A DNA stretch of 64,000 bases, taken from positions 182,082 to 246,081 of IMG/VR virus record IMGVR_UViG_3300042691_042003; one strand, 5' to 3'. The notes beneath the pieces are model-generated. The model made no database searches. It worked only from the letters and a program-made list of their open reading frames with translations, and was not told the origin of the DNA. The position numbers were made by a program, and so were the translations under genes. Of this stretch, positions 1 through 64,000 are shown piece by piece; positions within the stretch are counted from its first letter, which is position 1; each line of letters starts with the position of its first letter.

Positions 1-1473
1 AATCTCAGACCTGGTCATATTGCTAAACCTCTTCGTATGCTCGATCCTTTAGCAACGACTATTCCTTCTGTTGCCGGTAATGGATATCCTGTTCCTCCTC
101 GTTCTCTTCCACAAAGAGCTCTTGTTGCTGAACAATCCGATATTTCAGGTGATATGAATTTCTTCGCTCTCGGATTTGGTGGTCAAATCGTAATGAGATC
201 TTCCGAATGGATTATGAATGGTCCTGGAACCGACTTTACTGTATTTGAAACTACATGGGGTGATCCTTCTTGTCGTCCTTCAAATTCCGAACAAGCTCTT
301 ATTGAGATTTCCGAAGATGGTGTTAATTGGATGACTCCTGGTTCTTTAAGTACAGGTCTTGGAGGTGCTTATAACTCTTGTTATAATGGTTCATTCGATA
401 TCACACCTCTTATGAAGATTCAATTTATACGTATTACTGATCGTACTAATCCTGATTGGAGAGTTCAAGGTGATGGCAATGATGGTTATGATGTAGATGG
501 TATCGTTGTAAATTATTCTCTTCCACCTACTGCATTTTCTGCTCCACAATCACCTATATGTGATTATCAGCAAGGAGTTGCTTCTCAATATGTAGGTGCT
601 GCAGGAAATTTCCCTGGTCGTGGAATTGTTTCGACTCGTAAGAATTTCTCTAAAGCTAATATTAATGAAGATGGATTCCCCACTGCTGCAATGACTAATC
701 CTGGTCTTCGTGATTCCGGTCCTGCTAGTGGATCTTATAATTTCTTCTCTCTCGGTTTTGGTGGTTGGGCTTGTCTTCAACTTCCTTATACTGTGTTTAA
801 TGGTCCTGGTCCTGAATTCTATTCATTCGAAACGACTTGGAATAATCAGCCTTGTCCTAATTATCCAGAAAGAGCTAATGTTTCGGTTTCGGTTGATGGA
901 ACAAATTGGTCTTCAACTGTACTAATTTGTAAAGATGCTCTTGGTATTGTTGGAACCTCTTCAGCTATTGATTTATCTTCATTCGGACCTGAATTCTCTA
1001 TGGTTAATTTTATTCGTTTTCAAGAAGCATCTAATCCTGCTGATTTTGGTGGAGGTGCTGATGGTTATGATATGGATAATATTGTTATTTCTCAGCTACC
1101 ACCTCCTACTCCAAGTGCTACACCAACTGGATTTTCTTGTGAAACGATTACCTCAAATCGTATTGCTATCGTAGAAGGTCAAAACACTTATATGGATGGT
1201 GGAATTCCTGAAGAGATGTTTCCTCTCGAAATCGTAGGAGGAAATGTAGTTACTGATAAGCTTTCTTTCTTTGCAACTATCGCTGAAGAAGGAACCTATC
1301 ATTACACTGTAAGAAGCTATCAAGGAACTTTTGTTTCTGAAGGTCTTCTTCAAGGATCTCTTTTCGAAACACCTACTACAGAAGTTGATGTTAGGAATTT
1401 TAGTAATGGAGTTTACTTCTTAACTCTCTCTTCTAATACAACTAAAGAAACCGTTAAGTTCGTAAAGAACTAA
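1..1473 (+). CDS. Secreted/cell-surface protein with duplicated LGFGG domain and T9SS C-terminal sorting domain; 5'-truncated by window
   Basis: Frame is open from base 1 (NLRPGHIAKPLR-M). Two repeats of F(A/S)LGFGG...NGPG..F..FETTW...DGY; C-terminus EVDVRNFSNGVYFLTLSSNTTKETVKFVKN matches the Por/T9SS type A CTD pattern. Confidence 0.75.
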   Translation, partial: NLRPGHIAKPLRMLDPLATTIPSVAGNGYPVPPRSLPQRALVAEQSDISGDMNFFALGFGGQIVMRSSEWIMNGPGTDFTVFETTWGDPSCRPSNSEQALIEISEDGVNWMTPGSLSTGLGGAYNSCYNGSFDITPLMKIQFIRITDRTNPDWRVQGDGNDGYDVDGIVVNYSLPPTAFSAPQSPICDYQQGVASQYVGAAGNFPGRGIVSTRKNFSKANINEDGFPTAAMTNPGLRDSGPASGSYNFFSLGFGGWACLQLPYTVFNGPGPEFYSFETTWNNQPCPNYPERANVSVSVDGTNWSSTVLICKDALGIVGTSSAIDLSSFGPEFSMVNFIRFQEASNPADFGGGADGYDMDNIVISQLPPPTPSATPTGFSCETITSNRIAIVEGQNTYMDGGIPEEMFPLEIVGGNVVTDKLSFFATIAEEGTYHYTVRSYQGTFVSEGLLQGSLFETPTTEVDVRNFSNGVYFLTLSSNTTKETVKFVKN

Positions 1474-1491
1474 TCGTTTAAGTACTTACAC

Positions 1492-1516
1492 AAAGGGCTC
1501 GAAAGAGCCCTTTTTT
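1492..1516 (+). terminator. Rho-independent terminator
   Basis: AAAGGGCTC-GAAA-GAGCCCTTT followed by T tract. Confidence 0.85.
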
Positions 1517-1573
1517 GTGCTTTACTTCATATGATAAATATCTAGAAATAAATTTAAGAAAATACTTCATATA

Positions 1574-1831
1574 ATGAAAAATCTATTTACTTACGAAGAA
1601 TTTTTAAACGAAGGGTCTACTAAGGTTGATGGAATCAATATAATTGATACCAAATACGTAGTAGCTCATAATTTCAAAAAACCCAGTGGAAAGGGCGTTT
1701 GGAAATGGTCTTTTTATTCAGACGGAGGAGATTCAGTAAAGACTCCTATTATGGATTATGAAAAGGCTAAAAAATGGGCAGCTGATTGGGCTAAGTTTAA
1801 AAAAGAACCTTGGGTTTATTTATTACCTTAA
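1574..1831 (+). CDS. Hypothetical protein with capsid-targeting-like N-terminus
   Basis: MKNLFTYEEFLNE N-terminus shared with other ORFs in window. Confidence 0.6.
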   Translation: MKNLFTYEEFLNEGSTKVDGINIIDTKYVVAHNFKKPSGKGVWKWSFYSDGGDSVKTPIMDYEKAKKWAADWAKFKKEPWVYLLP

Positions 1832-1846
1832 AAAAAAATTAATTTT

Positions 1847-2815
1847 ATGAAAAGAATTTTTTATCTCATTGGAGCTCTCTTCCTTTTTTCTTCTTGTCGC
1901 AGAGAAGACATGGAAATCAAAAACCCGGAAACCTCTCCATCGGTTGAAGTAAGACAATGTGCTTCTATGGATGTTCTTCAAAAACAACTACAAGAAGATC
2001 CTCAACTTCAATCTCGTATGGATGAAATCGAAACCAATCTTGAAAAGAATCAAAATCTTATGAAGATGGGTCGATTAGTAAATGGTGTTTATGAAATTCC
2101 TGTTTGGGTTAATGTTCTTTATAGAACATCTGCTGAAAATATTTCTCAAACTCAAATTCAATCTCAGATTGATGTACTTAACGAAGATTTCGGAGGAACA
2201 AATACAGATAATGTTTTAGTCCCTTCTACTTTTTCAACATTGAAAGCCGGAAATTGTAATATCCGTTTTGTTCTACAAGGTGTTACTCGTAAATCAACTA
2301 CGAAAACTTCTTGGAGGACTGATAATTCTATGAAGATTTCTTCTAAGGGAGGAATTAATCCTACTTCGCCTACGATATATTTAAATCTATGGGTCTGCAC
2401 TCTCGCTAATGGTATTCTAGGTTATGCTCAATTTCCAGGAGGATCTTCATCAACTGATGGTGTTGTTATTCTAAATACTGCCTTTGGTAGAACAGGAACT
2501 GCTACAGCTCCTTTCAATAAAGGTCGAACTGCTACTCATGAAGTTGGTCATTGGTTAAACCTTCGTCATATTTGGGGTGATGCTACTTGTGGTTCTGATT
2601 TAGTTAACGATACACCAACTCATAATACTGCTAATTACGGTTGTCCAGCAGCTGGTCATCGTTCAACTTGTACTGGAACTCCAATTGAAATGTGGATGAA
2701 TTACATGGATTACACTGACGATGCTTGTATGTATATGTTTTCTACTGGTCAAAAATCTAGAATGTTAGCTACTTTTGCTTCAGGAGGTGGAAGAACATCG
2801 TTTGCTCAACCTTAA
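1847..2815 (+). CDS. M43 (pappalysin/ulilysin-type) zinc metalloprotease, lipoprotein
   Basis: Lipobox LFSSC; prodomain Cys-switch RQCASM; HEVGHWLNLRHIWGD (HExxHxxxxxH); NYMDYTDD Met-turn. Confidence 0.9.
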   Translation: MKRIFYLIGALFLFSSCRREDMEIKNPETSPSVEVRQCASMDVLQKQLQEDPQLQSRMDEIETNLEKNQNLMKMGRLVNGVYEIPVWVNVLYRTSAENISQTQIQSQIDVLNEDFGGTNTDNVLVPSTFSTLKAGNCNIRFVLQGVTRKSTTKTSWRTDNSMKISSKGGINPTSPTIYLNLWVCTLANGILGYAQFPGGSSSTDGVVILNTAFGRTGTATAPFNKGRTATHEVGHWLNLRHIWGDATCGSDLVNDTPTHNTANYGCPAAGHRSTCTGTPIEMWMNYMDYTDDACMYMFSTGQKSRMLATFASGGGRTSFAQP

Positions 2816-2823
2816 TTATATTC

Positions 2824-3021
2824 ATGAAATTTTACACATATCGAGAATTTTTAAGAGAAACAGCATATAAAGAAGGAAGTAGAAAACCTACGGCTGAAGA
2901 AAGAAAAATGTGTAAATCACCTGAAGGATTTAATCAGATAAATCATTGTAAAGCTTTAGGACTTATTCCTAGAGCAGATGGAACTAAAAAAGTAAGTGCT
3001 AAATACGGAGGAGATGAGTAA
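2824..3021 (+). CDS. Small hypothetical protein with capsid-targeting-like N-terminus
   Basis: MKFYTYREFLRE. Confidence 0.55.
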   Translation: MKFYTYREFLRETAYKEGSRKPTAEERKMCKSPEGFNQINHCKALGLIPRADGTKKVSAKYGGDE

Positions 3022-3742
3022 TGAAAAAGATATACAAAGACTAGAAGATTCTTTAAGAGGAAAAAAGGTCTTACTAATAACGACCTCAAATCGTTGGTCA
3101 GGACATGATGAAAAACCTAAATCGTCTAGACTTGCTGAAGATCTGGCTAGTAGAATAGGTGCTACAATAATCGATGCTTCAAAATTGAAGATTTATCCTT
3201 GCGAAGGAAATGTTTCTACCGTTAACGGAAATAATTGCGGAACCGTAGATTCGGTTTTAAAAGATAAGACGAAGAATCCTACAGGTCATCATCGTTGCTG
3301 GGTTAATATTAATAATCCTGACGACGAACTTTGGAAAATAAGCAAAGAGATATTTGAAGCTGATTCGGTTATATTTTTCGCTTCAGTGAGATGGGGTCAA
3401 ACCAATTCTATATATCAGAAACTAATTGAACGCTTGAATTGGCTAGAGAATCGCTGGGCAACTTTGAATGAGAGTAATATATTATCTAATAAGGAGGCAG
3501 GCATTGTCCTAGTTGGCCACAATTGGAACGGAGTAGCTGTTTTAGAAACACAAAAGCAGGTTCTACAATTTTATGGATTTAAAGTTCCTACCGAGCTATC
3601 GTTTAATTGGCAATGGACTACCGATCCTTTTGATGAATCCGAAGAAGGATATATTCAAGATCCTAAAGATTTTAAAGAAGATTTCGATCTTGGATCTAAT
3701 GCATTGAAAGAATCATTCAAAAACTTCTTTAAAAGACAATGA
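3014..3742 (+). CDS. Flavodoxin-like / NAD(P)H-dependent FMN reductase family protein
   Basis: TTSNR...SSRLA, IYPCEGNVS...C, ADSVIFFASVRWGQTNSIYQKLIER; start reassigned to ATG 3014. Confidence 0.7.
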   Translation: MSNEKDIQRLEDSLRGKKVLLITTSNRWSGHDEKPKSSRLAEDLASRIGATIIDASKLKIYPCEGNVSTVNGNNCGTVDSVLKDKTKNPTGHHRCWVNINNPDDELWKISKEIFEADSVIFFASVRWGQTNSIYQKLIERLNWLENRWATLNESNILSNKEAGIVLVGHNWNGVAVLETQKQVLQFYGFKVPTELSFNWQWTTDPFDESEEGYIQDPKDFKEDFDLGSNALKESFKNFFKRQ

Positions 3743-4536
3743 AAAACTTAAAAACTTACGATAGCTGGTTAAACGAATCAACAGTTAATCCTATTGTTGA
3801 GGATCTACTTACTCGAGCAGAACCTACTATTCAACAGATGGTTAATAAATCTAGAGAGGCTTATGTAAAACAATACGAGCGTGAATGGACTAAATACGAT
3901 GAAACGATTACTAGATTAATCATAATCTCTAATATGGTTCGATCTTTTGAAATTTACACGAAACATAATGATAGACTCGTTAACTTTACAGTAAAAGGAT
4001 CTCCAAAAGGATCTATGGTTATCTCTTCACAAATTGATAGAGATGATGTACCTCATTATTTAGATACTGAGGTAATTTATGCAGGAGGTTATAATATACA
4101 GGCTCTTCATTATCGTTATATTACGAAAACTAATCTAACTAAAACTGGAGCTGATACTAAAACCAAAGAGATAGGAGAAAAAATCAAGAAGCTTTCTAAA
4201 CTAGAAAAGATCAATAAAGAAATCGAAGGTTATCAAGTCAGAATAAAGGATAATGAAGAGAATATTGCTAAAAATTCGGTTTTATCTGACGAAGAAATAA
4301 AGGATATTCTTCGAAAGGGAGAGTATGGTAGTACTATTGATACTACATGGGAGGATGTTGTTCGGAACAAAGGACATTACGATAGCAGAGAAGAATTTGA
4401 AACTTCTCAAAAGCAATACATCGCTGATAAGATAGTATTTTGGAAAAGGGTAAATATTGAATGGAAAATTGAGAATAATACAGCTCTCAAAAAGAATATT
4501 GACAAATTAAATAAGAAGTTAGAGACACTAATATGA
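3739..4536 (+). CDS. Hypothetical, probable internal head protein
   Basis: MKNLKTYDSWLNES N-terminus; coiled-coil C-terminus. Confidence 0.55.
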   Translation: MKNLKTYDSWLNESTVNPIVEDLLTRAEPTIQQMVNKSREAYVKQYEREWTKYDETITRLIIISNMVRSFEIYTKHNDRLVNFTVKGSPKGSMVISSQIDRDDVPHYLDTEVIYAGGYNIQALHYRYITKTNLTKTGADTKTKEIGEKIKKLSKLEKINKEIEGYQVRIKDNEENIAKNSVLSDEEIKDILRKGEYGSTIDTTWEDVVRNKGHYDSREEFETSQKQYIADKIVFWKRVNIEWKIENNTALKKNIDKLNKKLETLI

Positions 4537-5129
4537 AAAATTTAAAAACCTACGATAGCTGGTTGAATGAATCTTCAGGAGATTTACTTAAACCGAGAAG
4601 AGGAAAACCTTTACATTTCGATCATCGTAGATATCCAGAGCTAGCAGGTGAGCTATTCAATCTTATTACTATTGCATATTCGGAAATAGGAGGTCATGCT
4701 AAAATAAAATCTCCAGAAGATATATTCTCTGATCCTGATTGGAATTTCTGGGAAGGTACTGATATTCACGGATCTCAAGATTTTGATATTGTCATATTTG
4801 GACAGAAGACTAAATTTGGTGTTAAATTTTCCGGGGTAGGACATGATGGAGCAAAAGATTCTAAGAAAGAGTATCTAGACGATCTAGGATCAGATCTTAA
4901 GAATTTAGGTTATTACATCGAATCTTCTGGAAAATTTGCTGAGATTCTTATGAATAAGTACGGATGTCCTGTTATAGAAGACGAAGAAACTGTTGTTAAA
5001 GTTCTTGGTAAACAAGTTCAATGGATAGGTAAATCTTCAAATCCAGAACATACAGGTAATGGATGGTACATACGTAATATTGGAGGACATCCTCATGAAA
5101 AGATTTTAATAGGTCGACCAAAAAGTTAA
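4533..5129 (+). CDS. Hypothetical, probable internal head protein
   Basis: First 14 aa identical to previous ORF (MKNLKTYDSWLNES), remainder unrelated. Confidence 0.55.
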   Translation: MKNLKTYDSWLNESSGDLLKPRRGKPLHFDHRRYPELAGELFNLITIAYSEIGGHAKIKSPEDIFSDPDWNFWEGTDIHGSQDFDIVIFGQKTKFGVKFSGVGHDGAKDSKKEYLDDLGSDLKNLGYYIESSGKFAEILMNKYGCPVIEDEETVVKVLGKQVQWIGKSSNPEHTGNGWYIRNIGGHPHEKILIGRPKS

Positions 5130-5130
5130 A

Positions 5131-5185
5131 ATAAATTTTTTTCTTTACGATATTTGTTTTATATTAGCAATACAAAAATAAACAT
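5131..5185 (+). promoter_or_regulatory. Early-type promoter (short module)
   Basis: T-tract...TTTTATATTAGC core shared with repeated module. Confidence 0.55.
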
Positions 5186-6262
5186 ATGAAAGTAGCATTT
5201 TTTCACGGACTCGAATCTTCCCCAAAATCTGATAAGAATGATTCTCTTCGAAGCAGATTCGATTTTGTTTACGATCCTCCTATGTCTTATTCGGATCCCG
5301 GTCTATTTGAAAAAGTTCTTTCAGAGGTAAAGAAAAATAAAATCGATCTTCTTATAGGGTCATCTATGGGTGGTTGGTTCGCTTATTGCATTTCAACTCT
5401 GACAGGAATTCCCACACTCCTTTTTAATCCTGCAGTTCATAGTCGTCCTACGGAACCTAAAGTTAGGATAGGAAATAGAAAAGCAAAGCACACTCTAGTC
5501 TTAGGAATCAGTGATAAAGTTATTATTCCTATGCTTACTCAAAATTGGGTTGCAAAAGAAGGAATCGGTTCTTTTAAAATTTATTTTGAATCTAACGAAC
5601 ATAGGACCCCTATCGATATTTTTGATAAATGGTTAGATATTGAATCTAATAAGCTTAATGAAGAATGGTCAACCGAATCTCCTGGTAATTTACCTGATTG
5701 GTCATTTTTACCAGTTGAAGCTGTACAAACTCTCGTTCCTAATTTTCTAACTAAACGCCCTCCAGTTGGTAATCTCGTAATTGAAGATGATTCGGAAGTT
5801 GAAGATGTTAGAAGAGCACAAAGAAACCTTTCTGATGATGATATTCGTTTTATTAAAGATGCACATGATTCTCCTCCTCAGATTTTCTATCAATGGTTAG
5901 TTCTTAGAGGTGAAAGGCCAAAAATGTCCGATATTAAATCTTATTGGGAATCGAAGAAAAATCTTGATATGATTGGATTTCTAAAGAAAGCAACGAAGAG
6001 ACCGAGACCTTATCAGAAATACGATGATGTAAAAATTCCTACGGATATTGAAACTGAAGATTACTCATTTCCTTCAGGACATTCATATGGTGCTTATTTT
6101 ATAGCATCAAAACTTTCTCAAAAATATCCTCATCTCGTCGATGGACTTTTTTTACTTGCTGATCGAATTGCTAGAAGTCGTATACAAGCAGGAGTTCATT
6201 ATCCTTCTGATGTAGAAGCAGGTAAAATGCTTGCCCTAAAAATGTCACAAAAAGATTTCTAA
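5186..6262 (+). CDS. YqiA/YcfP-like alpha/beta esterase fused to PAP2 (vanadium haloperoxidase-like) phosphatase
   Basis: FFHGLESS, GSSMGG nucleophile elbow, NPAV; C-terminal KRPRP...FPSGHS...SRIQAGVHYPSDV. Confidence 0.85.
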   Translation: MKVAFFHGLESSPKSDKNDSLRSRFDFVYDPPMSYSDPGLFEKVLSEVKKNKIDLLIGSSMGGWFAYCISTLTGIPTLLFNPAVHSRPTEPKVRIGNRKAKHTLVLGISDKVIIPMLTQNWVAKEGIGSFKIYFESNEHRTPIDIFDKWLDIESNKLNEEWSTESPGNLPDWSFLPVEAVQTLVPNFLTKRPPVGNLVIEDDSEVEDVRRAQRNLSDDDIRFIKDAHDSPPQIFYQWLVLRGERPKMSDIKSYWESKKNLDMIGFLKKATKRPRPYQKYDDVKIPTDIETEDYSFPSGHSYGAYFIASKLSQKYPHLVDGLFLLADRIARSRIQAGVHYPSDVEAGKMLALKMSQKDF

Positions 6263-6263
6263 T

Positions 6264-6533
6264 ATGCCTTATCGTCCACAACAAACACTTACTTTCAAAA
6301 TTGAAAGAGTTAAGCCGGAGAAGAAATATGCAGGAGCTTATAAAAAGATATTCGATATTCTTAATAGAGAAAGGACCTTCTCAGAAGTATATGAAACCGA
6401 TGATAGTGTAGGATTCGTAAATGGAACCTATTGGTTAACTATTTCTGAAACTCCTGATTGGAATGATCTCGAAGCTATACTAAAAATTCCTAACGTTAGC
6501 ATAGCTAAGGAGACCGAGATTCCTAAGATGTAA
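6264..6533 (+). CDS. Hypothetical protein
   Basis: ORF track; last codons ATG TAA come from the repeat module. Confidence 0.55.
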   Translation: MPYRPQQTLTFKIERVKPEKKYAGAYKKIFDILNRERTFSEVYETDDSVGFVNGTYWLTISETPDWNDLEAILKIPNVSIAKETEIPKM

Positions 6534-6619
6534 TATCCGTGTACCTTTTTCAGAAAAATAGATTTTTTTCTGAAAGAAAAATGTATTATATTAGCTTTAT
6601 CAAATTAAATAATACATTT
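6528..6619 (+). promoter_or_regulatory. ~90 bp repeated promoter module, copy 1
   Basis: ATGTAATATCCGTGTACC-Tn...TGTATTATATTAGCTTTATCAAATT; internal inverted repeat TTTCAGAAAAA/TTTTTTCTGAAA. Confidence 0.8.
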
Positions 6620-6883
6620 ATGAACAACGTTTCAAAACTTAAGCCTGGCAAATACATGAAGTCCTATGCTGTACTTCATATGCTCTATCAAATCTATCAA
6701 AAACCAGATCTTGCGGAAACCATAGAAAAGGTTTGTCCAATTCATAAAGGTGAATTCGGTGAATATTTCTCAATCGAAGATCTAAAATCTGTAGATCCAG
6801 AATTTTATAAGAATTTCTTACATAACGAAATCGTTACACATATCATCTTATCCGAAGAAGAAAAACTTAAAGCTTGGATCTAA
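6620..6883 (+). CDS. Hypothetical protein
   Basis: Start reassigned to ATG 6620 downstream of promoter module. Confidence 0.55.
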   Translation: MNNVSKLKPGKYMKSYAVLHMLYQIYQKPDLAETIEKVCPIHKGEFGEYFSIEDLKSVDPEFYKNFLHNEIVTHIILSEEEKLKAWI

Positions 6884-6884
6884 T

Positions 6885-7124
6885 ATGCAAAACGAACTTT
6901 TAAAAGAAGCCTGCAAAAAAGCAGTTAATCATCAGATTCACCTCGGAATCCAAAATGGATGGAGCAAAGAAACTGGAAATCTTTATCAAGCTCTAAGAGA
7001 GCATGCGATTCCTAATTCGGGAATTTGTAGAGATCTCGGTCGTTGTTACTATGCTCATTCATTTGATGTACGAATCGAAGATAAAGTTTACGTAGTTACT
7101 TATTCTGTAGATTCTAGCGATTAA
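6885..7124 (+). CDS. Hypothetical protein
   Basis: ORF track, abutting neighbours. Confidence 0.5.
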   Translation: MQNELLKEACKKAVNHQIHLGIQNGWSKETGNLYQALREHAIPNSGICRDLGRCYYAHSFDVRIEDKVYVVTYSVDSSD

Positions 7125-7519
7125 TGCCGAAACTTCTTAGAAATCGAACAACGGCTCTTCTTGCTCTAGAATGGTGCAAGAAAAAATGGAAGAAAAGTCG
7201 TTATCATTCAGATTATCCAAAAATTCGAATTCTAAATCGATCAGCAAGAGATCTTTATGGTTGGTACGACGAGGAAAAGAATCTCATCACCATCAATATG
7301 CATCTTAATCGTAGAGTTATTGATATCATTGATACAGTAATTCACGAATACACTCATTACACACAAGATTGTAAGAATCTCTATGATAAGCTATGGGAAG
7401 AGAATGCTCATCGTCCTTATCGAGAACATCCACTCGAAAGAGAAGCTTATCGAAGACAAGAGAAATACGGTAAAATCTGTAAATCTGAAATTGAATCTTG
7501 GTATGTAATATCCGTGTAA
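7124..7519 (+). CDS. SprT-like / zincin metallopeptidase domain protein
   Basis: YGWY...ITINM...IIDTVIHEYTHYTQ (HExxH)...PLEREA. Confidence 0.7.
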   Translation: MPKLLRNRTTALLALEWCKKKWKKSRYHSDYPKIRILNRSARDLYGWYDEEKNLITINMHLNRRVIDIIDTVIHEYTHYTQDCKNLYDKLWEENAHRPYREHPLEREAYRRQEKYGKICKSEIESWYVISV

Positions 7520-7594
7520 TAAAATTGTTAAAAAAGAATTTTTTCTTTCAAGTATTTATATTATATTAGCTATATCAAATTACAATAAAAACTT
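7503..7594 (+). promoter_or_regulatory. ~90 bp repeated promoter module, copy 2
   Basis: ATGTAATATCCGTGTAA...ATTATATTAGCTATATCAAATT. Confidence 0.8.
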
Positions 7595-7687
7595 ATGATA
7601 CTTTTAATCGCAACAGAACTTACACTTCTTTCAACGTTTGGTTCACTCTACATCATCGATCGTCTTAAAAGAAACAACGGCAAGTAA
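7595..7687 (+). CDS. 30-aa hydrophobic peptide (not in ORF track)
   Basis: MILLIATELTLLSTFGSLYIIDRLKRNNGK*, at the same distance from the module as other first genes. Confidence 0.5.
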   Translation: MILLIATELTLLSTFGSLYIIDRLKRNNGK

Positions 7688-7697
7688 AATCAATCTT

Positions 7698-7925
7698 ATG
7701 AAACAACAAGAAAAAATCTGGATTCTCTCTCTTCCTACTGAAATGAAGCTTATGATTCTTCAAGAAGCATATGTTCAAAACTTCGCTCATTTTATGCAAC
7801 TTTCTAAGTTGTTCCTTGATACACCAATCACTGATGGTGGACTCGCTACCGAAACAATCGATTCTGTCCTAACTAAGGTTCGTACAAATCCTTCTTCTTT
7901 CGTAAAATCTCAACAACCTATCTAA
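7698..7925 (+). CDS. Hypothetical protein
   Basis: Start reassigned to ATG 7698 (MKQQEKIW). Confidence 0.5.
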   Translation: MKQQEKIWILSLPTEMKLMILQEAYVQNFAHFMQLSKLFLDTPITDGGLATETIDSVLTKVRTNPSSFVKSQQPI

Positions 7926-7929
7926 TCCG

Positions 7930-8238
7930 ATGATTATCACATCTGAACAACTTCGTCAAGTAAATACGATTCAAACAATCGTCTCTCGAGTAACCGGAAT
8001 TAAAATGCTCGATATTTGTCAAAACTCTCGTAAAGCCGAAATCGTACAAGCAAGACATCTATCAATGTACTTCTGCCGATTCTATACTCGGATTACTACG
8101 AAAGAAATTGCAAAAGCTCATGGTAAGGATAATCATGCTACGGTTCTACATGCTTGCAAAATGATTGAAAATGATATTCATCGTAATCGTAAACTTCAAG
8201 AGATAATTCAAAAAATCAAGTCCGAACTAGGAGTATAA
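7930..8238 (+). CDS. Stand-alone DnaA C-terminal (domain IV) helix-turn-helix protein
   Basis: SRKAEIVQARHLSMYFCRFYTRITTKEIAKAHGKDNHATVLHACKMIE matches Bac_DnaA_C pattern. Confidence 0.85.
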   Translation: MIITSEQLRQVNTIQTIVSRVTGIKMLDICQNSRKAEIVQARHLSMYFCRFYTRITTKEIAKAHGKDNHATVLHACKMIENDIHRNRKLQEIIQKIKSELGV

Positions 8239-8245
8239 ATAACTT

Positions 8246-8680
8246 ATGAAAAAGTTATTACTCCTTCTCTCATTCTTTCTTCTCACATCTGTTCCTTCTT
8301 ACTCACAAACGGTAGGAAGGAATGTGTGTAAGATTTTTCTAGAATCTTACGATTCTAAAGAAGATGATGGTGAACTCGTATTTGAAATCGATTGTCGAAT
8401 GGTAGATTGTCTTCTAGAAATGGAGATATCTAATGATGAACGAAGAAAGAAAAAAGTCTTTCAATATTGGATATATGAAAGAAACTATTATCTTAACGAA
8501 GATTCTCTTATTATTATGAGAATGAATTTAGGGAATATGAAATCTCTAATGGACGATCATCAATCTATCCTAATGACTGTTACGATTTACAGTATGTCAT
8601 CATATCCTGTTTTTCGTAGATTAATGCCTTTTGACAGACCTCTTCTAATCCGAACCTATCAAGTAAACAAACATGAATAA
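8246..8680 (+). CDS. Exported hypothetical protein
   Basis: Signal peptide MKKLLLLLSFFLLTSVPSYS. Confidence 0.55.
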   Translation: MKKLLLLLSFFLLTSVPSYSQTVGRNVCKIFLESYDSKEDDGELVFEIDCRMVDCLLEMEISNDERRKKKVFQYWIYERNYYLNEDSLIIMRMNLGNMKSLMDDHQSILMTVTIYSMSSYPVFRRLMPFDRPLLIRTYQVNKHE

Positions 8681-9020
8681 AGACATCCTTATTGGAATCC
8701 TATACGTAACTGTAGGACAGATTGGAGTGTGGGTACAAAATAACTCTCAATTTATTTGGCCTGAAACAATCAAATATCGACTTCCTATAGCTATCATCGG
8801 AGGATCAATACTATCATACATATTTATGGTAGGGATAAGTTATATTGTAAAAGGATATGATGGCCTTATATGGCCATCTAGGATTATCCCTGGAGCTCTT
8901 GGATTAATTCTATTCTCTTTACTTACTTGGTTTTTTGCTAATGAAGGAATAAATACTAAGACCGGTGTTTGTATTTTTCTATCCATCTTAATTTTACTAA
9001 TACAATTTTATGCAAAATGA
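8673..9020 (+). CDS. Small multi-pass membrane protein (possible holin or DMT-like)
   Basis: About 4 hydrophobic segments; lies just upstream of M15 peptidase. Confidence 0.5.
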   Translation: MNKDILIGILYVTVGQIGVWVQNNSQFIWPETIKYRLPIAIIGGSILSYIFMVGISYIVKGYDGLIWPSRIIPGALGLILFSLLTWFFANEGINTKTGVCIFLSILILLIQFYAK

Positions 9021-9117
9021 AACTAACTGGTCAAAAAAGTCATATAACCATTACAAGGGTTTCAAGGTAAAAGGAATACAGTAGTCACAGTTCAGTGATA
9101 AAATAAAATTAAAGAAT

Positions 9118-9588
9118 ATGAAGATATCTGAGCATCTCTCGCTTTCTGAGGTAACTAACTCAATGACAGCAAAACGTTTAGGGATTAAAAATGAACCTAC
9201 TCCTGAACATTTAGCTAATCTAAAACTCTTAGCTGAAAAGGTTTTCGAACCTATCCGTAATCATTTTGGAAAACCGATTAAGGTTTCTTCTGGATATAGA
9301 AGCAAAGAACTTAATGCAGCTGTTCCTGGATCTTCTTCTACTTCTCAACATTGCAGTGGGGAGGCTTTAGATCTAGATCAAGATACAGCTAATACTGGAA
9401 TCACTAACAAACAGGTTTTTGATTTCATTAAAGATAATCTTGAGTTCGATCAGCTGATTTGGGAATACGGTACCGATCAAAATCCTGATTGGGTACATGT
9501 TTCTTACGAATCAAAAGGTAAACAACGTAAGCAAATCCTTCGTTGTAAGAGAGTAAACGGAAGACCTTCTTATACGAAATTCAAGTAA
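9118..9588 (+). CDS. Peptidase M15A (D-Ala-D-Ala peptidase family), candidate endolysin
   Basis: SEHLSLSE, SSGYRSKELN, SQHCSGEALD, WVHVSY. Confidence 0.85.
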   Translation: MKISEHLSLSEVTNSMTAKRLGIKNEPTPEHLANLKLLAEKVFEPIRNHFGKPIKVSSGYRSKELNAAVPGSSSTSQHCSGEALDLDQDTANTGITNKQVFDFIKDNLEFDQLIWEYGTDQNPDWVHVSYESKGKQRKQILRCKRVNGRPSYTKFK

Positions 9589-9605
9589 TTTCATGAGTCT
9601 TCTAA

Positions 9606-9989
9606 ATGCAACAAAAGGTACTATATAAATGGAATAATCTGAATCTGAAATGGAGCGAAGTCTTCATGATTTGGGCTGATGTATTCTATTTAATAGAAAT
9701 CGGAGAAGCTTTAGGAGGAGGATTCCCAGGTTTTGCAGGGCCTGGTTTCGGGATAAAACCACATGAATATAAGCAACCTGCAGAACTTGTAAAATCTAAA
9801 CTTCGACCCGATCAATACAACGTATTTATTAAGGTTCTTTGTAAGGTAAATGGGTTAACAACCGAAGAAATTAAGAAAAGAAGAGTAACTAATAAACCTG
9901 AAATAACCATAACAGAAATAGATCGAGTTATGAATGAGGTTTTCCGTCCTATAGTGAAGTTAAAAGGAGTTTTTAGGAATGATATATAA
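9606..9989 (+). CDS. Hypothetical protein
   Basis: ORF track. Confidence 0.55.
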   Translation: MQQKVLYKWNNLNLKWSEVFMIWADVFYLIEIGEALGGGFPGFAGPGFGIKPHEYKQPAELVKSKLRPDQYNVFIKVLCKVNGLTTEEIKKRRVTNKPEITITEIDRVMNEVFRPIVKLKGVFRNDI

Positions 9990-10005
9990 AAAAATACAGC
10001 AATAA

Positions 10006-13596
<3,591 letters not shown>

Positions 13597-13597
<1 letters not shown>

Positions 13598-16164
13598 TGG
13601 CAGTTTTATTTTCAGTACAATCAGGAAATTTTACAGATTCTAATAGCTGGAAAGTAGTTAATTCGACTTCTTATTCTAATACAGAAACGGCTGCAAATAC
13701 TCTAACTACATCATTTGTTTCATCTAGCACTTTTACTCCTGGTGCTATAACAGTAGAAGGTATTGCTGTTAAATGTTATTTCCGAGCAGTGACTCCTAGT
13801 GGAACTATGAGTGTTAGACTTTTTAATTCTACCGGAGCAGCGGCAGTTGCCGGAACTACGGTTACTATAAATGTTAGTGATTTACCTCAATTCCCTTCAA
13901 CTGTCGGTTTAGGTGGATATTGGACTTACTTTAAATTTAGTAGTCCAGTAACTCTTTTAGCAGCTACTTTATATACGATTCAAGCAACTACATCCGTAGC
14001 AACTCAAGTTTCTTTATCCTATAATGGTGCTCCAATAACAAACTGGAATAGATGTTTAGTAACATCTACAAACGGAACACCTGCAGCTACGGATACATTA
14101 ATAGTAGCAGGAGAACATACTTCAGCAGGAACTGGAGTAGATTATACGATTACTTTTAATGGTACAGGTGCTACAATTTTTGGTGGTGGTGCTGCTACTT
14201 TACCTGCTTTAGAAATAGGAAGAAGAGGATCTGTTGAATTTGGAACTACTGCTAGTACGTCTTATCAATTTATTTGTAACGGAGATATAAGAGTTGGAGG
14301 AGGAGGAACTTTTTCTATAGGAACTTCGGCAAATTCTATGCCTGCTTCTTCTTCGGCTTATATACAATTTAATTCGGTATCAGCAAATCAATGGGGAATA
14401 AGATTAAGACCTTTTAATAATTTTATTACTTGCGGTGCTTCGAAAACCGGAAGAGAAACTCTTGCTGCTAATGCTATCGTAGGAGCTACTACAATTACTA
14501 CCACAACTAGTACTGGATGGCTTTCAGGAGATGAAATAGCTATCGCTCCTACTACGGTAAGTACTACGGCATTTGACCGAAGGACTCTTTCTTCAAATGC
14601 CGTTGGAGCTACAGTTACTATAACTTCAGGATTAACAAATGCAAAGACTATTCACGCTGGAACTGAAGTAGAGATAATTAATGTAACTAGAAACGTAAGA
14701 ATAAGAGGAGGAGGGGCATCTGGTACTGCTACTTTCTATTCTCAACATTCTTATGCCGGCCAAACCAATTTAAGTGTACAAAATACTGAATTTGACGTAG
14801 GAGGATGGAATAATTTAACAGAAGATACTACTTCTACTTCTACTATATCATTTACCGGTTGCTCATTTACAGATGTATCTTCAACTATAACTGTGTGGAC
14901 CGACACTTCTATTCCTTCAGGGGGTTCTGCAACCTGGTCAGATTGTGTTTTTCTTAATATTATAAATTTTAATTCTTTAGCTACTAATGCCGCATTAAAT
15001 CCTGCCAATATATTAATTGAAGATTGTTGGTTTATGTCTATGTCTACTGGAGGTGTAGTTCAACAAAATGGAACTTCATGTTTAACCATAAATAGATGTA
15101 GATTTATAGCATCTGCTGCAGGTGTCTCTTTTGGAAATAATCAAAATTATAATAATCCAATTGTAATTACTAATTCAATTTTTAAATGTTGTACTAACGG
15201 ATTGAGTTTTTCTATAGGTTATACAAGATCCTCTACAAATAATATTTCAGGAAATAAGATATATCTGAATACAAATGGATTAAATCTTAATTCGGTTATA
15301 GGATGGATAATTGATTCTTTTGAAGCTTTTTCTAATAATGGAGCATCAGTATCAGTTACTACAACAGCTAATACAATAATTAGAAATGGAACAATTACAA
15401 GAGGAGCAGCAGCGGTTCCTTCTACTGTAGGTATAAGCTTAACAAGCACTTCAGGCAATGGAATAATTTTTGAAAATTGTATTATAGGACCTACACATAC
15501 TAGTGACGTATCTAATGTAAATGCAGTAAATTCATATACGGCTAGATTTAGAAATTGTTCTATGCTATCCGGTACTGAAGTAGGCAATCAAAGCACTATG
15601 AGTCCTGCATCGATAATTACTTCGGCTAGACATGATCAATCCGATGGAAATCATTATAGATGGAGCATTTACGGAACACAAAGATCCGATGATGGTATTT
15701 TTAGATCTTCTCCTTTATCTATAAGACTAACTCCTCTCTCTACTACTTTTAAGCTTGAATCTTCTTCCTTTTTAGTTCCAGTAAAAGATGGACAATCGTT
15801 AACTATTGGAGTTTGGGTTAGAAGATCTGTAGCAGGAGATGGAGCTGTTTATAATGGAGCTCTCCCTAGATTAATTCTTAAATATAATCCATCAGTTTTT
15901 ACTGGAAGTTCAGATGTAGTTTTAGCAACTGCAACAGCTGCATCTTCTGGTGCTTGGGAATATATTAGTGGAACAACCCCTTCAGCTATTGATAATTCAG
16001 CTTTTGAAATAGTGATTGATTGTGATGGTAATCTAGGATTTGTTAATTTCGACGATTTTTTTGTTTCTTCACAAAACTCTACTAGAAGTCTTAAATATTA
16101 TTTTGAAGGAGCTCCAGTTTCTTTATTAAATTCTAATAATGGATCATCTATAGTACTTCTTTAG
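13597..16164 (+). CDS. Large Thr/Ser-rich beta-helix structural protein (tail spike/fibre-like)
   Basis: T/S/G/A-rich; EIINVTRNVRI (G8/beta-helix-like), repeated I.NC.F / DC.F strands. Confidence 0.6.
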
Positions 16165-16210
16165 ATCATTTTTATGATTTTCTTAATATATAAAAAAATA
16201 GATTATAAAA

Positions 16211-16543
16211 ATGAAATGCCTAGAGAGTGTTATTAGAGACAGTTTAAGTGAAGCTTATACCGAAGAGAAAATAGATGAAATCATTGAACTTCTCTATTTA
16301 GATCTAGATGCATTCATTGGAGAGAAAATCGAAGATACAAAATCCGATTGTGAATCAGAAAAGGATTTTATTATTAAAGATTTAGAAGACGAATTAGGAG
16401 ATTTAAAAATGAACATAATAGAATTAGAAGACGAGTTGTCCGAAATCCGTAAGTACGTTCCTTATGAATCTTTACAAGATTATATGAAGTTAGAATGGAT
16501 TCGTAAGAATTGGGATACGATTCCGACTGCTAATTTTTATTAA
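16211..16543 (+). CDS. Hypothetical coiled-coil protein
   Basis: ORF track. Confidence 0.5.
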   Translation: MKCLESVIRDSLSEAYTEEKIDEIIELLYLDLDAFIGEKIEDTKSDCESEKDFIIKDLEDELGDLKMNIIELEDELSEIRKYVPYESLQDYMKLEWIRKNWDTIPTANFY

Positions 16544-16610
16544 CATTTTTCACTTTTATTTTTTTATTTGCGAAATTTGTTTTATATTTGTATAAATCAA
16601 TTAAAAGATT
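16544..16610 (+). promoter_or_regulatory. Bacteroidota-type promoter
   Basis: TATATTTG at 16583-16590 matches TAnnTTTG. Confidence 0.65.
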
Positions 16611-16910
16611 ATGACTTATAAAACAATTAAGGACATCAAATTCGAAGAACATCCTAATCCTTCGCATATCGGATTACAAGGAGTATTGGATTTCGAAAAT
16701 GGTTATGGGGTAAGCGTTATTACTACGATCCCTAGAGATGGAAAACCTTTCGGTGGATCCTACGGTGGAAATGCCGGTCTATGGGAAATAGGTCTTAGAA
16801 AACACGGTTCATTTCATAACGAATCTATTGGTAAATTCGAATCAGGAATTATCGGATGGTGCAACGATTCTGATGTTACCGAAGCAATGATTTTTCTTCA
16901 ATCTCTTTAA
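16611..16910 (+). CDS. Hypothetical phage protein
   Basis: F.NGYGVSVI...GLWEI motif seen in small phage proteins. Confidence 0.55.
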   Translation: MTYKTIKDIKFEEHPNPSHIGLQGVLDFENGYGVSVITTIPRDGKPFGGSYGGNAGLWEIGLRKHGSFHNESIGKFESGIIGWCNDSDVTEAMIFLQSL

Positions 16911-16913
16911 AAT

Positions 16914-18125
16914 ATGAAAACACTTATTTGGATTACTAATTCTTTCCGAAAAGACTCTCGTCTAACTAACGGAATTTCCGATCTTTGTACATTCGTTTAT
17001 TATTCACCTTACTACTTTGCTGGTGCTCGTGAACGTAACATTTACGAAAAATGTTCTCAACAAAATCTCGATGCTTTTTATCATTCTCTTCATTCATTTG
17101 ATACCGAACTAAAACATAAAGGTTTTCAAGGTCTTCTCGTATTTAAGGAATCGGATCCTATCGAACATATCAATCAACTCTGTGAAAAATGGAATTTCGA
17201 TAAAATCGTAATCGATCAACCACTTTTTGCAATGTGGCATTCGATAGATTTACTTCGTCTAAAAGTTCCTTATGAAATTATTGATTCAACTCTTATCGAC
17301 GATACATGTTTTAAAATGACTGCAAAATCTCGATGGATGTCTCATGTTAAACGAGTTCAAACCGAAAAGCCTTATCAATGGAACGAATCTATCGCACCTT
17401 ATTTCATTAAGGAAAATTCTCGTTCATATCCAATTCCTAAATCGGTAAGTCCTTTCCTTGATATTGAAGAAGTAATCGAACGTGCTAAAGCAATTGCACC
17501 TACATACGGTTCGACTCGAGATTCTCATAACGGTCAAACTCGTCTTTCAACTGCAATTCAAAACGGTATGGTCGATCCTCATAATCTGTTCTTCGAAATA
17601 GCTAAACAATTTCAAGAATCAGGTTCAGATCTTACCGTAAACGAAGGTGCTCATGCTGCAATGCTTCGTCAATTTGGTTTTCGTGAAATCAATATTATTT
17701 CTGCTCGTCGAAACGATCTTACAATGGAAAATTCTCCTCTAGAATGGGCAAAATGTATAATGCATCATAAGGCATTCGATAATATGATTTCATCTACACC
17801 AAAATCCGATTCGAAACTTACTATTGATGCAATCCGAAATGCAAACACAGGAATCGAAGAATTAGATAAAATTCTTTTCTCTTTCGTTCGAACTGGAATT
17901 ATGCCAAATCGTGCTCGAATGTATTTTGCAGGTAAGATTTTTTATGAATCAAAATCAGGCATCGAAGCTCTTAATTTGCTTATCGATACATTCGACCTAA
18001 TAGGTCTCGATGGTCAATCACCAAATAATTACATGCAATGCATTTCTTCTTTAGGTTTATCCTACGGTAAAGTTATGCTTATGTCATCTAAACGTACATT
18101 CGAATTGCTTAACTATCCAATGTAA
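16914..18125 (+). CDS. Divergent photolyase/cryptochrome-family protein
   Basis: LIWITNSFRKDS (N-term), TRLSTAIQNGMV, LRQFGFRE, TGIEELDKIL...TGIMPNRARMYFA, DG...NN correspond to photolyase FAD-binding motifs. Confidence 0.75.
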   Translation: MKTLIWITNSFRKDSRLTNGISDLCTFVYYSPYYFAGARERNIYEKCSQQNLDAFYHSLHSFDTELKHKGFQGLLVFKESDPIEHINQLCEKWNFDKIVIDQPLFAMWHSIDLLRLKVPYEIIDSTLIDDTCFKMTAKSRWMSHVKRVQTEKPYQWNESIAPYFIKENSRSYPIPKSVSPFLDIEEVIERAKAIAPTYGSTRDSHNGQTRLSTAIQNGMVDPHNLFFEIAKQFQESGSDLTVNEGAHAAMLRQFGFREINIISARRNDLTMENSPLEWAKCIMHHKAFDNMISSTPKSDSKLTIDAIRNANTGIEELDKILFSFVRTGIMPNRARMYFAGKIFYESKSGIEALNLLIDTFDLIGLDGQSPNNYMQCISSLGLSYGKVMLMSSKRTFELLNYPM

Positions 18126-18209
18126 TATTGATGTACCTTTTTTCAAAAAGTTGATTTTTTTCTTGTAGATATTTGTATTATATTAGCTATATCAAATTAA
18201 ATAATATTT
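18120..18209 (+). promoter_or_regulatory. ~90 bp repeated promoter module, copy 3
   Basis: ATGTAATATTGATGTACC...TGTATTATATTAGCTATATCAAATT. Confidence 0.8.
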
Positions 18210-19523
18210 ATGAATCTATCAACTAAATACAAGCACTCAGAAAACGTAATCGACATACGAGATAAGAACCTCGTTATTTGGAATTCCAAACGGAAATTTT
18301 TCATCACTGAACAATCTTACCTAGACGCTTTAGGAATCTCTGCTCGATACACTGCTACAAGAAATTCTTCAGGAAGTTTTTCGAAAATGATTTATCTTTG
18401 GTCCGAAAAATTTGAAACCACAATTCCTTACACAAGAACTTCAGTAGTATCTGATCTAGATGATACAAATCAATTAGAAATCTACAAACCAGTAAGTTAC
18501 TTCGGTTCAAATCAATCGAAAATTCTAGAAGCTTACTTAAATGCTCAAGGAACAGAATTACATATTATCAATAGTTAATCATATGACAACAGAAATGGAA
18601 AATTACGAAATCAAGGTAGACGCTATATGTCCAATGCCTTCAGATCTCTACTCATCTGGCTTTATAAGTCTGATGAAAGATATCATCATCGAAGAAAAGA
18701 AGAAAATCGATTCCGAATACGAAGATCTAGATCACGACAAAGCACTTTACAAAGGTCGACGATTTGGTGATAACGACCATCTTACTCGAGTTGCACTCGG
18801 TGCTATTCATTATTCGATATTCAGACATATCCGTAAAATGAATGAGCTATCTTGGGAAGAAGCAGAATCTAAAACATCTACTGCCGTAAATGAATGGATC
18901 GTTAATCAATCTGAAGTTTCAGAATTACGTAGAATAGCAAAAGATACAATCCTCTATTCTATGTCATCTGATCATTGGTACGCTTTCGAAAAAGATTGGG
19001 GTTAATAAAAAAAACAAATATATGCATACAGAAGCAGGAACATCGTCCGTAGGATTTACTACACTCTTATTTTTACTCTTTTTAGGACTTAAGCTAACCG
19101 GACATATTGATTGGTCTTGGTGGTGGGTCACTTCACCTCTTTGGATTCCAGCTGCAGTAATTATTATACTTGCAGTTATCGTCGGTATTTCGGTTTTAGT
19201 CATTAAAGGAATCATACAAGCTTTTATCAAATAAATATATTATGATACTGAAATGGATATACAAACCTTCGGGTAATTGTCCGGTACAAGCCGAAGGTCA
19301 CTTCTTAGGTTATTATTTTTATTTCAGATCTCGTTGGGATTCTGCTAGAATAGAATTTTCAAAAACTGCAGAGGATTGGGAAGAAAACCGAATAATCCGA
19401 AGGTACTATTTAGGTAGTTTTCCTGCAGCCGAAGCCGGTTGGATATCCACTAAGCTAGCTATTCGATTAATATACAAAGGTCTTCTTCTATTTCTTATTA
19501 GATGGCCTAGTGATAGCAAATAA
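18210..19523 (+). other. Run of four small hypothetical genes (18210-18578, 18583-19005, 19022-19234 membrane protein with WSWWWV, 19242-19523)
   Basis: Tandem + strand ORFs downstream of promoter module. Confidence 0.55.
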
Positions 19524-19535
19524 AATCTTTTAAAT

Positions 19536-19985
19536 ATGTTAACCTCGAAACAATGTCTCGGAAAATACGGAGAACCTTCTAAAACAAATCCATGTATGAC
19601 TCTTTGGGATGTACCTTCTGATTTAGAAATTGGAATGATACCGAAGAAAATTTATTGTAATAAAGATCTTGTAAATCCTCTCGCAAAAGCTTTCAAAAAT
19701 CTAATAGACCGAGGTCACGTTAATGAAATTGTTACTTTTGATGGTTGCTTTAATATCCGTAAAAAGAGAGGATTAACTTCTATGTCTTTGCATTCATGGG
19801 GAGTAGCAGTAGATTTTAATGCATTTGCAAATCCTTTAGGTCTCTCTCGTCAGCAATGTATTGCTAAAGGTTTAAAACCATTTACCGAAGAATTTGTAAA
19901 ATGTTTTACCGATGCCGGATTTGATTGGGGAGGTAATTGGAATCGACCTGACGGAATGCATTTCCAATTGAAAAGTATTATGTAA
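19536..19985 (+). CDS. M15 family peptidase (Peptidase_M15_4 / L-Ala-D-Glu peptidase-like)
   Basis: FNIRKKRG...SLHSWGVAVD...FDWGGNW..PDGMHFQ. Confidence 0.85.
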   Translation: MLTSKQCLGKYGEPSKTNPCMTLWDVPSDLEIGMIPKKIYCNKDLVNPLAKAFKNLIDRGHVNEIVTFDGCFNIRKKRGLTSMSLHSWGVAVDFNAFANPLGLSRQQCIAKGLKPFTEEFVKCFTDAGFDWGGNWNRPDGMHFQLKSIM

Positions 19986-20070
19986 TATCTATGTACCTTT
20001 TTTGATCATTTTGAATTTTTTCTTTGCGATATTTGTATTATATTAGCTTTATCAAATTAATAATACATTT
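19980..20070 (+). promoter_or_regulatory. ~90 bp repeated promoter module, copy 4
   Basis: ATGTAATATCTATGTACC...TGTATTATATTAGCTTTATCAAATT. Confidence 0.8.
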
Positions 20071-20487
20071 ATGAACAATCCTATCGCAAACACTCAAGAG
20101 TACAAGCAATACTACAATCAGTTCCGGACTAATCTCCTGAAATATCAACCGAGAGTAAAATGGTATTTCAAAAATATCGAAAAGGGAATCGGCTTCAACG
20201 ATATCATAACACTCGAAGAAATGAAACGGATGGCCGAATCGGTTTCTCCAATAGGTCCTAAAGTTCCAATCAACGAAATAGAAGATATAACACCTTCTTA
20301 CAACGAGCTATGTGATAAATTTCATTCTAAGTTCGGTTACTCTTATTCGGATTATCAGAAATGGATTTCTCAGCAAAAAGACGTCTTTTACTATTCAAGA
20401 GAAAAAGTAGATTTCTCGGTTAACGAAGGTTATCGAATCGCTTCGGAACTAGGTTATCGTAAAGTAATCATGGAAAACTTATCCTAA
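20071..20487 (+). CDS. Hypothetical protein
   Basis: ORF track. Confidence 0.55.
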   Translation: MNNPIANTQEYKQYYNQFRTNLLKYQPRVKWYFKNIEKGIGFNDIITLEEMKRMAESVSPIGPKVPINEIEDITPSYNELCDKFHSKFGYSYSDYQKWISQQKDVFYYSREKVDFSVNEGYRIASELGYRKVIMENLS

Positions 20488-20488
20488 T

Positions 20489-20875
20489 ATGAAAAAATTA
20501 TTTTTAGACGATATCAGAATTCCTAAGGATTGTGTAAATGGATTGGTCCCTTCCCATTTAAATCAATTTTACTGGGGTTCTGATTGGGATATTGTTCGTT
20601 CTTTCGAAGAATTTATAAATTGGATAACAAAAAACGGTTTACCTGATTTTATTTCATTCGATCACGATTTGGCCGATATTCATTACGAAATGGATTTTAA
20701 TAAAAAATACGACGAATCTACGATAGAAAGGACCGGCTTAGATTGTGCAAAATGGTTAGTTGAATATTGTATGGAAAAAGGAAATACACTTCCTCAATAT
20801 ATCGTACATTCTCAAAATCCTGTAGGGAAAGAAAACATTCGGAAATACTTTATTTTTGCTGAAAAACATTTATGA
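20489..20875 (+). CDS. Cyclic-phosphate-processing receiver-like (cREC) domain protein
   Basis: KLFLDDIRIP...WDIVRS..EF...ISFDHDL...TGLDCAKWL...VHSQNPVG. Confidence 0.8.
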   Translation: MKKLFLDDIRIPKDCVNGLVPSHLNQFYWGSDWDIVRSFEEFINWITKNGLPDFISFDHDLADIHYEMDFNKKYDESTIERTGLDCAKWLVEYCMEKGNTLPQYIVHSQNPVGKENIRKYFIFAEKHL

Positions 20876-21281
20876 AATACACAGAAGAACGTAAAAAAAT
20901 AATCCGTACATTTCTCAACGACATGTTAGATCAAGCACACGATGCTAAGTATCGTCAATTAGCCGAGAACATCGGATCACCTTCGAAGAAAGGATCTGAA
21001 CTTTACGAAATGCACAAAAACGAATTTGAAGTTATCAGAAAGCTATATCATCAAGTAAATTCACTCTAATGGAAAATCAACCTATCAAAGCCGAATACTC
21101 TTTGCATAATATCGTTGAATGTATGTTACTTTGCGAAGACATGAGAAACCCAAATAATGGATTCATTGTTAATTCCGCATATAAATGGATTCGAGAAAAG
21201 ATTGAAAGAAATGGAGAGCTGACTACTGAAGATAGAGAAAACTTCATTCGAAAATTCTATCATCAAGGGAAGAACATGTAA
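20872..21281 (+). other. Two small hypothetical genes (20872-21069; 21069-21281 = paralog A)
   Basis: 21069-21281 MENQPIKAEY is paralogous to 23453-23665. Confidence 0.6.
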
Positions 21282-21365
21282 TATCCGTGTACCTTTTTTC
21301 AAAAAATAGATTTTTTTCTTGAAAGCTTTTGTATTATATTAGCTATATCAAATTAAATAATCTTT
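21276..21365 (+). promoter_or_regulatory. ~90 bp repeated promoter module, copy 5
   Basis: ATGTAATATCCGTGTACC...TGTATTATATTAGCTATATCAAATT. Confidence 0.8.
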
Positions 21366-22462
21366 ATGAACAACAACATTCTTTTCTCACTTCTACACGG
21401 TGCAAGCATTACCGGTACATTCATCGAAGGTTACCATTACGTCGAAGAAATGCTTCCGATTAATAAATCCGAAGAAGCTTTCAAATTCTGTAAATGGATC
21501 GATGAAAAAATCGGTGGTGCTGGAACCGGCAATATTCATATGCTTTACAAAGCTTTCAAAAATCCAAACGACGAAAATCTTCAAAAAGAAACAAACGAAT
21601 TAAGAAACAAAATTGCTTACCTTAGATCTCTTTAATCATGACAAAAGCATATCAAGTTTTCAAAGGAGAAGATCATTTAGGATTTACCTATTATGAACAC
21701 CAAGCTACTTACTTTAATCAAGATCAGGCTCTCGAACATTGCAAAAGAATAGTTGAATCTGATGAATTTAAAGATGAACAAATAGCAGAATACACGGTCG
21801 GAAATAAGAAACTATGGAATGCTCATGGATGGGAAATCTTAACTGTCTGTAAATTGGAAGAAATCGAAATTATCTAACATGGAAATACACATCAAAATCA
21901 AAGCACAGCGTTTCAAGAATGCTAATGAACTTTCAAATCCGAAGAAGAATTGGAAATCCGATGGGATACAGAAGTTCAAACTCTTCATTGATAAAGATAA
22001 GCTAATCGAAGATACTGAACGTTGCGTAATCACATTCAAGAAAATGCTCGATGGTATATCAAACGATAATCGAAAGTATCAATACATCGATTATGAGATT
22101 ATGGATCCGGTATCTATGTCTAGAGAAGAATTTGAACGTATTTACGAGATGCTTTCTTCAAATTGATAATCTGTAAAACGATTCTTTACTAATCTGTAAA
22201 ATAGAAAACTTCATTCATTCATTTACATATAATTAATATCATGAAAATATTAACAACTGATTTTTTAATTTTCTTTTCTGTAATTTGTGTTATTGGATTA
22301 GTTGTTTTACTCCTTACTTCTAATCCAATAGGAAGAAAAGCAAAAACAGATTCTTCGGCTTATTTTCGAATCGTAAAAATCGAAGGACGAGAATATATCC
22401 TTTCACATAAGCCGTTAACTCCTCTTCATTCGTGTTCTTGTAAATGCGATTCTGTTAAATAA
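21366..22462 (+). other. Small hypothetical genes: 21366-21635 (paralog B), 21638-21877 (paralog C), 21879-22166, 22241-22462 (N-terminal TM)
   Basis: ORF track; B and C have paralogs at 23182 and 23667. Confidence 0.6.
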
Positions 22463-22468
22463 AAACAA

Positions 22469-22545
22469 GGGCTCTTAGCTCATTAGGTTAGAGCAACTGA
22501 CTCATAATCAGTAGGTGGCTGGTTCGATCCCAGCAGGGCCCACCA
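22469..22545 (+). tRNA. tRNA-Ile2 (CAT, lysidine type)
   Basis: GGGCTCT/AGGGCCC acceptor, ACTGA-CTCATAA-TCAGT anticodon arm, GCTGG-TTCGATC-CCAGC T arm, encoded CCA; resembles IleX rather than fMet. Confidence 0.9.
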
Positions 22546-22556
22546 ATAAACCTAAT

Positions 22557-23087
22557 ATGAAAAAGAAGTACAAGTTTCCTCCGGTAGAATTAAGTGATAT
22601 TTGGGCTGCTCTATTTCCAGCAGATTTCCATCAGAAGTATCGATATCTAGGATCTGTTCCTTGGAATGAAGGTGGAGATATTCACGAAGCAATGGAACCT
22701 CTGGTTATCTTTATGGATTACAAAGCTCGTCCTTGGTGGTGTCCTCGTTTTGTTCTTCGTCTTCTTCATCTTTTTGGAGACGATAATTCCGTTGCTCGTT
22801 GCAGGAATTGGCATCTTAGTCAGCTTAAGCGTCGTCTTACTAAAGGGATTGGAATCTGGGATTACAAGACTAAATGGACAGATTACGATTTGCGAATCTC
22901 TATCTCAGGAGATGATCAGATGTATAATCTATCTGATGCTATAGAATCTCACTTCTATAAACGAGGATATAGAGAAGATCTTGCTGAGCAAATCAAAGAG
23001 ATTGATCCTGAAACAAAATTCACTAAAAACAATAACATTGAATCTCTTAAGGAAGAGCTTGAACGTCTAGACAGCGAAGAATCATAA
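22557..23087 (+). CDS. Hypothetical protein
   Basis: Start reassigned to ATG 22557 (track start lies inside the tRNA). Confidence 0.6.
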   Translation: MKKKYKFPPVELSDIWAALFPADFHQKYRYLGSVPWNEGGDIHEAMEPLVIFMDYKARPWWCPRFVLRLLHLFGDDNSVARCRNWHLSQLKRRLTKGIGIWDYKTKWTDYDLRISISGDDQMYNLSDAIESHFYKRGYREDLAEQIKEIDPETKFTKNNNIESLKEELERLDSEES

Positions 23088-23091
23088 GATC

Positions 23092-23181
23092 ATGTAATAT
23101 TGATGTACCTTTTTTTGATACTTTGATTTTTTTCAGAAGATAATTTGTATTATATTTACATTATCAAATTAAATAATCAAT
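23092..23181 (+). promoter_or_regulatory. ~90 bp repeated promoter module, copy 6
   Basis: ATGTAATATTGATGTACC...TGTATTATATTTACATTATCAAATT. Confidence 0.8.
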
Positions 23182-23918
23182 ATGAACAATATCATCTTTC
23201 ATTCTCTCGTTCTCGGAGCAAACGTTACAGGAACTTTCGTTGAAGGCTATCACTACGTAGAAGAAACTCTTCCGGTTAACAAATCCGAAGAAGCTCTCGA
23301 ATTTTGCAAATGGATCGATGAAAGCATTGGTGGCGCTTCAATTCGTAATATCGGCATCCTTTACAAAGCTTTCAAAAATCCTACAGACGAAGAGCTTTGC
23401 AAATACACAAACGAATTGAAAGAACGAATCTCATATATCAAATCTCTTTAATATGGAAAATCAACCGATTAAAGCTGAATATACTCTCGCAAACGTCGTA
23501 GAATGCATGAGTCTCTGCGAAGATATGCGAAATCCAAATAACTCATTTATCGTAAATTCTGCTTATCGATGGATTCGAGAAAAACTCAAAAGAAATGGAG
23601 AACTAACTACTTCCGATCGTGAAAGATTTATGGAAAAGTTTTATCATCAAGCTAAAAATCTTTAATATGACTCTAGCATATCAAGTCTTTTCAGGCGAAG
23701 AAAACAAGCATGGATTTCAGGAATACGAACTGAAAGCTACTTATTTCGATAAGCAAAAAGCTTTCGAACATTGCGAAAGAATAGCCGAAGAAACTCCTCT
23801 TTATGGAGATATTCTAGAATTTGATGGATGGTATGGTGATGGTAAATATTGCAGTTGGTCAGCTGTTGGATGGAACCGAGTCACTATCAGTAGAATGGAA
23901 CAAATCGAAATACAATAA
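23182..23918 (+). other. Paralog cassette B' (23182-23451), A' (23453-23665), C' (23667-23918)
   Basis: Clear similarity to 21366, 21069 and 21638 ORFs. Confidence 0.7.
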
Positions 23919-25671
23919 TGATGGACAGAATACAAATCAACGGAGTCTGGTACGTTCGTGAAGACTTCAATTACGTTCGAGAAAAGGAAAGAGAAATGAA
24001 TCTTACGTTCTCACAGACCTGCACGTACGAAACTGATGATTATTGCTGGGAAGCTACTCGTCTATATAAAGACAAAGAAACTTTCTATCCTGACATCGAT
24101 ATCAAATTCACAGATAAATCTTGGACCAAGCCATGGCAAGAAGAATACTGGGATAATAATGCCTGGATGAAAGGAGTTCTTGAAGAAGATCCTGAATCCA
24201 TATTTGAAGCTAAAAATAATATGAACGACGAAGGTATTGCAGATTTCCGAGCATTCCTTAAAAAACTTGTTGAACTCGAATGGTTAACGAAATAATAACT
24301 CCTGAAGAAAAAAGCGAATTGATTCTAAATAAATTTATTGAAATCATTACGCAAACCCCTGTTAAAAAAGGATCATCAATTGCCGTTGAAGAATATATGA
24401 CAGCAAAAGAATGTGCAGAAGCATGTGTTGATTTTATCTACGATTTTATGAAAGATGACGACGATTTACACGAATGCGGACATTTTGCAAATTCGAGATG
24501 GGTTGATTATTACGTAAAAGTTAAAAAAGCTTTATAGAAGATTATGAACATATATCATTTAGATGTCATCACCGGCTACAGTGATTACTCCGGTCTAGCC
24601 AAGTACGAGATCAAGGCCGATGGCTACGAGGCCTACAATTCAGGTTACTATTCCTTTTGGGTCAGGAAGTCTCGACCAGGAAAAACCAGATACGAAGATG
24701 AGGTCGTAGATTACATGGAAACCGTTGCCTCGTTTCCGATTGGCAGGACAATCATTACAAGCATAGAATACAGAGAATCATAACAAACACATAGGATTAT
24801 GATAGGACGATTACATAAACGCGAACATGATGAATGGGTCGTTACTTACACTGAAGTTAACGAAACAATCGATCTACAACTTCATCCAGATGATATAAAT
24901 AATCTTGTCGAATTAGATAGAATATTTGATAATCTAGAAGCAAGGATTGCATCTCAACCAAATGTCGAATTTGAAATAGTTAATCATCAGAAATTAACAG
25001 GATCGATAAAATACGCAAAATTGAAATATAATGATAAAGCTAATTAAAGAATTCTTTCTTTCAGGTATAGAAGCAAACAAATCAATTACAGAAGCGATGA
25101 ATGCTTCTACTAAATCTCATAACAAATCTCTTGAATGGTACGATGTTGTTATAACCAAGGAGATCAACAATCTCAATCTTCAATTTCAAAACAATACAAC
25201 TAATTTAGTTAGATTCTCAGATATGTGTTCTTGTAATCCTAAAAATGGTGGCAACGGAATATGCCATTGCACTGTTGGTGATAGATTAGTTTAAATTATA
25301 TGAATAAAGAATTCGTTCCGTACGAACAAGCGGTAGCACTCAAAGAACTAGGTTTTGATGAGCCTTGTTTAGGTTACTATCTAGCAAATACTTTATTTAT
25401 ATCTAATGATAATGTTTATAATTCAACAGACATTCCTGTAATAAAGGCTCCTTTGTATTCACAAGCATTTAGATGGTTTAGAGAGAAGTACGAATTGCAT
25501 TCTCACATATATTCAGACTTCTCTTGGAACATAAGTGGCGGGATCTGGGATTTAAACGGGTATGTTGATTCAAGATATGATTGGGATTCTGAACCTTCCA
25601 AAACATTCGAAGAAGCAGAACTCGATTGTCTCTCTAAGCTAATTGAAATCGTAAAAGAAAACAACAAATAA
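23918..25671 (+). other. Run of six small hypothetical genes (23918, 24280, 24544, 24799, 25031, 25300)
   Basis: Tandem/overlapping + strand ORFs. Confidence 0.55.
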
Positions 25672-25673
25672 AA

Positions 25674-25856
25674 ATGGAAATACTACAAGCACTCATAACT
25701 CTCGCCGTACTGCTAGGGTTTTACTTTGCACCAACTCTACTAGCTGGTCATCTGAAACATCGTCAATTTACAGGAATTCTTCTGCTAAATGTCTTTCTCG
25801 GATGGACATTCATCGGTTGGGTTGCTGCTTTAGTTTGGGCAGCACTAAAAGATTAA
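25674..25856 (+). CDS. imm: Superinfection immunity protein (T4 Imm-like)
   Basis: YFAPTLLA...ILLLNVFLGWTFIGWVAALVWA. Confidence 0.85.
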   Translation: MEILQALITLAVLLGFYFAPTLLAGHLKHRQFTGILLLNVFLGWTFIGWVAALVWAALKD

Positions 25857-25888
25857 ATCAAAGTATTCAAATTAACATATAATAATAT

Positions 25889-26131
25889 ATGAAAGCAAAA
25901 TTAGAATTTAATTTAGAAGATCCGGACGATTCAATGGCTTTTGATAGAGCTTCAAAATCTCTAGATCTTTGTTTAGCTCTTTGGGATTTTAATTCAAGGA
26001 TTAGAAGTCTTCTCAAATATCCTGCGGAAGGAATTTCGGATGAAGTCTATTCAACTCTTGAAACGATTCAAGACGAATTCCAAACTTGTCTAAGCGATCA
26101 TGGAATTGTTTTAGATAGATTGATTAGGTAA
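25889..26131 (+). CDS. Hypothetical phage protein
   Basis: MKAKLEFNLEDPDD...ALWD motif common in small phage ORFs. Confidence 0.55.
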   Translation: MKAKLEFNLEDPDDSMAFDRASKSLDLCLALWDFNSRIRSLLKYPAEGISDEVYSTLETIQDEFQTCLSDHGIVLDRLIR

Positions 26132-26140
26132 ATAAAAAAT

Positions 26141-26223
26141 GCTCGGGTGTTGTAATGGTAGCCAAGAAGGTCTTAAAAACCTTTGGGAAATTTCCCGTGC
26201 CGGTTCGAGTCCGGCCTCGAGTA
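26141..26223 (+). tRNA. tRNA-Leu (TAA)
   Basis: GCTCGGG/CTCGAGT acceptor, AAGGT-CTTAAAA-ACCTT anticodon arm, long variable arm GGGAAATTTCCC, GCCGG-TTCGAGT-CCGGC; no encoded CCA. Confidence 0.9.
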
Positions 26224-26262
26224 CTTCTGGCCAAGTATATATAATAAAAATACTTGGCAAAA

Positions 26263-26934
26263 ATGGATTCTTCAAAAGAAATTAAAAAGAGAATACAATT
26301 CGTTTATAAAACTACAAATTTATTAAACGGAACCTATTATATAGGAGTTCATTCTACTTGGAATATTGATGATGGATATCTCGGATCGGGAAAACGTTTA
26401 ATTAGATCGATAAAAAAATACGGGAAAGAAAATTTCAAAAGAGAAATACTTAAAGTTTTTAGTAATTATCAAGATGCTCTCAATTATGAATCATATTTAG
26501 TAAACGAATCTTTATTAGAAGATGAATTGTGTTTAAATTTAAAACCTGGAGGATCTGGAGGATTTTGTAATAATGAGCATAAAGAAAAATTTATAGAATC
26601 TCTTAAAAATTCACAAGAATATGCATCAAAAAAAGGTAGAGAAAAAATTTTATGGCTATTAGAAAATGACATCGAATGGAAAACTAAATATTCTAATAAC
26701 ATAAAAGAAGGTCTTAAAAAATCTAATTTCGATTTTTGCACATTTAAAGGAAAGAAACATACTGAGGAATCAAAACAAAAAATTAGAGAATCTATGAAAG
26801 GGAAAGGCTCTTCTGAATCTAATTCCCAATTTGGTACTCGATGGATAACTAATGGAATTCAAAATAAGAAAATTAATAAAGAAGAATCTATTCCTGAAGG
26901 TTGGATTTTAGGAAGAAAATTAAATTTCACTTAA
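26263..26934 (+). mobile_element. Free-standing GIY-YIG homing endonuclease (Seg-like) with NUMOD3 repeat
   Basis: FVYKTTNLLNGTYYIGVH...DGYLGSG; KGKKHTEESKQKIRESMKG; adjacent to tRNA. Confidence 0.85.
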
Positions 26935-27056
26935 ACTGAAACATATAAAGGAAAAAATATTAAAAATAAATAATCTCTGGGTGACTGTGGCACATACCTT
27001 AGCCTTAAACCTCGAACCTGGGACCGAGATGGTTGGTAGCAATTTGAGATTATTAC

Positions 27057-27146
27057 AGTCAGGTAGCAGAATAGGAAAATGCTATACTTAAGCAGAGCAA
27101 GCTGGGTAATTGCTCTTTACAGGTTCGAATCCTGTCCTGACTACCA
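27057..27146 (+). ncRNA. tRNA-like repeat copy 1 (no canonical anticodon arm), ends ACCA
   Basis: AGTCAGG/CCTGACT acceptor, ACAGG-TTCGAAT-CCTGT T arm, 36-nt middle with AGAGCAA/TTGCTCT hairpin. Confidence 0.7.
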
Positions 27147-27150
27147 TATT

Positions 27151-27291
27151 ATGAGAAGCAAAACTTTTCAACGAATTCTAGATAAAATGGAAAGAGATCC
27201 GTGGTATATCAAGCTCAAAAGGTCTTTTGTTGTTGAATTGTTTGTTATTCGTAGATTAGGAATTATTAAATATATCAAACATAGAATATAG
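27151..27291 (+). CDS. 46-aa ORF between tRNA-like repeats
   Basis: MRSKTFQRILDKMERDPW...; its TAG overlaps the start of repeat copy 2. Confidence 0.5.
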   Translation: MRSKTFQRILDKMERDPWYIKLKRSFVVELFVIRRLGIIKYIKHRI

Positions 27292-27401
27292 TCAGGATGC
27301 GTAATGGTATACGCTAGTAACATATGGCATTGGTCTACGTAGTACTCTAACTATGTGCATATGAAGAATAGAAAATGCAGGTTCGAATCCTGTCCTGACT
27401 A
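27290..27401 (+). ncRNA. tRNA-like repeat copy 2
   Basis: Same acceptor and T arm, D arm GCGTAATGGTATACGC, 62-nt middle with ACGTAGT/ACTATGT hairpin. Confidence 0.7.
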
Positions 27402-27415
27402 CAAAAAATAAATTT

Positions 27416-27554
27416 ATGGAAGAAGATGAACGATGTCCAAATTGTGGTGAGTGTGAAAACATTCATACAAATTTTGATTGGAGTGAACCTTGATAGACCT
27501 GTAGAGGAATATCTGTGTAATGAATGTGGAATTTATTTTTTACCAAAACAATAA
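27416..27554 (+). pseudogene. Frameshifted zinc-ribbon ORF
   Basis: MEEDERCPNCGECENIHTNFDWSEP* then, after one extra base, DRPVEEYLCNECGIYFLPKQ* (CxxC...CxxC). Confidence 0.55.
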
Positions 27555-27557
27555 AAT

Positions 27558-27677
27558 AGTCAGGTGGCGGAATTGGTTAGACGCTACTGTGGGGCGATAC
27601 CACTCTGTTAAAAACAGCATAAGTTTTTACAATGAGGTACCAGTTGTAAAATGCAGGTTCGAGTCCTGTCCTGACTA
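27558..27677 (+). ncRNA. tRNA-like repeat copy 3
   Basis: AGTCAGGTGGCGGAATTGGTTAGACGC...GCAGGTTCGAGTCCTGTCCTGACTA; 68-nt middle with three hairpins. Confidence 0.7.
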
Positions 27678-27692
27678 CTAAAATCTAAAATT

Positions 27693-27926
27693 ATGAAAAA
27701 ACAAGAAACTCTTGAAGAGGCATCTTGGAAATATAATCCATTAAAAAAACTTGATGGTGAGTTTATAAGAGAGGCTTTCATTAAAGGTGCTCAATGGCAA
27801 TCTGAAAGAATGTATACTTATTATGAACTAAGACAGATTGCATATAATGCTTATTGTAAAGGTCATTTAGATAATCCTACAGAAAATGAATTTAATCTTT
27901 GGGTACAACAATATAAAAAGAAATAA
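27693..27926 (+). CDS. Hypothetical phage protein (KQETLEEA family)
   Basis: MKKQETLEEA...FIKGAQWQSERMY. Confidence 0.6.
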   Translation: MKKQETLEEASWKYNPLKKLDGEFIREAFIKGAQWQSERMYTYYELRQIAYNAYCKGHLDNPTENEFNLWVQQYKKK

Positions 27927-27937
27927 ATAGAAAAGAA

Positions 27938-27959
27938 TCCTGTCCTGACTACTAAAATC
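27938..27959 (+). repeat. 3' stub of tRNA-like repeat (att-like direct repeat)
   Basis: TCCTGTCCTGACTACTAAAATC identical to 27664-27685. Confidence 0.85.
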
Positions 27960-29270
27960 ATGAAGAATCATCTATCAATAAGTCCTATAGACGGCAGATA
28001 TCACGACCAAACTCAATTTTTACACAAGTACTTTTCTGAATATGCTTTAGTTAAAAACCGAGTAAGAGTAGAAGTTGAATATCTCATTAAGCTCGTAGAT
28101 AAGATTCTTCCTAATCGATTAACTAATGTAGACAGGAATTATCTAAGACTTATATATAAAAATTTTAGTGAAGAAGATTTTCAAAGAATCAAGAGAATCG
28201 AAAACGAAATTAAACACGACGTAAAAGCAGTAGAAATATTTCTAAGAGAAAGAGTTTTCGAAGATCTTAAATGTTATGTTCATTTCGGTTTAACTTCACA
28301 AGATGTAAATAGTATTTCTTATTCTCTGGCTTTAAGAGAATGGTATAGTGAAAGTGGATTTACAGAAATCTACAATTTGAAAGAGCAAATCGAATCTCTT
28401 TCTGAACGTTGGTGGAATATTCCAATGGTTTCTAGAACTCATGGTCAGCTTGCTTCTCCTACTCGTTTAGGTAAAGAAATGAAAGTTTTCTCTTATCGAT
28501 TAGAACGAAAAGAAGAAATCATATTCACATTTGCAAAGTTCGGTGGAGCCGTTGGAAATGCAAATGCTCACTATGCAGCTTTTCCTAATGTCGATTGGGA
28601 AGAATTCTTCGAGCAATTTGTAAATTCATTCAATCTAGAAAGATCCGAATGGACAACACAAATCGATTCATATGATAGCTATGCAGAAAGATTCAATCGT
28701 CTTTCAGAAATTTGCACTATCCTTCTCGACTTTTCTAGAGACATTTGGCAGTATATTTCTTTAGATTATCTAAAGCTTAGAGTCGAAGAACATGAGGTCG
28801 GATCTTCAACGATGCCCCATAAAGTAAATCCAATTAACTTTGAAAATGCAGAAGGAAATCTAGGAATTGCAATTGCTCTGTTCCGACATTTTTCCGAAAA
28901 GCTTCCTGTAAGTAGACTACAAAGAGATCTATCGGATTCAACAGTTCTACGAAATATAGGAGTTCCTATCGCACATATGCAAATAGCTATCAATCAACTT
29001 TCTGAAGGACTTGAAAAGCTAGAAGCTAATGAAGAGAAGATTCGTTTAGATCTGTATTCTGATTGGTCGATCATTACTGAAGGTATTCAAACAATTCTTA
29101 GAATTCACGGATTTGATGATGCTTATGATCGATTGAAGACTTTCTCTAGAGGCAAGAGTCCTCTTTCTCTTTATGATGTTCATAAATTTATTGATTCTTT
29201 AGAAATTCCAGAGCATATAAATAAAGAACTTAAATTAATTACTCCTGAAAATTATATCGGTCGTAATTAA
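27960..29270 (+). CDS. purB: Adenylosuccinate lyase
   Basis: ISPIDGRY, HDVKAVE, VHFGLTSQD, SRTHGQLASPT, GSSTMPHKVNPINFENAEGN, SRLQRDLSDSTVLRN. Confidence 0.95.
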   Translation: MKNHLSISPIDGRYHDQTQFLHKYFSEYALVKNRVRVEVEYLIKLVDKILPNRLTNVDRNYLRLIYKNFSEEDFQRIKRIENEIKHDVKAVEIFLRERVFEDLKCYVHFGLTSQDVNSISYSLALREWYSESGFTEIYNLKEQIESLSERWWNIPMVSRTHGQLASPTRLGKEMKVFSYRLERKEEIIFTFAKFGGAVGNANAHYAAFPNVDWEEFFEQFVNSFNLERSEWTTQIDSYDSYAERFNRLSEICTILLDFSRDIWQYISLDYLKLRVEEHEVGSSTMPHKVNPINFENAEGNLGIAIALFRHFSEKLPVSRLQRDLSDSTVLRNIGVPIAHMQIAINQLSEGLEKLEANEEKIRLDLYSDWSIITEGIQTILRIHGFDDAYDRLKTFSRGKSPLSLYDVHKFIDSLEIPEHINKELKLITPENYIGRN

Positions 29271-29274
29271 CACA

Positions 29275-29345
29275 TGCGAGGTAAGGAAATGGTATCCGCT
29301 AGGGCTCATAACCCTTGATTCTCAGTTCGAATCTGAGCCTCGCTA
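29275..29345 (+). tRNA. tRNA-fMet (CAT, initiator type)
   Basis: 1-72 mismatch, GCGAGG/CCTCGC acceptor, GGG-CTCATAA-CCC anticodon arm, CTCAG-TTCGAAT-CTGAG. Confidence 0.8.
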
Positions 29346-29347
29346 CT

Positions 29348-29438
29348 AGTCAGGTGGCGGAATTGGTTAGACGCAAAAATAGAATTAGTAAGGTCGTAAC
29401 CCCTTTACAATTTACAGGTTCGAATCCTGTCCTGACTG
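29348..29438 (+). ncRNA. tRNA-like repeat copy 4
   Basis: First 27 nt identical to copy 3; ACAGGTTCGAATCCTGTCCTGACT; 39-nt middle without canonical anticodon arm. Confidence 0.7.
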
Positions 29439-29540
29439 CTGATCAGTTTTCTGGTGGTAACGGTCGAAAGACTTCTGTAATCAAAATCCAAGAATTGCTC
29501 CTCTGGTTCTTGGGCTAAATGAGGAAAGAAAACCAGAACT

Positions 29541-29613
29541 ACGCTGTTAGTTTAATTGCATAAAACCCGGCCCTTCTAAGGCTGATTTACAGGTTGGAGT
29601 CCTGTACGGCGTA
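29541..29613 (+). tRNA. tRNA-Arg (TCT), atypical T and D loops
   Basis: ACGCTGT/ACGGCGT acceptor, CGGCC-CTTCTAA-GGCTG arm; T loop TTGGAGT, D loop lacks GG. Confidence 0.75.
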
Positions 29614-29668
29614 CTAATCGAACTTTTATTTTAATAAAATTAGAATATATAATAAAATAAAGGTTCGA

Positions 29669-30490
29669 ATGGAAAAATTAGATATAAGCGTTTATAATTG
29701 GAAATATATCCAAGAAAAACATAATAATGGAGCTTTCCTAAAAGATTTAGGTGTTACAAGGAAAGCTATAGAACAAGCTATAGAAAAAGGTCTTTTTGTA
29801 AAAATAAAAAATACAAGGAAGTGGTCAGAAGAAGAAAAAATAGAAATTTCAAAAAGACGAAAAAAATGGCTATCGGAAAATCCTGAAAAACATCCTTGGA
29901 AAAAAAATACTAAATTTAAATCTATTCCTTGTGAATTTTTAAAAAATAATCTTAAAGAATTAAACATAGAATTTTTTGAAGAAGTAACTATTAGTAAAGA
30001 AAAAAATTATTCAGCAGATATATTAATACCTTCAAAAAATTTAATAATTGAAGTTAACGGAAATCAACATTATGATAAATTAGGAAAACTTATACCATAT
30101 TATCAAGAAAGGCATGATTTTATTTCTGCTTTAGGATGGAAGATCTTAGAAATTCATTATTCATTAGCATTTAATATAGATTTTTGTAAAACTTTAATAA
30201 TTAAAGAACCGGAAAAATCCGAAATTTTACCATTTTATAAAAAAGAAAAAAGAAAAAATGTTAAATATGGTAATCGAGAAGATTACTTAAATGCTAAAAG
30301 ATTAGAATATGAAGAAAAAAATAAAGAAAAGATAATTTTAATACAAAATTCAAATATTGAATTTTCTAATTTTGGATGGGTTTCTAAAGTTTCTAAAATT
30401 TTAAATATAAAAACTCAGAAAGTTTCATTATGGATGAAAACTTTCATGCCGGATTTTTATGAAAATCAATGTTTTAAAAAGAAAAAATAA
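29669..30490 (+). mobile_element. Free-standing PD-(D/E)XK (DUF559/Vsr-like) endonuclease, probable homing endonuclease
   Basis: YSADILIPSKNLIIEVNGNQHY...RHDFISALGWKILEI; Lys-rich; adjacent to tRNA. Confidence 0.75.
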
Positions 30491-30492
30491 AT

Positions 30493-30526
30493 ACTTCTAT
30501 TTGGTTCGACTCCAAATGGAAGTACT
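30493..30526 (+). ncRNA. tRNA minihelix-like hairpin (acceptor + T arm only)
   Basis: ACTTCTA-TTTGG-TTCGACT-CCAAA-TGGAAGT-A-CT: 7+5 bp stem, canonical T loop, same ACT 3' trailer as local tRNAs. Confidence 0.55.
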
Positions 30527-30548
30527 AAGGATAAATAAAATAAATTCC

Positions 30549-31391
30549 ATGTACAAAACAAAAACCTATCACGTACTTGTTCAAAAGATGCGTGAATTTT
30601 TTTTATCTAAAGGTTTTATTGAGGTACCTACGCAATCAAGACTTTCTATACTTGCTGCTTGCGAAAATCCTCATTCAATCACAACTTTCAATTATCAAGG
30701 AGAAGTTTGGCCTCTTCCACAAACTGGACAAATGTGGTTAGAATATGAACTTCTCAAAAATCCAGAATGGCCAGGTTGCTTCTGTATTTCTACATCTTAC
30801 CGTCAAGAGAAGAATCCAATTCCTGGTCGTCATGAACTTATTTTTCCAATGTTCGAATTTGAATCTCGAGGAACAATGGAAGATATGTTACTTTTAGAAG
30901 AGGAGCTGTTAAATCATTTAGGATTTGATGCTCCTTTTGAAGCAAAATACGACGACCTTTGTCAAGAATATGGAGGAGTTCCTATTCTTGAAAACGAACA
31001 CGAGCAAAGAATGTGGGATGAAAAGGGTTCAGTAGTTTCTCTTCAACATTTCCCTCTAAGAACAAATCCTTTTTGGAATATGAAGCATAACGATAACGGA
31101 ATCTTCAATAAGGTAGATGTTATCCTCTATGGTCAAGAAACTATCGGTTCTGCCGAACGTAGTTGTGACGTAGAAAAGATGAGAGAAATGTTTTACACAA
31201 TTGAAGGAGGTAAATATTGTGAAAAACTTTTCGAACTTTTCGGTAAAGACCGAGTTGAAGCCGAACTTGAAGAATTCTTCAAACATGATTTTTTCCCTCG
31301 TTTCGGTGGAGGAATTGGAATGACTCGTCTTGCAAGAGCATATGAGCATCTTAAGAAAGATGTGCTAGTTGCTGATGCACTAACAGCTTAA
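30549..31391 (+). CDS. Class II aaRS (Asp/Asn/Lys-type) catalytic core lacking anticodon-binding domain
   Basis: Motif 1 FFLSKGFIEVPT, motif 2 YRQEK...GRHELIFPMFEFE, ETIGSAER, motif 3 RFGGGIGMTRL; no N-terminal OB fold. Confidence 0.8.
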   Translation: MYKTKTYHVLVQKMREFFLSKGFIEVPTQSRLSILAACENPHSITTFNYQGEVWPLPQTGQMWLEYELLKNPEWPGCFCISTSYRQEKNPIPGRHELIFPMFEFESRGTMEDMLLLEEELLNHLGFDAPFEAKYDDLCQEYGGVPILENEHEQRMWDEKGSVVSLQHFPLRTNPFWNMKHNDNGIFNKVDVILYGQETIGSAERSCDVEKMREMFYTIEGGKYCEKLFELFGKDRVEAELEEFFKHDFFPRFGGGIGMTRLARAYEHLKKDVLVADALTA

Positions 31392-31409
31392 TCGAAATCT
31401 TTTCGATTG

Positions 31410-31441
31410 AAAGGTACATGATGTAATATTCATGTACCTTT
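31410..31441 (+). terminator. Terminator hairpin overlapping promoter module copy 7
   Basis: AAAGGTACATGA-TGTAATAT-TCATGTACCTTT then T tract. Confidence 0.8.
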
Positions 31442-31509
31442 TTTTTATTTATTGAATTTTTTCTTTCGAGAATTCGTATTATATTAGCTATATCAAATTA
31501 ATAATAAAT
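31421..31509 (+). promoter_or_regulatory. ~90 bp repeated promoter module, copy 7
   Basis: ATGTAATATTCATGTACC...CGTATTATATTAGCTATATCAAATT. Confidence 0.8.
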
Positions 31510-31956
31510 ATGAATCTCGAAAAAATCAATCAACACTTCTACGAAGGAAATCTCACAAACACCGAGAAAACTCTTTATCGTACCGGGTACAATTTCATCC
31601 TCGAAAACAAAGGAACCCCAGAAGAAGCACACCAATACGGTCTCAAACAAATCGAGAAAATCTTCAAACTTCGTAAACTTGCAAAATCTGGTCAAATCCT
31701 TACATACTAATTTATGACAGAATCCGAAAAAAATTCTCTTCAATTTCCTGTAAAAGGACTTTCCGTTTGGTTCAATAACCGTAAAATGTTCGGTGTTCGA
31801 ACTCTTATGGAACGAAGACATCCCAATCGAGATCACCTATCACATTACGAAGTGTATACTCTTCTCGTAGATCGAGTAGGAATTCTCACTGAAACTCTCG
31901 GTTACATTCAGACTCTCGAAAGTGATTGTGCCTCTGGTAAACTTTCTCGGATGTAA
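31510..31956 (+). other. Two small hypothetical genes (31510-31710, 31714-31956)
   Basis: Second ends in ATG TAA from next module. Confidence 0.55.
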
Positions 31957-32048
31957 TATTGATGTAATAAAATTATAAAAAAAGATTTTTTCTTGTCAAT
32001 CTTTTGTTTTATATTAGCTATATCAAATTACAATAAAAACTAAAAATT
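31951..32048 (+). promoter_or_regulatory. ~90 bp repeated promoter module, copy 8
   Basis: ATGTAATATTGATGTAA...TTTTATATTAGCTATATCAAATT. Confidence 0.8.
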
Positions 32049-32752
32049 ATGAATCATTTCGAAAAGCAACAAATCATCCTCAATCAATTCGAATCTACCA
32101 TCCGTAAAGAATCGAAACGAGAAGAACCCACCTTCCTCGAAAATCTCATCGACAAATCCCGTCAACGTAAAGAAGCTTGGGAACAACGTCTTCAAAGAGA
32201 AAAGAAAGAAGAAATTCGGTATACTCACTACCGTCCAACTCATTACAAAACTCAAATTCTTTAATCAAATCCGTAAACAATCTTAATTACAATCATATGG
32301 CAATTCAACGTTTAATGCGTCAAAAAATCAATGTTTCTCCGATTATGCTCTTCGAATGGAAGCGTAACATGGATTTCAACCTTCGGAATTTGATAAATAA
32401 ACATCTACTGACGGTAAATGATTATAACACAACGTTTAATCATCAGGATCGTACATTCACAATCATCGGAATGACCGAATCGGAAAATGTAATTCTTTCC
32501 GAAGAAATCGACGGTGAACTTTACTATTGGGAATGCACATCTTGTTTCGTTCAATTGAAACTTAATCGTTTTTACGTAGAGTGGAAAAAAATAAATGGAA
32601 TAAGGGTTCCTTTCCCTATGGTCTATGAAGATCGTAAACTTTATCTCGCTAACAACCGAGTTTACAAAAAGAAGAAAGAGGAAACAACCGAAGAAGAACC
32701 AGTCATGGAATCTTATGTTGAAGACACTTATTCCGAAGAAGAAAGCCTATGA
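32049..32752 (+). other. Two hypothetical genes (32049-32264, 32297-32752)
   Basis: Second start reassigned to ATG 32297. Confidence 0.55.
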
Positions 32753-33312
32753 TTAGAAGAAGAAAATTAAAAACAATCCAATACACAAAAGCCGCTATTA
32801 TACTTGCAATCGGCTTTACTTTTGGTAGACTCACTGCTTCTACTGAAGAAAAAGCTACTAAGCAAATCGAAACTCAAGTAGAAGATACTCTTCTTGCAAA
32901 AGAAAAAGTTACTCAAAAGGATCCTCCTTGCATACAAATGTATCATTACATTGAAAAGTATTCTCGTCAATACAAAATTCCTAGAAAGTATGCATATGGA
33001 ATAGCTTACAAAGAAACAACCTACTTAGGTCCTGATCATTTAAGCTATAATCCTTATCAAAAATCTTCTGCCGGTGCTTTAGGTCCTATGCAAATTATGC
33101 CAACTACGGCGGAACTCGTAAATGGCAAAAGACCTACATCTACTAAGCTTAAAAAGGATATTGAATTCAACGTTAAAACTTCGATGAAAATCCTTCGTAA
33201 GCTAAAAGATAAGCACAAAAATTGGAAAGTTGTATTCGGTGCTTATAATACTGGCCGGCCAATTGTTAATCGATATGCCGAAGAAGTTTATTGTTTTGTT
33301 CCTAATTGGTAA
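32749..33312 (+). CDS. Soluble lytic transglycosylase (SLT) with N-terminal TM
   Basis: GIAYKET catalytic Glu, SSAGALGPMQIMPTTA, NVKTSMKIL, FGAYNTG. Confidence 0.9.
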   Translation: MIRRRKLKTIQYTKAAIILAIGFTFGRLTASTEEKATKQIETQVEDTLLAKEKVTQKDPPCIQMYHYIEKYSRQYKIPRKYAYGIAYKETTYLGPDHLSYNPYQKSSAGALGPMQIMPTTAELVNGKRPTSTKLKKDIEFNVKTSMKILRKLKDKHKNWKVVFGAYNTGRPIVNRYAEEVYCFVPNW

Positions 33313-33361
33313 TCTTAAATTCAATCTTTACATATAATTCACAAATCAAATTTTTTTAATT

Positions 33362-33797
33362 ATGAATAATTTTTGGAAATTCATTCGTCAGTGGGGTCAT
33401 TTTGGATTCCTTGGTTTCGGTTCTCTCTACATGTATAACGGAGATTACGGTATGGCTTCAATGATGTTCGTTCTTTTTATCATCGATGAAGCTGCAAATC
33501 ACATCGAAGAAAAAATGAAGAACAATGGAAAGAGTTAAGCTTATCTGCTCTTTCATGGAATGGGACTGTTCTATGTTTAATGAAAGAGAAATAGACTTAA
33601 ATCATTTTTGTAAAGCATGGAACGTAGGAATCTCTACGTTCCTTTGCTCGGATTTAAGTAATGATGATGCAGCTTCTCTTTATTTTCGTTTGAAAAATAC
33701 GAGTCCTATTTTTACAATTGAAGGAAAAATCAATATTCTTACAGATATTATCGAATATCTTATGAATAGAAATATTAAGCCTAACCCATCAACATAG
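33362..33797 (+). other. Small membrane ORF 33362-33538 (58 aa, not in track) and hypothetical 33525-33797
   Basis: MNNFWKFIRQWGHFGFLGFGSLY... read from sequence. Confidence 0.5.
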
Positions 33798-33842
33798 ATT
33801 CAATCTAGTGCATCGAAGAATTACCGATAAGGATAATCATTT

Positions 33843-34607
33843 ATGAAAAAAATACTTTCAATAGGGGACATTCATGGATCAAATGCATGGAAGAGGAATT
33901 TTTTAGAAAAAGAAGGAAAAGTTGTTCTACAAGGACCTTCGATCGATAAGGTTATTTTTGTAGGTGATTATGTAGATTCTTTCTCTTATACTGATGAAGA
34001 AATTCGAGAAAATCTTCTTGAAATTATTGATTTCAAGCAAAGATATCCTGATCGAGTAATCCTTCTTATTGGAAATCATGATATACAATACATGAATCCT
34101 AGCTATAAAAGAAAATATTCTGGATATCGTTCTTCGATGATGCATGATCTGTATGATATTTTTAAGACTCATCGAAGCCTTTTTCAATTTTCTCATTTCG
34201 AAGAAGATATTGAAGGAGATCGAATTCTTTGGACTCATGCAGGTGTTACTAATAATTGGTATGGAGAACTTTTAATGGATGTAAGGCATGAAAATTATCG
34301 ATTTAGAGATCTATTCGAAGAAATTCTTAATAGAGATCATCGAATTGATGAGGTTCTTAATTTAGCTTTAGAAGTTAATCTTGATTTGATTTATAATGTA
34401 GATCAGGATTCAGGAGGAATTGATCTTAATGCTAGTCCTATTTGGGTAAGACCTGAAACTTTAATGAAAGATCCTATATTAAGTTACGATCAAGTAGTTG
34501 GTCACACTCCAATGAAAGATATCGAAGTTCGTCTTTCTAAATTAGAAACTGTTTACTTTATCGATACTCAAGAATACGGAAATAAATCTATTTTAATTTT
34601 ACCATAA
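33843..34607 (+). CDS. Calcineurin-like metallophosphoesterase
   Basis: GDIHG, GDYVD, GNHD, THAG, GHT. Confidence 0.9.
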   Translation: MKKILSIGDIHGSNAWKRNFLEKEGKVVLQGPSIDKVIFVGDYVDSFSYTDEEIRENLLEIIDFKQRYPDRVILLIGNHDIQYMNPSYKRKYSGYRSSMMHDLYDIFKTHRSLFQFSHFEEDIEGDRILWTHAGVTNNWYGELLMDVRHENYRFRDLFEEILNRDHRIDEVLNLALEVNLDLIYNVDQDSGGIDLNASPIWVRPETLMKDPILSYDQVVGHTPMKDIEVRLSKLETVYFIDTQEYGNKSILILP

Positions 34608-34722
34608 TGGAAAATCAAGGAAGGAATGAAGAAAATCTAAAATTTTCTAGAATGATGACAGCTGCTACAGGCTTCGGATTCTTTTTAATTTTAATCTTAA
34701 TTTTTGTTGCTAATTATTTCAA

Positions 34723-35229
34723 ATGAACTTTTTTACTGAAGCAAGGTATTTATATCGTAACACAATATTAGGGATTCGAAATCTGAAAGAATGGTTTCCT
34801 ATTATGTGGAAAGATCGAGATTGGGATAAAGATTATATTATGGACATTCTTATTTTTAAGTTAAAGAAGAATAGAGATTATATGGTTCGTCTCGGACATA
34901 CTTCTAATGAAAATAGCATTAGAACTATGACAGAATGTATAGATCTTCTAGAAAAAATTCATAATGAATGGGAAAATTACGAAGAGCCGGCATACAAAAA
35001 ACACGAAGAAAAATGGGGTAAATCTGATTTTTATACAGAGCCTTATTCAGAAAATCCAAAACTTTACGTCCTAAAAGATAGAAATGATGAAAGATATAAT
35101 CCTCAAGAAATAGAAGAAAAAAGAAAGGATTTTCTACTTGCTTCTAAAATAGGAGGTCATAAAAGAAAAAGAGATTTTCAACATGCTATGGAAATATTCG
35201 TAAATGAATTTGATTCCTGGTGGGATTAA
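34723..35229 (+). CDS. Hypothetical phage protein
   Basis: WFPIMWKDRDWD...WWD. Confidence 0.6.
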   Translation: MNFFTEARYLYRNTILGIRNLKEWFPIMWKDRDWDKDYIMDILIFKLKKNRDYMVRLGHTSNENSIRTMTECIDLLEKIHNEWENYEEPAYKKHEEKWGKSDFYTEPYSENPKLYVLKDRNDERYNPQEIEEKRKDFLLASKIGGHKRKRDFQHAMEIFVNEFDSWWD

Positions 35230-35247
35230 ATTTCGAATATATAACTT

Positions 35248-36114
35248 ATGGCATCTACTAATGATTTAGTCTATTTTGTAAATGGTCAATTTGTTGACCG
35301 AGCAGGGAGACCTATCAGTCTTTCTCGATATCTTAGTGGAATAGAAAGTGTTAGTAATACCCCTGGACCACAAGGAGAAATAGGACCCACTGGAAGAGTT
35401 GGAACTACTGGTGCTACAGGTGTTACTGGTGAAAAAGGAGAAAAGGGTGATCCTGGGATTCCTGGACCTCAAGGTCCCAGAGGAATTGCAGGAAGTATTA
35501 TAAATAATATTACAGTTATTGGAGGATCCGGAGGTTCTGGATCCATAGGTCCTACTGGACCTCAAGGTTTACAAGGACCTACAGGACCTGGTGGAGGTGG
35601 TTCAGGATCTCAAGGTGCAACTGGTCCTACCGGAATTCAAGGTTTAGATGGTGCAACTGGTCCTACCGGTCCTTTTATTAATGCAATATATACAGGATTT
35701 ACTGGTCAAACTTCGGTAACCGTATTTCATTACAGTGGATATTATCCAATAGTTCAAGTAATAGACGAAAATTCTGAGATTTTCTTCCCTGATTTAATTA
35801 AACATAATTCTTTATTTGATTATACTGTAGGATTTGATATTTCTTCTACTGGTACTATTATTACTGGAGGAGGAAATACAGGAGGAAGTATTTTTAATAT
35901 ATCAGGAGGTCCTACAGGGATAGGGATTCAAGGCGCAACAGGAAATACAGGACCTACCGGATTGGACGGTTCAACTGGTCCTACAGGAATAGGAATTCAA
36001 GGCTCAACTGGACCTACGGGAATAGGAATTCAAGGAGTAACAGGTCCTACTGGAACTGGAACAGGAACTGGATCTGATGTAGGAACTAATTTATACCTAT
36101 TCTTTAATTACTAA
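35248..36114 (+). CDS. Collagen-like structural protein
   Basis: G-X-Y/GPT repeats; shares module with 10617-13406. Confidence 0.8.
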
Positions 36115-36131
36115 ATATCATATAAATAACT

Positions 36132-37572
36132 ATGGCAACTTCACCACAATTCGCAGCTACAGTAAAAACTCCATCGGTAGTTTTAAATACAACATCTCTA
36201 GGAGTAAGAACCAATGGAGCTACTGCAACCTCTCTTCTTATCACAGGGGCTTCTAGCGGAACTAAAGTAACTCAAATATCGGCTAAAGCACAAACATCAA
36301 ATACGGCAACACAAATCTTAATATTTCTTACCGATACTACTGGATCTTCGGCTACTGGTAGATTATTCGATGAAATAACTATGACTGCAGTGAATACTAG
36401 TACAACCTCGGTATCTTCAAGAATTGTTAATACTTATACCGATTTACAATTAGCTTCTGGGCAATCTATATTTGTAAGTTCTACGGTATCTACAGGTACA
36501 ACTGCAATAAATGTTTGGGCTTCTGCTGGAGATTTTTAATTATGTTCGGAGGATTTACTACGAGAAATAATTTCGGGTCTACTTCAGGACATTTTCCTAC
36601 TAGACCTTTAGGACAATTAGGAAATGTTAATGATTTTGCTCCTAGATTTATTGCTGCGGCAGGAATAACAGATAATACACAGCAAGCTGCCATTAATAAA
36701 CTTTGTGTTGATTTAGTTGATTCTGGTCTCATGGATAAAATGTATGCAGTTTATCCATTTGTTGGAGGAAATTCGACAGCACATTCTTTTAACCTGAAAG
36801 ACCCTAGAGATGCGAATTCAGCTTATAGATTGACTTTTAGTGGAGGAATGACTCATAGTTCTACTGGTGTTCAATTTGGTGGAGTAAATGGTACCGCAAA
36901 CCCTTGGTTCAATCCTGTACATTTTGGTGTAAATAACAATTGCCATATGAGTTTTTATTCAAGAACACAAAATTCTACTACTGGATATGAATGGGGATAT
37001 AACAATGCTATAATTATTATTTGTAGTTATGCAGGACAAAATTCAGCATATGGAGGATTTGGTACTCTTATACCCGTGGCAAATACAAACACTAGAGGTT
37101 TATTTGTTAATAATTCTCTCACAAATGTCGCTCTTTTTAGAAATGGTTCTCAATTAAGCAATACAACTACTGCAACTATCAATCTTAATATTGTGTCTCA
37201 AGCTTACAATCTAACATTAGGTTCTGATAATAGAGGTTCTCCTATAGAGTTTTCAACAAAAGAATGTGCTTTTGCATCAATAGGTCAAGGATTAACTACA
37301 GCAGAACATCAAACATTCTATACAATAGTTCAAGCATATCAAACAGCATTAGGAAGACAAGTATGATAGTATATCAATTAACAGAACAGCAAAAAAATGA
37401 ATTAGTAGGTCAATTCTTTGCACCAGCTTCTATGTTCAATCCAATCCAAGACGAAAATGGTATTTGGATAATATCTTCTCAAGAAGTAGAACAATGTATT
37501 GTAGAAGAATTTATGTGGATTAAAAATCTTCCTATGATAGAATATGTTCCAATTATAAATTCTTTCATATAA
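36132..37572 (+). other. Three probable virion-associated genes (36132-36539, 36542-37366, 37363-37572)
   Basis: T/S-rich; TATAAATA at 36121; starts reassigned to 36542 and 37363. Confidence 0.55.
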
Positions 37573-37590
37573 TAATCAAATATATAATAT

Positions 37591-38804
37591 ATGGAAACAC
37601 AAATATACGATACTCTAGTTTTAGAGATTCAAAAAGAAGGAAAAGGTCTTGCTTCAATCTCAATCAGAGAGCAAGATTTAAAACATATTATCGAAACAAC
37701 CGAATATTCCGAAGGTGATATTTTAGAAGATATGTTATCTCAAATGGTTGAAGGCCTTTCCGAAAAAAATTCGGAAGAAGTTGAAGAACAAGTGGATAAT
37801 AAGGACACCTCTAATTCTTAGTCTTCTCATAATCACATCATGTTATAGTGATTGTAAGATGTGTGTTACTGAAGTGATTTTAGATGCTATGGATTTTCAT
37901 AGCACTGAATATCCTAAAAGAACATTAACACCTTTTGAATCATGTCATGGAGTAAGAGATTATACAACGATAGATACCATAGAATTATCAAATGGTTATC
38001 ATGTAGTTAAAACCATGAAGGTAACTTGTCCTTAATATGTTAATAACTTTCGCAAATAAATTTTTTTATTTGCGATTCTTTTTTTATATTAGCATAAAAT
38101 AAATTATATGGGTACAAATTATTATCGAATCCCTACTCACGAAGAAGTAGAAAACCGAAAAGCCGAACTTATCGAATCCGTCCAGAATCTTCCTATCGAT
38201 CCAGCAAGTATTGAACGAGGATTTTCCGAATATGAAGAAGGGTCTTGGGAATCTTATTCTCCTTGGACTAGATTTACAAAGGACTTAAGCATCCACTTAG
38301 GTAAACGTAGTTCAGGTTGGAGATTTTGTTGGAATTTTCATCATAACGAGTATTACTCTAATAAAGAAGAACTTCTTCAATTTATTCGAACCGGTAGAGT
38401 CGTTGATGAATATGGACAAGAAATTCCAATCGAAGAATTTATCGAGATGGCACTTAACTGGTGTCCAAATGGTTTAATCGGCAATAAAGAATATCATTTA
38501 AAAAATCCAAATTCATATTCATTCGTTACTGAATCAACTTACGATAGAGAAATAGAAGGTCTTAGAGTTTCATCAACATCAGAATTTTGCTAATATGTCA
38601 TTTAATAGAAGAACTTATACCGAATCGAATATTCGAAGAACTGCTAAAGATAGCACGTTTAAAGAATTTGAACGTTGGATGTGTAATGGTGACGCTGCTA
38701 CACTCGACGATACATTTGCATCCATGATACATGGTATGTTTTTTAAAGCAACAAATATCGAAAGAAAAGAAATTTACGAACAGATTAAGAACGACGAAAT
38801 ATGA
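37591..38804 (+). other. Hypothetical genes 37591-37821, ~37748-38035, 38108-38593, 38595-38804
   Basis: ORF track; promoter core TTTTATATTAGC before 38108. Confidence 0.5.
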
Positions 38805-39571
38805 ATTTGAAAAAGCCAATTGTCTTCTTCGATATCGAAACTACCGGTCTAGATAAGAAAGAAGATCGAATAATCGAGATTTATCTTCTTAAGAAAAATC
38901 CTAACGGATCGGATGAAGAATTTTATTCTCGATTTAATCCTTATCCCGTTTTTGTTTCTCAAGGTGCTTATGAAGTTCATGGAATTTCTACTAAAGATCT
39001 AGAAAACGAACCTTCATTTTCAGAAAAGGCTAAAGAGATAATTGACTTTATAGGTGATTCAGATCTTGCAGGTTATAACATTTTATTCTTCGACATGCCA
39101 ATGATTTTCGAAGAGCTCTTCAGATGTAAAATTCTTTTTGATTGGAAGAAACGTAGAATTCTAGATTCTTATCGGATATGGACTCATTATGAATCAAGAT
39201 CTCTCGGTGGTGCAGTTAAGAAATTTCTAGGAAAAGAAATTCTAAATGCTCATCAAGCAAAAGCCGATGTAGAAGCAACTGCAGATATTTTCTTTAAACA
39301 AATGGAAATGTGGTTTCCTGAAGAAGATCTAAGTGAAGTTTCTGAATTGACTACCGAATTATCGTCTAGGGTAGATCTTTCGGGAAAACTTAAAAAAGAT
39401 TCAGAAGGCGATGTAATATTCACTTTCGGAAAACATAATAACAAAAAAGTATCTACTGTACTTACCGAGGATCCATCTTACTTAAGTTGGTTTATTTCTA
39501 ATTCCGATTTTCCTTCGGATTCTCGTTTTGAAGTAAGAAAAATTTATTTTAGTTTAACAAACAATGGATAA
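38801..39571 (+). CDS. DEDDh 3'-5' exonuclease (DnaQ/epsilon-like)
   Basis: FFDIETTGLD, GYNILFFD, AHQAKADVEAT; C-terminal FTFGKH..K. Confidence 0.9.
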   Translation: MNLKKPIVFFDIETTGLDKKEDRIIEIYLLKKNPNGSDEEFYSRFNPYPVFVSQGAYEVHGISTKDLENEPSFSEKAKEIIDFIGDSDLAGYNILFFDMPMIFEELFRCKILFDWKKRRILDSYRIWTHYESRSLGGAVKKFLGKEILNAHQAKADVEATADIFFKQMEMWFPEEDLSEVSELTTELSSRVDLSGKLKKDSEGDVIFTFGKHNNKKVSTVLTEDPSYLSWFISNSDFPSDSRFEVRKIYFSLTNNG

Positions 39572-39893
39572 TATAGAATTAGAAATGAGCAATACAGAAA
39601 GAATTGAAATGCCTAAACCTAAAGTAAAACCTGCTTTTTGCTATCGAGGCTCTTTCGGAGATGAGCCCTGGGGAATTACTATAGTTAATTCAGGATGGCA
39701 AGGAATGTATCACGTAATCTTAGAATTTGGAGATACTGAAGATTATAAGCATAAATTTATGGATCTTCATGAAATAGAAAGAGAATATGGTCTAAAAATA
39801 GAAGATATTGATATGAAGCAATTCTCTTATCGATATCCAAACGATCACGACTTCGGAAGGGCAATTAGAAATAAAATACATGGAATTATTTAA
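39564..39893 (+). CDS. Hypothetical protein
   Basis: ORF track. Confidence 0.5.
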   Translation: MDNIELEMSNTERIEMPKPKVKPAFCYRGSFGDEPWGITIVNSGWQGMYHVILEFGDTEDYKHKFMDLHEIEREYGLKIEDIDMKQFSYRYPNDHDFGRAIRNKIHGII

Positions 39894-40980
39894 AAGTATA
39901 CAATGTGCCGATACTCGATATCATTCTATCGAGCAATATTGGTGGATTCATAATGATACAGTCCCATGTATTTGGGAAGCTAATGATATATCAGTTCCTA
40001 GAAAAAAAATTGATAAATGGATCTTAGAGAATTTTGATGTAATTGCTGAATTTTCTTCATTTACTGATCCGAAAAAATTTATGGACGTAAATGAATTTTT
40101 TGCTTCTCCAAAAGAATTAAATCCTAGATTTAAAGGAAAAATCTTAGTTCGTTTTAGAAAAGATGGAGAAATAAATAAAGAAGATCTATACGATATTCGA
40201 TTCCTTTGGAACAATACGGATCCTAATATTGATTTATGTGCCAAAAAACATATTGAACAAGCCTCAAAGCTAATAACATATAAGGCTAATAAGTCTAAGC
40301 TTCATATGGTTATTGCCGATGATTCTGGTTTAGATTTACGACCTTTTGATATCAATGTCCCTGAATTGGATATCGAACTAAATTATGGAAAGGAATGGGC
40401 AGAAAAGCACGATTACCTAATTGAAGTTCTAAGTCGAGAAACGAAGAAAGGAATTGCTCTTCTTCATGGAATTCCAGGATCAGGTAAATCAATGTATATT
40501 CGATATCTGATTTCTTTACTTTCGAAGAAGAGAACTCTCGTTTACGTTCCTAATCAGCTTATCAATTCAATAACTGATCCTGCTTTTATTCCTCTTATGG
40601 CTGATTATCCTAATTCGATTCTGATTATTGAAGATGCTGAAGAAGCAATAAAATCGAGAAAACAAGGAGGAACAACCGTAGATAAGCTTCTAAATCTTTC
40701 GGATGGAATTATTTCGGATTTTCTAGGAACTCAAATCATTTGTACTTTTAATAATTCTCTTTCTGATATAGATGAAGCTCTTCTTCGTAGAGGAAGATTA
40801 ATTTTAAAGCATGAATTCGGTAAGCTTGAAGCAGAACAAGCTCAGAAGCTTTCTAATAAACTAGGATTTACTACAATCATAGATAAACCGATGACTCTTA
40901 CTGAAATATACAACCAAAACGATAAGTTTACAGAAGATAAAGAAGATAAAACAAGAATAGGATTTTATAAGACGAAATAA
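39880..40980 (+). CDS. AAA+ ATPase
   Basis: Walker A GIPGSGKS, Walker B LIIEDAE, LLNLSDG, DEALLRRGRL. Confidence 0.9.
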   Translation: MELFKSIQCADTRYHSIEQYWWIHNDTVPCIWEANDISVPRKKIDKWILENFDVIAEFSSFTDPKKFMDVNEFFASPKELNPRFKGKILVRFRKDGEINKEDLYDIRFLWNNTDPNIDLCAKKHIEQASKLITYKANKSKLHMVIADDSGLDLRPFDINVPELDIELNYGKEWAEKHDYLIEVLSRETKKGIALLHGIPGSGKSMYIRYLISLLSKKRTLVYVPNQLINSITDPAFIPLMADYPNSILIIEDAEEAIKSRKQGGTTVDKLLNLSDGIISDFLGTQIICTFNNSLSDIDEALLRRGRLILKHEFGKLEAEQAQKLSNKLGFTTIIDKPMTLTEIYNQNDKFTEDKEDKTRIGFYKTK

Positions 40981-41052
40981 TGTTAATAATTTAATCAAAT
41001 TAATTTTTTTCTTTTGAATTATTTTATTATATTTGTATAAATCTTATCAAAT
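40981..41052 (+). promoter_or_regulatory. Bacteroidota-type promoter
   Basis: TATATTTG at 41028-41035. Confidence 0.65.
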
Positions 41053-42018
41053 ATGGAAAAACCTCTTTCTTCACGTATCGGTTATCCTTGTATCAATCTA
41101 ACTCTACAAGAATCCGAAGGCATCTACACAAATCGTCACGTAATTAAACGAACCTATCAAGCTCAAAAGGAAACAAATCATGTCGTTTCTAAATTAGCTC
41201 TTGAAAATTGTAAGGATCTCGTAAAAATCATTCAATGGAACGAACGAAAAGGAATTAAATTCTTTCGTATCTCTTCAAATATGTTTCCTTGGATGTCCGA
41301 ATATGAAATTACCGATTTACCTGATTGGAAATTGATCAGCGCTAATCTAAAACTTGCAGGTAAGTTAGCAACCGAGTATGGTCAACGTCTAGAATTTCAT
41401 CCAGGTCCTTTTAATGTTATTGCTTCTCTAAACGGTTTTATTGTAAAGAAAACTGTTAAAGAACTTAATCAGCATGCACAAATTTTCGACGAAATGGGTC
41501 TCGAACCTTCTCATTGGAATCAAATTAATATTCACGTAAATACAACTCAAGGAGGTAAAGAAGAATCTGCAAAAAGATTCTGTAAAAATTTCCAAAAACT
41601 TTCTGATTCAGCTAAAGCTCGACTTGTTGTCGAAAATGACGATAAAGCTTCTCAATATTCTGTAGTCGATCTTTACGAAATGATTTATAAAGAAATTGGT
41701 GTTCCTATTACTTTCGATTCTCATCATCATAAATTCTGTAGTGGTAATCTTTCTCATGAAGAAGCTGCTAGGTTAGCTGCATCTACTTGGGGTAATATTC
41801 CTGCAGGGTTTCATTTCGCTTCTACAATTAATCACGAATCTCCTAAACAAATGGCTCGAGCACATGCAACTTGGGTTTACGATGAAATCTCTGATTATGG
41901 AACTGGTGCTTGGATTATGTGTGAATGTAAAGGTAAAGAACTCGCTATACTCGAATATCTCAATGAAGGAAAAAGAAATTCAGAATTTATCGAAAACTTT
42001 GAATTGGTTTTGTCATAA
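41053..42018 (+). CDS. uvsE: UV damage endonuclease
   Basis: IGYPCIN, FFRISS, RLEFHPGPF, LVVENDD, ITFDSHHH, HA, MCECKGKE. Confidence 0.92.
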   Translation: MEKPLSSRIGYPCINLTLQESEGIYTNRHVIKRTYQAQKETNHVVSKLALENCKDLVKIIQWNERKGIKFFRISSNMFPWMSEYEITDLPDWKLISANLKLAGKLATEYGQRLEFHPGPFNVIASLNGFIVKKTVKELNQHAQIFDEMGLEPSHWNQINIHVNTTQGGKEESAKRFCKNFQKLSDSAKARLVVENDDKASQYSVVDLYEMIYKEIGVPITFDSHHHKFCSGNLSHEEAARLAASTWGNIPAGFHFASTINHESPKQMARAHATWVYDEISDYGTGAWIMCECKGKELAILEYLNEGKRNSEFIENFELVLS

Positions 42019-42025
42019 TATAAAT

Positions 42026-42205
42026 ATGGAAGAAAATATTGACATCCTCGAAGAATTAAATGTTGCCGAATCTATTTTAAAGATTGCTTCAAAGAATGGT
42101 TTAGAACCGGAAATATTTGTATTTGCTGTAAAAGCAATGAAAGAAAATCCTAATCTTTCTATAATTGAAGCAATGTACGAAGGATTTGATGAATGGATTA
42201 AATAA
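42026..42205 (+). CDS. Small hypothetical protein
   Basis: Start reassigned to ATG 42026 after TATAAATA. Confidence 0.5.
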   Translation: MEENIDILEELNVAESILKIASKNGLEPEIFVFAVKAMKENPNLSIIEAMYEGFDEWIK

Positions 42206-42702
42206 TGTTACACGGTCAAAAAGTAATTTTCGTTTCGATTGTAGATAATCAATCGAAAACTGTTTCGAATCTACGATACAGAATATGGCATCATGAAGTT
42301 TTGGTTAAAGATATTCTTAATCGAAAAAATGCAATTATCGGTAGAAAAACATACGAAATGACTCGGTGGAAAGGACCTAAAACCTGGATTCTTACTAGAA
42401 ATAAAAATCTTAAGAAACCTGGAGTAGGAATAATTCACGACATAGATGATCTTCATCTACATACTGAAGGAGATATTTTTGTTTTAGGTGGTTCTTCTCT
42501 TTTTAAAATTTTCGAAGAATATGTAGATGAAATTCATATGTATGTTCTAAATAATAAAGAAGGAAAAGAAGATTGGATATCTCTTAAGATGTCTAATTGG
42601 TTACCTAGAAATTACACAAACGAATATATTTGGTCATATGCTCATCTTCAAAGAAGAGAAGAAATTGATCCAATTGAACTTATTAAAAATTTATTTGAAT
42701 GA
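42205..42702 (+). CDS. Dihydrofolate reductase-like protein (divergent)
   Basis: NAIIGRKTYE, ILTRN, IFVLGGSSLF, VDEIHM. Confidence 0.7.
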   Translation: MLHGQKVIFVSIVDNQSKTVSNLRYRIWHHEVLVKDILNRKNAIIGRKTYEMTRWKGPKTWILTRNKNLKKPGVGIIHDIDDLHLHTEGDIFVLGGSSLFKIFEEYVDEIHMYVLNNKEGKEDWISLKMSNWLPRNYTNEYIWSYAHLQRREEIDPIELIKNLFE

Positions 42703-42956
42703 AAAAGAAAACAGAAAGAATTGAGTATAACTCTTCATCGGTAAATAGCTCTATTTATAATTTCGAAACAAAAGAGCTAATAATCTATTTCCAAACAAAA
42801 ACAGGATATAGCTACGAAAATGTTGAATTAGAAGATTACATCGGATTTTCTCAAGCAGAATCTATAGGAAAATCTTTTAATCAATTCATCAGAAATAAGT
42901 ATGAAACAAAAAAATTCGAAGGATATGAAGAACTCAAAGAAACTTTCTCCGTCTGA
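42699..42956 (+). CDS. KTSC domain protein
   Basis: SSSVNSSIYNFETKELIIYF..G..YSYENV....F..AESIGKSFNQFIR. Confidence 0.85.
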   Translation: MKKKTERIEYNSSSVNSSIYNFETKELIIYFQTKTGYSYENVELEDYIGFSQAESIGKSFNQFIRNKYETKKFEGYEELKETFSV

Positions 42957-43197
42957 AATAGAAAAAATTAAATCATTTATCTCTAAATATTCTAATCTAA
43001 ATGATAAAGTCCTTTCAGTAGAAAAAAGATTAAATTCATTAGAAGAAGAAAAAATAAAAATCATGAATGAAAGTAAAAGTCTACATGAAGAGATAAATAA
43101 AGTGAGAAAACAAGAAGATTCCTTTCGAAATAAGTTATTAACAAAGTATGGAGAATTCGAATTAAATCTTGAAACTTTTGAAATAAAACAATCATAA
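42901..43197 (+). CDS. Coiled-coil hypothetical protein
   Basis: ...L..KYGEFELNLETFEI. Confidence 0.55.
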   Translation: MKQKNSKDMKNSKKLSPSEIEKIKSFISKYSNLNDKVLSVEKRLNSLEEEKIKIMNESKSLHEEINKVRKQEDSFRNKLLTKYGEFELNLETFEIKQS

Positions 43198-43225
43198 AAT
43201 AAACAAACAATTTAATAAAACAAAA

Positions 43226-43402
43226 ATGAAAAAATCTATTTTTATCCTCGCTCTCGTTTCGGTAATTGGTCTTTCATCTTGTACTAGTGAAAAGAAATGC
43301 GAAAATTGCACTACCGATTCAACTGCGGTAATCACTGATTCTACTTCTACCGATTCAACTTCTTGCTGCACGGATTCTTTATCTGTTGACAGTGTAAAAT
43401 AA
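43226..43402 (+). CDS. 58-aa lipoprotein with repeated D-S/T motifs (not in ORF track)
   Basis: MKKSIFILALVSVIGLSSC-TSEKKCENCTTDSTAVITDSTSTDSTSCCTDSLSVDSVK*. Confidence 0.7.
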   Translation: MKKSIFILALVSVIGLSSCTSEKKCENCTTDSTAVITDSTSTDSTSCCTDSLSVDSVK

Positions 43403-43408
43403 AAAACT

Positions 43409-43806
43409 GGGCCCGACTTGGAATTGATTTACGATACATTTTTTTCGTATGCAAGCAGAGTTAGTTGGAAACTCTTAAATAACCTAACAGAATTTTAAAT
43501 GGCGAATCTTTCGTTAATGCAGACGGCAAAGTGTTCTATATGGACACTACTGCTGTTTCTTATGATGAGCCTGTCTTAATGGCAGCCTAATCAGTCGTGC
43601 GGTAACAGCCGATCCTTAAAACAAAGTTACAACCTGCGGTTCCGTTAGAGGTGCTACCCATTTAAGTGAACCTCCCACAATTGCAAGTGACAATGGAAAA
43701 ATAGGAACTTGATATTTTGTTTATTTAGAAAAATAAACTAAGCTTGTGAATGAGTGCATTAAAATGATTGGGAAAGACATGGGTTCGAATCCCATCGGGT
43801 CCACCA
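43409..43806 (+). ncRNA. ssrA: tmRNA (phage-encoded)
   Basis: 5' GGGCCCGACTTGGAATTGA, 3' ATGGG-TTCGAAT-CCCAT-CGGGTCC-ACCA with G3:U70; tag ORF 43501-43590 GESFVNADGKVFYMDTTAVSYDEPVLMAA*. Confidence 0.92.
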
Positions 43807-43817
43807 AAATTTAAATT

Positions 43818-44192
43818 ATGGAATATTTAGGAATAATTATAGCTAGCTCTCTAGGAACTGCTCTAGTATTTATTTGTATTTATGCTTACATGCAATACAA
43901 AGAATTAAATGATAAGGTAGATATTCAAGATAACTTTCTTAGAAATCTAAGAAAAGATGTAGAAAATTTATATCTTCAACTTGAAAGAACTGAAGATGCT
44001 TTTCAAAACGATATCCGAAGACATATTGAAGATCTTAGAGAAGACTTTAATCATAAAGCCGACGATCTAAGTAATAAGAATATGTTTGATTATCTTAATC
44101 AGGCCTCTTCATTTTTTAATTCTTTTGTAGATAAAAGCGTTTCTTCTAAACCTAATAAAGGAAGGTCTAATAGAAATTCAGAAGAAGATTAA
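43818..44192 (+). CDS. N-terminally anchored coiled-coil membrane protein
   Basis: Hydrophobic N-terminus then coiled coil. Confidence 0.55.
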   Translation: MEYLGIIIASSLGTALVFICIYAYMQYKELNDKVDIQDNFLRNLRKDVENLYLQLERTEDAFQNDIRRHIEDLREDFNHKADDLSNKNMFDYLNQASSFFNSFVDKSVSSKPNKGRSNRNSEED

Positions 44193-44233
44193 TATCATTT
44201 ACTTCCTTTGATAAATATCTAAAAAGGAAGTAA

Positions 44234-45052
44234 ATGAATAACGCAGCTTTACGTATTTTCAGTGTTCTAATTGCTCTTGCTGGAAGTCTCTTCTTAGTTA
44301 GTTGGAAATTAAACGATGAACCTGATTATCAAGGTCCGCCAAAATTAAGAGTAAATCCTACTGAAACCTACGTAAATATAAGAGAAACTGCTAAATTTTT
44401 TGCTACTTGTAGACCGAAACAAAAATGGCAGGTTTCTAAAAATAACGGTTTAACTTGGGAATATATTTCTTCTGTTAGTCCTTATCGAATTTTTAAAGAT
44501 ACTCTTTTTATTGATACCGTTTCGATAGAATATGACGGATATCTTTATCGAATAGAATGTTGTATAAGAGATAATGAAAATAGAGAAGATAAACCAGGAA
44601 ATCCAAAGTATTGTGTTTGGTCTAATTCTGCTCGATTAAGTGTTTATCTTCCAATGCCTATCCGATGGATTAATTTTGATTTTGAAAGAACTACAAAATC
44701 TATTAAACTTAATTGGTATACTGAGGATGAATACTCTCGTATTTACATAGAAAGATTAGAAGGTAATCGTTGGAAATCTATTTCTAGTGTCCCTTATGAA
44801 TCCATCGGTTCTTATACTTACGAAGATAACGATCCAATAAACGGATATAATTATTATAGATTGAAAGGAATTTATGAAAATGGTAATTTTGAGTATTCTA
44901 AAATTGCAGTAGTTGCATATAATAAAAATACAAAGGATTATAAATACTTCGATATCTACGGTAAGGAACAAAAAATTCTAGAAGAAAATAGAATCTATTT
45001 TAGATCTACACCTGAAGGTAAACGAGAAAAGGTAATCATAATGCCAGATTAA
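44234..45052 (+). CDS. Exported Ig-like protein with T9SS-substrate-like C-terminal region
   Basis: Signal peptide; LPMPIRWINF...LNWYTEDE...IER...W..I..V...SYTYEDNDP.NGYNYYRLK....G.FEYSKI; YFDIYGK...KVII. Confidence 0.65.
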   Translation: MNNAALRIFSVLIALAGSLFLVSWKLNDEPDYQGPPKLRVNPTETYVNIRETAKFFATCRPKQKWQVSKNNGLTWEYISSVSPYRIFKDTLFIDTVSIEYDGYLYRIECCIRDNENREDKPGNPKYCVWSNSARLSVYLPMPIRWINFDFERTTKSIKLNWYTEDEYSRIYIERLEGNRWKSISSVPYESIGSYTYEDNDPINGYNYYRLKGIYENGNFEYSKIAVVAYNKNTKDYKYFDIYGKEQKILEENRIYFRSTPEGKREKVIIMPD

Positions 45053-45144
45053 ATTTTCTTAAAATGTTAAAAACTTTTTAGCTCGATATTTTTTTATATC
45101 GAGCTTTTTTATTATATTAGCTTTATCAAATTTACAAAACAAAT
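45052..45144 (+). promoter_or_regulatory. Early-type promoter with upstream hairpin
   Basis: AGCTCGATAT/ATATCGAGCT (45080-45105) then TATTATATTAGCTTTATCAAATT. Confidence 0.7.
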
Positions 45145-45669
45145 ATGCTAATTTGCACAAATTTCAAATCGGTTAAAAACACAAAACCGCTTTCGACATC
45201 ATCTCTTATCTCTGTTCTCGAAGAAATTCGTTCAGAAAAATACAAAAAACTTATCAATGATATCCGAAACGAAGAAAATCCAAGCAAATCTCGTCTTAAG
45301 GATAAGCTTCCTTGTTTCACTCCAACTGGTATTTTTTCTTATCGTTCTCTTGCAGGTCTCGAATCTTACAATGGTGTAATTTGCCTTGATATCGATTCCG
45401 TCGAAAATCCAGAAGAACTAAAGAAAAAATGCAAAAATCTACAATGGGTTCATGCTGCTTTCATTACTCCATCCGGTAAAGGTCTTAAGGTTATTGTAAA
45501 AACCGATGCAACTCGAGAAACCTACAAAGAAAAAGAGCTACAAATAGCAGAAGCATTCAATGAAGCAACCGGTTTCTCTCGAGATAATCATTGTAAAGAT
45601 ATTGCACGTATTCAATTCGTTTCTTACGATCCTTCTATTTATATCAACGAAAATTCATCTACTTTCTAA
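45145..45669 (+). CDS. BT4734/BF3469-like (VirE N-terminal, primase-polymerase-like) protein
   Basis: KDKLPCFTPTGIF..R...YNGVICLDID...FITPSGKGLKVIV...D..CKDIARIQFVSYDP. Confidence 0.85.
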   Translation: MLICTNFKSVKNTKPLSTSSLISVLEEIRSEKYKKLINDIRNEENPSKSRLKDKLPCFTPTGIFSYRSLAGLESYNGVICLDIDSVENPEELKKKCKNLQWVHAAFITPSGKGLKVIVKTDATRETYKEKELQIAEAFNEATGFSRDNHCKDIARIQFVSYDPSIYINENSSTF

Positions 45670-45672
45670 TAT

Positions 45673-46241
45673 ATGTTCGATCAAATTAAATACTACACTG
45701 AATTCGTAGAAAATGCTTATCCGAATTTAAAAGATACCATCATCGGAGATCTTTCTACTGAAGATTATGTTCATATTATTCAACTTGCAGCTTCGGTTAT
45801 GATGCATCGAGATGATATTCGGCCTGGTGGTCACTTCGTACAAGCAATTTGTAATAATAATCTTAGAGATGCTGTAAATCGAGCAGATTTAACTGCTATC
45901 AAAGGTCTTAAATTTTTCGTTTATTGTTACAATAATCTCTATCCTTCTCATCAAAGCGTTACAGTATGAATTCGAAAGAAATTAAAACCGAATTAAGAGA
46001 TTTGATTGAATCAATTTTTTTAGAATCCGGAGGAATTCAAAAAATGATATTTGATCGAATCGAAGAAAAATCAAGTGATAAGGATGTATTAGAGATTAAC
46101 ATACAAAATGCAAGATCCTTACATCTCGTTTTTGACGATAGAGAAGATTCTGATAATCATGCTTATGATTTAGGATATCTTGAATGTCTTTATGAAATCC
46201 GTAGTAAATTAATAAGTCTAGAACAAAAAATTAAAGAATGA
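45673..46241 (+). other. Two hypothetical genes (45673-45969, 45966-46241)
   Basis: ORF track. Confidence 0.5.
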
Positions 46242-46726
46242 AAATAATCATTTGTGGTAAATCCGGCTCAGGAAAAGATTTTCTTAGAAAGAAACTTCAA
46301 ACAAAAGGACTTCTTTATGCTACCCCTTATACAACTCGACCTATGAGAACCGGAGAAGTAAATGGTGTTGATTATTTCTTTGCTGATGAAGAATCATATC
46401 TAAAAAATAGAAATACAATTTTCGTTGAAGGAAATTTCTTCGGATGGTTTTATGGAATAGGAAAAGAACAATGGAGTTATTATGATTTATTTGTTCTACC
46501 TCCTTCTATGATAGAAAAAATACCGTCAGAACAGAAAAAAATCTGTTTTATTATTTACTTAGATATTGATAGAGAAACACGAAGAGAAAGACTCTTTTCT
46601 CGGAATGGAGTTAAAGGTGATAAAACTGAAGAAGGTGATTCTATTGAACGTCGATTAAATGCCGATGACAAAGATTTTGAAAATTTTACAAATTACGACT
46701 TAAGAATAACAAATCCAAATTTTTAA
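46238..46726 (+). CDS. gmk: Guanylate kinase
   Basis: GKSGSGKD, YTTRPMRTGEVNGVDYFF, WFYG. Confidence 0.9.
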   Translation: MKIIICGKSGSGKDFLRKKLQTKGLLYATPYTTRPMRTGEVNGVDYFFADEESYLKNRNTIFVEGNFFGWFYGIGKEQWSYYDLFVLPPSMIEKIPSEQKKICFIIYLDIDRETRRERLFSRNGVKGDKTEEGDSIERRLNADDKDFENFTNYDLRITNPNF

Positions 46727-46728
46727 TT

Positions 46729-47166
46729 ATGCAAAAGAAAAAACACGCAAAATGGGAATCTCTGCTATTCCGTCCTGAACTTCCGGAAGGTTGGTCATGT
46801 CAAGAACAAATCGATAGACCAGGAGAAAGTTATATTACTTTCGTATGTTGGGGAAAAATACATCATAATGCTGAACCTACTAAATTATACATCATCTTCA
46901 ACGAATTCGAAGAATTCGAAAAAGGAAAAAGATTTCTAGTTCGAGGAGGAAGGAATATTAAACCTGAAGAAGGATTTAAGTTCTTTAAAGATATTAAAAC
47001 AGCTACAAATTATATAGTGTATCTTGCCGAATCTACTAACCGATGGTTAAAAGAAATAAATGATCCTAAATATATTGCCTCTTATAATTCTCATATTGCT
47101 AAGCAAGTTCGTGCTCAAGAAGAATATGATCGTAGAATGAAAGAAGCCTTTGAATCTGTTAACTAA
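46729..47166 (+). CDS. Hypothetical protein
   Basis: ORF track. Confidence 0.5.
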   Translation: MQKKKHAKWESLLFRPELPEGWSCQEQIDRPGESYITFVCWGKIHHNAEPTKLYIIFNEFEEFEKGKRFLVRGGRNIKPEEGFKFFKDIKTATNYIVYLAESTNRWLKEINDPKYIASYNSHIAKQVRAQEEYDRRMKEAFESVN

Positions 47167-47630
47167 TGAAAATTGCAATTCTTACCGAATCGTCTAAAGA
47201 AGGAAAGAATCAAATATTAGCACAATTTTGCTCTATTTATTGTGATAGTGTACTTACTAAAGCAAAAATAGATATTTATAATTTTTCTGCTTTCGAAAAT
47301 GTTTGGATTAATCATTATGACTCATTTATAATGATCGTACCCGAATGGAATGGATCGTTTCCTTTTACCGTAAAGAAGCTAATTGACGATTCTGGATATC
47401 CTTCTTTATTTCAAGATAAAGATATTCTCCTTATAGGAACTTCAGCTTCTTCGATGTCTAATATTATTGGAATTGAACAGCTAAATTACATTCTTCAATT
47501 TGTAGGAGCGAATGTATATAAGAAGAAAGTTTATATTCCTAATATAAGCAAAGACATGGATGTAGATCTTGAAGTTAGGTTATGTAAAACTATAAAGAAT
47601 TTCTTCAAAAAAAATTTTAAAGAAATTTAA
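47166..47630 (+). CDS. NADPH-dependent FMN reductase-like protein
   Basis: DSFIMIVPEWNGSFPFTVKKLID. Confidence 0.8.
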   Translation: MKIAILTESSKEGKNQILAQFCSIYCDSVLTKAKIDIYNFSAFENVWINHYDSFIMIVPEWNGSFPFTVKKLIDDSGYPSLFQDKDILLIGTSASSMSNIIGIEQLNYILQFVGANVYKKKVYIPNISKDMDVDLEVRLCKTIKNFFKKNFKEI

Positions 47631-47688
47631 AATAAATTTTTTTCTTTGAAGAATTTTTATTATATTAGCTATATCAAATTATAACTCT
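47631..47688 (+). promoter_or_regulatory. Early-type promoter (short module)
   Basis: TATTATATTAGCTATATCAAATT. Confidence 0.7.
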
Positions 47689-49578
47689 ATGTCTGAATTA
47701 GAAAATCTATACTTGAAAGCCAAACGAACCTACTACGAAGGAAATCCGATTATGTCTGATTCAAAATTCGACGAACTCGAAGAAAAACTTAGATTTATGA
47801 ATTCTAAAGTAATTGAAATCGTAGGTTCTGAAGAATTAGAAAAAGACATAAAGCATCTTTCTGCAATGCTTTCTCTTCAAAAAATTCAAGTAAACGATCT
47901 TTCTGATAAAACGATTCCTATAACCAAATTTAAATCTTGGATTAAGAAAACCGAAGAACGATTTAATCATCTAATAGCCGAACCGAAATTCGATGGATCT
48001 TCTTGTAATCTAATTTACGATAACGGTAAACTTATTTCAGCTGCAACTCGAGGAAATGGATTAGAAGGAACAAATATTACCGATAAAATTTCATTAATCG
48101 TTCCTAAAGAAATTCAAACCGATTATCCAGGTTTAATCGAAATTCGAGGTGAAGTAATTATTAAAACGAAAACCTTCGAAGAAAAATATTCGAAAATTTA
48201 CAAAAACCCTCGTAACTTCGTTGCTGGAATTCTCGGTCGAGATGATATTTCTAATTGTATTCAAGATTTTGAATTCATTGCATTCGAACATAAATTCTAT
48301 TACGATGATATGATGGAATTTGGAAACGATTCTTTCGAATTTCTTCAAAATCTAGGATTTACTGTTCCTTCTTTCTTCGTAAAATTTAATTATCAAGAAT
48401 TCGAAAAAACCTTCGATTCATTTCTAGATTTTAGAATCAATAAATCCGAATATGGTCTCGATGGATTTGTAATTAAATATCCTTCTGATCTACGTAAATC
48501 TATTGGTGAAACCGGTCATCATCCCAAGTGGGCAATGGCAATCAAATTTCCTCCAATGGAATCAATTACTTATATCAAAAAAATTCAATGGAATCTAGGT
48601 CAATCCGGTGAATTTAAACCAATTGGTGTACTCGAACCTATCGATCTCGATGGTACTACAGTATCCAATGTAGCTTTACATAATCTCGGTTCTATTCAAA
48701 AACTAGGTTTATTCCCAGGTGCTAAAGTAACAATCGTAAAATCAGGTGATATTATTCCTATCGTAAAAAATGTAATCCAACCTAATTACGAATCAGATAT
48801 AACTAAACACCTACCAAATCATTGTTCAAATGATTGCAAAATCGAAATCCAAGGAATTCATTTAGTTTGTAACAATCCAAATTGCCAAGAACAACTAATT
48901 AGTCGATTAGGAATCGGTATCGGAACATTCGGTCTAGAAAATATCGGTGGTGCAACAATTGTAAAACTTTATAATGCAGGAATTCGTAAAATTTCTGATC
49001 TTTTTGATAGAACAAAATTTAATAAAGAATCTCTGATTAAATCAGGCCAATTCAAGCAAGGTCGTTCCCTTGATATTATATTTGAATCTTTCGAAAAACG
49101 TAAACCTATTACAATGATTCGAATAATTAATTCACTTGCATTTAAGAATGTCGGTTGGTCTACTTCTAAAGAAATTGCAAAAATATTCGAAAACGAAAAA
49201 CCTAATTTCTCAGGAAAATCTTACGCTGCTTATTCTCCTTTTCTAAACGAAAAATCTTCTGAATATCATTCAGTTCTTTCTTTTATTCAAATTTTAAAAC
49301 AAAACGGTTTTAAAATTGAATCAGAAATCGAAAATAAGATAAGTGAAAATGCAATAACTTATGAACTTACCGGTTCTCCCAAAGAATTTGGTTTTAAGAC
49401 TAAAGAAGAATTTATAAATAAACTAAAAGATTATGGATATCATCATACCGATCTTAATAAAGGCACTAATTATCTTATCACCGATGATCTTGAATCCTCT
49501 TCATCAAAAATGGCAAAAGCAAAAAAGTTAAATGTAACGATAGTTACATATTCACAAATTTTGGAATTGCTAAAATAA
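47689..49578 (+). CDS. ligA: NAD-dependent DNA ligase
   Basis: YYEGNPIMSD..FD, EPKFDG (KxDG), ATRGNGLEG, EIRGE, DGFVIK, PKWAMAIKF, C-C-C-C Zn, C-terminal BRCT. Confidence 0.95.
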   Translation: MSELENLYLKAKRTYYEGNPIMSDSKFDELEEKLRFMNSKVIEIVGSEELEKDIKHLSAMLSLQKIQVNDLSDKTIPITKFKSWIKKTEERFNHLIAEPKFDGSSCNLIYDNGKLISAATRGNGLEGTNITDKISLIVPKEIQTDYPGLIEIRGEVIIKTKTFEEKYSKIYKNPRNFVAGILGRDDISNCIQDFEFIAFEHKFYYDDMMEFGNDSFEFLQNLGFTVPSFFVKFNYQEFEKTFDSFLDFRINKSEYGLDGFVIKYPSDLRKSIGETGHHPKWAMAIKFPPMESITYIKKIQWNLGQSGEFKPIGVLEPIDLDGTTVSNVALHNLGSIQKLGLFPGAKVTIVKSGDIIPIVKNVIQPNYESDITKHLPNHCSNDCKIEIQGIHLVCNNPNCQEQLISRLGIGIGTFGLENIGGATIVKLYNAGIRKISDLFDRTKFNKESLIKSGQFKQGRSLDIIFESFEKRKPITMIRIINSLAFKNVGWSTSKEIAKIFENEKPNFSGKSYAAYSPFLNEKSSEYHSVLSFIQILKQNGFKIESEIENKISENAITYELTGSPKEFGFKTKEEFINKLKDYGYHHTDLNKGTNYLITDDLESSSSKMAKAKKLNVTIVTYSQILELLK

Positions 49579-49599
49579 ATATAAAAACACCTAATCTTA

Positions 49600-49944
49600 G
49601 TGAATACATTTAAGAAATTTTACGAATTTATCAACGAATCATTAGCATTTTTAACTCTCAATAAAACCATGAAAAACGAATTCATGAATAATATTGAGCT
49701 AAAAAACGATTTCGAAAATGCAAAAAGACAATTTTATATGAACGGCAATTTCCTTCTTACTCATATAGAAGGAGATAAATTCGAGTTAAGAACTAGATCT
49801 AATGTTCAATCCGAAGACTTAGACGGGATTATCGATTCTCATGTAAATACTACTACGGAAAGAATGAAATTTCGTAGAATAGGAAAACCGAAGACCGATA
49901 AAATTAAAGATAAAATTTGGATGGTTAAGGCAAAAATCGATTAA
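49600..49944 (+). CDS. Hypothetical with capsid-targeting-like N-terminus
   Basis: MNTFKKFYEFINES (GTG start). Confidence 0.55.
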   Translation: MNTFKKFYEFINESLAFLTLNKTMKNEFMNNIELKNDFENAKRQFYMNGNFLLTHIEGDKFELRTRSNVQSEDLDGIIDSHVNTTTERMKFRRIGKPKTDKIKDKIWMVKAKID

Positions 49945-49972
49945 TTTATTTTAGATTTTACATATAATAAAT

Positions 49973-50665
49973 ATGGAAAAATACTCTACTTTCGAAGAAG
50001 CCTTCTATTACATAAATAAACAAATCATAAATTGGCCTACATTCATAACAACATCTCGTATAGGTGATGTTCATGAAATATGTTCTCTTACATATACAGT
50101 CGAAGATCTCGGTTCTTATAAATTTAAGGATGAATCTTTAGGAAGACTTGATTATGATTATGCTGATACTTTTTATCGTTGGATGATTGACGGTTGTACC
50201 GATTCTACAGAAATTCTAGAAAAATATCCTAATACTTCTAGATTCATGGAAAAACCAAAATCTCCTGATCTACCTTCTAATTTTAACACCTTTTACGGTC
50301 CTAGAATTTTACAACAACTCCCTCATATCATTAAAGAATTAACTGCTAATCCTGATTCTCGTCGAGCAGTTATTTCTATTCTTGATAAAGATGATTTACT
50401 CCTCCTTGATAAAGATGAAACCTTAGAATTTCCTTGTTGTGATTCTGCAACATTCTTTATTAGAGGAGGAAAATTACATGTCCATCTTCATATGCGTTCT
50501 CAGAATATGGGTCAAGTACTTAAGCTTGACATGTATTTATGGGGTAGATTTACATGTGAATTAGCTGAAAACCTAAATATTGAAACCGGAAATTTTTTCT
50601 CTTCTGTTGTTTCTGCTCATGTGTTTACTAAAGATTTTGATTACCTTTCCAATTTTATAGAATGA
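49973..50665 (+). CDS. Thymidylate synthase homolog, dCMP hydroxymethylase-type
   Basis: YGPR, DSRRAVI, EFPCC catalytic Cys, MRSQNMGQVLKLD (Asp at pyrimidine-specificity position), SAHVF. Confidence 0.75.
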   Translation: MEKYSTFEEAFYYINKQIINWPTFITTSRIGDVHEICSLTYTVEDLGSYKFKDESLGRLDYDYADTFYRWMIDGCTDSTEILEKYPNTSRFMEKPKSPDLPSNFNTFYGPRILQQLPHIIKELTANPDSRRAVISILDKDDLLLLDKDETLEFPCCDSATFFIRGGKLHVHLHMRSQNMGQVLKLDMYLWGRFTCELAENLNIETGNFFSSVVSAHVFTKDFDYLSNFIE

Positions 50666-51960
50666 AAAAACCTCTAAACGTTTTTTATGCAGTACAAGTG
50701 TCTAATTTCACAACTAATGGAGATAAGTCCAAATGGTTGATTCGTAATGATGCTTGTATGAATATCTGTATCGGTATTGTCTCTTCAATACTTACCGAAT
50801 ATCCAAAAGATTTCCGATTTATTATTAAAGTTCCTCCTGTAGAAGATTGTGCAGATATTGATTCTCATAAGGATCTATTCGATGAAAAATATCTAGATAG
50901 AATTGAATTCTATGAAGATTTTATTCCTATTTCCCCTGTAATTAGTCGTTTTCATTTTGATATGAACACACATAAAGTTTTTGGTTCTAAAAAACTTGCT
51001 AATGTTGATGTTATGATTAACGATGAAAATACACATACTAAAAGCTGGAGAATATTCTTCGAAAATATCATTGGTAAAAGGATTCCAATGGTTTCGACTA
51101 ATTACTTTATGGATTCACCAATTTCTCCAAAATCGGATCCTAAGGTAAGATATTATGAAAGACAAATGGAATCACTTATATCTTCGGATATGTTTTCGTA
51201 TCCTGTAACTGCTGCTCTTAATGAAGCTCTCGAAGCTTATAATTTTCTATTTAAAGATGGAACGATCCTAGGAATTCCCACTGTTTGGAATATTGGTGCT
51301 TCTTTCGAAGAAATTAATAAGAAAAAAGTAACTAAGTCTCCAGGAAAGATTAAAATTTATTTTGGTAATCGAATTACCGATTCTGCTAATCGATACACTA
51401 ATTGGCATCTATTTGCTGAAGCTATCGGTAAACTTTCGGAAAGGATTGATCCTTCTCGCTTCACTGCAACGATTCTTAATCCTACAAAGAAAATTACTCC
51501 TGAACAACTCGACGAAATTTCAACTCTTTCTCGTGGATGTGTCGAAGTAGTTCCTAATTACAGTGATTTCAGTCGAGAAGATTATATCAATTTTATTAAC
51601 GAAGCACATATTTCTTGCAATCTATTTACTAATGAAGTACATGGTGGATTAACTCACGTAGAAGCTATGATGGCAGGTTGTATTCTTGTTGCTCCTAACG
51701 TTAATGATTATCTTTATAAATACGAAGATTCAGGAAAACTTTCAGATTATCCCTTTCTAATTGACACATATAATAAAAAGCTAGATATGGAATCTTTTGT
51801 AAGTAAACTCGAACTAGCCGTTAATACTGCTCAAAACAAGCAATCAATGGAAAAATATTCAGAAATGAATCGTGAACTTGCTTATAAATATGCATCATAT
51901 GAAATGTCTTCTCATATCATTGCAAAAGATCTTAAGAAACTAGCAAAGCTTTATAAATGA
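50662..51960 (+). CDS. GT-B fold glycosyltransferase (divergent)
   Basis: C-terminal FSREDYINFI...CNLF..E..GG...EAMMAGCILVAPN...Y. Confidence 0.7.
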   Translation: MKKPLNVFYAVQVSNFTTNGDKSKWLIRNDACMNICIGIVSSILTEYPKDFRFIIKVPPVEDCADIDSHKDLFDEKYLDRIEFYEDFIPISPVISRFHFDMNTHKVFGSKKLANVDVMINDENTHTKSWRIFFENIIGKRIPMVSTNYFMDSPISPKSDPKVRYYERQMESLISSDMFSYPVTAALNEALEAYNFLFKDGTILGIPTVWNIGASFEEINKKKVTKSPGKIKIYFGNRITDSANRYTNWHLFAEAIGKLSERIDPSRFTATILNPTKKITPEQLDEISTLSRGCVEVVPNYSDFSREDYINFINEAHISCNLFTNEVHGGLTHVEAMMAGCILVAPNVNDYLYKYEDSGKLSDYPFLIDTYNKKLDMESFVSKLELAVNTAQNKQSMEKYSEMNRELAYKYASYEMSSHIIAKDLKKLAKLYK

Positions 51961-52985
51961 ATATACTTGTAACAGGATCTGCAGGTTTCCTCGGTAATTT
52001 TGTCTGTAATTTCTTTCATGAAAAAGGACATAAGATTATAGGAATTGATAATTTATCTAGAAAAGGATCTCATCTTAATGCACAAAAACAGAAAGAAAAC
52101 TTTCTGTTTTTCTTTGGTGATATTTCTAATCCTTCTGATTTAAAATTTACTGAAGATCTAGATATTGATTGGATTATTGATTGTGCAGCTGAACCTTCTG
52201 TTCTTGCAGGAACCGACGGTCAATCTAAAGGTCTAATAGATAATAATCTCATTTCGACTATTAATCTTCTTGAAATTTGTGCCAAGAAAAAATGTGGATT
52301 TACTCTTATGAGCACTAGTAGAGTTTATTCGGTTAAACAACTTTCTAGTATTGAGATAATTAAGACTCCTACTAAATTCTTTTCTACCGTTCAAGTTGAT
52401 GAAGATTTTTCTACAAAACCTCCTGTTTCTCTTTATGGATCTACAAAGCTAACATCCGAATTATTAGCTTTAGAATATTCTAGTCTTTATCAATTCCCTG
52501 TATTTATTAATCGATGTGGTGTTATTGCAGGTGCAGGACAATTTGGTAAAATCGATCAAGGCGTTTTTTCGTATTGGATTTATTCTTGGATAAGAAAACA
52601 ACCTCTTAAATATTTTGGATTCGATGGAACCGGTCGACAAAGTCGAGATGTAATTCACCCTAAAGATATTTGTACAGTTTTAGAAAAACAAATTCAATTC
52701 GGTAAAATTGAAGAAGATCCTATTTATTGTTTGGGTGGTGGACATCAAAATTGTATGTCACTCTTAGAATTATCCCAATGGTGTAAAGAAAATATATCTT
52801 CTGATTATGAACCCGAATCAGTTCCAATCGACAGACCTTTTGATATTCCTGTATTTGTAATGGATACGAAAAAAGCTGAAAGGAGATGGAAATTTAAAAT
52901 TACGGTTTCAATAAAAGAAATTCTAAAAGAAATAAGAGATCATGCTAAAAATAACCCTGATTTTCTTGATTACCTTTATTCTTAA
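51957..52985 (+). CDS. NAD-dependent epimerase/dehydratase, CDP-paratose 2-epimerase (RfbE)-like
   Basis: TGSAGFLG, DNLSRKGS, AAEPSV, STSRVY, YGSTK, GQFGKIDQG, GRQSRD. Confidence 0.85.
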   Translation: MNILVTGSAGFLGNFVCNFFHEKGHKIIGIDNLSRKGSHLNAQKQKENFLFFFGDISNPSDLKFTEDLDIDWIIDCAAEPSVLAGTDGQSKGLIDNNLISTINLLEICAKKKCGFTLMSTSRVYSVKQLSSIEIIKTPTKFFSTVQVDEDFSTKPPVSLYGSTKLTSELLALEYSSLYQFPVFINRCGVIAGAGQFGKIDQGVFSYWIYSWIRKQPLKYFGFDGTGRQSRDVIHPKDICTVLEKQIQFGKIEEDPIYCLGGGHQNCMSLLELSQWCKENISSDYEPESVPIDRPFDIPVFVMDTKKAERRWKFKITVSIKEILKEIRDHAKNNPDFLDYLYS

Positions 52986-53002
52986 TTTACATATAATTAT
53001 AT

Positions 53003-53575
53003 ATGGCAAATCTAATTATACTCGAAGGTTTATCTAGAACCGGCAAATCGACCATTTGTAAATCTCTATCAGAAAAATTTAAACTACGAAATATTTCAAT
53101 AAAAAATAAAATGCCGGAAAACGTAAGTCTTCCGGATTTTTATCATGGAATTCATGTTGTTATGAATGAAATTTATCGTGAATTTCCTGAAGAAACTTTT
53201 ATTCTTGATCGTTCATTTCTTTCAGAATTGGTTTATTCAAAATTCTTCAATAGAACAACTCATCAAAAAGAAGATTCTATTATTTCTGATTTACTTTTCG
53301 ATAATAATTTTATTCTTGTTTATCTTAAGAATACTCATTCCGATTATCAAAACCGAGGACCTAAAGATAGAATTATTTATTCAAAAGAAGATTATGAAAA
53401 ACAAACTGATTTATTCGATTGGTTCTTTTCTACATATAAACAAAATATAGATACAGAATCTTGGCAAAATCGATTTATCGAATTAAATACATCGATAAAT
53501 TCTATTGAAGAATGCATCGAAAATATAGAACAAACAATGTCAAAAAATAATTTTTTAAAACAAATCGAAATATGA
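53003..53575 (+). CDS. Deoxynucleoside monophosphate kinase (thymidylate kinase-like)
   Basis: LIILEGLSRTGKST, ILDRSFLSELVY. Confidence 0.85.
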   Translation: MANLIILEGLSRTGKSTICKSLSEKFKLRNISIKNKMPENVSLPDFYHGIHVVMNEIYREFPEETFILDRSFLSELVYSKFFNRTTHQKEDSIISDLLFDNNFILVYLKNTHSDYQNRGPKDRIIYSKEDYEKQTDLFDWFFSTYKQNIDTESWQNRFIELNTSINSIEECIENIEQTMSKNNFLKQIEI

Positions 53576-54702
53576 AACAAAAAGTAGCAATTGTTACAGG
53601 ATCAAATGGACTTATCGGCTCTCAATCTGTTAAATTTCTTATTGAAAGGAATTATTTCGTTATCGGTATTGATAATGATATGCGATCTTATTTCTTCGGA
53701 CCTGAGGCTTCTACGAAGGAAAGTGAAGAAAAAATGGTAGAAGAATTTGGAAAATCTTTTAAGTCTTTTAACGTCGATATACGTGATGTTGAATCTCTTG
53801 AAGAAATTTTCGAAGCTTATGAAACCCCAGAATTCGATGTAGATCTTATTATCCATACTGCGGCACAACCTTCACATGATTGGGCTGCTAAAGAACCTCT
53901 TACTGATTTTACGGTAAATGCTCTAGGAACGGTTAATATGCTTGAATTAACTCGTCTTTATTTCCCTAAAGCTTCTTTTATTTTTACTTCAACAAACAAG
54001 GTTTACGGTGATACTCCCAACCGTTTGAATCTTATCGAAGAAGAAACTCGATATGACGCAGTTTCTAATCTCTCTCGTCGACCTATCGAAGTAGATGAAA
54101 CTATGTCCATCGATCATACCAAACATTCAATTTTTGGTGCTTCTAAGGTTGCAGCCGATGTTATGGTTCAAGAATATGGACGTTATTTTGGAATGAATAC
54201 CGTTGTTTTTCGAGGTGGATGTCTTACTGGTCCTAATCATGCAGGTGCCGAACTTCATGGATTTCTTTCTTATTTGATTAAATGTATTGTTAATCGTAAA
54301 CATTATAGGATCTTTGGATATAAAGGAAAACAAGTACGAGATAATATTCATTCATGGGATCTTGTAAATATGTTCTGGCATTATCATCTGAATCCTATCC
54401 CAGGTGCTGTCTATAATGCAGGTGGTGGAAGAGAAAATAGTACTTCTATTCTCGAAGCAATAGATACAGTTAATCGAATCCTTAAAGAAAAATTCCCTCA
54501 TAATTACGAAGATTGGAAAGATTATGAAATTCTAGATCAAAATCGTATAGGTGACCATCAATGGTATATTTCCGATCTTACTCAATTTAAGAAAGATTAT
54601 CCAGAGTGGCCTGGAATTACTATTTCTCTTGAAGAAACAATCAATCAAATTGTAGAATTTGAACTTCAAAAAAACGTAGAAACCGTTAATGAAAACAATT
54701 GA
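53572..54702 (+). CDS. NAD-dependent epimerase/dehydratase, RfbE-like (second)
   Basis: TGSNGLIG, HTAAQPSHDWA, TSTNKVYGD, FGASK, GKQVRDNIH. Confidence 0.88.
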   Translation: MKQKVAIVTGSNGLIGSQSVKFLIERNYFVIGIDNDMRSYFFGPEASTKESEEKMVEEFGKSFKSFNVDIRDVESLEEIFEAYETPEFDVDLIIHTAAQPSHDWAAKEPLTDFTVNALGTVNMLELTRLYFPKASFIFTSTNKVYGDTPNRLNLIEEETRYDAVSNLSRRPIEVDETMSIDHTKHSIFGASKVAADVMVQEYGRYFGMNTVVFRGGCLTGPNHAGAELHGFLSYLIKCIVNRKHYRIFGYKGKQVRDNIHSWDLVNMFWHYHLNPIPGAVYNAGGGRENSTSILEAIDTVNRILKEKFPHNYEDWKDYEILDQNRIGDHQWYISDLTQFKKDYPEWPGITISLEETINQIVEFELQKNVETVNENN

Positions 54703-55807
54703 TATAATTCAATTTACTCCTATTATTGGAGGTGAAACTACATTGACTAAAACCATGTCCGATTTTCTGTCGGACATGGGTTATTCTGTTAGAGTTATCC
54801 ATCCTTCGAAAAGTGGAAAGTGTATGAAGGATTGGTGCACTTTCGAAAGACAAAATTTTGTAAAGATTTCAGATTTTTCTGAATTTGTAAAAGATACAGA
54901 TATTCTTTTCTTTATTAATTCAATCCATCTTAAGAAACATAAAAAAGTAGAGGATCGTAATGAAGCTTTTGAGCAAGCTATTCCTATTTTTAGTTTCGAT
55001 AGTAAAAAAGTAATTTTCTATGAGCACGGAAGACATAGTAGTGACCTTTATGATTACCCTTCTATCTTTTCTATTTTATCAGAAAGAGGAAATAGAATCG
55101 TAGTTTTCACAAATACAAGAGATGTAATTCCTTATTATGAAAAGTTAGGTTATAACGCCTTTTTGATTAGACAACCTTTAGATCCTAAAAATTATCCTGA
55201 AATAAAGAGAGAAAAATCTGAAAAAGTTAAGCTTTCTTTTAATAGCAGATATACCTCAAATAAGAGACCTCAAAATATCCTTCCTTTCTTCAATAAATAT
55301 TTAGGAAAAGAAGAACCTTTTGAATTACATTTCAGAGGTAATGTTAGAGATAATGTTTCGGTTTGGTATAATCTATTTCATTACTTCGATGATCCAAAAA
55401 TTATTATGAATGGATATTTTGAACATTTCCATGAGATTTATAATAATATTGATTATTGTATTTATGGAGGATATACTACAAAATCCGAAAAAGGAAAGAT
55501 GGAATACTCTATGCTAGAACCTTTCTTTTATGGAATTCCTCTTATTGTAGAAAAAGAAGTAATTCAATATTTTAAATACGAAGAATATGGAATTTCTAAA
55601 GAAGATTTTCTAAAATCAGTTATTGTTTTGACTGAAGAAAATCTTGATAAGATAATTAAAGGAGAATTTGATTCTTCTTCTTTCGTAAAAAATGCAAAAT
55701 CTATTGTCGATGATTTTCTTCCTGAATCTATAAAAAGAAGGCTGGAAATAGGTCTAAATGGATTTGATTTACCTATAAAACCGAAAGAGATTTATACACT
55801 TTTTTAA
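54689..55807 (+). CDS. Putative GT-B glycosyltransferase
   Basis: GGETT N-terminal loop; FNSRYTSNKRP; E.G..EYSMLEPFFYGIPLIV. Confidence 0.65.
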   Translation: MKTIDIIQFTPIIGGETTLTKTMSDFLSDMGYSVRVIHPSKSGKCMKDWCTFERQNFVKISDFSEFVKDTDILFFINSIHLKKHKKVEDRNEAFEQAIPIFSFDSKKVIFYEHGRHSSDLYDYPSIFSILSERGNRIVVFTNTRDVIPYYEKLGYNAFLIRQPLDPKNYPEIKREKSEKVKLSFNSRYTSNKRPQNILPFFNKYLGKEEPFELHFRGNVRDNVSVWYNLFHYFDDPKIIMNGYFEHFHEIYNNIDYCIYGGYTTKSEKGKMEYSMLEPFFYGIPLIVEKEVIQYFKYEEYGISKEDFLKSVIVLTEENLDKIIKGEFDSSSFVKNAKSIVDDFLPESIKRRLEIGLNGFDLPIKPKEIYTLF

Positions 55808-55829
55808 GATAAATAAAAGAAAATCAGAA

Positions 55830-56732
55830 ATGTTTTTTAAGAAATTCGAAGAATTTGTTAATGAAAATGAAGAAAGCTATTCAATATTTTCATTTAATGA
55901 AGATGGTATTGTTGAAGCAAGTATGCCATTTCCCGTAGATGATAAAAAGGCAGATCATAAAATAGCTATCTACACATCAACCTACAACATCGGAGAGAAC
56001 ACTAGAGGAAGAGGTAATTATATTACTTATGAAAAGATGCTAGGTGACCTGATTGATTCCCTGAATGCTCAGAAGTATAAAAATTGGAAACTCTTTATTG
56101 TAGGGGATTGTTTTCAACCTGAGGAAGATCTTACAAAAATCCTTTCTGATAAGCTAGATAAGAAACAATATACATTTCATAATCTTTCTGAACCCGGTGA
56201 AAGAGGAAAAATCGATCCTCAATATCTAAGAAATTCAGGGGGAACAAAAGCGAGAAATAAAGCTATCTCACTTGCTAAATCTGAAGGATTCGAATATTTT
56301 GCAGCTATCGATCATGATGATGTTTGGAAGCCTGATCATCTTGAAAGTATGATGCAAGCTTTTCAGCAAGATCCAGATATTTCATTCGGATATCATAGAG
56401 CTTCTAGAGCTAGAGTAAAAGGAGGTAAATCAGGAGTTTATTATTGGGGTGCTGAAGGGAAAACACCTACACTTTTTTATGATGATGTTCCTGATAAAAT
56501 TATTGAAGCTCCTCATTCAGGTATCGTATGGCATGGTCCTTCATGTAAATGGCCTCAATATCGTACAGTTCCTCAAATGAGATCTGAAGCTCCTAAGAGA
56601 AATCGAATTATGGGAGCCGATGAGGATTTCATCAGACAAGCTACTGTTGGTTTAAGAGAAAATAAGAAGAAAGCCGTTTATGTTCCGAAATTAATAGTTA
56701 GACTTCGAAATGCCAAGGGTAAACTTCCTTAA
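55830..56732 (+). CDS. GT-A (GT2-like) glycosyltransferase with capsid-targeting-like N-terminus
   Basis: MFFKKFEEFVNE; YTSTYN, SLNAQKYKNWKLFIVGD, GGTKARNKAI, IDHDDVW (DxD), ADEDF. Confidence 0.8.
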   Translation: MFFKKFEEFVNENEESYSIFSFNEDGIVEASMPFPVDDKKADHKIAIYTSTYNIGENTRGRGNYITYEKMLGDLIDSLNAQKYKNWKLFIVGDCFQPEEDLTKILSDKLDKKQYTFHNLSEPGERGKIDPQYLRNSGGTKARNKAISLAKSEGFEYFAAIDHDDVWKPDHLESMMQAFQQDPDISFGYHRASRARVKGGKSGVYYWGAEGKTPTLFYDDVPDKIIEAPHSGIVWHGPSCKWPQYRTVPQMRSEAPKRNRIMGADEDFIRQATVGLRENKKKAVYVPKLIVRLRNAKGKLP

Positions 56733-56753
56733 TTTTTAACAAATTTAATCTTC

Positions 56754-56783
56754 AAGGCTGAAATGTGAATTTCAGCCTTTTTT
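56754..56783 (+). terminator. Rho-independent terminator
   Basis: AAGGCTGAAAT-GTGA-ATTTCAGCCTT + T tract. Confidence 0.85.
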
Positions 56784-56810
56784 ATTACATATTATTTAAT
56801 ATTATTAAAT

Positions 56811-57443
56811 ATGAATATTTTCGTACTCCACAAAGATCCGGAAATAGCAGCAATGATGCATTGTGAAAGGCATATTCTTAAAATGCTTATCGAACATACT
56901 CAAATGCTTGCTACAGCCTATTACAGCACAATTGGAATTTCTCGAAAAAAGGAATTTCAAGGAAATGAAGAAAAAATTTCCGAACTTTTTAGAGGATGGC
57001 CTAGAAAAGATGAAAATGGAAATGATTGGCCTTATTCAGTAACTCATGTAAATCATCCTTGCACAATTTGGACTAGAGAATCTCTTTCAAATTTTAATTG
57101 GCTACTTGATTGCACAAAAGCTATGTGTAGAGAATATACTTATCGATACGGTAAAAAACATTCTATTGAATCCATTATAGATTGGATGTATCTGAATCCT
57201 CCTAAACTAAAGGATATTGGTCAAACACCTTTTGCTCAAGCTTTACCAGATTGCTTTAAAGATTCTGATCCAATAAAAGCTTATCGTCTTTATTATGCTT
57301 TCAAAACAACATATATGAAAGTTAATTGGAAATTAGAAGAAAGGATCCCTCAATGGTGGAATCGAGACTTAATTGAAGAATCAATTGATTTATATAGTCG
57401 ATCTAATCCTGATTGGTCTCCTAAAAAACTTGTACTTGCTTAA
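56811..57443 (+). CDS. Pyrimidine dimer DNA glycosylase family (DenV-related) protein
   Basis: MNIFVL..DP..AA..HC..H..KM..E..QML; HVNHPCTIW.RES..NFNWL; YT.RYGK.H; TPFAQALP. Confidence 0.8.
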   Translation: MNIFVLHKDPEIAAMMHCERHILKMLIEHTQMLATAYYSTIGISRKKEFQGNEEKISELFRGWPRKDENGNDWPYSVTHVNHPCTIWTRESLSNFNWLLDCTKAMCREYTYRYGKKHSIESIIDWMYLNPPKLKDIGQTPFAQALPDCFKDSDPIKAYRLYYAFKTTYMKVNWKLEERIPQWWNRDLIEESIDLYSRSNPDWSPKKLVLA

Positions 57444-57459
57444 TACATATAATTTATAT

Positions 57460-57849
57460 ATGGCTATTCTACAACAAGAATTTCAATACGATCAATATCG
57501 AATGCTTATAGCATGTATCATGTTAAATCAAACAAGCAATAAGAATGTTCGACAAGTAATTTATACATTTTTCGATCGATGGCCTACACCTCAATCCGTT
57601 ATCGAAGCCGATCCTTCTGAAATCCGAGAACATATACGTCCTTTAGGTTTCTATAACATCAGAACTAATCGAATTATCAGATTTACTCAAGATTATTTAA
57701 CGAAGAAATTTAATCGAGCTTCTGAATTATATGGCATCGGAAAATATGCCGATGATTCATATGAAATTTTTATTCGAGGAAATCTAAACGTAAATCCAAC
57801 CGATAAAATCCTTCGTAGATATTTAAACGGTGAATTCATAGATCAATAA
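57460..57849 (+). CDS. HhH-GPD DNA glycosylase, MBD4-like
   Basis: MLIACIMLNQT, FF.RWPTP, PLGFYNIR, ELYGIGKYADDSYEIF; start reassigned to 57460. Confidence 0.8.
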   Translation: MAILQQEFQYDQYRMLIACIMLNQTSNKNVRQVIYTFFDRWPTPQSVIEADPSEIREHIRPLGFYNIRTNRIIRFTQDYLTKKFNRASELYGIGKYADDSYEIFIRGNLNVNPTDKILRRYLNGEFIDQ

Positions 57850-57876
57850 GTGATATATATAAAAAAATAGTTTAAA

Positions 57877-58272
57877 ATGCAAAAATTTACTGAATTTTTG
57901 GTTGAACATAAAGCTTCATTAGAAAATAAGAAGAAAGCAGAAGACGCTCATCGTTTTAATGAACTTTATGAAGCAAAGCTAAAAGAATTTGGAGTAGATT
58001 CTCCTGTTGAATTAAATGAAGAACAATCTAAAGAATTTTTCGAGTATCTAAAAGATCTTAAGAATTCTGCTTCAAAAATGCCTGTTAATGAAAAAGATGT
58101 TACTGATGAGAAATCTTTTCGTGAATACGCTTTAGAAGTTTTAAAGAAAGCACATCCCGATGATTTTGATCAGAAAATTGCTGATAAAGTTATTAGTGAT
58201 CTTGCTGCTAAAGTAAAAGATGATGATTGGGGTGCTGCTGTAGGAAGACTAACCTCCGGTTTAGGAAAATAA
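57877..58272 (+). CDS. Probable prohead core/internal protein
   Basis: MQKFTEFLVE and internal FNE, LNE, VNE putative protease sites; acidic/charged. Confidence 0.55.
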   Translation: MQKFTEFLVEHKASLENKKKAEDAHRFNELYEAKLKEFGVDSPVELNEEQSKEFFEYLKDLKNSASKMPVNEKDVTDEKSFREYALEVLKKAHPDDFDQKIADKVISDLAAKVKDDDWGAAVGRLTSGLGK

Positions 58273-58282
58273 AAAAACGAAA

Positions 58283-58660
58283 ATGAAAAATTTAAAAACT
58301 TTTAGTGAATTCGTTAACGAATCAGCTCTTAACGAAAAAATGATTTCTGGCTCTATAGTAAAACAATTTGGAGACGTTTTAGGAAGTAGAGACTTAGCAA
58401 ATGTAGATCTTGAAATTGCTAAATTCTTAGGAGTTGGATCTAAAATGGCAGATGTAGCTCAATTTGACGAATATAGCGGAGAAGATTCTCCAAAAGCCGA
58501 TAAAATATATAATTATTTAGGATCTAATTTTAAGGCTACCGATAGCAAAACGGTTGATGATTATGAATTGTCATATGATTCTAAATTAAATGTAGTTAGA
58601 GCTACCGATGCAGGTGATGGTTTTGTTTCATATTACGTTGTAGCTACTTCTAATTTTTAA
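58283..58660 (+). CDS. Probable internal head protein
   Basis: MKNLKTFSEFVNESALNE. Confidence 0.6.
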   Translation: MKNLKTFSEFVNESALNEKMISGSIVKQFGDVLGSRDLANVDLEIAKFLGVGSKMADVAQFDEYSGEDSPKADKIYNYLGSNFKATDSKTVDDYELSYDSKLNVVRATDAGDGFVSYYVVATSNF

Positions 58661-58673
58661 AAAAAAATTAAAA

Positions 58674-59186
58674 ATGAAAAATTTAAAAACTTTTAATGAA
58701 TTCGTTAATGAATCTAAATTGAACGAAGCTTTTGCTACATTAGAAGGAGATGATGTACTTTCTTCAACTTATAAAGATTATGAATCATCAGAAGATGAAG
58801 ATTTAGATCTTAAGGTTATGAAAAAAGGTTTCGAATCTATCGCTAAATTATTAGGAGGTAATATGAATAATGTTTCTTCTACAATGGAAGAAGGTGATTA
58901 TGAATTCAGTCGTTCATTGAATGTAGGACTTGATAAAAGATTTAATAATGCAGATCCTAATATTGAAAAGGTAGGACAAGTTAATATTAATTCCCCTTTT
59001 GATTCTTCTAATTCTTCTACTCCAGTTACTTGCTATCTTATAAAAGATGCTAATATTAAAGTAGCTACTTGGAATTATGGAGATGATTTCGCAACATTCG
59101 ATCACGTTGCTTATCTTACTAAAGATGCTAAAGCTCTTCTTAAATGGGTAAATTCTAATTTATCCGATGATGATATGCAATACTAA
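58674..59186 (+). CDS. Probable internal head protein
   Basis: MKNLKTFNEFVNESKLNE. Confidence 0.6.
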   Translation: MKNLKTFNEFVNESKLNEAFATLEGDDVLSSTYKDYESSEDEDLDLKVMKKGFESIAKLLGGNMNNVSSTMEEGDYEFSRSLNVGLDKRFNNADPNIEKVGQVNINSPFDSSNSSTPVTCYLIKDANIKVATWNYGDDFATFDHVAYLTKDAKALLKWVNSNLSDDDMQY

Positions 59187-59207
59187 AATTTTATTTTTTA
59201 ATAATAC

Positions 59208-59234
59208 AAAGGAGAACAATTGTTCTCCTTTTTT
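59208..59234 (+). terminator. Palindromic terminator
   Basis: AAAGGAGAACAATTGTTCTCCTTT perfect 24-bp palindrome + T tract. Confidence 0.75.
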
Positions 59235-59246
59235 CATATAAATAAA

Positions 59247-59714
59247 ATGAATAAAGAAAGAACTAATTTCAAAATAGATCGATTCGTTGAAATCCTTCAA
59301 ACCATCTCTAATCTCTCTAATGCTTCAACTAAAAAAGTTGCATGCATGGCTTTACATAAAAATTTTACCAAAATTGCTTCATTTGGCTACAACGGTTCTT
59401 ATATGAATGCACCTGTTAATGATTTAACAGGAACTGAAGAAGAATCTCTCGAACCAGGAGAATCTGGTTTTATTCATGCTGAAGTTAATATGATTGCTAA
59501 ATTTAGAGAATTCGATCCTGAAAATTATATTATTCTTCTTACCCTTTCACCTTGTAAAATGTGTACAAAAATTCTTGTTAATTCAGGTTTTCGATTCGTC
59601 TATTGGATTGAAGATTATAGAGAACAAGATCATCTTCATATTTTCGATGAATGTAATGTTTCTTACGGAAATGTAAAAAAATTAAAAGAAGATTATAAAC
59701 TTTTTTCGAATTAG
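59247..59714 (+). CDS. dCMP deaminase-like protein
   Basis: GYNG, HAEVN, TLSPCKMC. Confidence 0.88.
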   Translation: MNKERTNFKIDRFVEILQTISNLSNASTKKVACMALHKNFTKIASFGYNGSYMNAPVNDLTGTEEESLEPGESGFIHAEVNMIAKFREFDPENYIILLTLSPCKMCTKILVNSGFRFVYWIEDYREQDHLHIFDECNVSYGNVKKLKEDYKLFSN

Positions 59715-59798
59715 GTCATATATATAATATAGCAATAAGGTCTTAGGAATTATTGCTAATTTGGTGGATCTAAGTATCATCAAAAAAATCGTAAAATT

Positions 59799-60275
59799 AT
59801 GGCAAATTTAAGAATCACTAGGCCTTTCTTCCCAGGCACAATGAGGGAAGAATTCGTAACACCATTCAGTCAGCTGTTCGACGATATTTTCGAACGCACT
59901 TTTCCTGAATTCAAATCTGAAACAGGAATTCAATTCACAAAAGGTTCTTTTCCTAAAGTTGATGTAATCGATCATACAGATTCGATTGAAATCATTGCTG
60001 AAATTCCAGGATGGAAGAAAGAAGATCTCACAATTAAATGTGAGAATGGAATTCTTACTCTATCAGGCAAAGCACAAGAAAAAGGAGAAGATAAATCTCA
60101 AAATTATATTATTAAAGAGCTAAAACGTTCTTCGTTTCAACGTTCATTTCAACTAACCGATAAGTTGAACGAAGAAAATATTCAAGCTAATTTCGATGAA
60201 GGACTTCTTCGAATTTCAGTGGGTAAAAAAGAAGTTAATTTACCTCCTCCTTCTCGAGTTATTGAAATAAAATAA
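59799..60275 (+). CDS. Hsp20/alpha-crystallin small heat shock protein
   Basis: PKVDVID...AEIPGWKKEDL...L.LSG...SSFQRSF.L...ANFDEGLLRI. Confidence 0.93.
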   Translation: MANLRITRPFFPGTMREEFVTPFSQLFDDIFERTFPEFKSETGIQFTKGSFPKVDVIDHTDSIEIIAEIPGWKKEDLTIKCENGILTLSGKAQEKGEDKSQNYIIKELKRSSFQRSFQLTDKLNEENIQANFDEGLLRISVGKKEVNLPPPSRVIEIK

Positions 60276-60299
60276 ACCAAAATTTACGATCCACCACAT

Positions 60300-60330
60300 A
60301 AGCCAGGCCAAAAGCCTGGCTTATTTTTTT
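60300..60330 (+). terminator. Rho-independent terminator
   Basis: AAGCCAGGC-CAAAA-GCCTGGCTT + T tract. Confidence 0.85.
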
Positions 60331-60358
60331 GTAGATATATAAAATAAATCTATTCCTT

Positions 60359-60907
60359 GTGGACGGTCTTCTAATCAAAATAAATGACGATTTTATTAAA
60401 ACTCTTAATTCAAGAGGATTAGATATAGGATATATTAGAGTAAAATTCTTAATTAGAGATACGGTTACAGAAAGTAGCAGAAAAGGTTATCGATTTAAAA
60501 CTTTTAACGATTTATCTTCTTTTAATTCTTTTTTTGGTCCTATTCTTACAGTTAGAAATTATTTATGTTCTGCAGGGGATTTCCCTATTATAGAAAATAT
60601 AGAGTTAATAAACAGAAATCTTTCCTTCGAAAATTCATATAAATGGTATAATATTTCCGAAAATCGTAGTTTTGTTAAAAAAATAAAATACGATAGTTTT
60701 AGAAATGATATTTATATTTCTGAATCATTAAAATATGAATCTTTGATGAATTCTCTTCTAGATCAATATCTTAAAAATATCAGTAATTCTATAGACATTA
60801 GATTAAATTCTTATATGGATCCTTGTTATGTAGATGCTGGATATGTTTCACCTTATTCTGGAGAAGGAGATTATGTAAAATATAGGAATATTCGTACAAA
60901 TCAATAA
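60359..60907 (+). CDS. Hypothetical, probably structural
   Basis: ORF track; ends with Y.D.GYV.P motif. Confidence 0.5.
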   Translation: MDGLLIKINDDFIKTLNSRGLDIGYIRVKFLIRDTVTESSRKGYRFKTFNDLSSFNSFFGPILTVRNYLCSAGDFPIIENIELINRNLSFENSYKWYNISENRSFVKKIKYDSFRNDIYISESLKYESLMNSLLDQYLKNISNSIDIRLNSYMDPCYVDAGYVSPYSGEGDYVKYRNIRTNQ

Positions 60908-60913
60908 TATAAA

Positions 60914-62467
60914 GTGGGAAATTTTTCGAATAAATTAGATTTTAGAAATTTAAGAAAAAGGCCTCTCAGTTGGACTGAGATGGATAATATGTTTCAAAAA
61001 CCGAATGTTTGGCGTTCGGATGTTACATATGAACAAGGAATGGTTGTTTTATGGGATGATTCGGTTGCTCCGGTAGGAGATACAATAAATGGAGCTCTAT
61101 CTTTTTGGATTTGTCAACAAGATCACGTTTCATCTTTATCAAATATCCCTAGTGTTCCTAATCAATCTTATTGGAATCGAGTAGGAACTTCTACTTTAGT
61201 TAATAAAGGAGATACCGGACCAATGGGTCCTCAAGGTCCTACTGGAGCTACTGGTAGGACAGGACCTACTGGAATATCCATTACCGGACCTACTGGAGTT
61301 ACAGGGGGAACTGGTATGACTGGACCAACAGGAATTGCAGGACCACAAGGCCCTGCTGGTATAAAAGGAGATCAAGGTCTAAGAGGAGCTACAGGTGCTA
61401 CAATTGCAGGACCTACAGGATCTACTGGTGTTACAGGTGCTACTGGGGTTACTGGACCGATGGGGGTTACAGGGCCTTCAGGAGGACCTCTAGGACCTAC
61501 TGGTCCTACTGGAGTAACAGGTATTACTGGTGTTACAGGACCTACCTCACCCGGTCCTACTGGTGAGACAGGTCCTACTGGAGTAACTGGTCCTACCGGG
61601 ATACAAGGTGCTACTGGAGTAACAGGATTAAGAGGACCTACTGGTGGTATATCTTCTACTCCTGTTCAATTATTAGATATTTTTTCCGATATAGCCACTT
61701 CAGTTCCTCAAGCAGGAAACAGATATATGTGGTATAATTTATTATCTACAGGAGTAACTTCTTCCATATTTACTATAGATAATTCTCAAGGAGCAACCTT
61801 TGGAACTAGAATAACTTTCTTAAGAGAAGGAAAATATTATCTTTCTGCTAGAACTGCATTTTCAATAAATACTGGGGTCTTTACTACTATAAGGGGATAT
61901 TTTGGTTATGCAAATAGTACTGGGAATGAATTTGATTTCAAAGGTAATCCTTCTTATGGATTAGAAAATTATCTTTATTTAAGTCCTGGATCAAGAGATT
62001 CTTTTGAAGTATCTGGAGTTCTAGATGTAAATAGTTCATGGGTAACCGGACCTTCAGGACCTTATAAACTTTACGTTAAAATGGAGAATCAATCTCCTGG
62101 AGGAGCAAGTGCTGCTATAATCCCTTATGCTACCAGATTATCTATTATAAGTATGGATGGTGGTGTAGGTCCTGCAGGATCTAATAATTTTACAACATAT
62201 TTTTCTACAGGAACTACATATTCAGTACCTTCATTTAATTTTTCAAAATATATAGGAGTTTCAGGAACAACTTCGATATATTTACATAGTGGAGTTGATG
62301 GTGAAGCTTTAATTGTTAAAGATGAAAAGGGAATCGCATCCTCTTCGAATATTTTTTTGTATCCGGTTTTGGGAGAAGGAATTGAAGCTGGATCTAGCGC
62401 TGTAATAAATACCGATTATGGATCTCTTAATTTAGTAAGAAGAGGTTCTACTTGGTGGAAAATTTAA
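60914..62467 (+). CDS. Collagen-like (GPT/GVT) fibre protein
   Basis: Long G-X-T tract; C-terminal LIVKDEKG.A...I......IE....[10 protein letters not shown]. Confidence 0.8.
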
Positions 62468-62499
62468 AAGATAAATAAAAATAAAAGAAGAAGAAAATT

Positions 62500-64000
<1,501 letters not shown>

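What the first reader, a model, noticed from the sequence alone, without database searches (positions are those of the whole stretch)
1..2815. Phage-encoded T9SS cargo and lipoprotein metalloprotease
The first ORF ends in a type A T9SS C-terminal domain and the 1847 ORF is a lipobox-bearing M43 metalloprotease. Both have the architecture of Bacteroidota cell-surface proteins. A phage may be routing its own proteins through the host type IX secretion system, for example to remodel the infected cell surface, block superinfection or degrade receptors.
Basis: partly seen in the sequence, partly recalled or inferred. Interest (0 to 1): 0.6.

Follow-up and report, generated by a model that had tools for sequence, protein, structure and literature searches.

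The report
Jumbo phage carries host surface-protein genes
A 246-kb T4-like phage of freshwater Bacteroidota carries intact copies of two host cell-surface genes, a sugar-binding protein tagged for type IX secretion and a lipid-anchored zinc protease; this is a clear second example of a rarely reported phenomenon, and its function has not been tested.

Summary
ORF1 is cut by the window start. The full gene encodes 531 aa: a Sec signal peptide, two discoidin/CBM32-like domains and a T9SS type A C-terminal domain (CTD). The ORF at 1847-2815 is an intact ulilysin-like M43 zymogen with a lipobox.

The region is not misassembled host DNA. The window starts 182 kb inside a 246-kb T4-like phage genome that has a T4-type portal, prohead protease, major head protein and baseplate.

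Both genes are nested among chromosomal genes of Cytophagales. In the nearest bacterial genome they lie 2.2 kb apart (61% and 83% identity), and that genome encodes the T9SS translocon SprA; the phage does not.

The pair recurs in other phage contigs. One is a 465-kb phage whose portal and capsid are only 37-44% identical to this phage's, while the two genes are 72% and 82% identical. Phage copies are under purifying selection (dN/dS about 0.15-0.18).

Best reading: host-derived accessory genes whose products leave the infected cell by host Sec, T9SS and lipoprotein pathways. I favour support of nutrient scavenging; surface remodelling or superinfection exclusion remains open.

Phage-encoded T9SS cargo was already reported in silico in 2020 (Bellas et al.), so I rate this a new member of a known kind.

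The parts
1..1473 (+). 3' 1,473 nt (stop codon included) of the 531-aa T9SS cargo gene (P0001). The first 41 codons, including the signal peptide, lie just upstream of the window at G000 181959-182081.
   Evidence: homologues
127..519 (+). First discoidin / F5-8 type C / CBM32-like beta-sandwich domain (about residues 84-214)
   Evidence: PF00754 27.3 bits, just under the cut-off of 28.2. AF2 model with pLDDT 83. Foldseek matches to neuropilin b1b2, factor V/VIII C domains, fucolectin and CBM32 at E 4e-7 to 1e-4.
715..1101 (+). Second discoidin-like domain (about residues 280-408)
   Evidence: the internal repeat is visible in alignment A1
1207..1470 (+). T9SS type A C-terminal sorting domain (about residues 444-531)
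   Evidence: TIGR04183 and PF18962. 48 of 48 relatives match. The CTD-only AF2 model has pLDDT 89 and is a beta-sandwich. It resembles the mirolase CTD 8qb1_A and the NucA CTD in the T9SS complex 8glk_D.
1492..1523 (+). Intrinsic-terminator-like hairpin (9-bp stem, 5 GC pairs) plus T tract, directly after ORF1
   Evidence: L001 2992-3013 plus tail; sequence
1574..1831 (+). 85-aa ORF between the two genes. It starts with the MKNL.TYEEFLNE motif shared by 28 ORFs of this phage. Its stop lies 15 nt before the M43 start, so it is probably co-transcribed with M43.
1847..2815 (+). 322-aa ulilysin-like M43B metalloprotease lipoprotein precursor (P0002)
1847..1897 (+). Lipoprotein signal peptide ending in the lipobox LFSSC (Cys17). 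It is followed by RREDME, which resembles the Bacteroidota surface-lipoprotein export signal.
   Evidence: The export-signal consensus K-(D/E)2 comes from PMC5080379.
1952..1966 (+). Propeptide segment RQCAS. Its Cys aligns with the conserved propeptide Cys of pro-ulilysin.
   Evidence: alignment to 8cd8/8cdb; conserved in all relatives inspected
2537..2569 (+). Zinc-binding motif HEVGHWLNLRH
2726..2740 (+). Met-turn segment CMYMF

Best explanation
The two genes are host-derived accessory genes ('morons', AMG-like) of a T4-like jumbo phage that infects a freshwater member of the Cytophagales. SHOWN: both are intact, both lie deep inside a bona fide phage genome, and both are nested phylogenetically among bacterial chromosomal genes. 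In the nearest bacterial genome the two orthologues are near neighbours. The pair is shared by distantly related phages and is under purifying selection. INFERRED: during infection the lectin precursor crosses the inner membrane by Sec, and the host T9SS translocon recognises its type A CTD. It is then released or attached to the cell surface. The protease precursor is lipidated at Cys17 and sorted to the outer membrane, probably to its outer face because of the acidic stretch after the cysteine. It is activated by loss of the propeptide that holds the switch cysteine. FAVOURED ROLE (about 40% of my belief): the phage copies replace or boost the host's own surface lectin and protease while host gene expression is shut down. 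This would keep extracellular scavenging of peptides, and with the phage's lipoprotein nuclease also nucleotides, running through a long jumbo-phage infection. Surface remodelling or exclusion is the main alternative.
For: Phage context:
- The window is bases 182,082-246,081 of a 246-kb IMG/VR virus record.
- That record has a T4-type major head protein, portal and baseplate wedge and a gp21-like prohead protease.
- It also has collagen-like tail fibres and an NAD-dependent DNA ligase, five tRNAs and a tmRNA.
- 305 of 320 ORFs are on one strand.

Host origin:
- Orthologues of the lectin sit in a conserved chromosomal neighbourhood (LptF/G, DapD and others) in Cytophagales.
- In the tree, the phage copies fall in a clade nested inside bacterial sequences.
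- The phage M43 copies form a 14-sequence clade next to a group that holds the G535 and G549 bacterial copies.
- On G535 contig C81 the two genes lie 2.2 kb apart.
- Gene GC is 36-39%, against 31% for the phage and 46% for the bacterial orthologues.

Selection and spread:
- dN/dS between phage copies is 0.15-0.18.
- G000 and G003 share 72% and 82% identity for the pair but 37-44% for head protein and portal.
- Those two genes are the only blastp matches to G000 across 21.6 kb of G003 around the pair.
- The same pair is found in a 20.8-kb and a 28-kb phage-like contig.

Export competence:
-.
- SprA is present in G535, G549 and G001 and absent from both phages.

Scavenging theme:
- The phage encodes a lipoprotein Endonuclease_NS.
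- In two other phage-like contigs the nuclease gene lies directly upstream of M43, near PRPP synthetase and thioredoxin genes.
Against: There is no experimental evidence for secretion, lipidation, activity or timing of expression. The CTD score of this single protein is only just above the curated cut-off, and the fold match to solved CTDs is not significant by Foldseek E-value (2e-3 to 7e-3) because the fold is a generic Ig-like sandwich. The host is inferred from gene similarity only; there is no CRISPR or isolate link. Nothing separates nutrient scavenging from surface remodelling. The genes lie in a variable region with many small phage-specific genes and about 9 kb from tail-fibre genes, which would also suit an exclusion or adsorption-related role. 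The only sign of RNA is two 151-nt contigs in one metatranscriptome library, which could be carried-over DNA.
Confidence: 0.6

Rival explanations
1. Surface remodelling for the phage's own protection. The exported protease trims host surface proteins and the lectin masks surface glycans. Later phages, and the phage's own progeny, then no longer adsorb to the infected cell or its debris. This is superinfection exclusion or receptor destruction.
For: The same export evidence applies as for the best explanation. The genes lie in a variable region about 9 kb upstream of collagen-like tail-fibre genes. Content of the island differs between related phages: an OmpA-like gene in G003 and L031, a second CTD protein in L063, and the lectin missing from the P0007 contig. 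Bellas et al. made the same suggestion for variable T9SS cargo genes. Phage lipoproteins that block receptors are known, for example T5 Llp (own knowledge).
Against: The protease is 83% identical to the bacterial chromosomal enzyme, with the same propeptide and active site. There is no sign of a new specificity. No receptor is known. The association with a nuclease and nucleotide-metabolism genes is not explained.
Confidence: 0.25
2. The proteins act outside the export pathways. They would be virion-associated (a glycan-binding decoration or tail accessory, and a virion protease) or lysis-associated, with the signal sequences as relics.
For: Discoidin/CBM32-type domains are found in carbohydrate-active enzymes and other proteins that bind surface glycans. 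Tail-fibre genes are nearby.
Against: The signal peptide, CTD and lipobox are conserved in all phage copies and under purifying selection. Conserved cysteines suggest an extracytoplasmic protein. There are no PHROG matches to structural families. A protein with a working Sec signal would leave the cytoplasm, where virions assemble.
Confidence: 0.05
3. Neutral passengers: recently captured host DNA with no function for the phage.
For: GC content is raised relative to the phage, as expected for foreign DNA.
Against: Synonymous sites between phage and bacterial copies are saturated, so the capture is old. Both genes are intact in at least four phage contigs. dN/dS is 0.15-0.18. The pair is better conserved than the core structural genes.
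Confidence: 0.05
4. Assembly artefact: bacterial DNA joined to a phage contig.
For: The genes have close bacterial orthologues.
Against: The region is 182 kb inside the contig with phage-type genes on both sides. The same pair sits in the 465-kb phage G003 and in other phage-like contigs. Error-free contigs from run X1 tile from the ORF1 3' end through M43 into downstream phage genes, with a 56-nt gap inside M43 (L001 4107-4162). A run from a different study holds exact pieces of ORF1, M43 and downstream genes. Identity to the best bacterial genome is only 61% and 83%.
Confidence: 0.02

Closest known systems
'Cryophage' T9SS cargo genes (Bellas et al. 2020, Nat Commun, PMC7468147)
   Same: Genes in a phage genome that encode proteins with T9SS type A sorting domains. 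They lie in variable genomic islands, were inferred in silico only, and the authors likewise suggested that the phage hijacks host T9SS.
   Different: The cargo there was an endoglucanase, a GH39 and a PA14 protein, and the habitat was glacier cryoconite. Here the cargo is a non-enzymatic tandem discoidin lectin paired with an M43 lipoprotein, in T4-like jumbo phages of fresh water. This case also has identified host chromosomal orthologues, spread across distantly related phages, and a measurement of purifying selection.
Ulilysin (Methanosarcina acetivorans) and mirolysin (Tannerella forsythia), family M43B
   Same: E 6e-68 and 2e-63 by sequence. Same HExxHxxxxxH motif with Asn in place of the usual metzincin Gly, same Met-turn, and a propeptide cysteine aligned with that of pro-ulilysin.
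   Different: The phage enzyme is a lipoprotein. Mirolysin is, from my own knowledge, a T9SS cargo with a CTD. Some other viral contigs do carry M43 fused to a CTD.
Auxiliary metabolic genes of phages (for example cyanophage psbA)
   Same: A host-derived gene, kept under purifying selection, that plausibly sustains a host function during infection.
   Different: The products here are exported surface proteins that depend on host secretion machinery, not cytoplasmic or membrane metabolic enzymes. Any benefit is unproven.
Phage lipoproteins for superinfection exclusion (T5 Llp, Cor of phi80/N15)
   Same: A phage-encoded lipoprotein sent to the host outer membrane during infection (own knowledge).
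   Different: Those are small receptor-blocking proteins without enzymatic activity and without close host orthologues.

Membership tests
T9SS type A cargo (TIGR04183 / PF18962 CTD proteins) | C-terminal domain scoring above the curated cut-off | tested here: met
   TIGR04183 scores 23.7-25.9 bits against 23. PF18962 is borderline at 23.2-27.3 against 27. 48 of 48 family members match TIGR04183.
T9SS type A cargo (TIGR04183 / PF18962 CTD proteins) | N-terminal Sec signal peptide | tested here: met
   The N-terminus has a basic start, a hydrophobic core and an AQA site, just upstream of the window. This was judged by inspection and a hydrophobicity scan; no SignalP was run.
T9SS type A cargo (TIGR04183 / PF18962 CTD proteins) | CTD folds as an Ig-like beta-sandwich like solved CTDs | tested here: inconclusive
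   AF2 gives pLDDT 89 and an all-beta domain with six long strands. The mirolase CTD 8qb1_A gives TM 0.67/0.73, and the NucA CTD in the translocon complex 8glk_D gives TMt 0.75. E-values are 2e-3 to 7e-3, and many unrelated sandwiches score alike.
T9SS type A cargo (TIGR04183 / PF18962 CTD proteins) | The organism that makes the protein has a T9SS | tested here: met
   SprA (TIGR04189) is found above cut-off in the three bacterial genomes with the closest orthologues and in neither phage. That these genomes represent the host is an inference.
T9SS type A cargo (TIGR04183 / PF18962 CTD proteins) | Secretion depends on T9SS and the CTD is removed | not testable with these tools
   Needs expression in wild-type and T9SS-mutant cells.
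Peptidase M43B (ulilysin / pappalysin family) | Pfam PF05572 above cut-off and similarity to solved members | tested here: met
   58.1 bits against 23. Ulilysin E 6e-68, mirolysin E 2e-63.
Peptidase M43B (ulilysin / pappalysin family) | Zinc-binding motif HExxHxxxxxH and Met-turn | tested here: met
   HEVGHWLNLRH at residues 231-241 and CMYMF at 294-298, aligned with ulilysin.
Peptidase M43B (ulilysin / pappalysin family) | Propeptide with a latency cysteine | tested here: met
   Residues 31-80 align with the pro-ulilysin propeptide, and the Cys in RQC aligns with the Cys in RRC. It is conserved in all 32 relatives inspected.
Peptidase M43B (ulilysin / pappalysin family) | Proteolytic activity | not testable with these tools
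   Needs an enzyme assay.
TIGR03952 (BF0631-type metalloproteinase lipoprotein, equivalog) | Score above the equivalog cut-off | tested here: not met
   39.7 bits against 208.1. It is related to this family but is not a member.
Bacterial lipoprotein (signal peptidase II substrate), surface-exposed class of Bacteroidota | Lipobox with an invariant Cys after a hydrophobic signal sequence | tested here: met
   LFSSC with Cys17. A lipobox Cys is present in every relative inspected. Judged by inspection only.
Bacterial lipoprotein (signal peptidase II substrate), surface-exposed class of Bacteroidota | Lipoprotein export signal K-(D/E)2 or similar just after the Cys | tested here: inconclusive
   The window protein has C-R-R-E-D-M-E, with Arg where the consensus has Lys. 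Phage relatives have C-Q-K-S-E-D. The consensus comes from PMC5080379, and tolerance for Arg is unknown.
Discoidin / F5-8 type C domain (PF00754) | Pfam score above cut-off, or the fold | tested here: inconclusive
   The sequence score of 27.3 bits is just under the cut-off of 28.2. The fold match to tandem discoidin domains is strong: neuropilin b1b2 and factor V/VIII C domains at E about 1e-6, probability 1.0.
Phage-encoded T9SS cargo (kind described by Bellas et al. 2020) | The gene sits on a bona fide phage genome rather than on host DNA | tested here: met
   Head, portal, protease, baseplate and tail-fibre genes are on the same 246-kb record. The pair recurs in other phage contigs.

The most novel reading that the evidence does not exclude
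The pair is part of a mobile 'secretome island' that moves between distantly related T4-like jumbo phages of Bacteroidota. The island holds varying sets of a lipoprotein nuclease, a lipoprotein or CTD-tagged M43 protease, T9SS-tagged lectins and an OmpA-like protein. Through it, the phage would re-equip the surface of the infected cell using host T9SS and lipoprotein sorting. That would make phage use of the type IX system a widespread and selectable trait rather than a single curiosity.
Probability: 0.45. Interest if true: 0.65.

Novelty: new member of a known kind. Interest (0 to 1): 0.5.

Why it matters
T9SS is the main route by which Bacteroidota build their cell surface and secrete hydrolases. 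Whether phages exploit it has been raised once, from sequence alone. This locus gives a cleaner case. Host orthologues are identified. The gene pair is kept under purifying selection and is exchanged between phages whose capsid genes are only about 40% identical. Related viral contigs carry the protease fused directly to a CTD. It provides concrete constructs for testing whether a phage protein is exported by T9SS during infection and what that does for the phage. It also suggests that the surface and exoenzyme activities of infected freshwater Bacteroidota may be partly virus-encoded.

Tried and rejected
- blastn of window 1-6000 against 50,697 GenBank phage records found nothing.
- tblastn of the lectin against the same records found nothing. 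The M43 gave one weak match, 32.5% in a 7.6-kb faecal fragment.
- PHROGs had no family for either protein.
- A profile of the lectin family against PDB sequences found nothing at E<=1.
- No type B CTD (TIGR04131) is present in the phage, and there is only one type A CTD in the whole genome.
- The CTD protein was not found widely in Bacteroidota: 1 of 401 sampled genomes of the phylum and 13 of 301 of the order. These are samples and do not prove absence.
- I first took the 51-sequence clade in the lectin tree to be all phage. Look-ups showed P0148 (next to rpoB) and P0167 (next to a thiolase gene) to be bacterial, so only the inner 25-sequence clade is a candidate phage clade. Even that is labelled by context for only five members: the query, P0128, P0129, P0132 and P0160.
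- The T4 late-promoter word TATAAATA lies 81 nt upstream of ORF1, but it is not enriched in the genome (35 found, 52 expected), so I make no promoter claim.
- The sigma-70 promoter scan was no better than shuffled sequence.
- An exact terminal repeat of 50 nt or more was not found. The first 30 nt recur 69 nt from the end, so the 'DTR' label rests on a short overlap.
- The big representative protein search and the complex predictor were not used. The family scans settled the identities, and I do not claim that the two proteins bind each other.
Full report
**1. What is at the coordinates**

The window is bases 182,082-246,081 of a 246,081-bp IMG/VR virus record. Window position 1 is therefore not a contig end. 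ORF1 is cut by the window. The full gene, L001:1378-2973, encodes 531 aa (P0001).

Its N-terminus has a basic start, a hydrophobic core and an AQA cleavage site, as expected for a Sec signal peptide. It is followed by a conserved cysteine-containing segment and two repeats that hit F5/8 type C just under the Pfam cut-off (27.3 against 28.2 bits). The C-terminal domain hits the T9SS type A sorting domain. TIGR04183 scores 23.7-25.9 bits against a cut-off of 23. PF18962 scores 23.2-27.3 against 27.

That single score is marginal, so I tested the family. All 48 aligned relatives match TIGR04183 at E<=0.01, best 2.3e-8. The extreme C-terminus is strongly conserved in the alignment (GVYFLTL..KETVKFVK).

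An AF2 model of the whole protein has pLDDT 83 and pTM 0.76. It shows two discoidin-type sandwiches. Foldseek matches them to neuropilin b1b2, factor V/VIII C1-C2, a fucolectin and CBM32 modules at E 4e-7 to 1e-4.

A model of the last 96 residues has pLDDT 89 and is a beta-sandwich. Its best whole-domain matches include the solved CTD of mirolase (8qb1_A, TM 0.67/0.73) and the NucA CTD bound in the T9SS translocon (8glk_D). E-values are only 2e-3 to 7e-3, and many generic sandwiches score the same. The fold is compatible with a CTD but does not prove one.

The ORF at 1847-2815 (P0002) is a clear M43B enzyme:
- PF05572 scores 58 bits.
- phmmer gives E 6e-68 to pro-ulilysin over both propeptide and catalytic domain, and E 2e-63 to mirolysin.
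- It has HEVGHWLNLRH, the Met-turn CMYMF and the propeptide cysteine.
- It starts with a lipoprotein signal peptide (LFSSC, Cys17) followed by RREDME.
- Phage relatives have C-Q-K-S-E-D at that position. Both resemble the Bacteroidota surface-lipoprotein export signal K-(D/E)2 (PMC5080379).

A strong terminator-like hairpin follows ORF1 (window 1492-1523). The M43 gene starts 15 nt after an 85-aa ORF and is probably co-transcribed with it.

**2. Is it phage or host DNA?**

The record has these phage hallmarks:
- a T4-type major head protein (phrog_138), portal (phrog_213) and baseplate wedge (phrog_219/6);
- RNR, an SbcC-like nuclease and a helicase;
- a gp21-like prohead protease between portal and head genes;
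- collagen-like tail fibres and an NAD-dependent ligase;
- five tRNAs and a tmRNA;
- 305 of 320 ORFs on one strand.

The genes on both sides of the pair are small phage-type ORFs.

Error-free contigs from run X1 tile from the 3' end of ORF1 through M43 into the downstream genes, with a 56-nt gap inside M43. A run from a different study holds exact pieces of ORF1, M43 and downstream genes. I reject the misassembly explanation.

**3. Where the genes come from**

Both proteins have many relatives.

For the lectin, context look-ups show bacterial chromosomal orthologues in a conserved neighbourhood: START-domain gene, LptF/G, a glycosyltransferase, DapD, the lectin gene, then a histidine phosphatase. 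These are:
- P0200, 44% identity;
- P0188, 50%;
- a Catalimonadaceae MAG, 51%.

Others sit next to rpoB (P0148, 61%) or next to thioesterase and thiolase genes (P0167, 58%).

In the tree, every copy known to be on a phage falls in one well-supported 25-sequence clade. That clade is nested within these bacterial sequences.

The family is narrow. It was found in 1 of 401 sampled Bacteroidota genomes and 13 of 301 genomes of the order Cytophagales.

The two best bacterial genomes are G535 and G549 (61% and 60% for the lectin). They also hold the closest bacterial M43, at 83% and 81%. On G535 contig C81 the gene order is LptF/G, an unknown gene, DapD, the lectin (+), thioesterase, thiolase, M43 (-), then a CCG-domain gene. 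So in the likely host lineage the two genes lie 2.2 kb apart and converge.

The phage M43 copies form a 14-sequence clade. It sits next to a group that holds the G535 and G549 copies, and the Chitinophagales enzymes lie further out.

GC content points the same way. The phage genes have 39% and 36.5% GC, between the phage average of 31% and the 46% of the bacterial orthologues. Synonymous sites between phage and bacterial copies are saturated, so the capture is not recent.

G535, G549 and the Catalimonadaceae MAG all encode the T9SS translocon SprA. The phages G000 and G003 do not.

**4. The pair in other phages**

- The 464,605-bp UViG G003 (CheckV 98% complete) has the lectin, two small ORFs, M43 and then an OmpA-like gene.
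- A 20.8-kb contig with collagen-like tail-fibre genes has lectin, small ORF, M43.
- A 28-kb contig with split T4-type topoisomerase II has Endonuclease_NS, M43, the lectin and a second CTD protein (TIGR04183, 42.8 bits).
- A syntenic 54.6-kb contig has the same island without the lectin.
- A 77-kb contig has the lectin with the OmpA-like gene but no M43.

G000 and G003 are only 37-44% identical in major head protein and portal. Across 21.6 kb of G003 around the pair, those two genes are the only blastp matches to G000. The lectin is nevertheless 72% identical and the M43 82%. dN/dS between phage copies is 0.15-0.18, with dS near 1, so the estimate is rough.

The pair is therefore maintained by selection. 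It has either moved between distant phages or been constrained far more than the capsid genes.

More widely, 12 IMG/VR contigs carry M43 relatives. In three of them the protease is fused to a type A CTD scoring above the cut-off: 41.8 bits in L071 and L072, and 24.4 bits in L078. The 172-kb record that holds L072 has a T4-type portal.

GenBank phage genomes hold no relative of the lectin and one weak M43 match.

**5. Mechanism**

Shown: the genes are intact, host-derived, selected, and carry complete export and catalytic signals, and host-type genomes have a T9SS.

Inferred: Sec export, followed by T9SS translocation of the lectin and lipoprotein sorting of the protease zymogen to the outer membrane, probably its outer face.

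For the biological role I favour support of host-type extracellular scavenging, for three reasons:
- The protease is nearly unchanged from the host enzyme.
- The island travels with a lipoprotein nuclease. G000 has its own copy at 148,828-149,706, whose signal-peptide coding sequence resembles that of M43.
- In the L063-type phages the island lies near PRPP synthetase and thioredoxin genes.

Superinfection exclusion or receptor destruction is the main rival, and these data cannot exclude it. A structural role, neutral carriage and misassembly are all unlikely.

**6. Comparison with what is known, and novelty**

Bellas et al. 2020 (PMC7468147) described three variable genes with T9SS type A sorting domains in a cryoconite phage. 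[quoted passage not shown] My other literature searches found no further case.

This locus is therefore a new member of that kind. It adds a different cargo, a partner lipoprotein protease, identified host orthologues and neighbourhood, spread among distant jumbo phages, purifying selection, and related M43-CTD fusions on viral contigs. No experiment supports export in any of these cases.

**7. Expression**

One riverine metatranscriptome library holds two exact 151-nt contigs inside ORF1 (L001 2204-2354 and 2384-2534 = window 704-854 and 884-1034). DNA carry-over cannot be excluded, so this is only a hint.

Noticed in passing
window 1574, 2824, 3739, 4533, 49600, 58283, 58674 (ORF starts); 28 ORFs in the whole genome G000: 28 of 320 ORFs begin with a shared motif such as MKNLKTYDSWLNES or MKNIPSFEEFLNES. 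They are clustered, including beside the portal-protease-head module. The motif resembles the T4 capsid targeting sequence of internal proteins, which the prohead protease cuts after a Glu (PMC9026906). The phage has a gp21-like protease at G000 82026-82358. These ORFs may encode a large set of capsid-packaged, injected proteins. The motif is not seen in the G003, L031 or L063 neighbours.
   Followed up: partly
G000 148828-149706 (outside the window; L002:1520-2395): A lipoprotein DNA/RNA non-specific endonuclease (PF01223, 176 bits; lipobox LISSC). The start of its signal peptide is 86% identical in DNA to that of the M43 gene. In two other phage-like contigs the equivalent nuclease gene lies directly upstream of M43.
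   Followed up: partly
L071, L072 and L078 (IMG/VR contigs of 137, 172 and 160 kb): M43 proteases on viral contigs are fused to a T9SS type A CTD (TIGR04183 41.8, 41.8 and 24.4 bits). The 172-kb record also has a T4-type portal 37% identical to this phage's. IMG/VR labels that record a provirus.
   Followed up: partly
window 5186-6262: A 358-aa fusion of a YqiA/UPF0227-type alpha/beta hydrolase (residues 5-86) with a PAP2 phosphatase domain (residues 264-350, catalytic motifs present). It may be another envelope- or lipid-directed activity.
   Followed up: no
window 43409-43806; tRNAs at 22469, 26141, 27057, 29275 and 29541: A phage-encoded tmRNA with a 29-residue tag, and five tRNAs (two Met, two Leu, one Arg).
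   Followed up: no
L006 13207-14106 (G003) and L031 11635-12528: An OmpA-like gene of about 298 aa on the opposite strand lies next to the pair, or next to the lectin alone, in two other phage contigs. This phage has no such gene at that position.
   Followed up: no
window 10617-13406, 60914-62467, 62500-63999: Three large collagen-repeat tail-fibre-like genes (phrog_5073 and phrog_6320, E down to 5e-49). The last one runs off the window and lies at the end of the record.
   Followed up: no
window 2996-3742: A 248-aa ORF with a weak NADPH-dependent FMN reductase match (23.1 bits against a cut-off of 24). A similar FMN_red gene sits two genes downstream of the bacterial lectin orthologue in L036. 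This might be coincidence or a further trace of co-capture.
   Followed up: no
G000 1-200 and 246012-246081: The 'direct terminal repeat' of the record is only a 69-nt overlap, and its first 30 nt also recur at positions 88 and 148. The ends therefore lie in a short tandem repeat. CheckV completeness is given as 80%.
   Followed up: partly
window 704-854 and 884-1034: Two exact 151-nt contigs from a riverine metatranscriptome library fall inside ORF1. This may be transcription or DNA carry-over.
   Followed up: partly

Follow-up and report, generated by a model that had tools for sequence, protein, structure and literature searches.

Proteins injected together with a phage genome act before phage gene expression, and those of T4 include restriction inhibitors and host-modifying enzymes. 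Injected proteins are normally found only through virion proteomics of cultured phages. In T4, a short capsid-targeting sequence (CTS) at the N-terminus, MKTYQEFIAE (PMC8442874), is carried by the unrelated proteins IPI, IPII, IPIII and Alt. The CTS ends in [LIV]-x-E followed by a small residue, is removed by gp21, and is sufficient for packaging (PMC5694885, PMC8442874). Cleavage by gp21 takes place inside the completed prohead (PMC5694885). Giant phages of the phiKZ type (phiKZ, 201phi2-1 and SPN3US) also contain many head-internal proteins that are cut after Glu, in this case by an S80 prohead protease, with propeptides that are presumed to direct the carrier proteins to the prohead (PMC5694885). 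The phiKZ-like propeptides are mostly longer than 100 residues, do not share one common sequence, and have A, S or G at P3 (PMC5694885).

We analysed a 64,000-nucleotide window (positions 182,082 to 246,081 of IMG/VR record IMGVR_UViG_3300042691_042003) and the surrounding genome of a 246-kb uncultured jumbo phage, using gene calls from our own heuristic. The original prediction was that about nine otherwise unrelated proteins share a T4-like capsid-targeting peptide. All nine ORFs are present in the window, with the coordinates and N-termini given in that prediction, and a profile of the tag finds exactly nine tagged N-termini there; as a count for the genome the figure is too low, because it was drawn from one window only. 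Building a motif from the tags and scanning the genome gives 31 N-terminal matches among approximately 310 proteins at a cut-off of at least 13.7 bits (noise is at most 8.5 bits), with every match on the coding strand, no internal matches, and all 31 ORFs on the plus strand. Two weaker N-terminal candidates score 10.5–11 bits, giving 31–33 tagged proteins in total, or about 10% of the gene set. A de novo scan for N-terminal patterns enriched over their internal frequency (k-mer enrichment) returns p~1e-18.

The consensus N-terminus is M-K-N-[LI]-x-[ST]-[FY]-[ED]-E-F-[LIV]-N-E, and the tag peptides are 10–14 residues long across the 31 proteins. They are short and acidic, with three Glu/Asp residues and a regular spacing of aromatic and aliphatic residues. 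The tag had been predicted to end in a gp21-type (I/L/V)-X-E site, and this is supported by L, I or V at P3 and E at P1 in 31 of 31 tags, and by a Peptidase_S77 gene in the same genome. P2 is nearly always Asn, and P1' is S, N, G or A in 27 of the 31 proteins. The T4 sequence MKTYQEFIAE and the pattern MK..TYEEFLNE seen here are close, but the tag here is three residues longer with Asn almost always at P2, and it is carried by 31–47 genes per genome rather than by the handful in T4. The lineages are also distant from one another, the present one being a low-GC, uncultured jumbo-phage clade. We rejected a propeptide of the phiKZ/SPN3US type (>100 residues, A/S/G-x-E) since the tags are 10–14 residues long, uniform, and have L, I or V at P3. 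In the literature we found no account of the tag or of sequences like FEEFLNE. The CTS is mentioned in one paper of 2026, purely as background on T4 IPI.

Tagged genes in the window

The nine genes all lie on the plus strand. The first (1574..1831, 85 aa; genome gene 183655) carries the tag MKNLFTYEEFLNE at 1574–1612 (25.3 bits), and the sole homologue of its body by BLASTP is genome gene 95430, which is tagged too. It is followed by a gene for a 65-aa protein (2824..3021) with the tag MKFYTYREFLRE at 2824–2859 (17.1 bits), in which R replaces N at P2. Neither product has a match in Pfam or PHROGs. The next two tagged genes, 3739..4536 (265 aa; tag at 3739–3777, 23.6 bits) and 4533..5129 (198 aa; tag at 4533–4571, 24.4 bits), share the tag peptide MKNLKTYDSWLNE but have unrelated bodies. 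There is no family match for the 3739 product. The 4533 product represents a conserved cargo family of the clade with 295 homologues, among which the tag pattern is kept in 112 of 120 examined while the letters of the tag drift. An AF2 model of this protein has a pLDDT of 73 and its fold matches are weak and GNAT-like (best E = 0.058), so we assign it no function.

Towards the other end of the window, a gene with a GTG start (49600..49944, 114 aa) carries the tag (M)NTFKKFYEFINE at 49600–49638 (19.8 bits) and has a tagged homologue in another genome of the clade, G003, at 61% identity. The gene at 55830..56732 encodes a family-2 glycosyltransferase of 300 aa, with the Pfam domain Glycos_transf_2 covering residues 68–187 and the tag MFFKKFEEFVNE at 55830–55865 (13.7 bits). 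A possible second site, IVE followed by A, lies near residue 28 of this protein. Its homologues have often lost the first Glu while a conserved [IV]-x-E before A is kept near residue 27, and a 462-kb relative contains a homologue without the tag. The gene at 57877..58272 (131 aa) has the short tag MQKFTEFLVE at 57877–57906 (14.6 bits), equal in length to the T4 CTS, and a tagged homologue in G003 at 62% identity. The last two genes each have a second site after the tag, resulting in a double [LIV]NE: ALNE in 58283..58660 (125 aa; tag MKNLKTFSEFVNE at 58283–58321, 26.8 bits) and KLNE in 58674..59186 (170 aa; tag MKNLKTFNEFVNE at 58674–58712, 23.8 bits). The latter also has a tagged homologue in G003. 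A megablast comparison of the window with deposited phages gave no match.

Head module, candidate cleavage sites and likeness to the T4 tag

As in T4, the genome encodes a gp21-family protease (Peptidase_S77, PF03420, E=3.6e-12), a gp23 capsid protein (PF07068, E=8.4e-36) and a gp20 portal (Portal_T4, PF07230, E=8e-71). The three genes are adjacent at 80.3–85.5 kb of the genome. The protease additionally gives a weaker match to Peptidase_S80, a feature in common with the phiKZ-like phages, which have many head-internal proteins with prohead-protease propeptides, as the present phage would too. It is fused to a C-terminal scaffold-like region of approximately 450 residues; this fusion and the recognisable enzymes among the cargo set the system apart from that of T4. 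The protease ORF, at 81957–83801 of the genome and with its protease domain at about residues 1–165, contains four [LIV]NE sites followed by S or G, located at the junction between protease and scaffold and within the scaffold-like region. The first of these, R-V-N-E before S, lies where the protease domain ends and does not vary among 12 tag-rich relatives. A second [LIV]NE, with S, A, N or G at P1', is also found no more than 12 residues from the tag in 6 of the 31 tagged proteins against 0.42 expected (p=6e-6), and in 27 of 176 IMG/VR proteins (p=2e-19). In the gp23-type capsid protein of the clade there is no conserved [LIV]-N-E or Glu at the position of the T4 gp23 propeptide cleavage, and a short conserved start, M-x-x-L-I-N-E, is all that is seen.

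The resemblance to the CTS of T4 internal proteins holds up when the profile, which was built solely from tags of this genome, is run on a six-frame translation of T4. The two best matches are ipII (12.7 bits) and ipIII (12.3 bits), followed by gp61.1 (12.2 bits), with the next match at 8.6 bits and ipI at rank 12. The tag is real, strictly N-terminal, conserved at the level of the peptide, portable, found together with a T4-type head module, and measurably similar to the T4 CTS. We consider it probable that the tag is a capsid-targeting and cleavage propeptide of the T4 type that has been greatly expanded. The capsid-targeting interpretation is supported by the S77, gp23 and gp20 genes, by the ipII and ipIII matches, by the junction and repeated sites, and by the portability of the tag.

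From these features we infer a path of docking, cleavage, packaging, injection and cargo action. The tag would dock its carrier onto the scaffolding core during prohead assembly, the core here probably consisting of the long C-terminal region of the S77 protease and conserved tagged core proteins encoded beside the head genes. Once the gp23-type shell had closed, the gp21-family serine protease would cut after [LIV]-N-E and before a small residue. The tag would leave, and the mature protein would remain in the head with the DNA and pass into the host upon infection. The same address would be applied to 31–33 unrelated proteins, or approximately 10% of genes.

Cleavage could conceivably be the whole purpose of the tag. 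It would then be a protease-removable propeptide and act as a switch for timed activation or inactivation. A prohead or host protease would make the cut, the capsid would not be loaded through the tag, and the cargo would act in the producing cell. Such a switch would fit the [LIV]-N-E site itself being the best-conserved and redundantly repeated element, and some of the cargo enzymes would be plausible during replication. We nevertheless think it unlikely, since conservation extends 7–12 residues upstream of the site and includes [FY]-x-E-F, beyond what a cleavage site needs, and the conserved stretch matches the T4 CTS, which suffices for packaging (PMC5694885, PMC8442874). Furthermore, T4 gp21 cuts inside the completed prohead (PMC5694885), so its substrates must be there, which also argues against a switch.

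It is similarly improbable that the tag is an address or handle for a target other than the prohead, such as a chaperone used in common, a compartment for replication or assembly, a membrane, or a degradation system. The best T4 matches are internal head proteins, and the tag co-occurs with the S77 protease and has the junction site of that protein. In favour of another target, about 10% of the proteome would be a great deal to package; against this point, giant-phage heads holding more than 50 proteins have been described (PMC7411985, PMC10052503). Being acidic and lacking a hydrophobic core, the peptide is not a signal of the Sec, Tat or lipoprotein type. We rejected such secretion signals by composition, read directly from the sequence: they have a basic n-region and then a hydrophobic h-region of about 10 or more residues, and the tag is net acidic with no hydrophobic stretch.

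Cargo bodies and selection on the peptide

The tagged proteins are 65–305 aa in length and their bodies are almost entirely unconnected. BLASTP of the regions after the tag links a single pair among 31 (183655 and 95430), leaving 30 separate families, and the description of the proteins as otherwise unrelated therefore stands. The Pfam domains present are GT2, nucleotidyltransferase, KTSC and DUF5856/Dps-like, while the majority of the tagged proteins have no match in Pfam, PHROGs or NCBIfam. Some cargo look like ordinary enzymes (GT2 and adenylyl/cytidylyltransferase) that would be expected in the cytoplasm rather than among injected proteins, an observation that runs against a capsid tag.

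The cargo set changes rapidly among relatives and in this resembles the IP loci of T4; variation of the set is also described for the internal proteins of T-even phages (PMC3012670). A relative with 74% identity in the major capsid protein (MCP) contains 17 of 32 bodies, and a relative with 55% MCP identity contains 2 of 32, both untagged there. The tag had been described as portable, and its occurrence on unrelated bodies, together with the existence of tagged and untagged homologues, agrees with this. The tagged proteins might instead be diverged paralogues of one family in which the N-terminal domain alone is still recognisable, as the homologous bodies of 183655 and 95430 could suggest, but we rejected this as very improbable: the bodies fall into 30 BLAST families with differing lengths and Pfam domains, and two cargos have untagged homologues in a relative.

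Selection acts on the tag as a peptide, since the DNA upstream of the tagged ATGs shows no conservation and the third codon positions are variable. Within the tag, the first and second codon positions hold the information content and the third varies synonymously, and conservation runs to codon 13 and stops exactly at Glu. The neighbouring genes 3739 and 4533 encode identical 14-residue peptides with five synonymous codon differences. This pattern essentially refutes, as scarcely credible, a nucleic-acid feature, whether a gene-shuffling mobile cassette of promoter, RBS and start or an mRNA element for stronger translation initiation, although gene starts are A-rich with AAA and AAT frequent as codons two and three. 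A comparison of upstream k-mers between tagged and other genes is not informative on promoters, as these regions are generically A-rich.

Occurrence in related phages and possible significance

The nearest named relatives by capsid protein are the Tenacibaculum phages pT24 and PTm1 and the Prevotella Lak megaphages, whose capsid proteins are of the gp23 type with 31–40% identity. PTm1 (by annotation) and pT24 (in a homologous 527-aa ORF) also have a protease-scaffold fusion with an [IV]-x-E junction before S, the sites being VME in pT24 and ISE in PTm1. Neither phage has a shared N-terminal tag by profile (maximum 7.2 bits) or de novo. Both have the same protease family without the tag, so the tag is not required for head assembly as such. 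Lak-A1 is near background, with 7 core-motif matches compared to 2 for a reversed control.

Because the tag is closely similar to the capsid-loading tag of T4, proteins that are likely to be injected may be readable from sequence. We see an even chance that the tag is an ancient capsid address, conserved in sequence, that is common to T4 and a large clade of uncultured jumbo phages. In the clade it would have been expanded into a readable 'injectome' of a few dozen proteins per genome, some of them enzymes, with 31–33 in this phage and 47 in G003. That the cargo are anti-defence or host-takeover effectors is plausible from the precedent of T4 IPI and Alt. Should the tag function as it does in T4, the proteins packaged across an entire uncultured clade would be predictable from sequence, and a metagenome profile scan would list thousands of proteins delivered ahead of gene expression. 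Such a list would serve at once as a catalogue of effectors, most of them uncharacterised, that are candidates for anti-defence and takeover roles. The pairing of CTS and protease would then be conserved far beyond the T-even phages, and engineering would gain a second, distinct targeting peptide with which to bring foreign proteins into phage heads.

The phage collection yielded no cultured member of the tag-rich clade. Among low-GC jumbo phages that are uncultured, the tag is common; G003 has 47 tagged proteins by profile count, and 80 short IMG/VR loci contain 208 tagged ORFs. Both S77 and Gp23 are present in all five tag-bearing IMG/VR contigs that are at least 90% complete and in nine of nine that are at least 170 kb long, with two of the S77 matches among these contigs falling below the Pfam cut-off. 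The host of the clade probably belongs to the Bacteroidota.

Form of the tag and selection on the peptide

The original prediction named nine N-termini in the window as carrying a common peptide, and all nine are present where it placed them. A loose regular expression applied to the whole genome in all six frames gave approximately 30 matches lying 5–7 residues behind the start codon of a long plus-strand ORF. The 31 clear cases served to build a profile, which was then searched against every stop-to-stop frame. The genome scan yields 31 matches at 13.7 bits or more, all of them N-terminal and all on the plus strand, plus two further N-terminal candidates at 10.5–11 bits; noise reaches at most 8.5 bits, and no strong internal match occurs in any stop-to-stop frame of the genome. 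De novo enrichment of the first 18 residues against protein interiors recovered the same motif (p~1e-18). Directly after the consensus, M-K-N-[LI]-x-[ST]-[FY]-[ED]-E-F-[LIV]-N-E, comes S, N, G or A. The tag is present on approximately 10% of the proteome, making it far commoner in the genome than could be seen from the window. Some of the tagged genes form arrays, such as an unbroken run of eight at 92.0–95.5 kb of the genome.

In an alignment of gene starts anchored on the motif, the DNA before the start codon is not conserved apart from a general A-richness, and information within the motif sits in codon positions 1 and 2 while position 3 varies freely and synonymously. Conservation ends exactly at the Glu codon. 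In the neighbouring genes at window positions 3739 and 4533, the first 14 residues are identical and the coding DNA differs by five synonymous changes. Together these patterns exclude nucleic-acid readings; a mobile promoter or ribosome-binding-site cassette, or an mRNA element, is ruled out by the upstream, codon-position and synonymous-difference evidence. Judged from the aligned sequences, selection acts on the peptide.

Resemblance to the T4 capsid targeting sequence and the head module

The T4 capsid targeting sequence (CTS), MKTYQEFIAE (PMC8442874), recruits internal proteins to the scaffolding core before gp21 cuts it off (PMC5694885, PMC3012670). We searched the T4 genome, translated in six frames, with a profile built from this phage's tags alone. 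The top three of 2,519 matches are all N-termini, those of ipII (12.7 bits), ipIII (12.3 bits) and gp61.1 (12.2 bits), with the fourth match at 8.6 bits and ipI ranked twelfth. The best scores in the tag-less Tenacibaculum phages pT24 and PTm1 are 7.2 and 6.2 bits. The predicted likeness to T4 internal proteins thus holds, ipII and ipIII being among the best T4 matches. The hypothetical T4 protein gp61.1 (54 aa; NC_000866 18966–19130, locus L211) starts MKTFKEFIKE and scores level with ipII and ipIII; from its sequence it may be an unrecognised CTS-bearing protein.

Three adjoining head genes lie outside the window at 80.3–85.5 kb of the genome: a gp20-type portal, a Peptidase_S77 (T4 gp21 family) protease ORF and a Gp23-family major capsid protein. 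The 614-residue protease ORF (genome 81957–83801; L005:9957–11798 in the head-gene locus) has its protease domain first, at approximately residues 1–160. The remaining ~450 residues are rich in IEYTK/IQY-type repeats and look like a fused scaffold. This ORF contains [LIV]-N-E four times, always before S or G, so that the protease/scaffold protein and the tag have a site in common. The first such site, R-V-N-E|S-F-G, coincides with the end of the protease domain and is invariant in 12 of 12 tag-rich relatives aligned; the corresponding site is S-L-N-E|S in two deep-branching members, V-M-E|S in pT24 and I-S-E|S in PTm1. In the capsid protein alignment every tag-rich member starts M-x-x-L-I-N-E and the outgroups do not; T4 gp24 starts MAKINE. 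The same alignment has no conserved site at the position matching the T4 gp23 propeptide cut. Within 12 residues after the tag, 6 of the 31 proteins of this phage have a second [LIV]-N-E, against an expected 0.42 (p=6e-6); relatives have one in 27 of 176, where 2.4 would be expected (p=2e-19). Redundant propeptide sites are known in T4 and in giant-phage protease substrates (PMC5694885).

Four clear tags and one weaker candidate (genome 73653, 76387, 76861, 77778 and 78620; 73.6–78.6 kb) lie just upstream of these three head genes, also outside the window. On our analysis these look like conserved prohead-core components such as T4 gp67/gp68, unlike the variable cargo. Tagged ORFs with the same distinctive starts as 73653 and 78620 occur in several other IMG/VR loci.

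Taken together, we consider the tag likely to be a capsid-targeting and cleavage propeptide of the T4 type that has been extended to dozens of cargos in a clade of uncultured jumbo phages. The tag would dock cargo to the core and be cleaved, leaving the cargo in the head to be injected, possibly as an effector. We found no description of such a tag repertoire in the searchable literature.

Cargo turnover and distribution across the clade

With the tag removed, BLASTP joins only one pair among the 31 proteins, in keeping with the prediction that their bodies are otherwise unrelated. Few match Pfam, PHROGs or NCBIfam, and the matched domains differ: family-2 glycosyltransferase (GT2), adenylyl/cytidylyltransferase, KTSC and DUF5856/Dps-like. 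The predicted mature forms are small, with a median of 118 aa, and lean towards a basic pI (median 8.4, vs 6.1 in other proteins; p=0.055).

The tag is portable. In the family of the gene at 4533, whose cargo gives weakly GNAT-like fold matches, the pattern is kept in 112 of 120 homologues (56–81% identity) while its letters drift, and the remaining 8 are near-variants. Members of the GT2 family often lack the first Glu, and [IV]-x-E|A is conserved near residue 27. Homologues of 17 of 32 cargo bodies occur in a 294-kb relative, G003, where 13 of the 17 are tagged; the 462-kb relative LR756500.1 has homologues of 2 of 32, both untagged. Tag retention, drift and these homologue comparisons indicate, at the sequence level, that the address is constant and the cargo exchangeable, as is likewise the case for T-even internal proteins (PMC3012670). 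At ~122.6 kb of G003 (L218–L219), a homologue of genome gene 150639, which encodes the tagged nucleotidyltransferase, has no N-terminal tag and sits behind another domain, and the linker (…SFIDKLNENEVFEA…) holds tag-like cleavage motifs.

A back-translated pattern matched at least 119 stretches in IMG/VR. Among those matches we examined 80 loci of at most 15 kb each. They contain 208 tagged N-termini, and their contigs are low in GC and reach 640 kb. Scanning 25 larger tag-bearing contigs for S77 and Gp23 showed an association with this head module: both markers are present in 5/5 contigs at least 90% complete and in 9/9 of at least 170 kb (two S77 matches being under the Pfam cut-off), and contigs without them are fragments, at most 54% complete. 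The S77 domain always lies within a 577–819-residue ORF, a protease and scaffold-like fusion in every clade member checked. G003 has 47 tags, and LR756500.1 uses a dialect, MKYIKEYEEF[LI][NL]E, on ~28 proteins. Core-motif counts on the coding strand are 5–39 per genome across the clade, 5 in T4 and 7 in Lak-A1 (vs 2 in the control); those in KVP40, Aeh1, Syn9 and HTVC008M are no higher than control.

Contig, host and other genes of the window

The single viral contig is 246,081 bp long, has a GC content of 31.4% and carries direct terminal repeats; the window is its last 64 kb, bases 182,082–246,081. Heuristic calls place ~308 of 326 genes on the plus strand. Megablast gave no close match to the window among deposited phages. 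The nearest relative of the capsid protein is that of the uncultured LR756500.1 (55% identity), followed by Prevotella Lak megaphages (40%) and pT24 and PTm1 (~31–33% by BLASTP). An F5/8 type C domain protein (37–1473) has a weak T9SS C-terminal sorting tail (E = 8e-5), both features being under Pfam cut-offs; this tail and the capsid relatives together suggest a Bacteroidota host. The next gene (1847–2815) encodes an M43 metallopeptidase whose N-terminus looks lipoprotein-leader-like by eye.

Directly upstream of the tagged GT2 (55830) is an island (49973–55807) that may encode a sugar or DNA-modification pathway. Its first gene is thymidylate-synthase-like (Pfam), and glycosyltransferase-like, NAD-epimerase/dehydratase-like and kinase-like ORFs seem to be present by eye in translations; the one of these scanned, 50662–51957, has no Pfam match. 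A full-length adenylosuccinate lyase (Lyase_1 and ASL_C; 27960–29270) is an auxiliary purine-metabolism gene. Collagen-like G-x-T repeat proteins are encoded at 10617–13406, 60914–62467 and 62500–63999. The latter two are probably fibre proteins; they have an N-terminus of ~90 residues in common, and the last runs past the contig end.

Follow-up and report, generated by a model that had tools for sequence, protein, structure and literature searches.

The window analysed here covers the final 64 kb of a myophage record of 246 kb, and on its plus strand, which carries all of the window features described below, a cassette of about 90 nt recurs among small genes. The host of this phage is probably a freshwater member of the Bacteroidota: a weak match to a T9SS sorting domain is one clue to this phylum, and the nearest tail sheaths among isolates are those of Tenacibaculum and Flavobacterium phages. 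The phage also shares with the Bacteroidota the trait of genes without a Shine-Dalgarno (SD) sequence behind short leaders, with an inferred leader of about 20 nt and an SD-like 4-mer at -20 to -5 in 21/318 genes, compared with 41/289 control windows.

All eight cassette copies listed in the original prediction, starting at 6528, 7503, 18120, 19980, 21276, 23092, 31421 and 31951, carry the motif ATGTAATAT, its continuation and the core as claimed. The motif is followed in each by T-N3-TGTA(CC or AT) and A/T tracts, and the core TATTATATTAGCTWTATCAAATTA lies exactly 56 nt downstream of it, the 23092 copy having TATATTTAC there. The copy at 6528-6619, of the TGTACC subtype, follows an ORF (6264-6533) that ends PKM* on the motif's TAA, and leads to the ATG at 6620. 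The copy at 7503-7594 belongs to the TGTAAT subtype; here it is the second TAA, at +14, that terminates the ORF in front (7124-7519), and the ATG at 7595 opens a 30-aa hydrophobic peptide (read from L052, identical to the window). The copy at 18120-18209 follows a photolyase-like gene (16914-18125) ending YPM* and precedes the ATG at 18210; that at 19980-20070 lies between a peptidase M15_4 ORF (19536-19985) ending SIM* and the ATG at 20071; and that at 21276-21365 lies between gene A1 (21069-21281), ending KNM*, and gene B1 (ATG 21366). The cassette at 23092-23181, with the -7 box TATATTTA, begins where gene D2 has ended 5 nt earlier (23087), and is followed by B2 (ATG 23182). The last two are at 31421-31509, behind a class II aaRS-like gene (30459-31391) and before the ATG at 31510, and at 31951-32048, of the TGTAAT subtype, where the upstream ORF (31714-31956) ends SRM* and the next ATG is at 32049.

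Genome-wide, the core has 16 strong copies, 16/16 on the coding strand and none in the reversed control, all within 163-230 kb of the genome among small genes, and a profile search of the genome added about seven weaker ones. ATGTAATAT stands exactly 56 nt upstream of the core in 12/16 strong copies, and the window holds 13 occurrences of ATGTAATA where 4.4 would be expected, a count reached by 0/100 shuffles. Beyond the copies listed originally there are four further ATGTAATAT copies just upstream of the window, three strong window cores without the motif, and three weaker window relatives. Two of these strong members, at 5101-5185 (core 5157; ATG 5186) and 47602-47688 (core 47658; ATG 47689 of a 629-aa gene), are without ATGTAATAT, and the L032 ortholog of the latter bears TGTTAATAAC instead. 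The third, at 45065-45144, has TGTTAAAAAC, then a GC-containing hairpin (45080-45105) and a T-run abutting the core at 45110, a layout shared by its L051 ortholog. The weaker members are at 16537-16610, with the inverted distal motif TTATTAACA and the canonical -7 box TATATTTG at 16583 (ATG 16611); at 38038-38107 (near 38054), with TGTTAATAAC and TATATTAG (ATG 38108); and at 40981-41052, where TGTTAATAA accompanies a canonical TATATTTG box at 41028 (ATG 41053).

A sharp left border that donates stop codons to upstream genes had also been predicted, and both properties were found. Across the 12 genome-wide ATGTAATAT copies the information content is 0.02-0.47 bits at columns -30 to -1 and jumps to its maximum at column 0. 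The motif's TAA provides the stop for the PKM*, YPM*, SIM*, KNM* and SRM* ends and for a sixth, PVQM*, located before the start of the window; in 11/12 copies the upstream ORF stops within the element or no more than 32 nt short of it. The distance from motif start to the next ATG, given as 89-98 nt in the original prediction, was measured at 87-98 nt. TGTACC is followed by a T-run in 7/12 copies, the TGTAAT subtype having none; the variable trinucleotide and the two subtypes occur in all four combinations, making the copies mosaics of shared variants. A repeated promoter cassette is what is found: a promoter family of some 20 copies of about 90 bases, which fills the entire space between upstream stop and next ATG, has one copy fused to a terminator and would drive blocks of small genes.

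The -7 box and its reader

Primary-sigma promoters of the Bacteroidota consist of a -33 TTTG and a -7 TAnnTTTG, in which T-12, A-11, T-8, T-7, T-6 and G-5 are nearly invariant (PMC6847099, PMC9723704). In this promoter class transcription begins some 5-7 nt beyond the box. The cassette core aligns with this -7 box. Strong copies carry TATATTAG, that is, an A at -6, and match the consensus at 7/8 positions, while weaker copies and relatives match it exactly; the canonical TATATTTG stands at the aligned position in about six other copies of this phage and in 17 each in the relatives G001 and G002. A scan with the sigma-70 consensus gave 55 sites against 65.7 expected, with no enrichment and no cassette flagged. 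The phage cassette resembles the Bacteroidota promoters in the position and sequence of the -7 box, the A/T-rich upstream turns and the short SD-less leaders, whereas it differs from them in the A at -6 of the strong copies, in about 25 further conserved positions in leader and spacer, and in a specific distal element at -60 or -71.

The reading we favour, and consider probable, is that this uncultivated 246-kb myophage carries composite promoter cassettes, in which a core read by the host polymerase is combined with a distal contact site and the copies undergo occasional exchange. Counted from the inferred transcription start, ATGTAATAT would lie at about -71 to -63 and a second half-site, TGTA(CC or AT), at -59 to -54, followed by phased T and A tracts, or by a terminator hairpin in some copies. 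A T7 run at -36 to -30, TTTG at -19 to -16 and the -7 box TATATTAG would come next, and the remaining 20 nt or so up to the ATG would form a conserved, A/T-rich leader lacking a Shine-Dalgarno sequence. The reader would be the host RNA polymerase core with either the host primary sigma or one of two phage sigma factors, a 238-aa protein with regions 1.2, 2 and 4 and a 202-aa ECF-like protein. No beta-subunit-like or T7-like RNA polymerase was found in the phage, the T7-like search having been run without a positive control.

Because all 16 strong copies share an A at -6, a nearly invariant position in the host consensus, these copies may be recognised by a phage sigma and may belong to the middle promoters instead of the early ones. 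Carried further, the TATATTAG cassettes would all be middle promoters read by a phage-encoded sigma, and the canonical TATATTTG copies the true early promoters. Such a division would suit a phage with two sigma genes, the ECF-like one lying directly behind a canonical TGTTAATAAC/TATATTTG promoter, and relatives in which ATGTAATAT-type cassettes also have non-canonical boxes (TATATTTA, TACCTTTA). However, a single base distinguishes the two box types, which share flanks, leader and distal elements and swap at orthologous or equivalent positions in relatives; moreover, the 238-aa sigma gene itself lies downstream of a ATGTAATAT cassette, and neither sigma is tied to any motif. We hold a separate middle class to be rather unlikely.

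A putative phased distal element

Judged by its distribution and spacing, ATGTAATAT is one form of a putative distal promoter element. The other form, TGTTAATAAC, is found at further sites in the genome and also in related phages. Both forms supply a last codon and stop to upstream genes: among orthologous photolyases the ending is YPM* where the element is ATGTAATAT and YDC* where it is TGTTAATAAC. The distances from the element to the -7 box are quantised, with about one helical turn per step in at least six lineages: for TGTTAATAA they are 47/48 nt (26 copies), 58/59 (10), 69/71 (2) and 38 (1), and for ATGTAATAT 59 nt (13 copies) and 48/49 (7). The motif is inverted at the usual distance in one copy and tandem in L043. 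This phasing, together with the single inverted copy, points to a DNA-level site.

Since a phased element with two forms supplies the upstream stops, the sharp border is best understood as a functional edge combined with tight gene packing, the left edge being the limit of a conserved upstream control site that directly abuts the gene in front. In the mechanism proposed here the distal element would be a protein-contact site that must face the polymerase, which would account for both the helical-turn steps and the sharp outer edge, and very tight gene packing would explain why upstream ORFs run into the element and use its TAA. An analogy can be drawn with the class I activator sites and UP elements of bacterial promoters, an example being CRP sites that are spaced by one helical turn and lie upstream of -60. 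The phage site appears similar in having allowed positions about one helical turn apart (47/48, 58/59 and 69/71 nt from the -7 box) and in being able to occur in tandem or inverted, whereas its motif, as a GC-containing and apparently sequence-specific one, would differ from UP elements.

As a speculative candidate for the protein that binds the distal element, the window encodes a stand-alone DnaA domain IV (helix-turn-helix) protein of 102 aa at 7930-8238 (Pfam PF08299, E = 1.2e-20, above cut-off). A gene of this kind is present in every relative with TGTTAATAAC promoters, and TGTTAATAA read in reverse is TTATTAACA, which matches the DnaA-box consensus, TTATNCACA, at 8/9 positions. The distal element (TGTTAATAAC, with the derivative ATGTAATAT-N3-TGTA) would then be the operator of this protein, with the cassettes also acting as recombination substrates like the promoter-early stem-loop (PeSL) cassettes of T4-type phages, a combination that we regard as improbable. 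If it were true, one small factor at -60 or -71, on one helix face, would turn the 20-35 promoters in this family of Bacteroidota jumbo phages on or off together, and it would amount to a novel type of phage transcription regulator, recruited from the replication initiator. Text searches of the available papers found no description of these motifs.

Gene modules and recombination

The original prediction went beyond a promoter and saw in the cassette a mobile unit that recombines at a fixed left border, ATGTAATA, inserting or excising together with early-gene modules. In its favour are the perfectly sharp border in 12 copies with unrelated upstream genes, six of which end on the motif's TAA, and some of the differences in gene order and content described next. 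Paralogous small genes at 21069-23918 are rearranged, with A1, cassette, B1, C1 in one set and cassette, B2, A2, C2 in the other (identities of 80% for A, 69% for B and 43% for C). Cassette 23092 and the six following genes start exactly at the end of D2 and lie between D2 and E2, whereas in a paralogous block at 164.1-165.5 kb of the genome the D1-E1 gap holds a different and much shorter set, namely a single unrelated gene of 95 aa plus a segment resembling the 85-aa gene at 24280-24537. Modules have moved or are absent in a relative with 81% identity, and in L060 a cassette with a translocated module lies directly upstream of the photolyase. A gene-size map suggests that the cassette-bounded module 19980-21275 is absent from a 226-kb relative; the 66-aa gene at 31510 has homologs placed first after the promoter in two relatives, with different neighbours, and of the genes that separate promoters in relatives the majority lack a homolog in this phage. 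DNA contigs also join one cassette to another, from 21327 to 18172, from 21319 to 20034 and from 20065 to 21365.

Against the mobile unit stand the conservation of the motif as a phased promoter element in several lineages and the L086 lineage, in which conservation extends left beyond ATGTAATAT. L060 and L061 have the orthologous cassette, with the same 18-nt left end, after an 81%-identical photolyase; across relatives whose protein identity ranges from 68 to 100% this junction stays the same, and it is inherited vertically. Seven cassettes are spanned by near-identical strain contigs with unchanged flanks. Indels of entire genes are likewise seen where two genes simply adjoin with no cassette between them, at short direct repeats: A2 (23453-23665), 80% identical to A1, has no cassette, ends KNL* on a TAA that occupies the homologous position, and is flanked by the direct repeat TCTTTAATATG at such junctions. 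Searches for tyrosine and serine recombinases (PF00589, PF00239) found neither in the 246-kb record, with working positive controls; CheckV puts the completeness of this record at 80%, yet it has terminal repeats. The three contig joints have low depth, a shared repeat of 30-34 nt inside the core and uncovered gaps alongside, and as products of de Bruijn assembly they may be artefacts; no clear recombinant molecule was seen in the DNA contigs.

Recombination at a fixed point, as in an integron- or att-like cassette, was accordingly not borne out, rearrangements being found at several types of place (plain junctions and, in the contig joints, inside the core) with no fixed breakpoint, and the mobile unit as first conceived is very improbable. 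The genome-wide alignment did recover 16 strong copies with a sharp edge in 12, but the edge is explained as part of a promoter. Module shuffling survives in a weaker form: modules differ and move in relatives and paralogous blocks, sometimes beside cassettes, but indels arise at cassette-free junctions as well.

Returning to the composite promoter, its roughly 20 dispersed copies, each with about 90 nt of homology, would probably support occasional exchange and homogenisation in the manner of T4-type PeSLs. The 60 nt upstream of the core are more similar to paralogous copies in the same genome (0.68-0.82) than to the relatives' orthologs (0.38-0.60), with one exception. The orthologous cassette in the 81% relative has a similarity of 0.78 to its ortholog and up to 0.82 to paralogs; it is no nearer the former than the latter, and the comparison is therefore without phylogenetic resolution. 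Homogenisation could partly result from selection for a lineage-specific binding site rather than from gene conversion. As far as sequence comparison goes, the module differences and moves and the mosaic copies fit PeSL-like recombination.

Hairpins and the PeSL analogy

The terminator hairpin predicted at about 31410 is real: an intrinsic terminator of 13 pairs at 31409-31442 (-22.3 kcal/mol, z = -5.7). Its loop and 3' arm coincide with the distal motif of the cassette that follows, and its T-run with the T tract of that cassette. It has by far the longest stem among the plus-strand terminator-like sites in 17000-33000, the other two having 5-6 pairs. As predicted, the other 11/12 ATGTAATAT copies are without the left arm and have no significant fold. 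Significant folds occur in 3-4/16 own copies and are common in the relatives G001, L039, L050 and L098; relatives and some own copies have a GC hairpin plus T-run inside the cassette. The 6528 copy has an A/U-rich hairpin between distal motif and core (-16.3 kcal/mol, z = -2.45), and the hairpin at 45080-45105 has -14.1 kcal/mol (z = -3.5). Together with the T-run after TGTACC, the 31409-31442 terminator and the internal hairpins could make the left part (ATGTAATAT...TGTACC + T-run) a terminator remnant or processing signal of the upstream transcript instead of part of a promoter, a reading that we find very improbable, given the missing left arms, the TGTAAT subtype without a T-run, the hairpins that lie downstream of the distal motif and not over it, and a helical phasing to the -7 box that includes one inverted, equidistant copy and indicates a DNA-level site.

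PeSL cassettes have been described from T4-type phages (Arbiol et al. 2010, PMC2839356; Comeau et al. 2014, PMC4122927), with crossovers at variable sites within the element and not at its edge. The present cassettes are alike in containing a promoter of their own, joined in some copies by a terminator stem-loop, in being clustered among small ORFans where gene content varies between related phages, and in being similar enough to act as dispersed homology. They are unlike PeSLs in a promoter built on the Bacteroidota -7 box and not on a sigma-70 type -35/-10, in a convincing stem-loop in only 3-4/16 own copies, and in a phased distal element overlapping upstream stops, which the available text of both papers does not mention for PeSLs. 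Deletions and mini-circles formed by recombination are features of PeSLs, whereas only low-depth contig joints are seen here. Measured promoter and terminator activity also belongs to the definition of PeSLs. The analogy drawn in the original prediction holds for architecture and for the setting of small, fast-turnover genes, but not for the class of promoter or the fixed crossover.

Transcription signals of Bacteroidota phages are poorly described, and a single alignment may here provide the full promoter architecture for a whole family of freshwater jumbo phages, including a phased, sequence-specific upstream element so strong that it determines which codon ends the genes before it. The idea of promoter/terminator cassettes that double as recombination substrates in hyperplastic regions, developed for T4-type phages of Proteobacteria and Cyanobacteria, is extended at the level of architecture and setting. 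The cassette is also a strong promoter candidate for Flavobacteriia genetics and a marker with which transcription units can be annotated in metagenomic jumbo-phage contigs.

Cassette architecture and promoter type

All eight cassette sites listed in the original prediction are present in the sequence as described. Genome-wide, the core TATTATATTAGCTWTATCAAATTA occurs in 16 copies with up to five mismatches, all on the coding strand between 163 and 230 kb, and a reversed control gave zero copies. In 12 copies the distal motif ATGTAATAT sits exactly 56 nt upstream of the core, and the information content across these 12 jumps from background to its maximum at the first A of the motif. Three variable bases follow (CCG, TCA, TGA or CTA), then TGTA and either CC with a T-run or AT with an A-run, giving two subtypes; all four combinations of CCG or TGA with the CC or AT subtype are present. 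Six of the 12 upstream ORFs end in Met-stop on the TAA of ATGTAATAT, one stops on a second TAA at +14, and four stop 7 to 32 nt before the motif; at the copy at genome position 175637, the closest called gene ends about 200 nt upstream. A strong terminator that includes left-hand sequence was found at the 31421 copy only (window position, as elsewhere unless marked as genome). Copies 6528 and 45110 have internal hairpins, the remaining copies gave no significant fold, and an Rfam scan returned tRNAs and tmRNA only, with no match on the cassettes. The first ORF after cassette 7503 (7595-7687) encodes a 30-residue hydrophobic peptide and lies below the usual ORF thresholds.

A profile search with the core recovered about seven further, weaker copies in the genome, which carry TATATTTG where the strong copies have TATATTAG. 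TATATTTG agrees at every position with the Bacteroidota -7 box, TAnnTTTG or TAHHTTTG (PMC6847099, PMC9723704). Two related jumbo-phage records (G001 and G002) each contain 17 copies of TGTTAATAAC, the other form of the distal element, followed 36-50 nt on by TATATTTG, all on the coding strand; controls for this pairing gave none. A sigma-70 reading was rejected, as a sigma-70 scan was not enriched and did not flag the cassettes, and so was TGTACC with its T-run as a second, tandem -7 box, which is absent from the TGTAAT subtype.

No RNA polymerase beta-like gene was found in the phage in a search with a good control, nor a T7-like polymerase in a search that lacked a positive control. The phage does encode two sigma factors: one of 238 aa with regions 1.2, 2 and 4 (genome 165467-166183; L024:5467-6183), behind a ATGTAATAT cassette module, and an ECF-like one of 202 aa (genome 124199-124807; L022:4199-4807), immediately downstream of a canonical TGTTAATAAC/TATATTTG promoter. 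Their placement suggests a sigma cascade. Given the -7 box match, the sigma-70 scan, the negative searches for a phage polymerase and the two phage sigmas, the cassette probably recruits the core RNA polymerase of the host. The sigma factor reading TATATTAG may be that of the host or of the phage, since T-6 is reported to vary hardly at all among host promoters. Transcription would start about 5-8 nt past the -7 box, and the inferred leader, conserved and A/T-rich, would be about 20 nt long.

The phage and its likely host

The window covers bases 182082-246081 of the IMG/VR record. The 246,081-bp record has a terminal repeat of 69 bp and carries almost all genes of the phage on the plus strand; no alternative genetic code is needed for them. 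The phage is a myovirus, with a tail sheath of 1,111 aa that is 46% identical to that of an uncultured megaphage and 33-38% identical to those of Tenacibaculum and Flavobacterium phages. Of 318 genes, just 21 are preceded by an SD-like 4-mer, a lower rate than in control windows, and one protein has a weak T9SS sorting-domain match. Most runs containing the sequence carry the label fungus metagenome, and the smaller ones are freshwater, aquaculture, plankton and estuary metagenomes; none of the runs recorded as RNA contains the stretch. The scarcity of SD-like 4-mers, the weak T9SS match, the promoters that follow the -7 box rule and the run labels make a Bacteroidota host likely.

A near-identity search of window 16000-24000 against the phage collection gave no match, and exact-pattern IMG/VR scans for the core, and for motif plus core, gave chance matches only, in unrelated phages. 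Scattered among the cassette-driven modules are tRNA genes at 22469-22545, 26141-26224, 27057-27146, 27558-27677, 29275-29346, 29348-29438 and 29541-29614 (two Met, two Leu, one Arg and two detected by Rfam only); tRNA-Met accounts for a depth spike of several thousand in public-run contigs. A phage-encoded tmRNA gene lies at 43409-43806, with an Rfam score of 70 bits and a tag peptide of 29 residues predicted by ARAGORN. Auxiliary genes encode an adenylosuccinate lyase (27960-29270), a class II aaRS-like protein of the D/K/N type (30459-31391), a photolyase-like protein (16914-18125) found widely among related phages, and a UPF0227-PAP2 fusion (5186-6262) whose parts are separate genes in the relative L098. 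Three tandem paralogs of 594-634 aa (genome 169847-175431; 23-28% identity), without family assignment, sit just upstream of the first cassette cluster.

The left border as a probable distal promoter element

The original prediction took the sharp left border at ATGTAATA for a fixed recombination point, a reading that the comparative evidence does not support. A metagenome scan with the core yielded 30 contigs, comprising eight of the phage itself, eight chance matches and 14 relatives, and the relatives have (A/T)TGTTAATAAC upstream of the core rather than ATGTAATAT. The phage's own weaker promoters are also preceded by (A/T)TGTTAATAAC, inverted in one at the usual distance. Outside this genome, ATGTAATAT follows the 81%-identical photolyase in L060/L061, where the 18-nt left end of the cassette is identical, and it heads at least seven cassettes of the L086/L087/L092 lineage, in which the core has diverged. 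Pooled over the genome and all relatives' sequences, the distance to the -7 box is 47/48 (26 copies), 58/59 (10), 69/71 (two) or 38 (one) for TGTTAATAA, and 59 (13 copies) or 48/49 (seven) for ATGTAATAT; a tandem duplicate of the motif occurs in L043. Steps of a helical turn, together with tandem and inverted copies, would fit a protein-contact site facing the polymerase and not a recombination scar. In the L086 lineage, conservation extends leftward past the motif by about 15 and about 60 nt, and the sharp border is therefore confined to genomes in which the element directly adjoins a gene. In two cassettes of that lineage (L086 15540-15660 and L087 14710-14830), ATGTAATATTTT also occurs as its reverse complement, some 60-80 nt ahead of the forward copy; other copies in the lineage share a conserved upstream block, ATGGTACA...GGCATAGCGCTTCT. 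Taken together, the alignments indicate that a phased promoter element lies upstream of the core and that the left border marks where it begins.

The donated stop codons can be understood in the same way. Photolyase orthologs, recovered by an alignment-based scan, share ...LLxY and vary thereafter, ending in YPM-stop before ATGTAATAT and YDC-stop (TGT TAA) before TGTTAATAAC, and the paralogs A1 (21069-21281) and A2 (23453-23665) have TAA at a homologous position and differ in the last codon alone, ATG vs CTT. Thus, the distal element extends into the ends of genes and dictates their last residue. As TAA-T-ATG junctions number 16 genome-wide, this overlap is a by-product of tight gene packing.

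Further observations speak against a fixed recombination point. The photolyase/cassette junction is inherited across 68-100% identity, L060 lacks two genes (18589-19232) in mid-module, A2 lies between copies of an 11-nt direct repeat located at plain gene junctions, and in other relatives gene B does not sit next to a promoter. For seven of the 12 cassettes, contigs 98-100% identical to the phage read through the element with the same flanks, their sole differences being deletions of 56 nt (18837-18892, in L035, within ORF 18541-19005) and 20 nt (45193-45212, in L056, within the ORF starting at 45145). The genes hit look dispensable and decaying in the population, since ORF 18541-19005 is also missing from the 81% relative. 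No tyrosine or serine recombinase was found in the phage. Logan contigs of four public runs over 5,801 bases, which carry no read depth, start or strand information, contain joints between cassettes, one of them 21327>18172. The joints cross a shared core stretch of 30-34 nt, have a depth of 4-8x and lie beside uncovered gaps; they may represent circles or tandem duplications, or else artefacts of assembly, and were counted neither way.

As for what might bind the phased element, a small stand-alone DnaA domain IV protein is encoded in every genome found with TGTTAATAAC promoters (this phage, 7930-8238, 102 aa; L098; G001; G002), genomes that are not phylogenetically independent, and three more distant, incomplete records have neither. 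The reversed distal motif differs at one position from the DnaA-box consensus. Speculatively, this protein is a candidate binder of the motif. A literature search on these motifs and on phage DnaA domain IV proteins found nothing relevant.

Possible cassette exchange and gene shuffling

Over the 60 nt upstream of the core, similarity among the phage's own copies (0.68-0.82) exceeds their similarity to orthologous promoters in relatives (0.38-0.60), the hairpin copy 45110 being the exception. The copies are mosaic, which was counted for exchange; a cassette phylogeny in the 81% relative did not separate ortholog from paralog. A SegE-like GIY-YIG endonuclease with a NUMOD3 motif (26254-26934) and an HNH-like endonuclease (29669-30490) are also encoded, and as possible homing enzymes they would offer another route to local gene conversion.

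Gene positions around the cassettes were also counted for exchange. The D-E-F block (genome 164.1-165.5 kb) lies in L060 directly upstream of cassette and photolyase, 33 kb from its place in this genome. Its window paralog has cassette 23092 and six more genes between D2 (ending at 23087) and E2, and the block at 164.1-165.5 kb has between D and E a 95-aa gene and a short stretch resembling one of the six. Gene order is A1/cassette/B1-C1 vs cassette/B2-A2-C2, and the 66-aa gene at 31510 comes first after a promoter in three phages, each time among other genes. Judged by gene sizes, module 19980-21275 seems missing from the most informative relative, a 226,529-bp contig of JGI sample 3300059473 with an 81%-identical photolyase, which was compared by gene-size map. 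To this module belongs a 128-aa protein (20489-20875) carrying cREC_REC, a receiver domain for cyclic-phosphate processing (E = 1.3e-22).

The promoter-early stem-loop cassettes (PeSLs) of T4-type phages are described as about 100 bp from stop codon to ATG; they combine sigma-70 boxes and a Shine-Dalgarno site with a stem-loop and an A/T-rich region, cluster in hyperplastic regions, and have variable internal recombination points that lead to mini-circles (PMC2839356, PMC4122927). In contrast to PeSLs, the cassette uses a different kind of promoter, mostly lacks a stem-loop and carries a specific distal element in addition, and its recombination is putative. In layout and setting the two are nevertheless comparable. 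The proposal of a mobile cassette is partly supported, as a PeSL-like promoter cassette in a region of gene shuffling; its fixed breakpoint is not supported.

What the first reader, a model, noticed from the sequence alone, without database searches (positions are those of the whole stretch)
49973..56732. Candidate novel DNA hypermodification cluster: dCMP-type TS homolog, dNMP kinase, two RfbE-like epimerases and three glycosyltransferases
Seven contiguous, mostly overlapping genes. The TS homolog has Asp at the position equivalent to E. coli TS Asn177 (RSQNMGQVLKLD), the established signature of dCMP-specific enzymes such as T4 gp42. It also has Asn where TS/gp42 keep the folate-contacting Asp (RSxD), hinting at altered chemistry. 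A dedicated dNMP kinase sits between two CDP-paratose/tyvelose-epimerase-like SDRs, flanked by two GT-B and one GT-A enzymes. The inference is a modified cytosine (hmC or hydroxy-C) decorated with a phage-synthesised rare sugar, possibly multi-sugar, unlike T4 glucosylation. A dCMP deaminase and an MBD4-like glycosylase lie nearby.
Basis: partly seen in the sequence, partly recalled or inferred. Interest (0 to 1): 0.82.

Follow-up and report, generated by a model that had tools for sequence, protein, structure and literature searches.

The report
Phage 5-hydroxycytosine DNA glycosylation cluster
An uncultured 246-kb aquatic phage carries a tight gene cluster that most likely replaces cytosine in its DNA with 5-hydroxycytosine and hangs sugars on it, a DNA-protection strategy described only in 2025-26, built here with sugar enzymes not seen in any cultured phage.

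Summary
In detail: seven co-directional, mostly overlapping genes at 49973-56732 encode a thymidylate-synthase (TS) homolog, a GT-B glycosyltransferase, an SDR, a TMP-kinase-like kinase, a second SDR, a second GT-B and a GT2.

- **TS homolog.** It is not a gp42-type hydroxymethylase. It is 52% identical over its full length to solved phage enzymes and to the RB69 gp48/DLP3 gp80 family, shown experimentally to be flavin- and O2-dependent 5-hydroxy-dCMP synthases. It carries their full signature (L143E, D169N, N177D, Cys146).
- **Kinase.** It is homologous to the kinase of the RB69 cluster.
- **First GT-B.** It sits directly behind a D169N-type TS in 42 of 48 distinct metagenomic loci.
- **What is known.** The kind of system, glycosylated 5-hydroxycytosine, is already published.
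- **What is new.**
  - There are no arabinose or galactofuranose genes.
  - Three glycosyltransferases have no detectable sequence relative in cultured phages.
  - Two tyvelose-epimerase-like SDRs both fail that family's defining features; one belongs to a large Tyr-to-Phe clade.
  - A syntenic phage FMN reductase could feed the hydroxylase.
  - At least 13 cluster architectures occur among relatives.
- **Limits.** The sugar is not identified, and modified DNA is not shown.

The parts
47166..47630 (+). NAD(P)H-dependent FMN reductase (154 aa). Candidate supplier of reduced FMN to the hydroxylase; accessory, inferred.
   Evidence: Pfam PF03358, 3.7e-7, 30.3 bits, above the curated cut-off of 24. 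In the ESM Atlas, 93 of the 100 nearest clusters carry FMN_red. Present upstream in 19 of 21 distinct related loci with at least 7 kb of upstream flank. No homolog in GenBank phages or the PDB by sequence.
49600..49944 (+). Conserved 114-aa ORF of unknown function, directly upstream of the TS homolog.
   Evidence: 46-64% identical orthologs occupy the same position in most relatives. It is absent where the TS belongs to the divergent lineage (L014, L020). No Pfam, PHROG or Atlas assignment.
49973..50665 (+). 5-hydroxy-dCMP synthase (TS-fold, flavin/O2-dependent dCMP 5-hydroxylase).
   Evidence: PDB 9iqu/9iqc/9ir2, E 2e-74 over residues 4-229. About 52% identity to Straboviridae RB69 gp48-type proteins. 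Alignments A3 and A5 show Cys146, R126, R127, R166 and S167 kept, with L143E, D169N and N177D, and a shortened C-terminus. In the tree, all D169N rows form one group set apart from ThyA/gp42 by a long branch, and the two Straboviridae rows fall inside the same subgroup as the window's TS. Function of the family: PMC13326640.
50662..51960 (+). GT-B glycosyltransferase (432 aa). Proposed base-proximal DNA glycosyltransferase acting on 5-hydroxycytosine.
   Evidence: AlphaFold2 pLDDT 90.6. Foldseek hits GlgM, BshA, PimA and sucrose-phosphate synthase, E to 2e-13. In 43 of 48 distinct loci a TS homolog lies in the flank. All 43 carry the E/N/D signature, and 42 end within 91 bp of this gene's start. 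No tblastn hit in 50,697 GenBank phage records. No profile similarity to the RB69-type first arabinosyltransferase.
51957..52985 (+). Extended SDR 1 (342 aa), a nucleotide-sugar-modifying enzyme of unresolved specificity.
   Evidence: PF01370, 1.2e-32. Best PDB hit is CDP-tyvelose 2-epimerase 1orr, 5e-25. Canonical YGSTK, but TSR in place of the TyvE TNK segment. No NCBIfam equivalog cut-off reached. Present in 8 of 26 related loci.
53003..53575 (+). TMP-kinase-like P-loop nucleotide kinase (190 aa). Proposed 5-hydroxy-dCMP kinase.
   Evidence: phrog_761, 1.1e-15. hhalign of the family (A7) against the Straboviridae cluster kinases of RB69 gp45 type (A8) gives probability 97.9%, E 6e-13. Present in 24 of 26 related loci.
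53572..54702 (+). Extended SDR 2 (376 aa), an atypical TyvE-like enzyme with Phe in place of the catalytic Tyr. It is the conserved sugar enzyme of the cluster.
   Evidence: PF01370, 4.8e-35. PDB 9rl0 and 1orr, 3e-32 and 1e-29. The motif is FGASK instead of YxxxK in all 120 closest homologs and in 105 of the 150 best 50%-identity cluster representatives. Relatives are fused to GT11, GT2, WecG or methyltransferase domains. Present in 23 of 26 related loci at 53-89% identity.
54689..55807 (+). GT-B glycosyltransferase (372 aa). Proposed chain-extending or second DNA glycosyltransferase.
   Evidence: AlphaFold2 pLDDT 88.5. Foldseek hits BshA, PimA and sucrose-phosphate synthase, and also the T4 DNA alpha-glucosyltransferase (1y6f, 1xv5, 1y8z; E about 4e-9, TM 0.57-0.66). 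Only 22 homologs in 5.8 billion clustered proteins. None in GenBank phages. Present in 6 of 26 related loci.
55830..56732 (+). GT-A (family 2) glycosyltransferase (300 aa). Proposed further sugar addition.
   Evidence: PF00535, 2.2e-13. DHD motif at residues 161-163. Present in 13 of 26 related loci, in part only 31-34% identical.
56754..56779 (+). Terminator-like hairpin followed by a T-run; likely end of the transcription unit.
   Evidence: 11-bp stem followed by TTTTATTA, 22 nt after the GT2 stop codon.

Best explanation
The cluster is a pathway for glycosylated 5-hydroxycytosine in the phage's own DNA. It is the same kind of system as the arabinosyl-5-hydroxycytosine of RB69/DLP3/HY126 and the hexosyl-5-hydroxycytosine of Rhizobium phage RL38J1, but built with different sugar enzymes.

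Proposed mechanism. Only sequence, fold and synteny were tested here; every biochemical step is inferred.
1. The TS-fold enzyme (49973-50665) hydroxylates dCMP at C5 using FMN and O2. This rests on a strong family assignment.
2. The syntenic phage FMN reductase (47166-47630) may deliver reduced flavin. This is weakly inferred.
3. The TMP-kinase-like kinase (53003-53575) phosphorylates 5-hydroxy-dCMP. Host enzymes complete the triphosphate, and the phage polymerase incorporates it in place of dC. The dCMP deaminase at 59220-59714 helps to drain dCMP.
4. After replication, the 432-aa GT-B, which is translationally coupled to the hydroxylase, attaches the first sugar to the 5-OH in DNA.
5. The 372-aa GT-B and the GT2 add further sugars, giving a di- or tri-saccharide or a mixture.
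6. The two SDRs tailor host NDP-hexoses into the donor sugar or sugars. Context in relatives points weakly to GDP-linked or 6-deoxy-hexose chemistry: a GDP-mannose 4,6-dehydratase next to SDR2, plus GT11 neighbours and GT11 fusions.

The expected effect is resistance to restriction and CRISPR nucleases.
For: TS homolog:
- E 2e-74 over its full length to phage structures 9iqu/9iqc/9ir2.
- About 52% identity to the RB69 gp48/DLP3 gp80-type proteins of Straboviridae, against 26% to T4 gp42 and 23% to ThyA.
- The L143E, D169N and N177D signature with the catalytic Cys and phosphate-binding Arg/Ser retained.
- In the tree, all D169N rows group apart from ThyA/gp42 and the Straboviridae rows fall inside the same subgroup as the window's TS.
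- PMC13326640 shows that gp48, gp80 and nine further diverse D169N homologs make 5hodC in vivo. It also shows that the oxygen comes from O2 and that FMN is bound.

Shared module:
- The order TS, GT-B, TMPK-like kinase is the order in RB69 (gp48, gp46:47, gp45) and RL38J1 (gp216, gp215, gp214).
- The kinases are homologous (hhalign 97.9%).

Coupling of the glycosyltransferase to the hydroxylase:
- 43 of 48 distinct loci have a TS homolog in the flank, and all 43 carry the signature.
- 42 of them lie within 91 bp of the GT-B. This includes a TS lineage only 29% identical to the window's.

Other support:
- Genes overlap by 4-14 nt.
- The fold matches of the two GT-Bs are the same PDB entries reported for the proven DLP3/RB69 DNA arabinosyltransferases (3mbo, 2gej, 6kih). 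The 372-aa protein also matches the T4 DNA alpha-glucosyltransferase.
- The cluster lies within a block of DNA replication, repair and nucleotide-metabolism genes: ligase, guanylate-kinase-like, DHFR, dCMP deaminase, MBD4-like glycosylase.
- The FMN reductase is syntenic in 19 of 21 loci.
Against: - There is no chemical evidence. The phage is uncultured and known only from metagenomes.
- No T4 gp56-type dCTPase and no nucleotidyltransferase were found in the 64-kb window. The other 182 kb of the contig could not be read.
- SDR2 also occurs, next to a GT11 homolog, in a 635-kb phage with no TS within 9 kb. Its sugar pathway is therefore not exclusive to DNA modification.
- 5 of 48 GT-B loci show no TS in the available flank.
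- The GT-Bs have no sequence-level homology to the proven DNA arabinosyltransferases.
- SDR2 lacks the canonical catalytic Tyr.
- In RB69, the step 5hodCMP to 5hodCDP was demonstrated for the gp1-type kinase, not for the cluster kinase.
- FMN reductase synteny cannot be separated from shared ancestry. Every related locus with a TS has the D169N type.
Confidence: 0.72

Rival explanations
1. The TS homolog makes 5-hydroxycytosine nucleotides, but the SDRs and glycosyltransferases are auxiliary glycan genes acting on something else. Candidates are virion proteins such as the collagen-like fibres, or the host envelope. The DNA would then carry bare 5hoC or another small group.
For: SDR2 plus a GT11 homolog occur in a megaphage without a nearby TS. 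Relatives of SDR2 are fused to ordinary polysaccharide-type GT and methyltransferase domains. Cyanophages carry similar SDRs as auxiliary genes. The window encodes several collagen-like fibre proteins.
Against: The 432-aa GT-B is glued to a D169N TS in 42 of 48 loci, across two TS lineages. The nucleotide kinase sits between the sugar genes, and the reading frames overlap. The same interleaving is seen in the proven RB69/DLP3 clusters. Bare 5hoC is an oxidative lesion (background knowledge: excised by Nth/Nei-type glycosylases), so leaving it undecorated seems costly.
Confidence: 0.12
2. The TS homolog is a T4 gp42-like folate-dependent dCMP hydroxymethylase, and the cluster glycosylates 5-hydroxymethylcytosine.
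For: N177D and an acidic residue at position 143 are shared with gp42. The overall logic resembles T-even phages.
Against: The protein has D169N, whereas gp42 keeps Asp. It is 26% identical to gp42 but 52% identical to the hydroxylase family. It is shorter than ThyA at the C-terminus. Every D169N homolog tested in PMC13326640 produced 5hodC.
Confidence: 0.03
3. The TS homolog is an ordinary or inactive thymidylate synthase, and the gene neighbourhood is a coincidental juxtaposition of nucleotide-metabolism and polysaccharide genes.
For: Pfam and NCBIfam name it only as thymidylate synthase, at scores far below the equivalog cut-offs. A DHFR-like gene lies 7 kb upstream.
Against: N177D disfavours dUMP as substrate. 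The folate-contacting Asp169 is lost. The arrangement recurs in dozens of independent contigs from many samples. The catalytic Cys and the phosphate-binding residues are strictly conserved.
Confidence: 0.03

Closest known systems
Arabinosyl-5-hydroxycytosine system of Straboviridae (RB69 gp45-gp55, DLP3 gp76-gp83, HY126 Afh genes; PMC13326640)
   Same: A D169N/N177D/L143E TS-fold 5hodCMP synthase, 52% identical. A GT-B gene lies immediately downstream. A homologous TMPK-like kinase is present (hhalign 97.9%). Additional GT-B enzymes extend the glycan. The fold matches of the GTs are the same PDB entries.
   Different: There is no arabinose-5-phosphate isomerase, no kinase/uridylyltransferase, no HAD phosphatase and no U32-like protein. 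No homolog of the Straboviridae genes used as queries (g050 U32, g053, AraT1) was found by tblastn in the window. Instead there are two TyvE-like SDRs and a GT2. The glycosyltransferases are not sequence-homologous. An FMN reductase is syntenic. The host genome is a 246-kb uncultured aquatic phage, not a T4-like phage.
Hexosyl (Gal-Glc-Glc) 5-hydroxycytosine of Rhizobium phage RL38J1 / Pootjesviridae (PMC13326640)
   Same: The gene order is TS (gp216), GT (gp215), kinase (gp214). There are three glycosyltransferases. One phage-encoded nucleotide-sugar tailoring enzyme acts on a host NDP-hexose rather than a full de novo sugar pathway.
   Different: The tailoring enzyme there is a UDP-galactopyranose mutase; here it is SDRs. 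In RL38J1 the GTs are scattered over the genome; here they are contiguous.
T4 glucosyl-5-hydroxymethylcytosine (gp42, gp1, gp56, alpha- and beta-glucosyltransferases)
   Same: The logic is the same: a TS-fold enzyme modifies dCMP before replication, a kinase follows, and DNA is glycosylated after replication. The 372-aa GT-B resembles T4 alpha-GT in fold.
   Different: The chemistry differs: a flavin/O2 hydroxylase rather than a folate hydroxymethylase. The sugar is linked directly through the C5 oxygen. No gp56 homolog is present in the window.
CDP-tyvelose 2-epimerase (TyvE/RfbE; PDB 1orr, 9rl0; PMC13098431)
   Same: It is the best solved sequence relative of both SDRs. Both are extended SDRs with an NAD-binding glycine motif. 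SDR2 keeps the TNK segment.
   Different: SDR1 has TSR instead of TNK and lacks VAM. SDR2 has Phe for the catalytic Tyr164 and lacks VAM. Identity is only about 25-30%. No CDP-sugar genes are nearby.

Membership tests
[quoted passage not shown] | TS fold with the catalytic Cys146 and the phosphate-binding Arg126/Arg127/Arg166/Ser167 | tested here: met
   These columns are invariant in alignments A3 and A5. Pfam PF00303, 5e-12.
[quoted passage not shown] | Asn at the ThyA Asp169 position, the published diagnostic residue | tested here: met
   RSQN aligns to RSCD of ThyA and RSND of gp42. The diagnostic is described in PMC13326640.
[quoted passage not shown] | Asp at Asn177 (dCMP specificity) and an acidic residue at Leu143 | tested here: met
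   LKLD gives D177. LEFPC gives E143.
[quoted passage not shown] | Close full-length similarity to experimentally characterised members | tested here: met
   PDB 9iqu/9iqc, E 2e-74 over residues 4-229. About 52% identity to gp48/gp80-type proteins. In the tree it shares a subgroup with the two Straboviridae rows, apart from ThyA and gp42.
[quoted passage not shown] | FMN binding and O2-dependent hydroxylation of dCMP | not testable with these tools
   This needs expression and LC-MS or an 18O2 experiment.
Glycosyl-5-hydroxycytosine DNA hypermodification gene cluster | Glycosyltransferase gene adjacent to the 5hodCMP synthase gene | tested here: met
   The GT-B start overlaps the TS stop by 4 nt. 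The adjacency holds in 42 of 48 distinct loci.
Glycosyl-5-hydroxycytosine DNA hypermodification gene cluster | Cluster-associated TMPK-like nucleotide kinase homologous to RB69 gp45/DLP3 gp78 | tested here: met
   hhalign probability 97.9%, E 6e-13. BLASTP 26% identity, E 2e-6.
Glycosyl-5-hydroxycytosine DNA hypermodification gene cluster | First glycosyltransferase homologous to the known ara-GT (RB69 gp46:47 / DLP3 gp79) | tested here: not met
   No BLASTP or profile-profile similarity. Only the GT-B fold is shared.
Glycosyl-5-hydroxycytosine DNA hypermodification gene cluster | dCTP-excluding enzyme (dCTPase) in the genome | tested here: inconclusive
   No tblastn hit of T4 gp56 in the window and no MazG-like Pfam hit among about 40 ORFs scanned. 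About 182 kb of the contig is outside the window, and its DNA could not be read.
Glycosyl-5-hydroxycytosine DNA hypermodification gene cluster | Virion DNA contains glycosylated 5hodC replacing dC | not testable with these tools
   The phage is uncultured. Only assembled contigs were available.
CDP-tyvelose 2-epimerase (TyvE/RfbE) | SDR catalytic triad Thr124-Tyr164-Lys168 | tested here: not met
   SDR2 has FGASK, that is Tyr to Phe, in all 120 close homologs. SDR1 keeps YGSTK.
CDP-tyvelose 2-epimerase (TyvE/RfbE) | TNK and VAM substrate-positioning segments. N125A and K126A are inactive in TaTyvE (PMC13098431). | tested here: not met
   SDR1 has STSRVY (TSR) and EPSV. SDR2 has STNKVY (TNK kept) but QPSH instead of QVAM.
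CDP-tyvelose 2-epimerase (TyvE/RfbE) | Score above a curated equivalog threshold for any named sugar-nucleotide enzyme | tested here: not met
   The best NCBIfam hits are GalE at 87 bits (cut-off 262) and RmlB at 96 bits (cut-off 365).

The most novel reading that the evidence does not exclude
This aquatic jumbo-phage lineage runs a self-contained two-component flavin system: a phage FMN reductase paired with a TS-fold dCMP hydroxylase. It decorates 5-hydroxycytosine with an oligosaccharide containing a rare sugar, possibly a GDP-derived 6-deoxyhexose. That sugar would be made by a previously uncharacterised Tyr-less (FxxxK) clade of TyvE-like SDRs. The glycosyltransferase and sugar genes behind a fixed hydroxylase/GT/kinase/SDR core are swapped like O-antigen cassettes, with at least 13 architectures seen. 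This would give 'DNA serotypes' that diversify under pressure from modification-dependent host nucleases.
Probability: 0.3. Interest if true: 0.75.

Novelty: new variant of a known kind. Interest (0 to 1): 0.55.

Why it matters
Glycosylated 5-hydroxycytosine was established only in 2025-26, in T4-like and Rhizobium phages, with arabinose or Gal/Glc as the sugars. Its discoverers predicted that other sugars would be found on the same base.

This cluster is a concrete, widespread candidate for that. About 56 distinct loci were recovered from freshwater, plankton, aquaculture and Tara Oceans contigs.

It offers several things to specialists:
- New DNA glycosyltransferase families with no sequence relative in cultured phages.
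- An uncharacterised SDR clade lacking the canonical catalytic tyrosine.
- A possible dedicated flavin reductase for the unusual TS-fold hydroxylase.
- A natural series of cassette variants in which to study how DNA glycans diversify.

In practical terms, such DNA would resist many restriction enzymes and could bias metagenomic library preparation and nanopore base-calling.

Tried and rejected
- **Megablast of the cluster against GenBank phages:** no match.
- **tblastn of both GT-Bs and of the FMN reductase against phages:** no match.
- **phmmer of both GT-Bs, the GT2 and the FMN reductase against PDB sequences:** no match.
- **BLASTP and hhalign of the GT-Bs against the RB69-type first arabinosyltransferase, and against each other:** no significant similarity. 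Homology to the known ara-GT is therefore rejected and only the fold is shared.
- **tblastn of selected proteins against the window:** the queries were T4 gp56, T4 beta-GT, phiR1-RT AraT1, phiR1-RT g053, and U32-like proteins from phiR1-RT (g050) and L020. Nothing was found. E. coli ThyA and T4 gp42 hit only the one TS homolog.
- **NCBIfam naming of the SDRs:** no equivalog threshold was reached, so no sugar was assigned.
- **orf114:** no family, no Atlas neighbour above noise, and no MazG-like motif seen.
- **Sigma-70 promoter scan:** fewer sites than in shuffled sequence (59 against 73), so it was not used. Only the terminator-like hairpin after GT2 was kept.
- **Read laying on four runs:** only short low-depth contigs, with strain-level differences. 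The run labelled RNA is probably DNA, so there is no evidence on expression or modification. Two roughly 295-nt 'joints' have short sides and were not interpreted.
- **Identifying the phage's taxonomy or host from large window proteins:** only distant hits to cyanophage, Acinetobacter and Flavobacterium phage genes.
- **FMN reductase linkage:** whether it tracks the hydroxylase specifically could not be tested, because every related locus with a TS has a D169N-type TS.

Full report
**Observation.**
- 49973-50665 (230 aa)
- 50662-51960 (432 aa)
- 51957-52985 (342 aa)
- 53003-53575 (190 aa)
- 53572-54702 (376 aa)
- 54689-55807 (372 aa)
- 55830-56732 (300 aa)

Four junctions overlap by 4-14 nt and the other two gaps are 17 and 22 nt. 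A terminator-like hairpin with an 11-bp stem and a T-run at 56754-56779 follows the last gene.

Pfam, PHROGs and NCBIfam confirm four classes of protein: a thymidylate-synthase (TS) homolog, two extended SDRs of the epimerase/dehydratase family, a TMP-kinase-like P-loop kinase and a family-2 glycosyltransferase. The 432-aa and 372-aa proteins have no family or PDB sequence hit. With alignments of metagenomic homologs they fold confidently, at pLDDT 90.6 and 88.5. Both are GT-B/GT4-like by Foldseek, matching GlgM, BshA, PimA and sucrose-phosphate synthase. The 372-aa model also matches the T4 DNA alpha-glucosyltransferase.

**What the TS homolog is.** tblastn against GenBank phages gives about 52% identity over the full length to a protein of T4-like phages. 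These include phiR1-RT g047, Acinetobacter phage proteins and 'RB69ORF048c'. The PDB holds phage 'thymidylate synthase' structures 9iqu/9iqc/9ir2 that match at E 2e-74 over residues 4-229. By contrast, T4 gp42 and E. coli ThyA are 26% and 23% identical over part of the length.

Lee et al. (NAR 2026, PMC13326640) showed the following:
- RB69 gp48 and DLP3 gp80 convert dCMP to 5-hydroxy-dCMP.
- The oxygen comes from O2.
- The enzymes bind FMN.
- Asn at the ThyA Asp169 position, together with N177D and an acidic residue at L143, is diagnostic.
- Nine further diverse D169N homologs all made 5hodC in vivo.

They also cite a crystal structure of the HY126 homolog with bound flavin. I infer, but cannot verify, that the 9iq*/9ir2 entries are that work.

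My alignment shows that the window protein has E143, N169 and D177. It keeps Cys146 and Arg126/Arg127/Arg166/Ser167, and its C-terminus is shortened. A maximum-likelihood tree separates all D169N proteins from ThyA/gp42 by a long branch. The two Straboviridae proteins included (phiR1-RT g047, AB-Navy71_077) fall inside the same subgroup as the window's TS.

**The shared module.** In phiR1-RT and RB69 the order is hydroxylase, first arabinosyltransferase (a GT-B), then a TMPK-like kinase. RL38J1 has the same order (gp216, gp215, gp214). In the window, the hydroxylase is followed by the 432-aa GT-B, and the kinase lies two genes further on.

Profile-profile comparison shows that the window-type kinases and the Straboviridae cluster kinases are homologous (97.9%, E 6e-13). 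The GT-B is only a positional and fold analogue of the arabinosyltransferase; there is no sequence or profile similarity.

**Comparative genomics.**
- The window comes from IMGVR_UViG_3300042691_042003, a 246,081-bp contig.
- The phage occurs in several freshwater, plankton and aquaculture metagenomes.
- It has no close cultured relative.
- Scans of viral and metagenome contigs with the GT-B alignment gave 67 loci with 56 distinct GT-B sequences.

Of the 48 distinct loci with at least 900 bp upstream, 43 contain a TS homolog. All 43 carry the E/N/D signature, and 42 end within 91 bp of the GT-B start. This includes loci whose TS is only 29% identical to the window's but still D169N (L014 and L020).

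Downstream, among 26 loci with at least 5.5 kb of flank:

| Gene | Loci with it |
|---|---|
| Kinase | 24 |
| SDR2 | 23 |
| GT2 | 13 |
| SDR1 | 8 |
| 372-aa GT-B | 6 |

Thirteen different architectures occur. The inserts include:
- a GT11 (L007)
- a GDP-mannose 4,6-dehydratase directly after SDR2 (L013, L033)
- unrelated 422-427-aa proteins in the slot of the 372-aa GT-B
- a DegT aminotransferase fragment (L022)
- a U32-like protein homologous to phiR1-RT g050, the counterpart of RB69 gp50 (34% identity)
- a KdsA-like enzyme (L019)

The window's own architecture (SDR1, kinase, SDR2, GT-B372, GT2) is shared by four distinct loci. Two more have it with the dehydratase added. A fixed core with swappable sugar and GT cassettes is what one expects of a glycan under diversifying selection.

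**The SDRs.** TaTyvE uses the triad Thr124/Tyr164/Lys168 and needs the TNK and VAM segments (PMC13098431).
- SDR1 keeps YxxxK but has TSR in place of TNK and lacks VAM.
- SDR2 keeps TNK but has Phe where the catalytic Tyr should be.

The Phe is present in all 120 closest homologs. It is also present in 105 of the 150 best 50%-identity cluster representatives from an exhaustive search. So this is a large natural clade, not a defect.

Members of the clade are fused to GT11, to GT2 plus methyltransferase, to WecG/TagA or to methyltransferase domains. In a 635-kb uncultured phage, an SDR2 homolog (62% identical, also Phe) is followed by a GT11 homolog with no TS nearby. SDR2 is thus a bona fide glycan-pathway enzyme working hand in hand with transferases. 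The recurrent GT11 and GDP-mannose dehydratase neighbours hint at GDP-linked or 6-deoxyhexose chemistry. TyvE enzymes are also known to interconvert GDP-glucose and GDP-mannose (PMC12188384). This remains a lead; the sugar is not identified.

**A possible extra component.** The 154-aa ORF at 47166-47630 is an NAD(P)H-dependent FMN reductase. Its Pfam score is above the curated cut-off, and 93 of the 100 nearest Atlas clusters carry FMN_red. It is kept 2-6 kb upstream of the hydroxylase in 19 of 21 loci with enough flank. It has no detectable sequence homolog in GenBank phages by tblastn.

Because the hydroxylase uses FMN and O2, a dedicated reductase would make a two-component monooxygenase-like pair. 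Such a reductase is not mentioned in the main text of PMC13326640. The evidence is synteny only. It cannot be separated from common descent, because every related locus with a TS has a D169N-type TS.

**Mechanism, and what is shown versus inferred.** Shown here are the gene content, folds, signatures, homologies and co-occurrence statistics. The following steps are inferred from published family properties:
1. dCMP to 5hodCMP.
2. Phosphorylation by the cluster kinase. In RB69 the step was demonstrated for the gp1-type kinase, not the cluster kinase.
3. Incorporation into DNA.
4. Post-replicative attachment of a first sugar by the 432-aa GT-B.
5. Extension by the 372-aa GT-B and the GT2.
6. Donor tailoring by the SDRs.

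Evidence against, or still missing:
- No chemistry has been done.
- No dCTPase or nucleotidyltransferase is in the window.
- The remaining 182 kb of the contig is unreadable here.
- 5 of 48 loci have no TS in the available flank.
- SDR2 also occurs outside TS contexts.

**Verdict.** The underlying kind of system is already described, so this is a new variant of a known kind rather than a new kind. It remains worthwhile for several reasons:
- It extends glycosyl-5-hydroxycytosine to a widespread uncultured aquatic jumbo-phage lineage.
- It brings glycosyltransferase families with no sequence relative in cultured phages.
- It exposes an uncharacterised Tyr-less SDR clade.
- It suggests a phage flavin reductase partner for the hydroxylase.
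- It shows cassette-like diversification of the glycan genes.

Noticed in passing
window 57460-57849 (+): A 129-aa stand-alone MBD4-type HhH-GPD glycosylase. It matches the MBD4 glycosylase domain in the PDB at E 2e-24 over residues 3-121, and the GIGKY..DD active-site region is kept. At 75-80% identity it is one of the most conserved genes of the block in most relatives (56% in L014). Its role in a phage with presumed 5hoC DNA is unexplained. Repair of deaminated modified C is one possibility.
   Followed up: partly
window 47166-47630 (+): A phage-encoded NAD(P)H-dependent FMN reductase, syntenic with the flavin-dependent hydroxylase in 19 of 21 related loci. No homolog is found in GenBank phage records. 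It may be a dedicated reductase partner.
   Followed up: partly
window 53572-54702 (+); proteins P0143-P0412: SDR2 belongs to a large clade of TyvE-like extended SDRs with Phe replacing the catalytic Tyr (HS-x-F-G-x-SK). The Phe is present in 105 of the 150 best 50%-identity cluster representatives. Some members are fused to GT11, GT2, WecG or methyltransferase domains. The catalytic base and the reaction are unknown.
   Followed up: partly
L011 (LR745206.1, 634,780-bp uncultured phage) 8998-10104 and 10101-10922: An SDR2 homolog (62% identical, Phe-type) is directly followed by a GT11-family homolog within a run of co-directional, mostly ~220-410-aa ORFs. No TS homolog lies within 9 kb.
   Followed up: partly
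L014 9192-10004; L020 7367-8107 and 8117-9187: A second, divergent lineage of D169N/N177D/L143E TS homologs, 29% identical to the window's, is also linked to the GT-B family. In L020 it is followed by a U32-peptidase-like protein 34% identical to phiR1-RT g050 (the RB69 gp50 counterpart), and the cluster ends with a UDG-family glycosylase.
   Followed up: partly
L019 / L062 (about 4900-10130): A variant locus has SDR2, UDG, the GT-B, a U32-like protein and a KdsA-like DAHP_synth_1 enzyme next to a family-B DNA polymerase. No TS is present in the available flank. This may involve a Kdo-type or other 3-deoxy sugar.
   Followed up: no
window 49578-49600, compared with L007 8205-8894 and L013 5625-6317: The window lacks a roughly 229-aa ORF of unknown function that sits between the ligase and orf114 in its closest relatives. 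One relative has a GT2_4-family protein in that slot.
   Followed up: no
window 54753-54779: A perfect 11-bp-stem palindrome lies inside the 5' end of the 372-aa GT-B gene. The scan flags it as terminator-like on both strands. Its significance is unknown.
   Followed up: no
window 10617-13406, 35248-36114, 60914-62467: Three collagen-repeat tail-fibre-like proteins match many PHROG tail-fibre families. They would be alternative acceptors if the glycosyltransferases act on proteins.
   Followed up: no
window 27960-29270, 30459-31391, 41053-42018, 42205-42702: Auxiliary and repair genes. They comprise a PurB-like adenylosuccinate lyase, a protein 54% identical to the 'tRNA ligase' of Prochlorococcus phage P-SSM2, a UvdE UV endonuclease and a DHFR-like protein. 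No canonical ThyA is present in the window.
   Followed up: no
window 51870-52165 and 54017-54314: Contigs of two DNA runs show joints skipping about 295 nt inside SDR1 and SDR2. The flanking matches are short (27-35 nt). These are probably assembly or strain artefacts.
   Followed up: no
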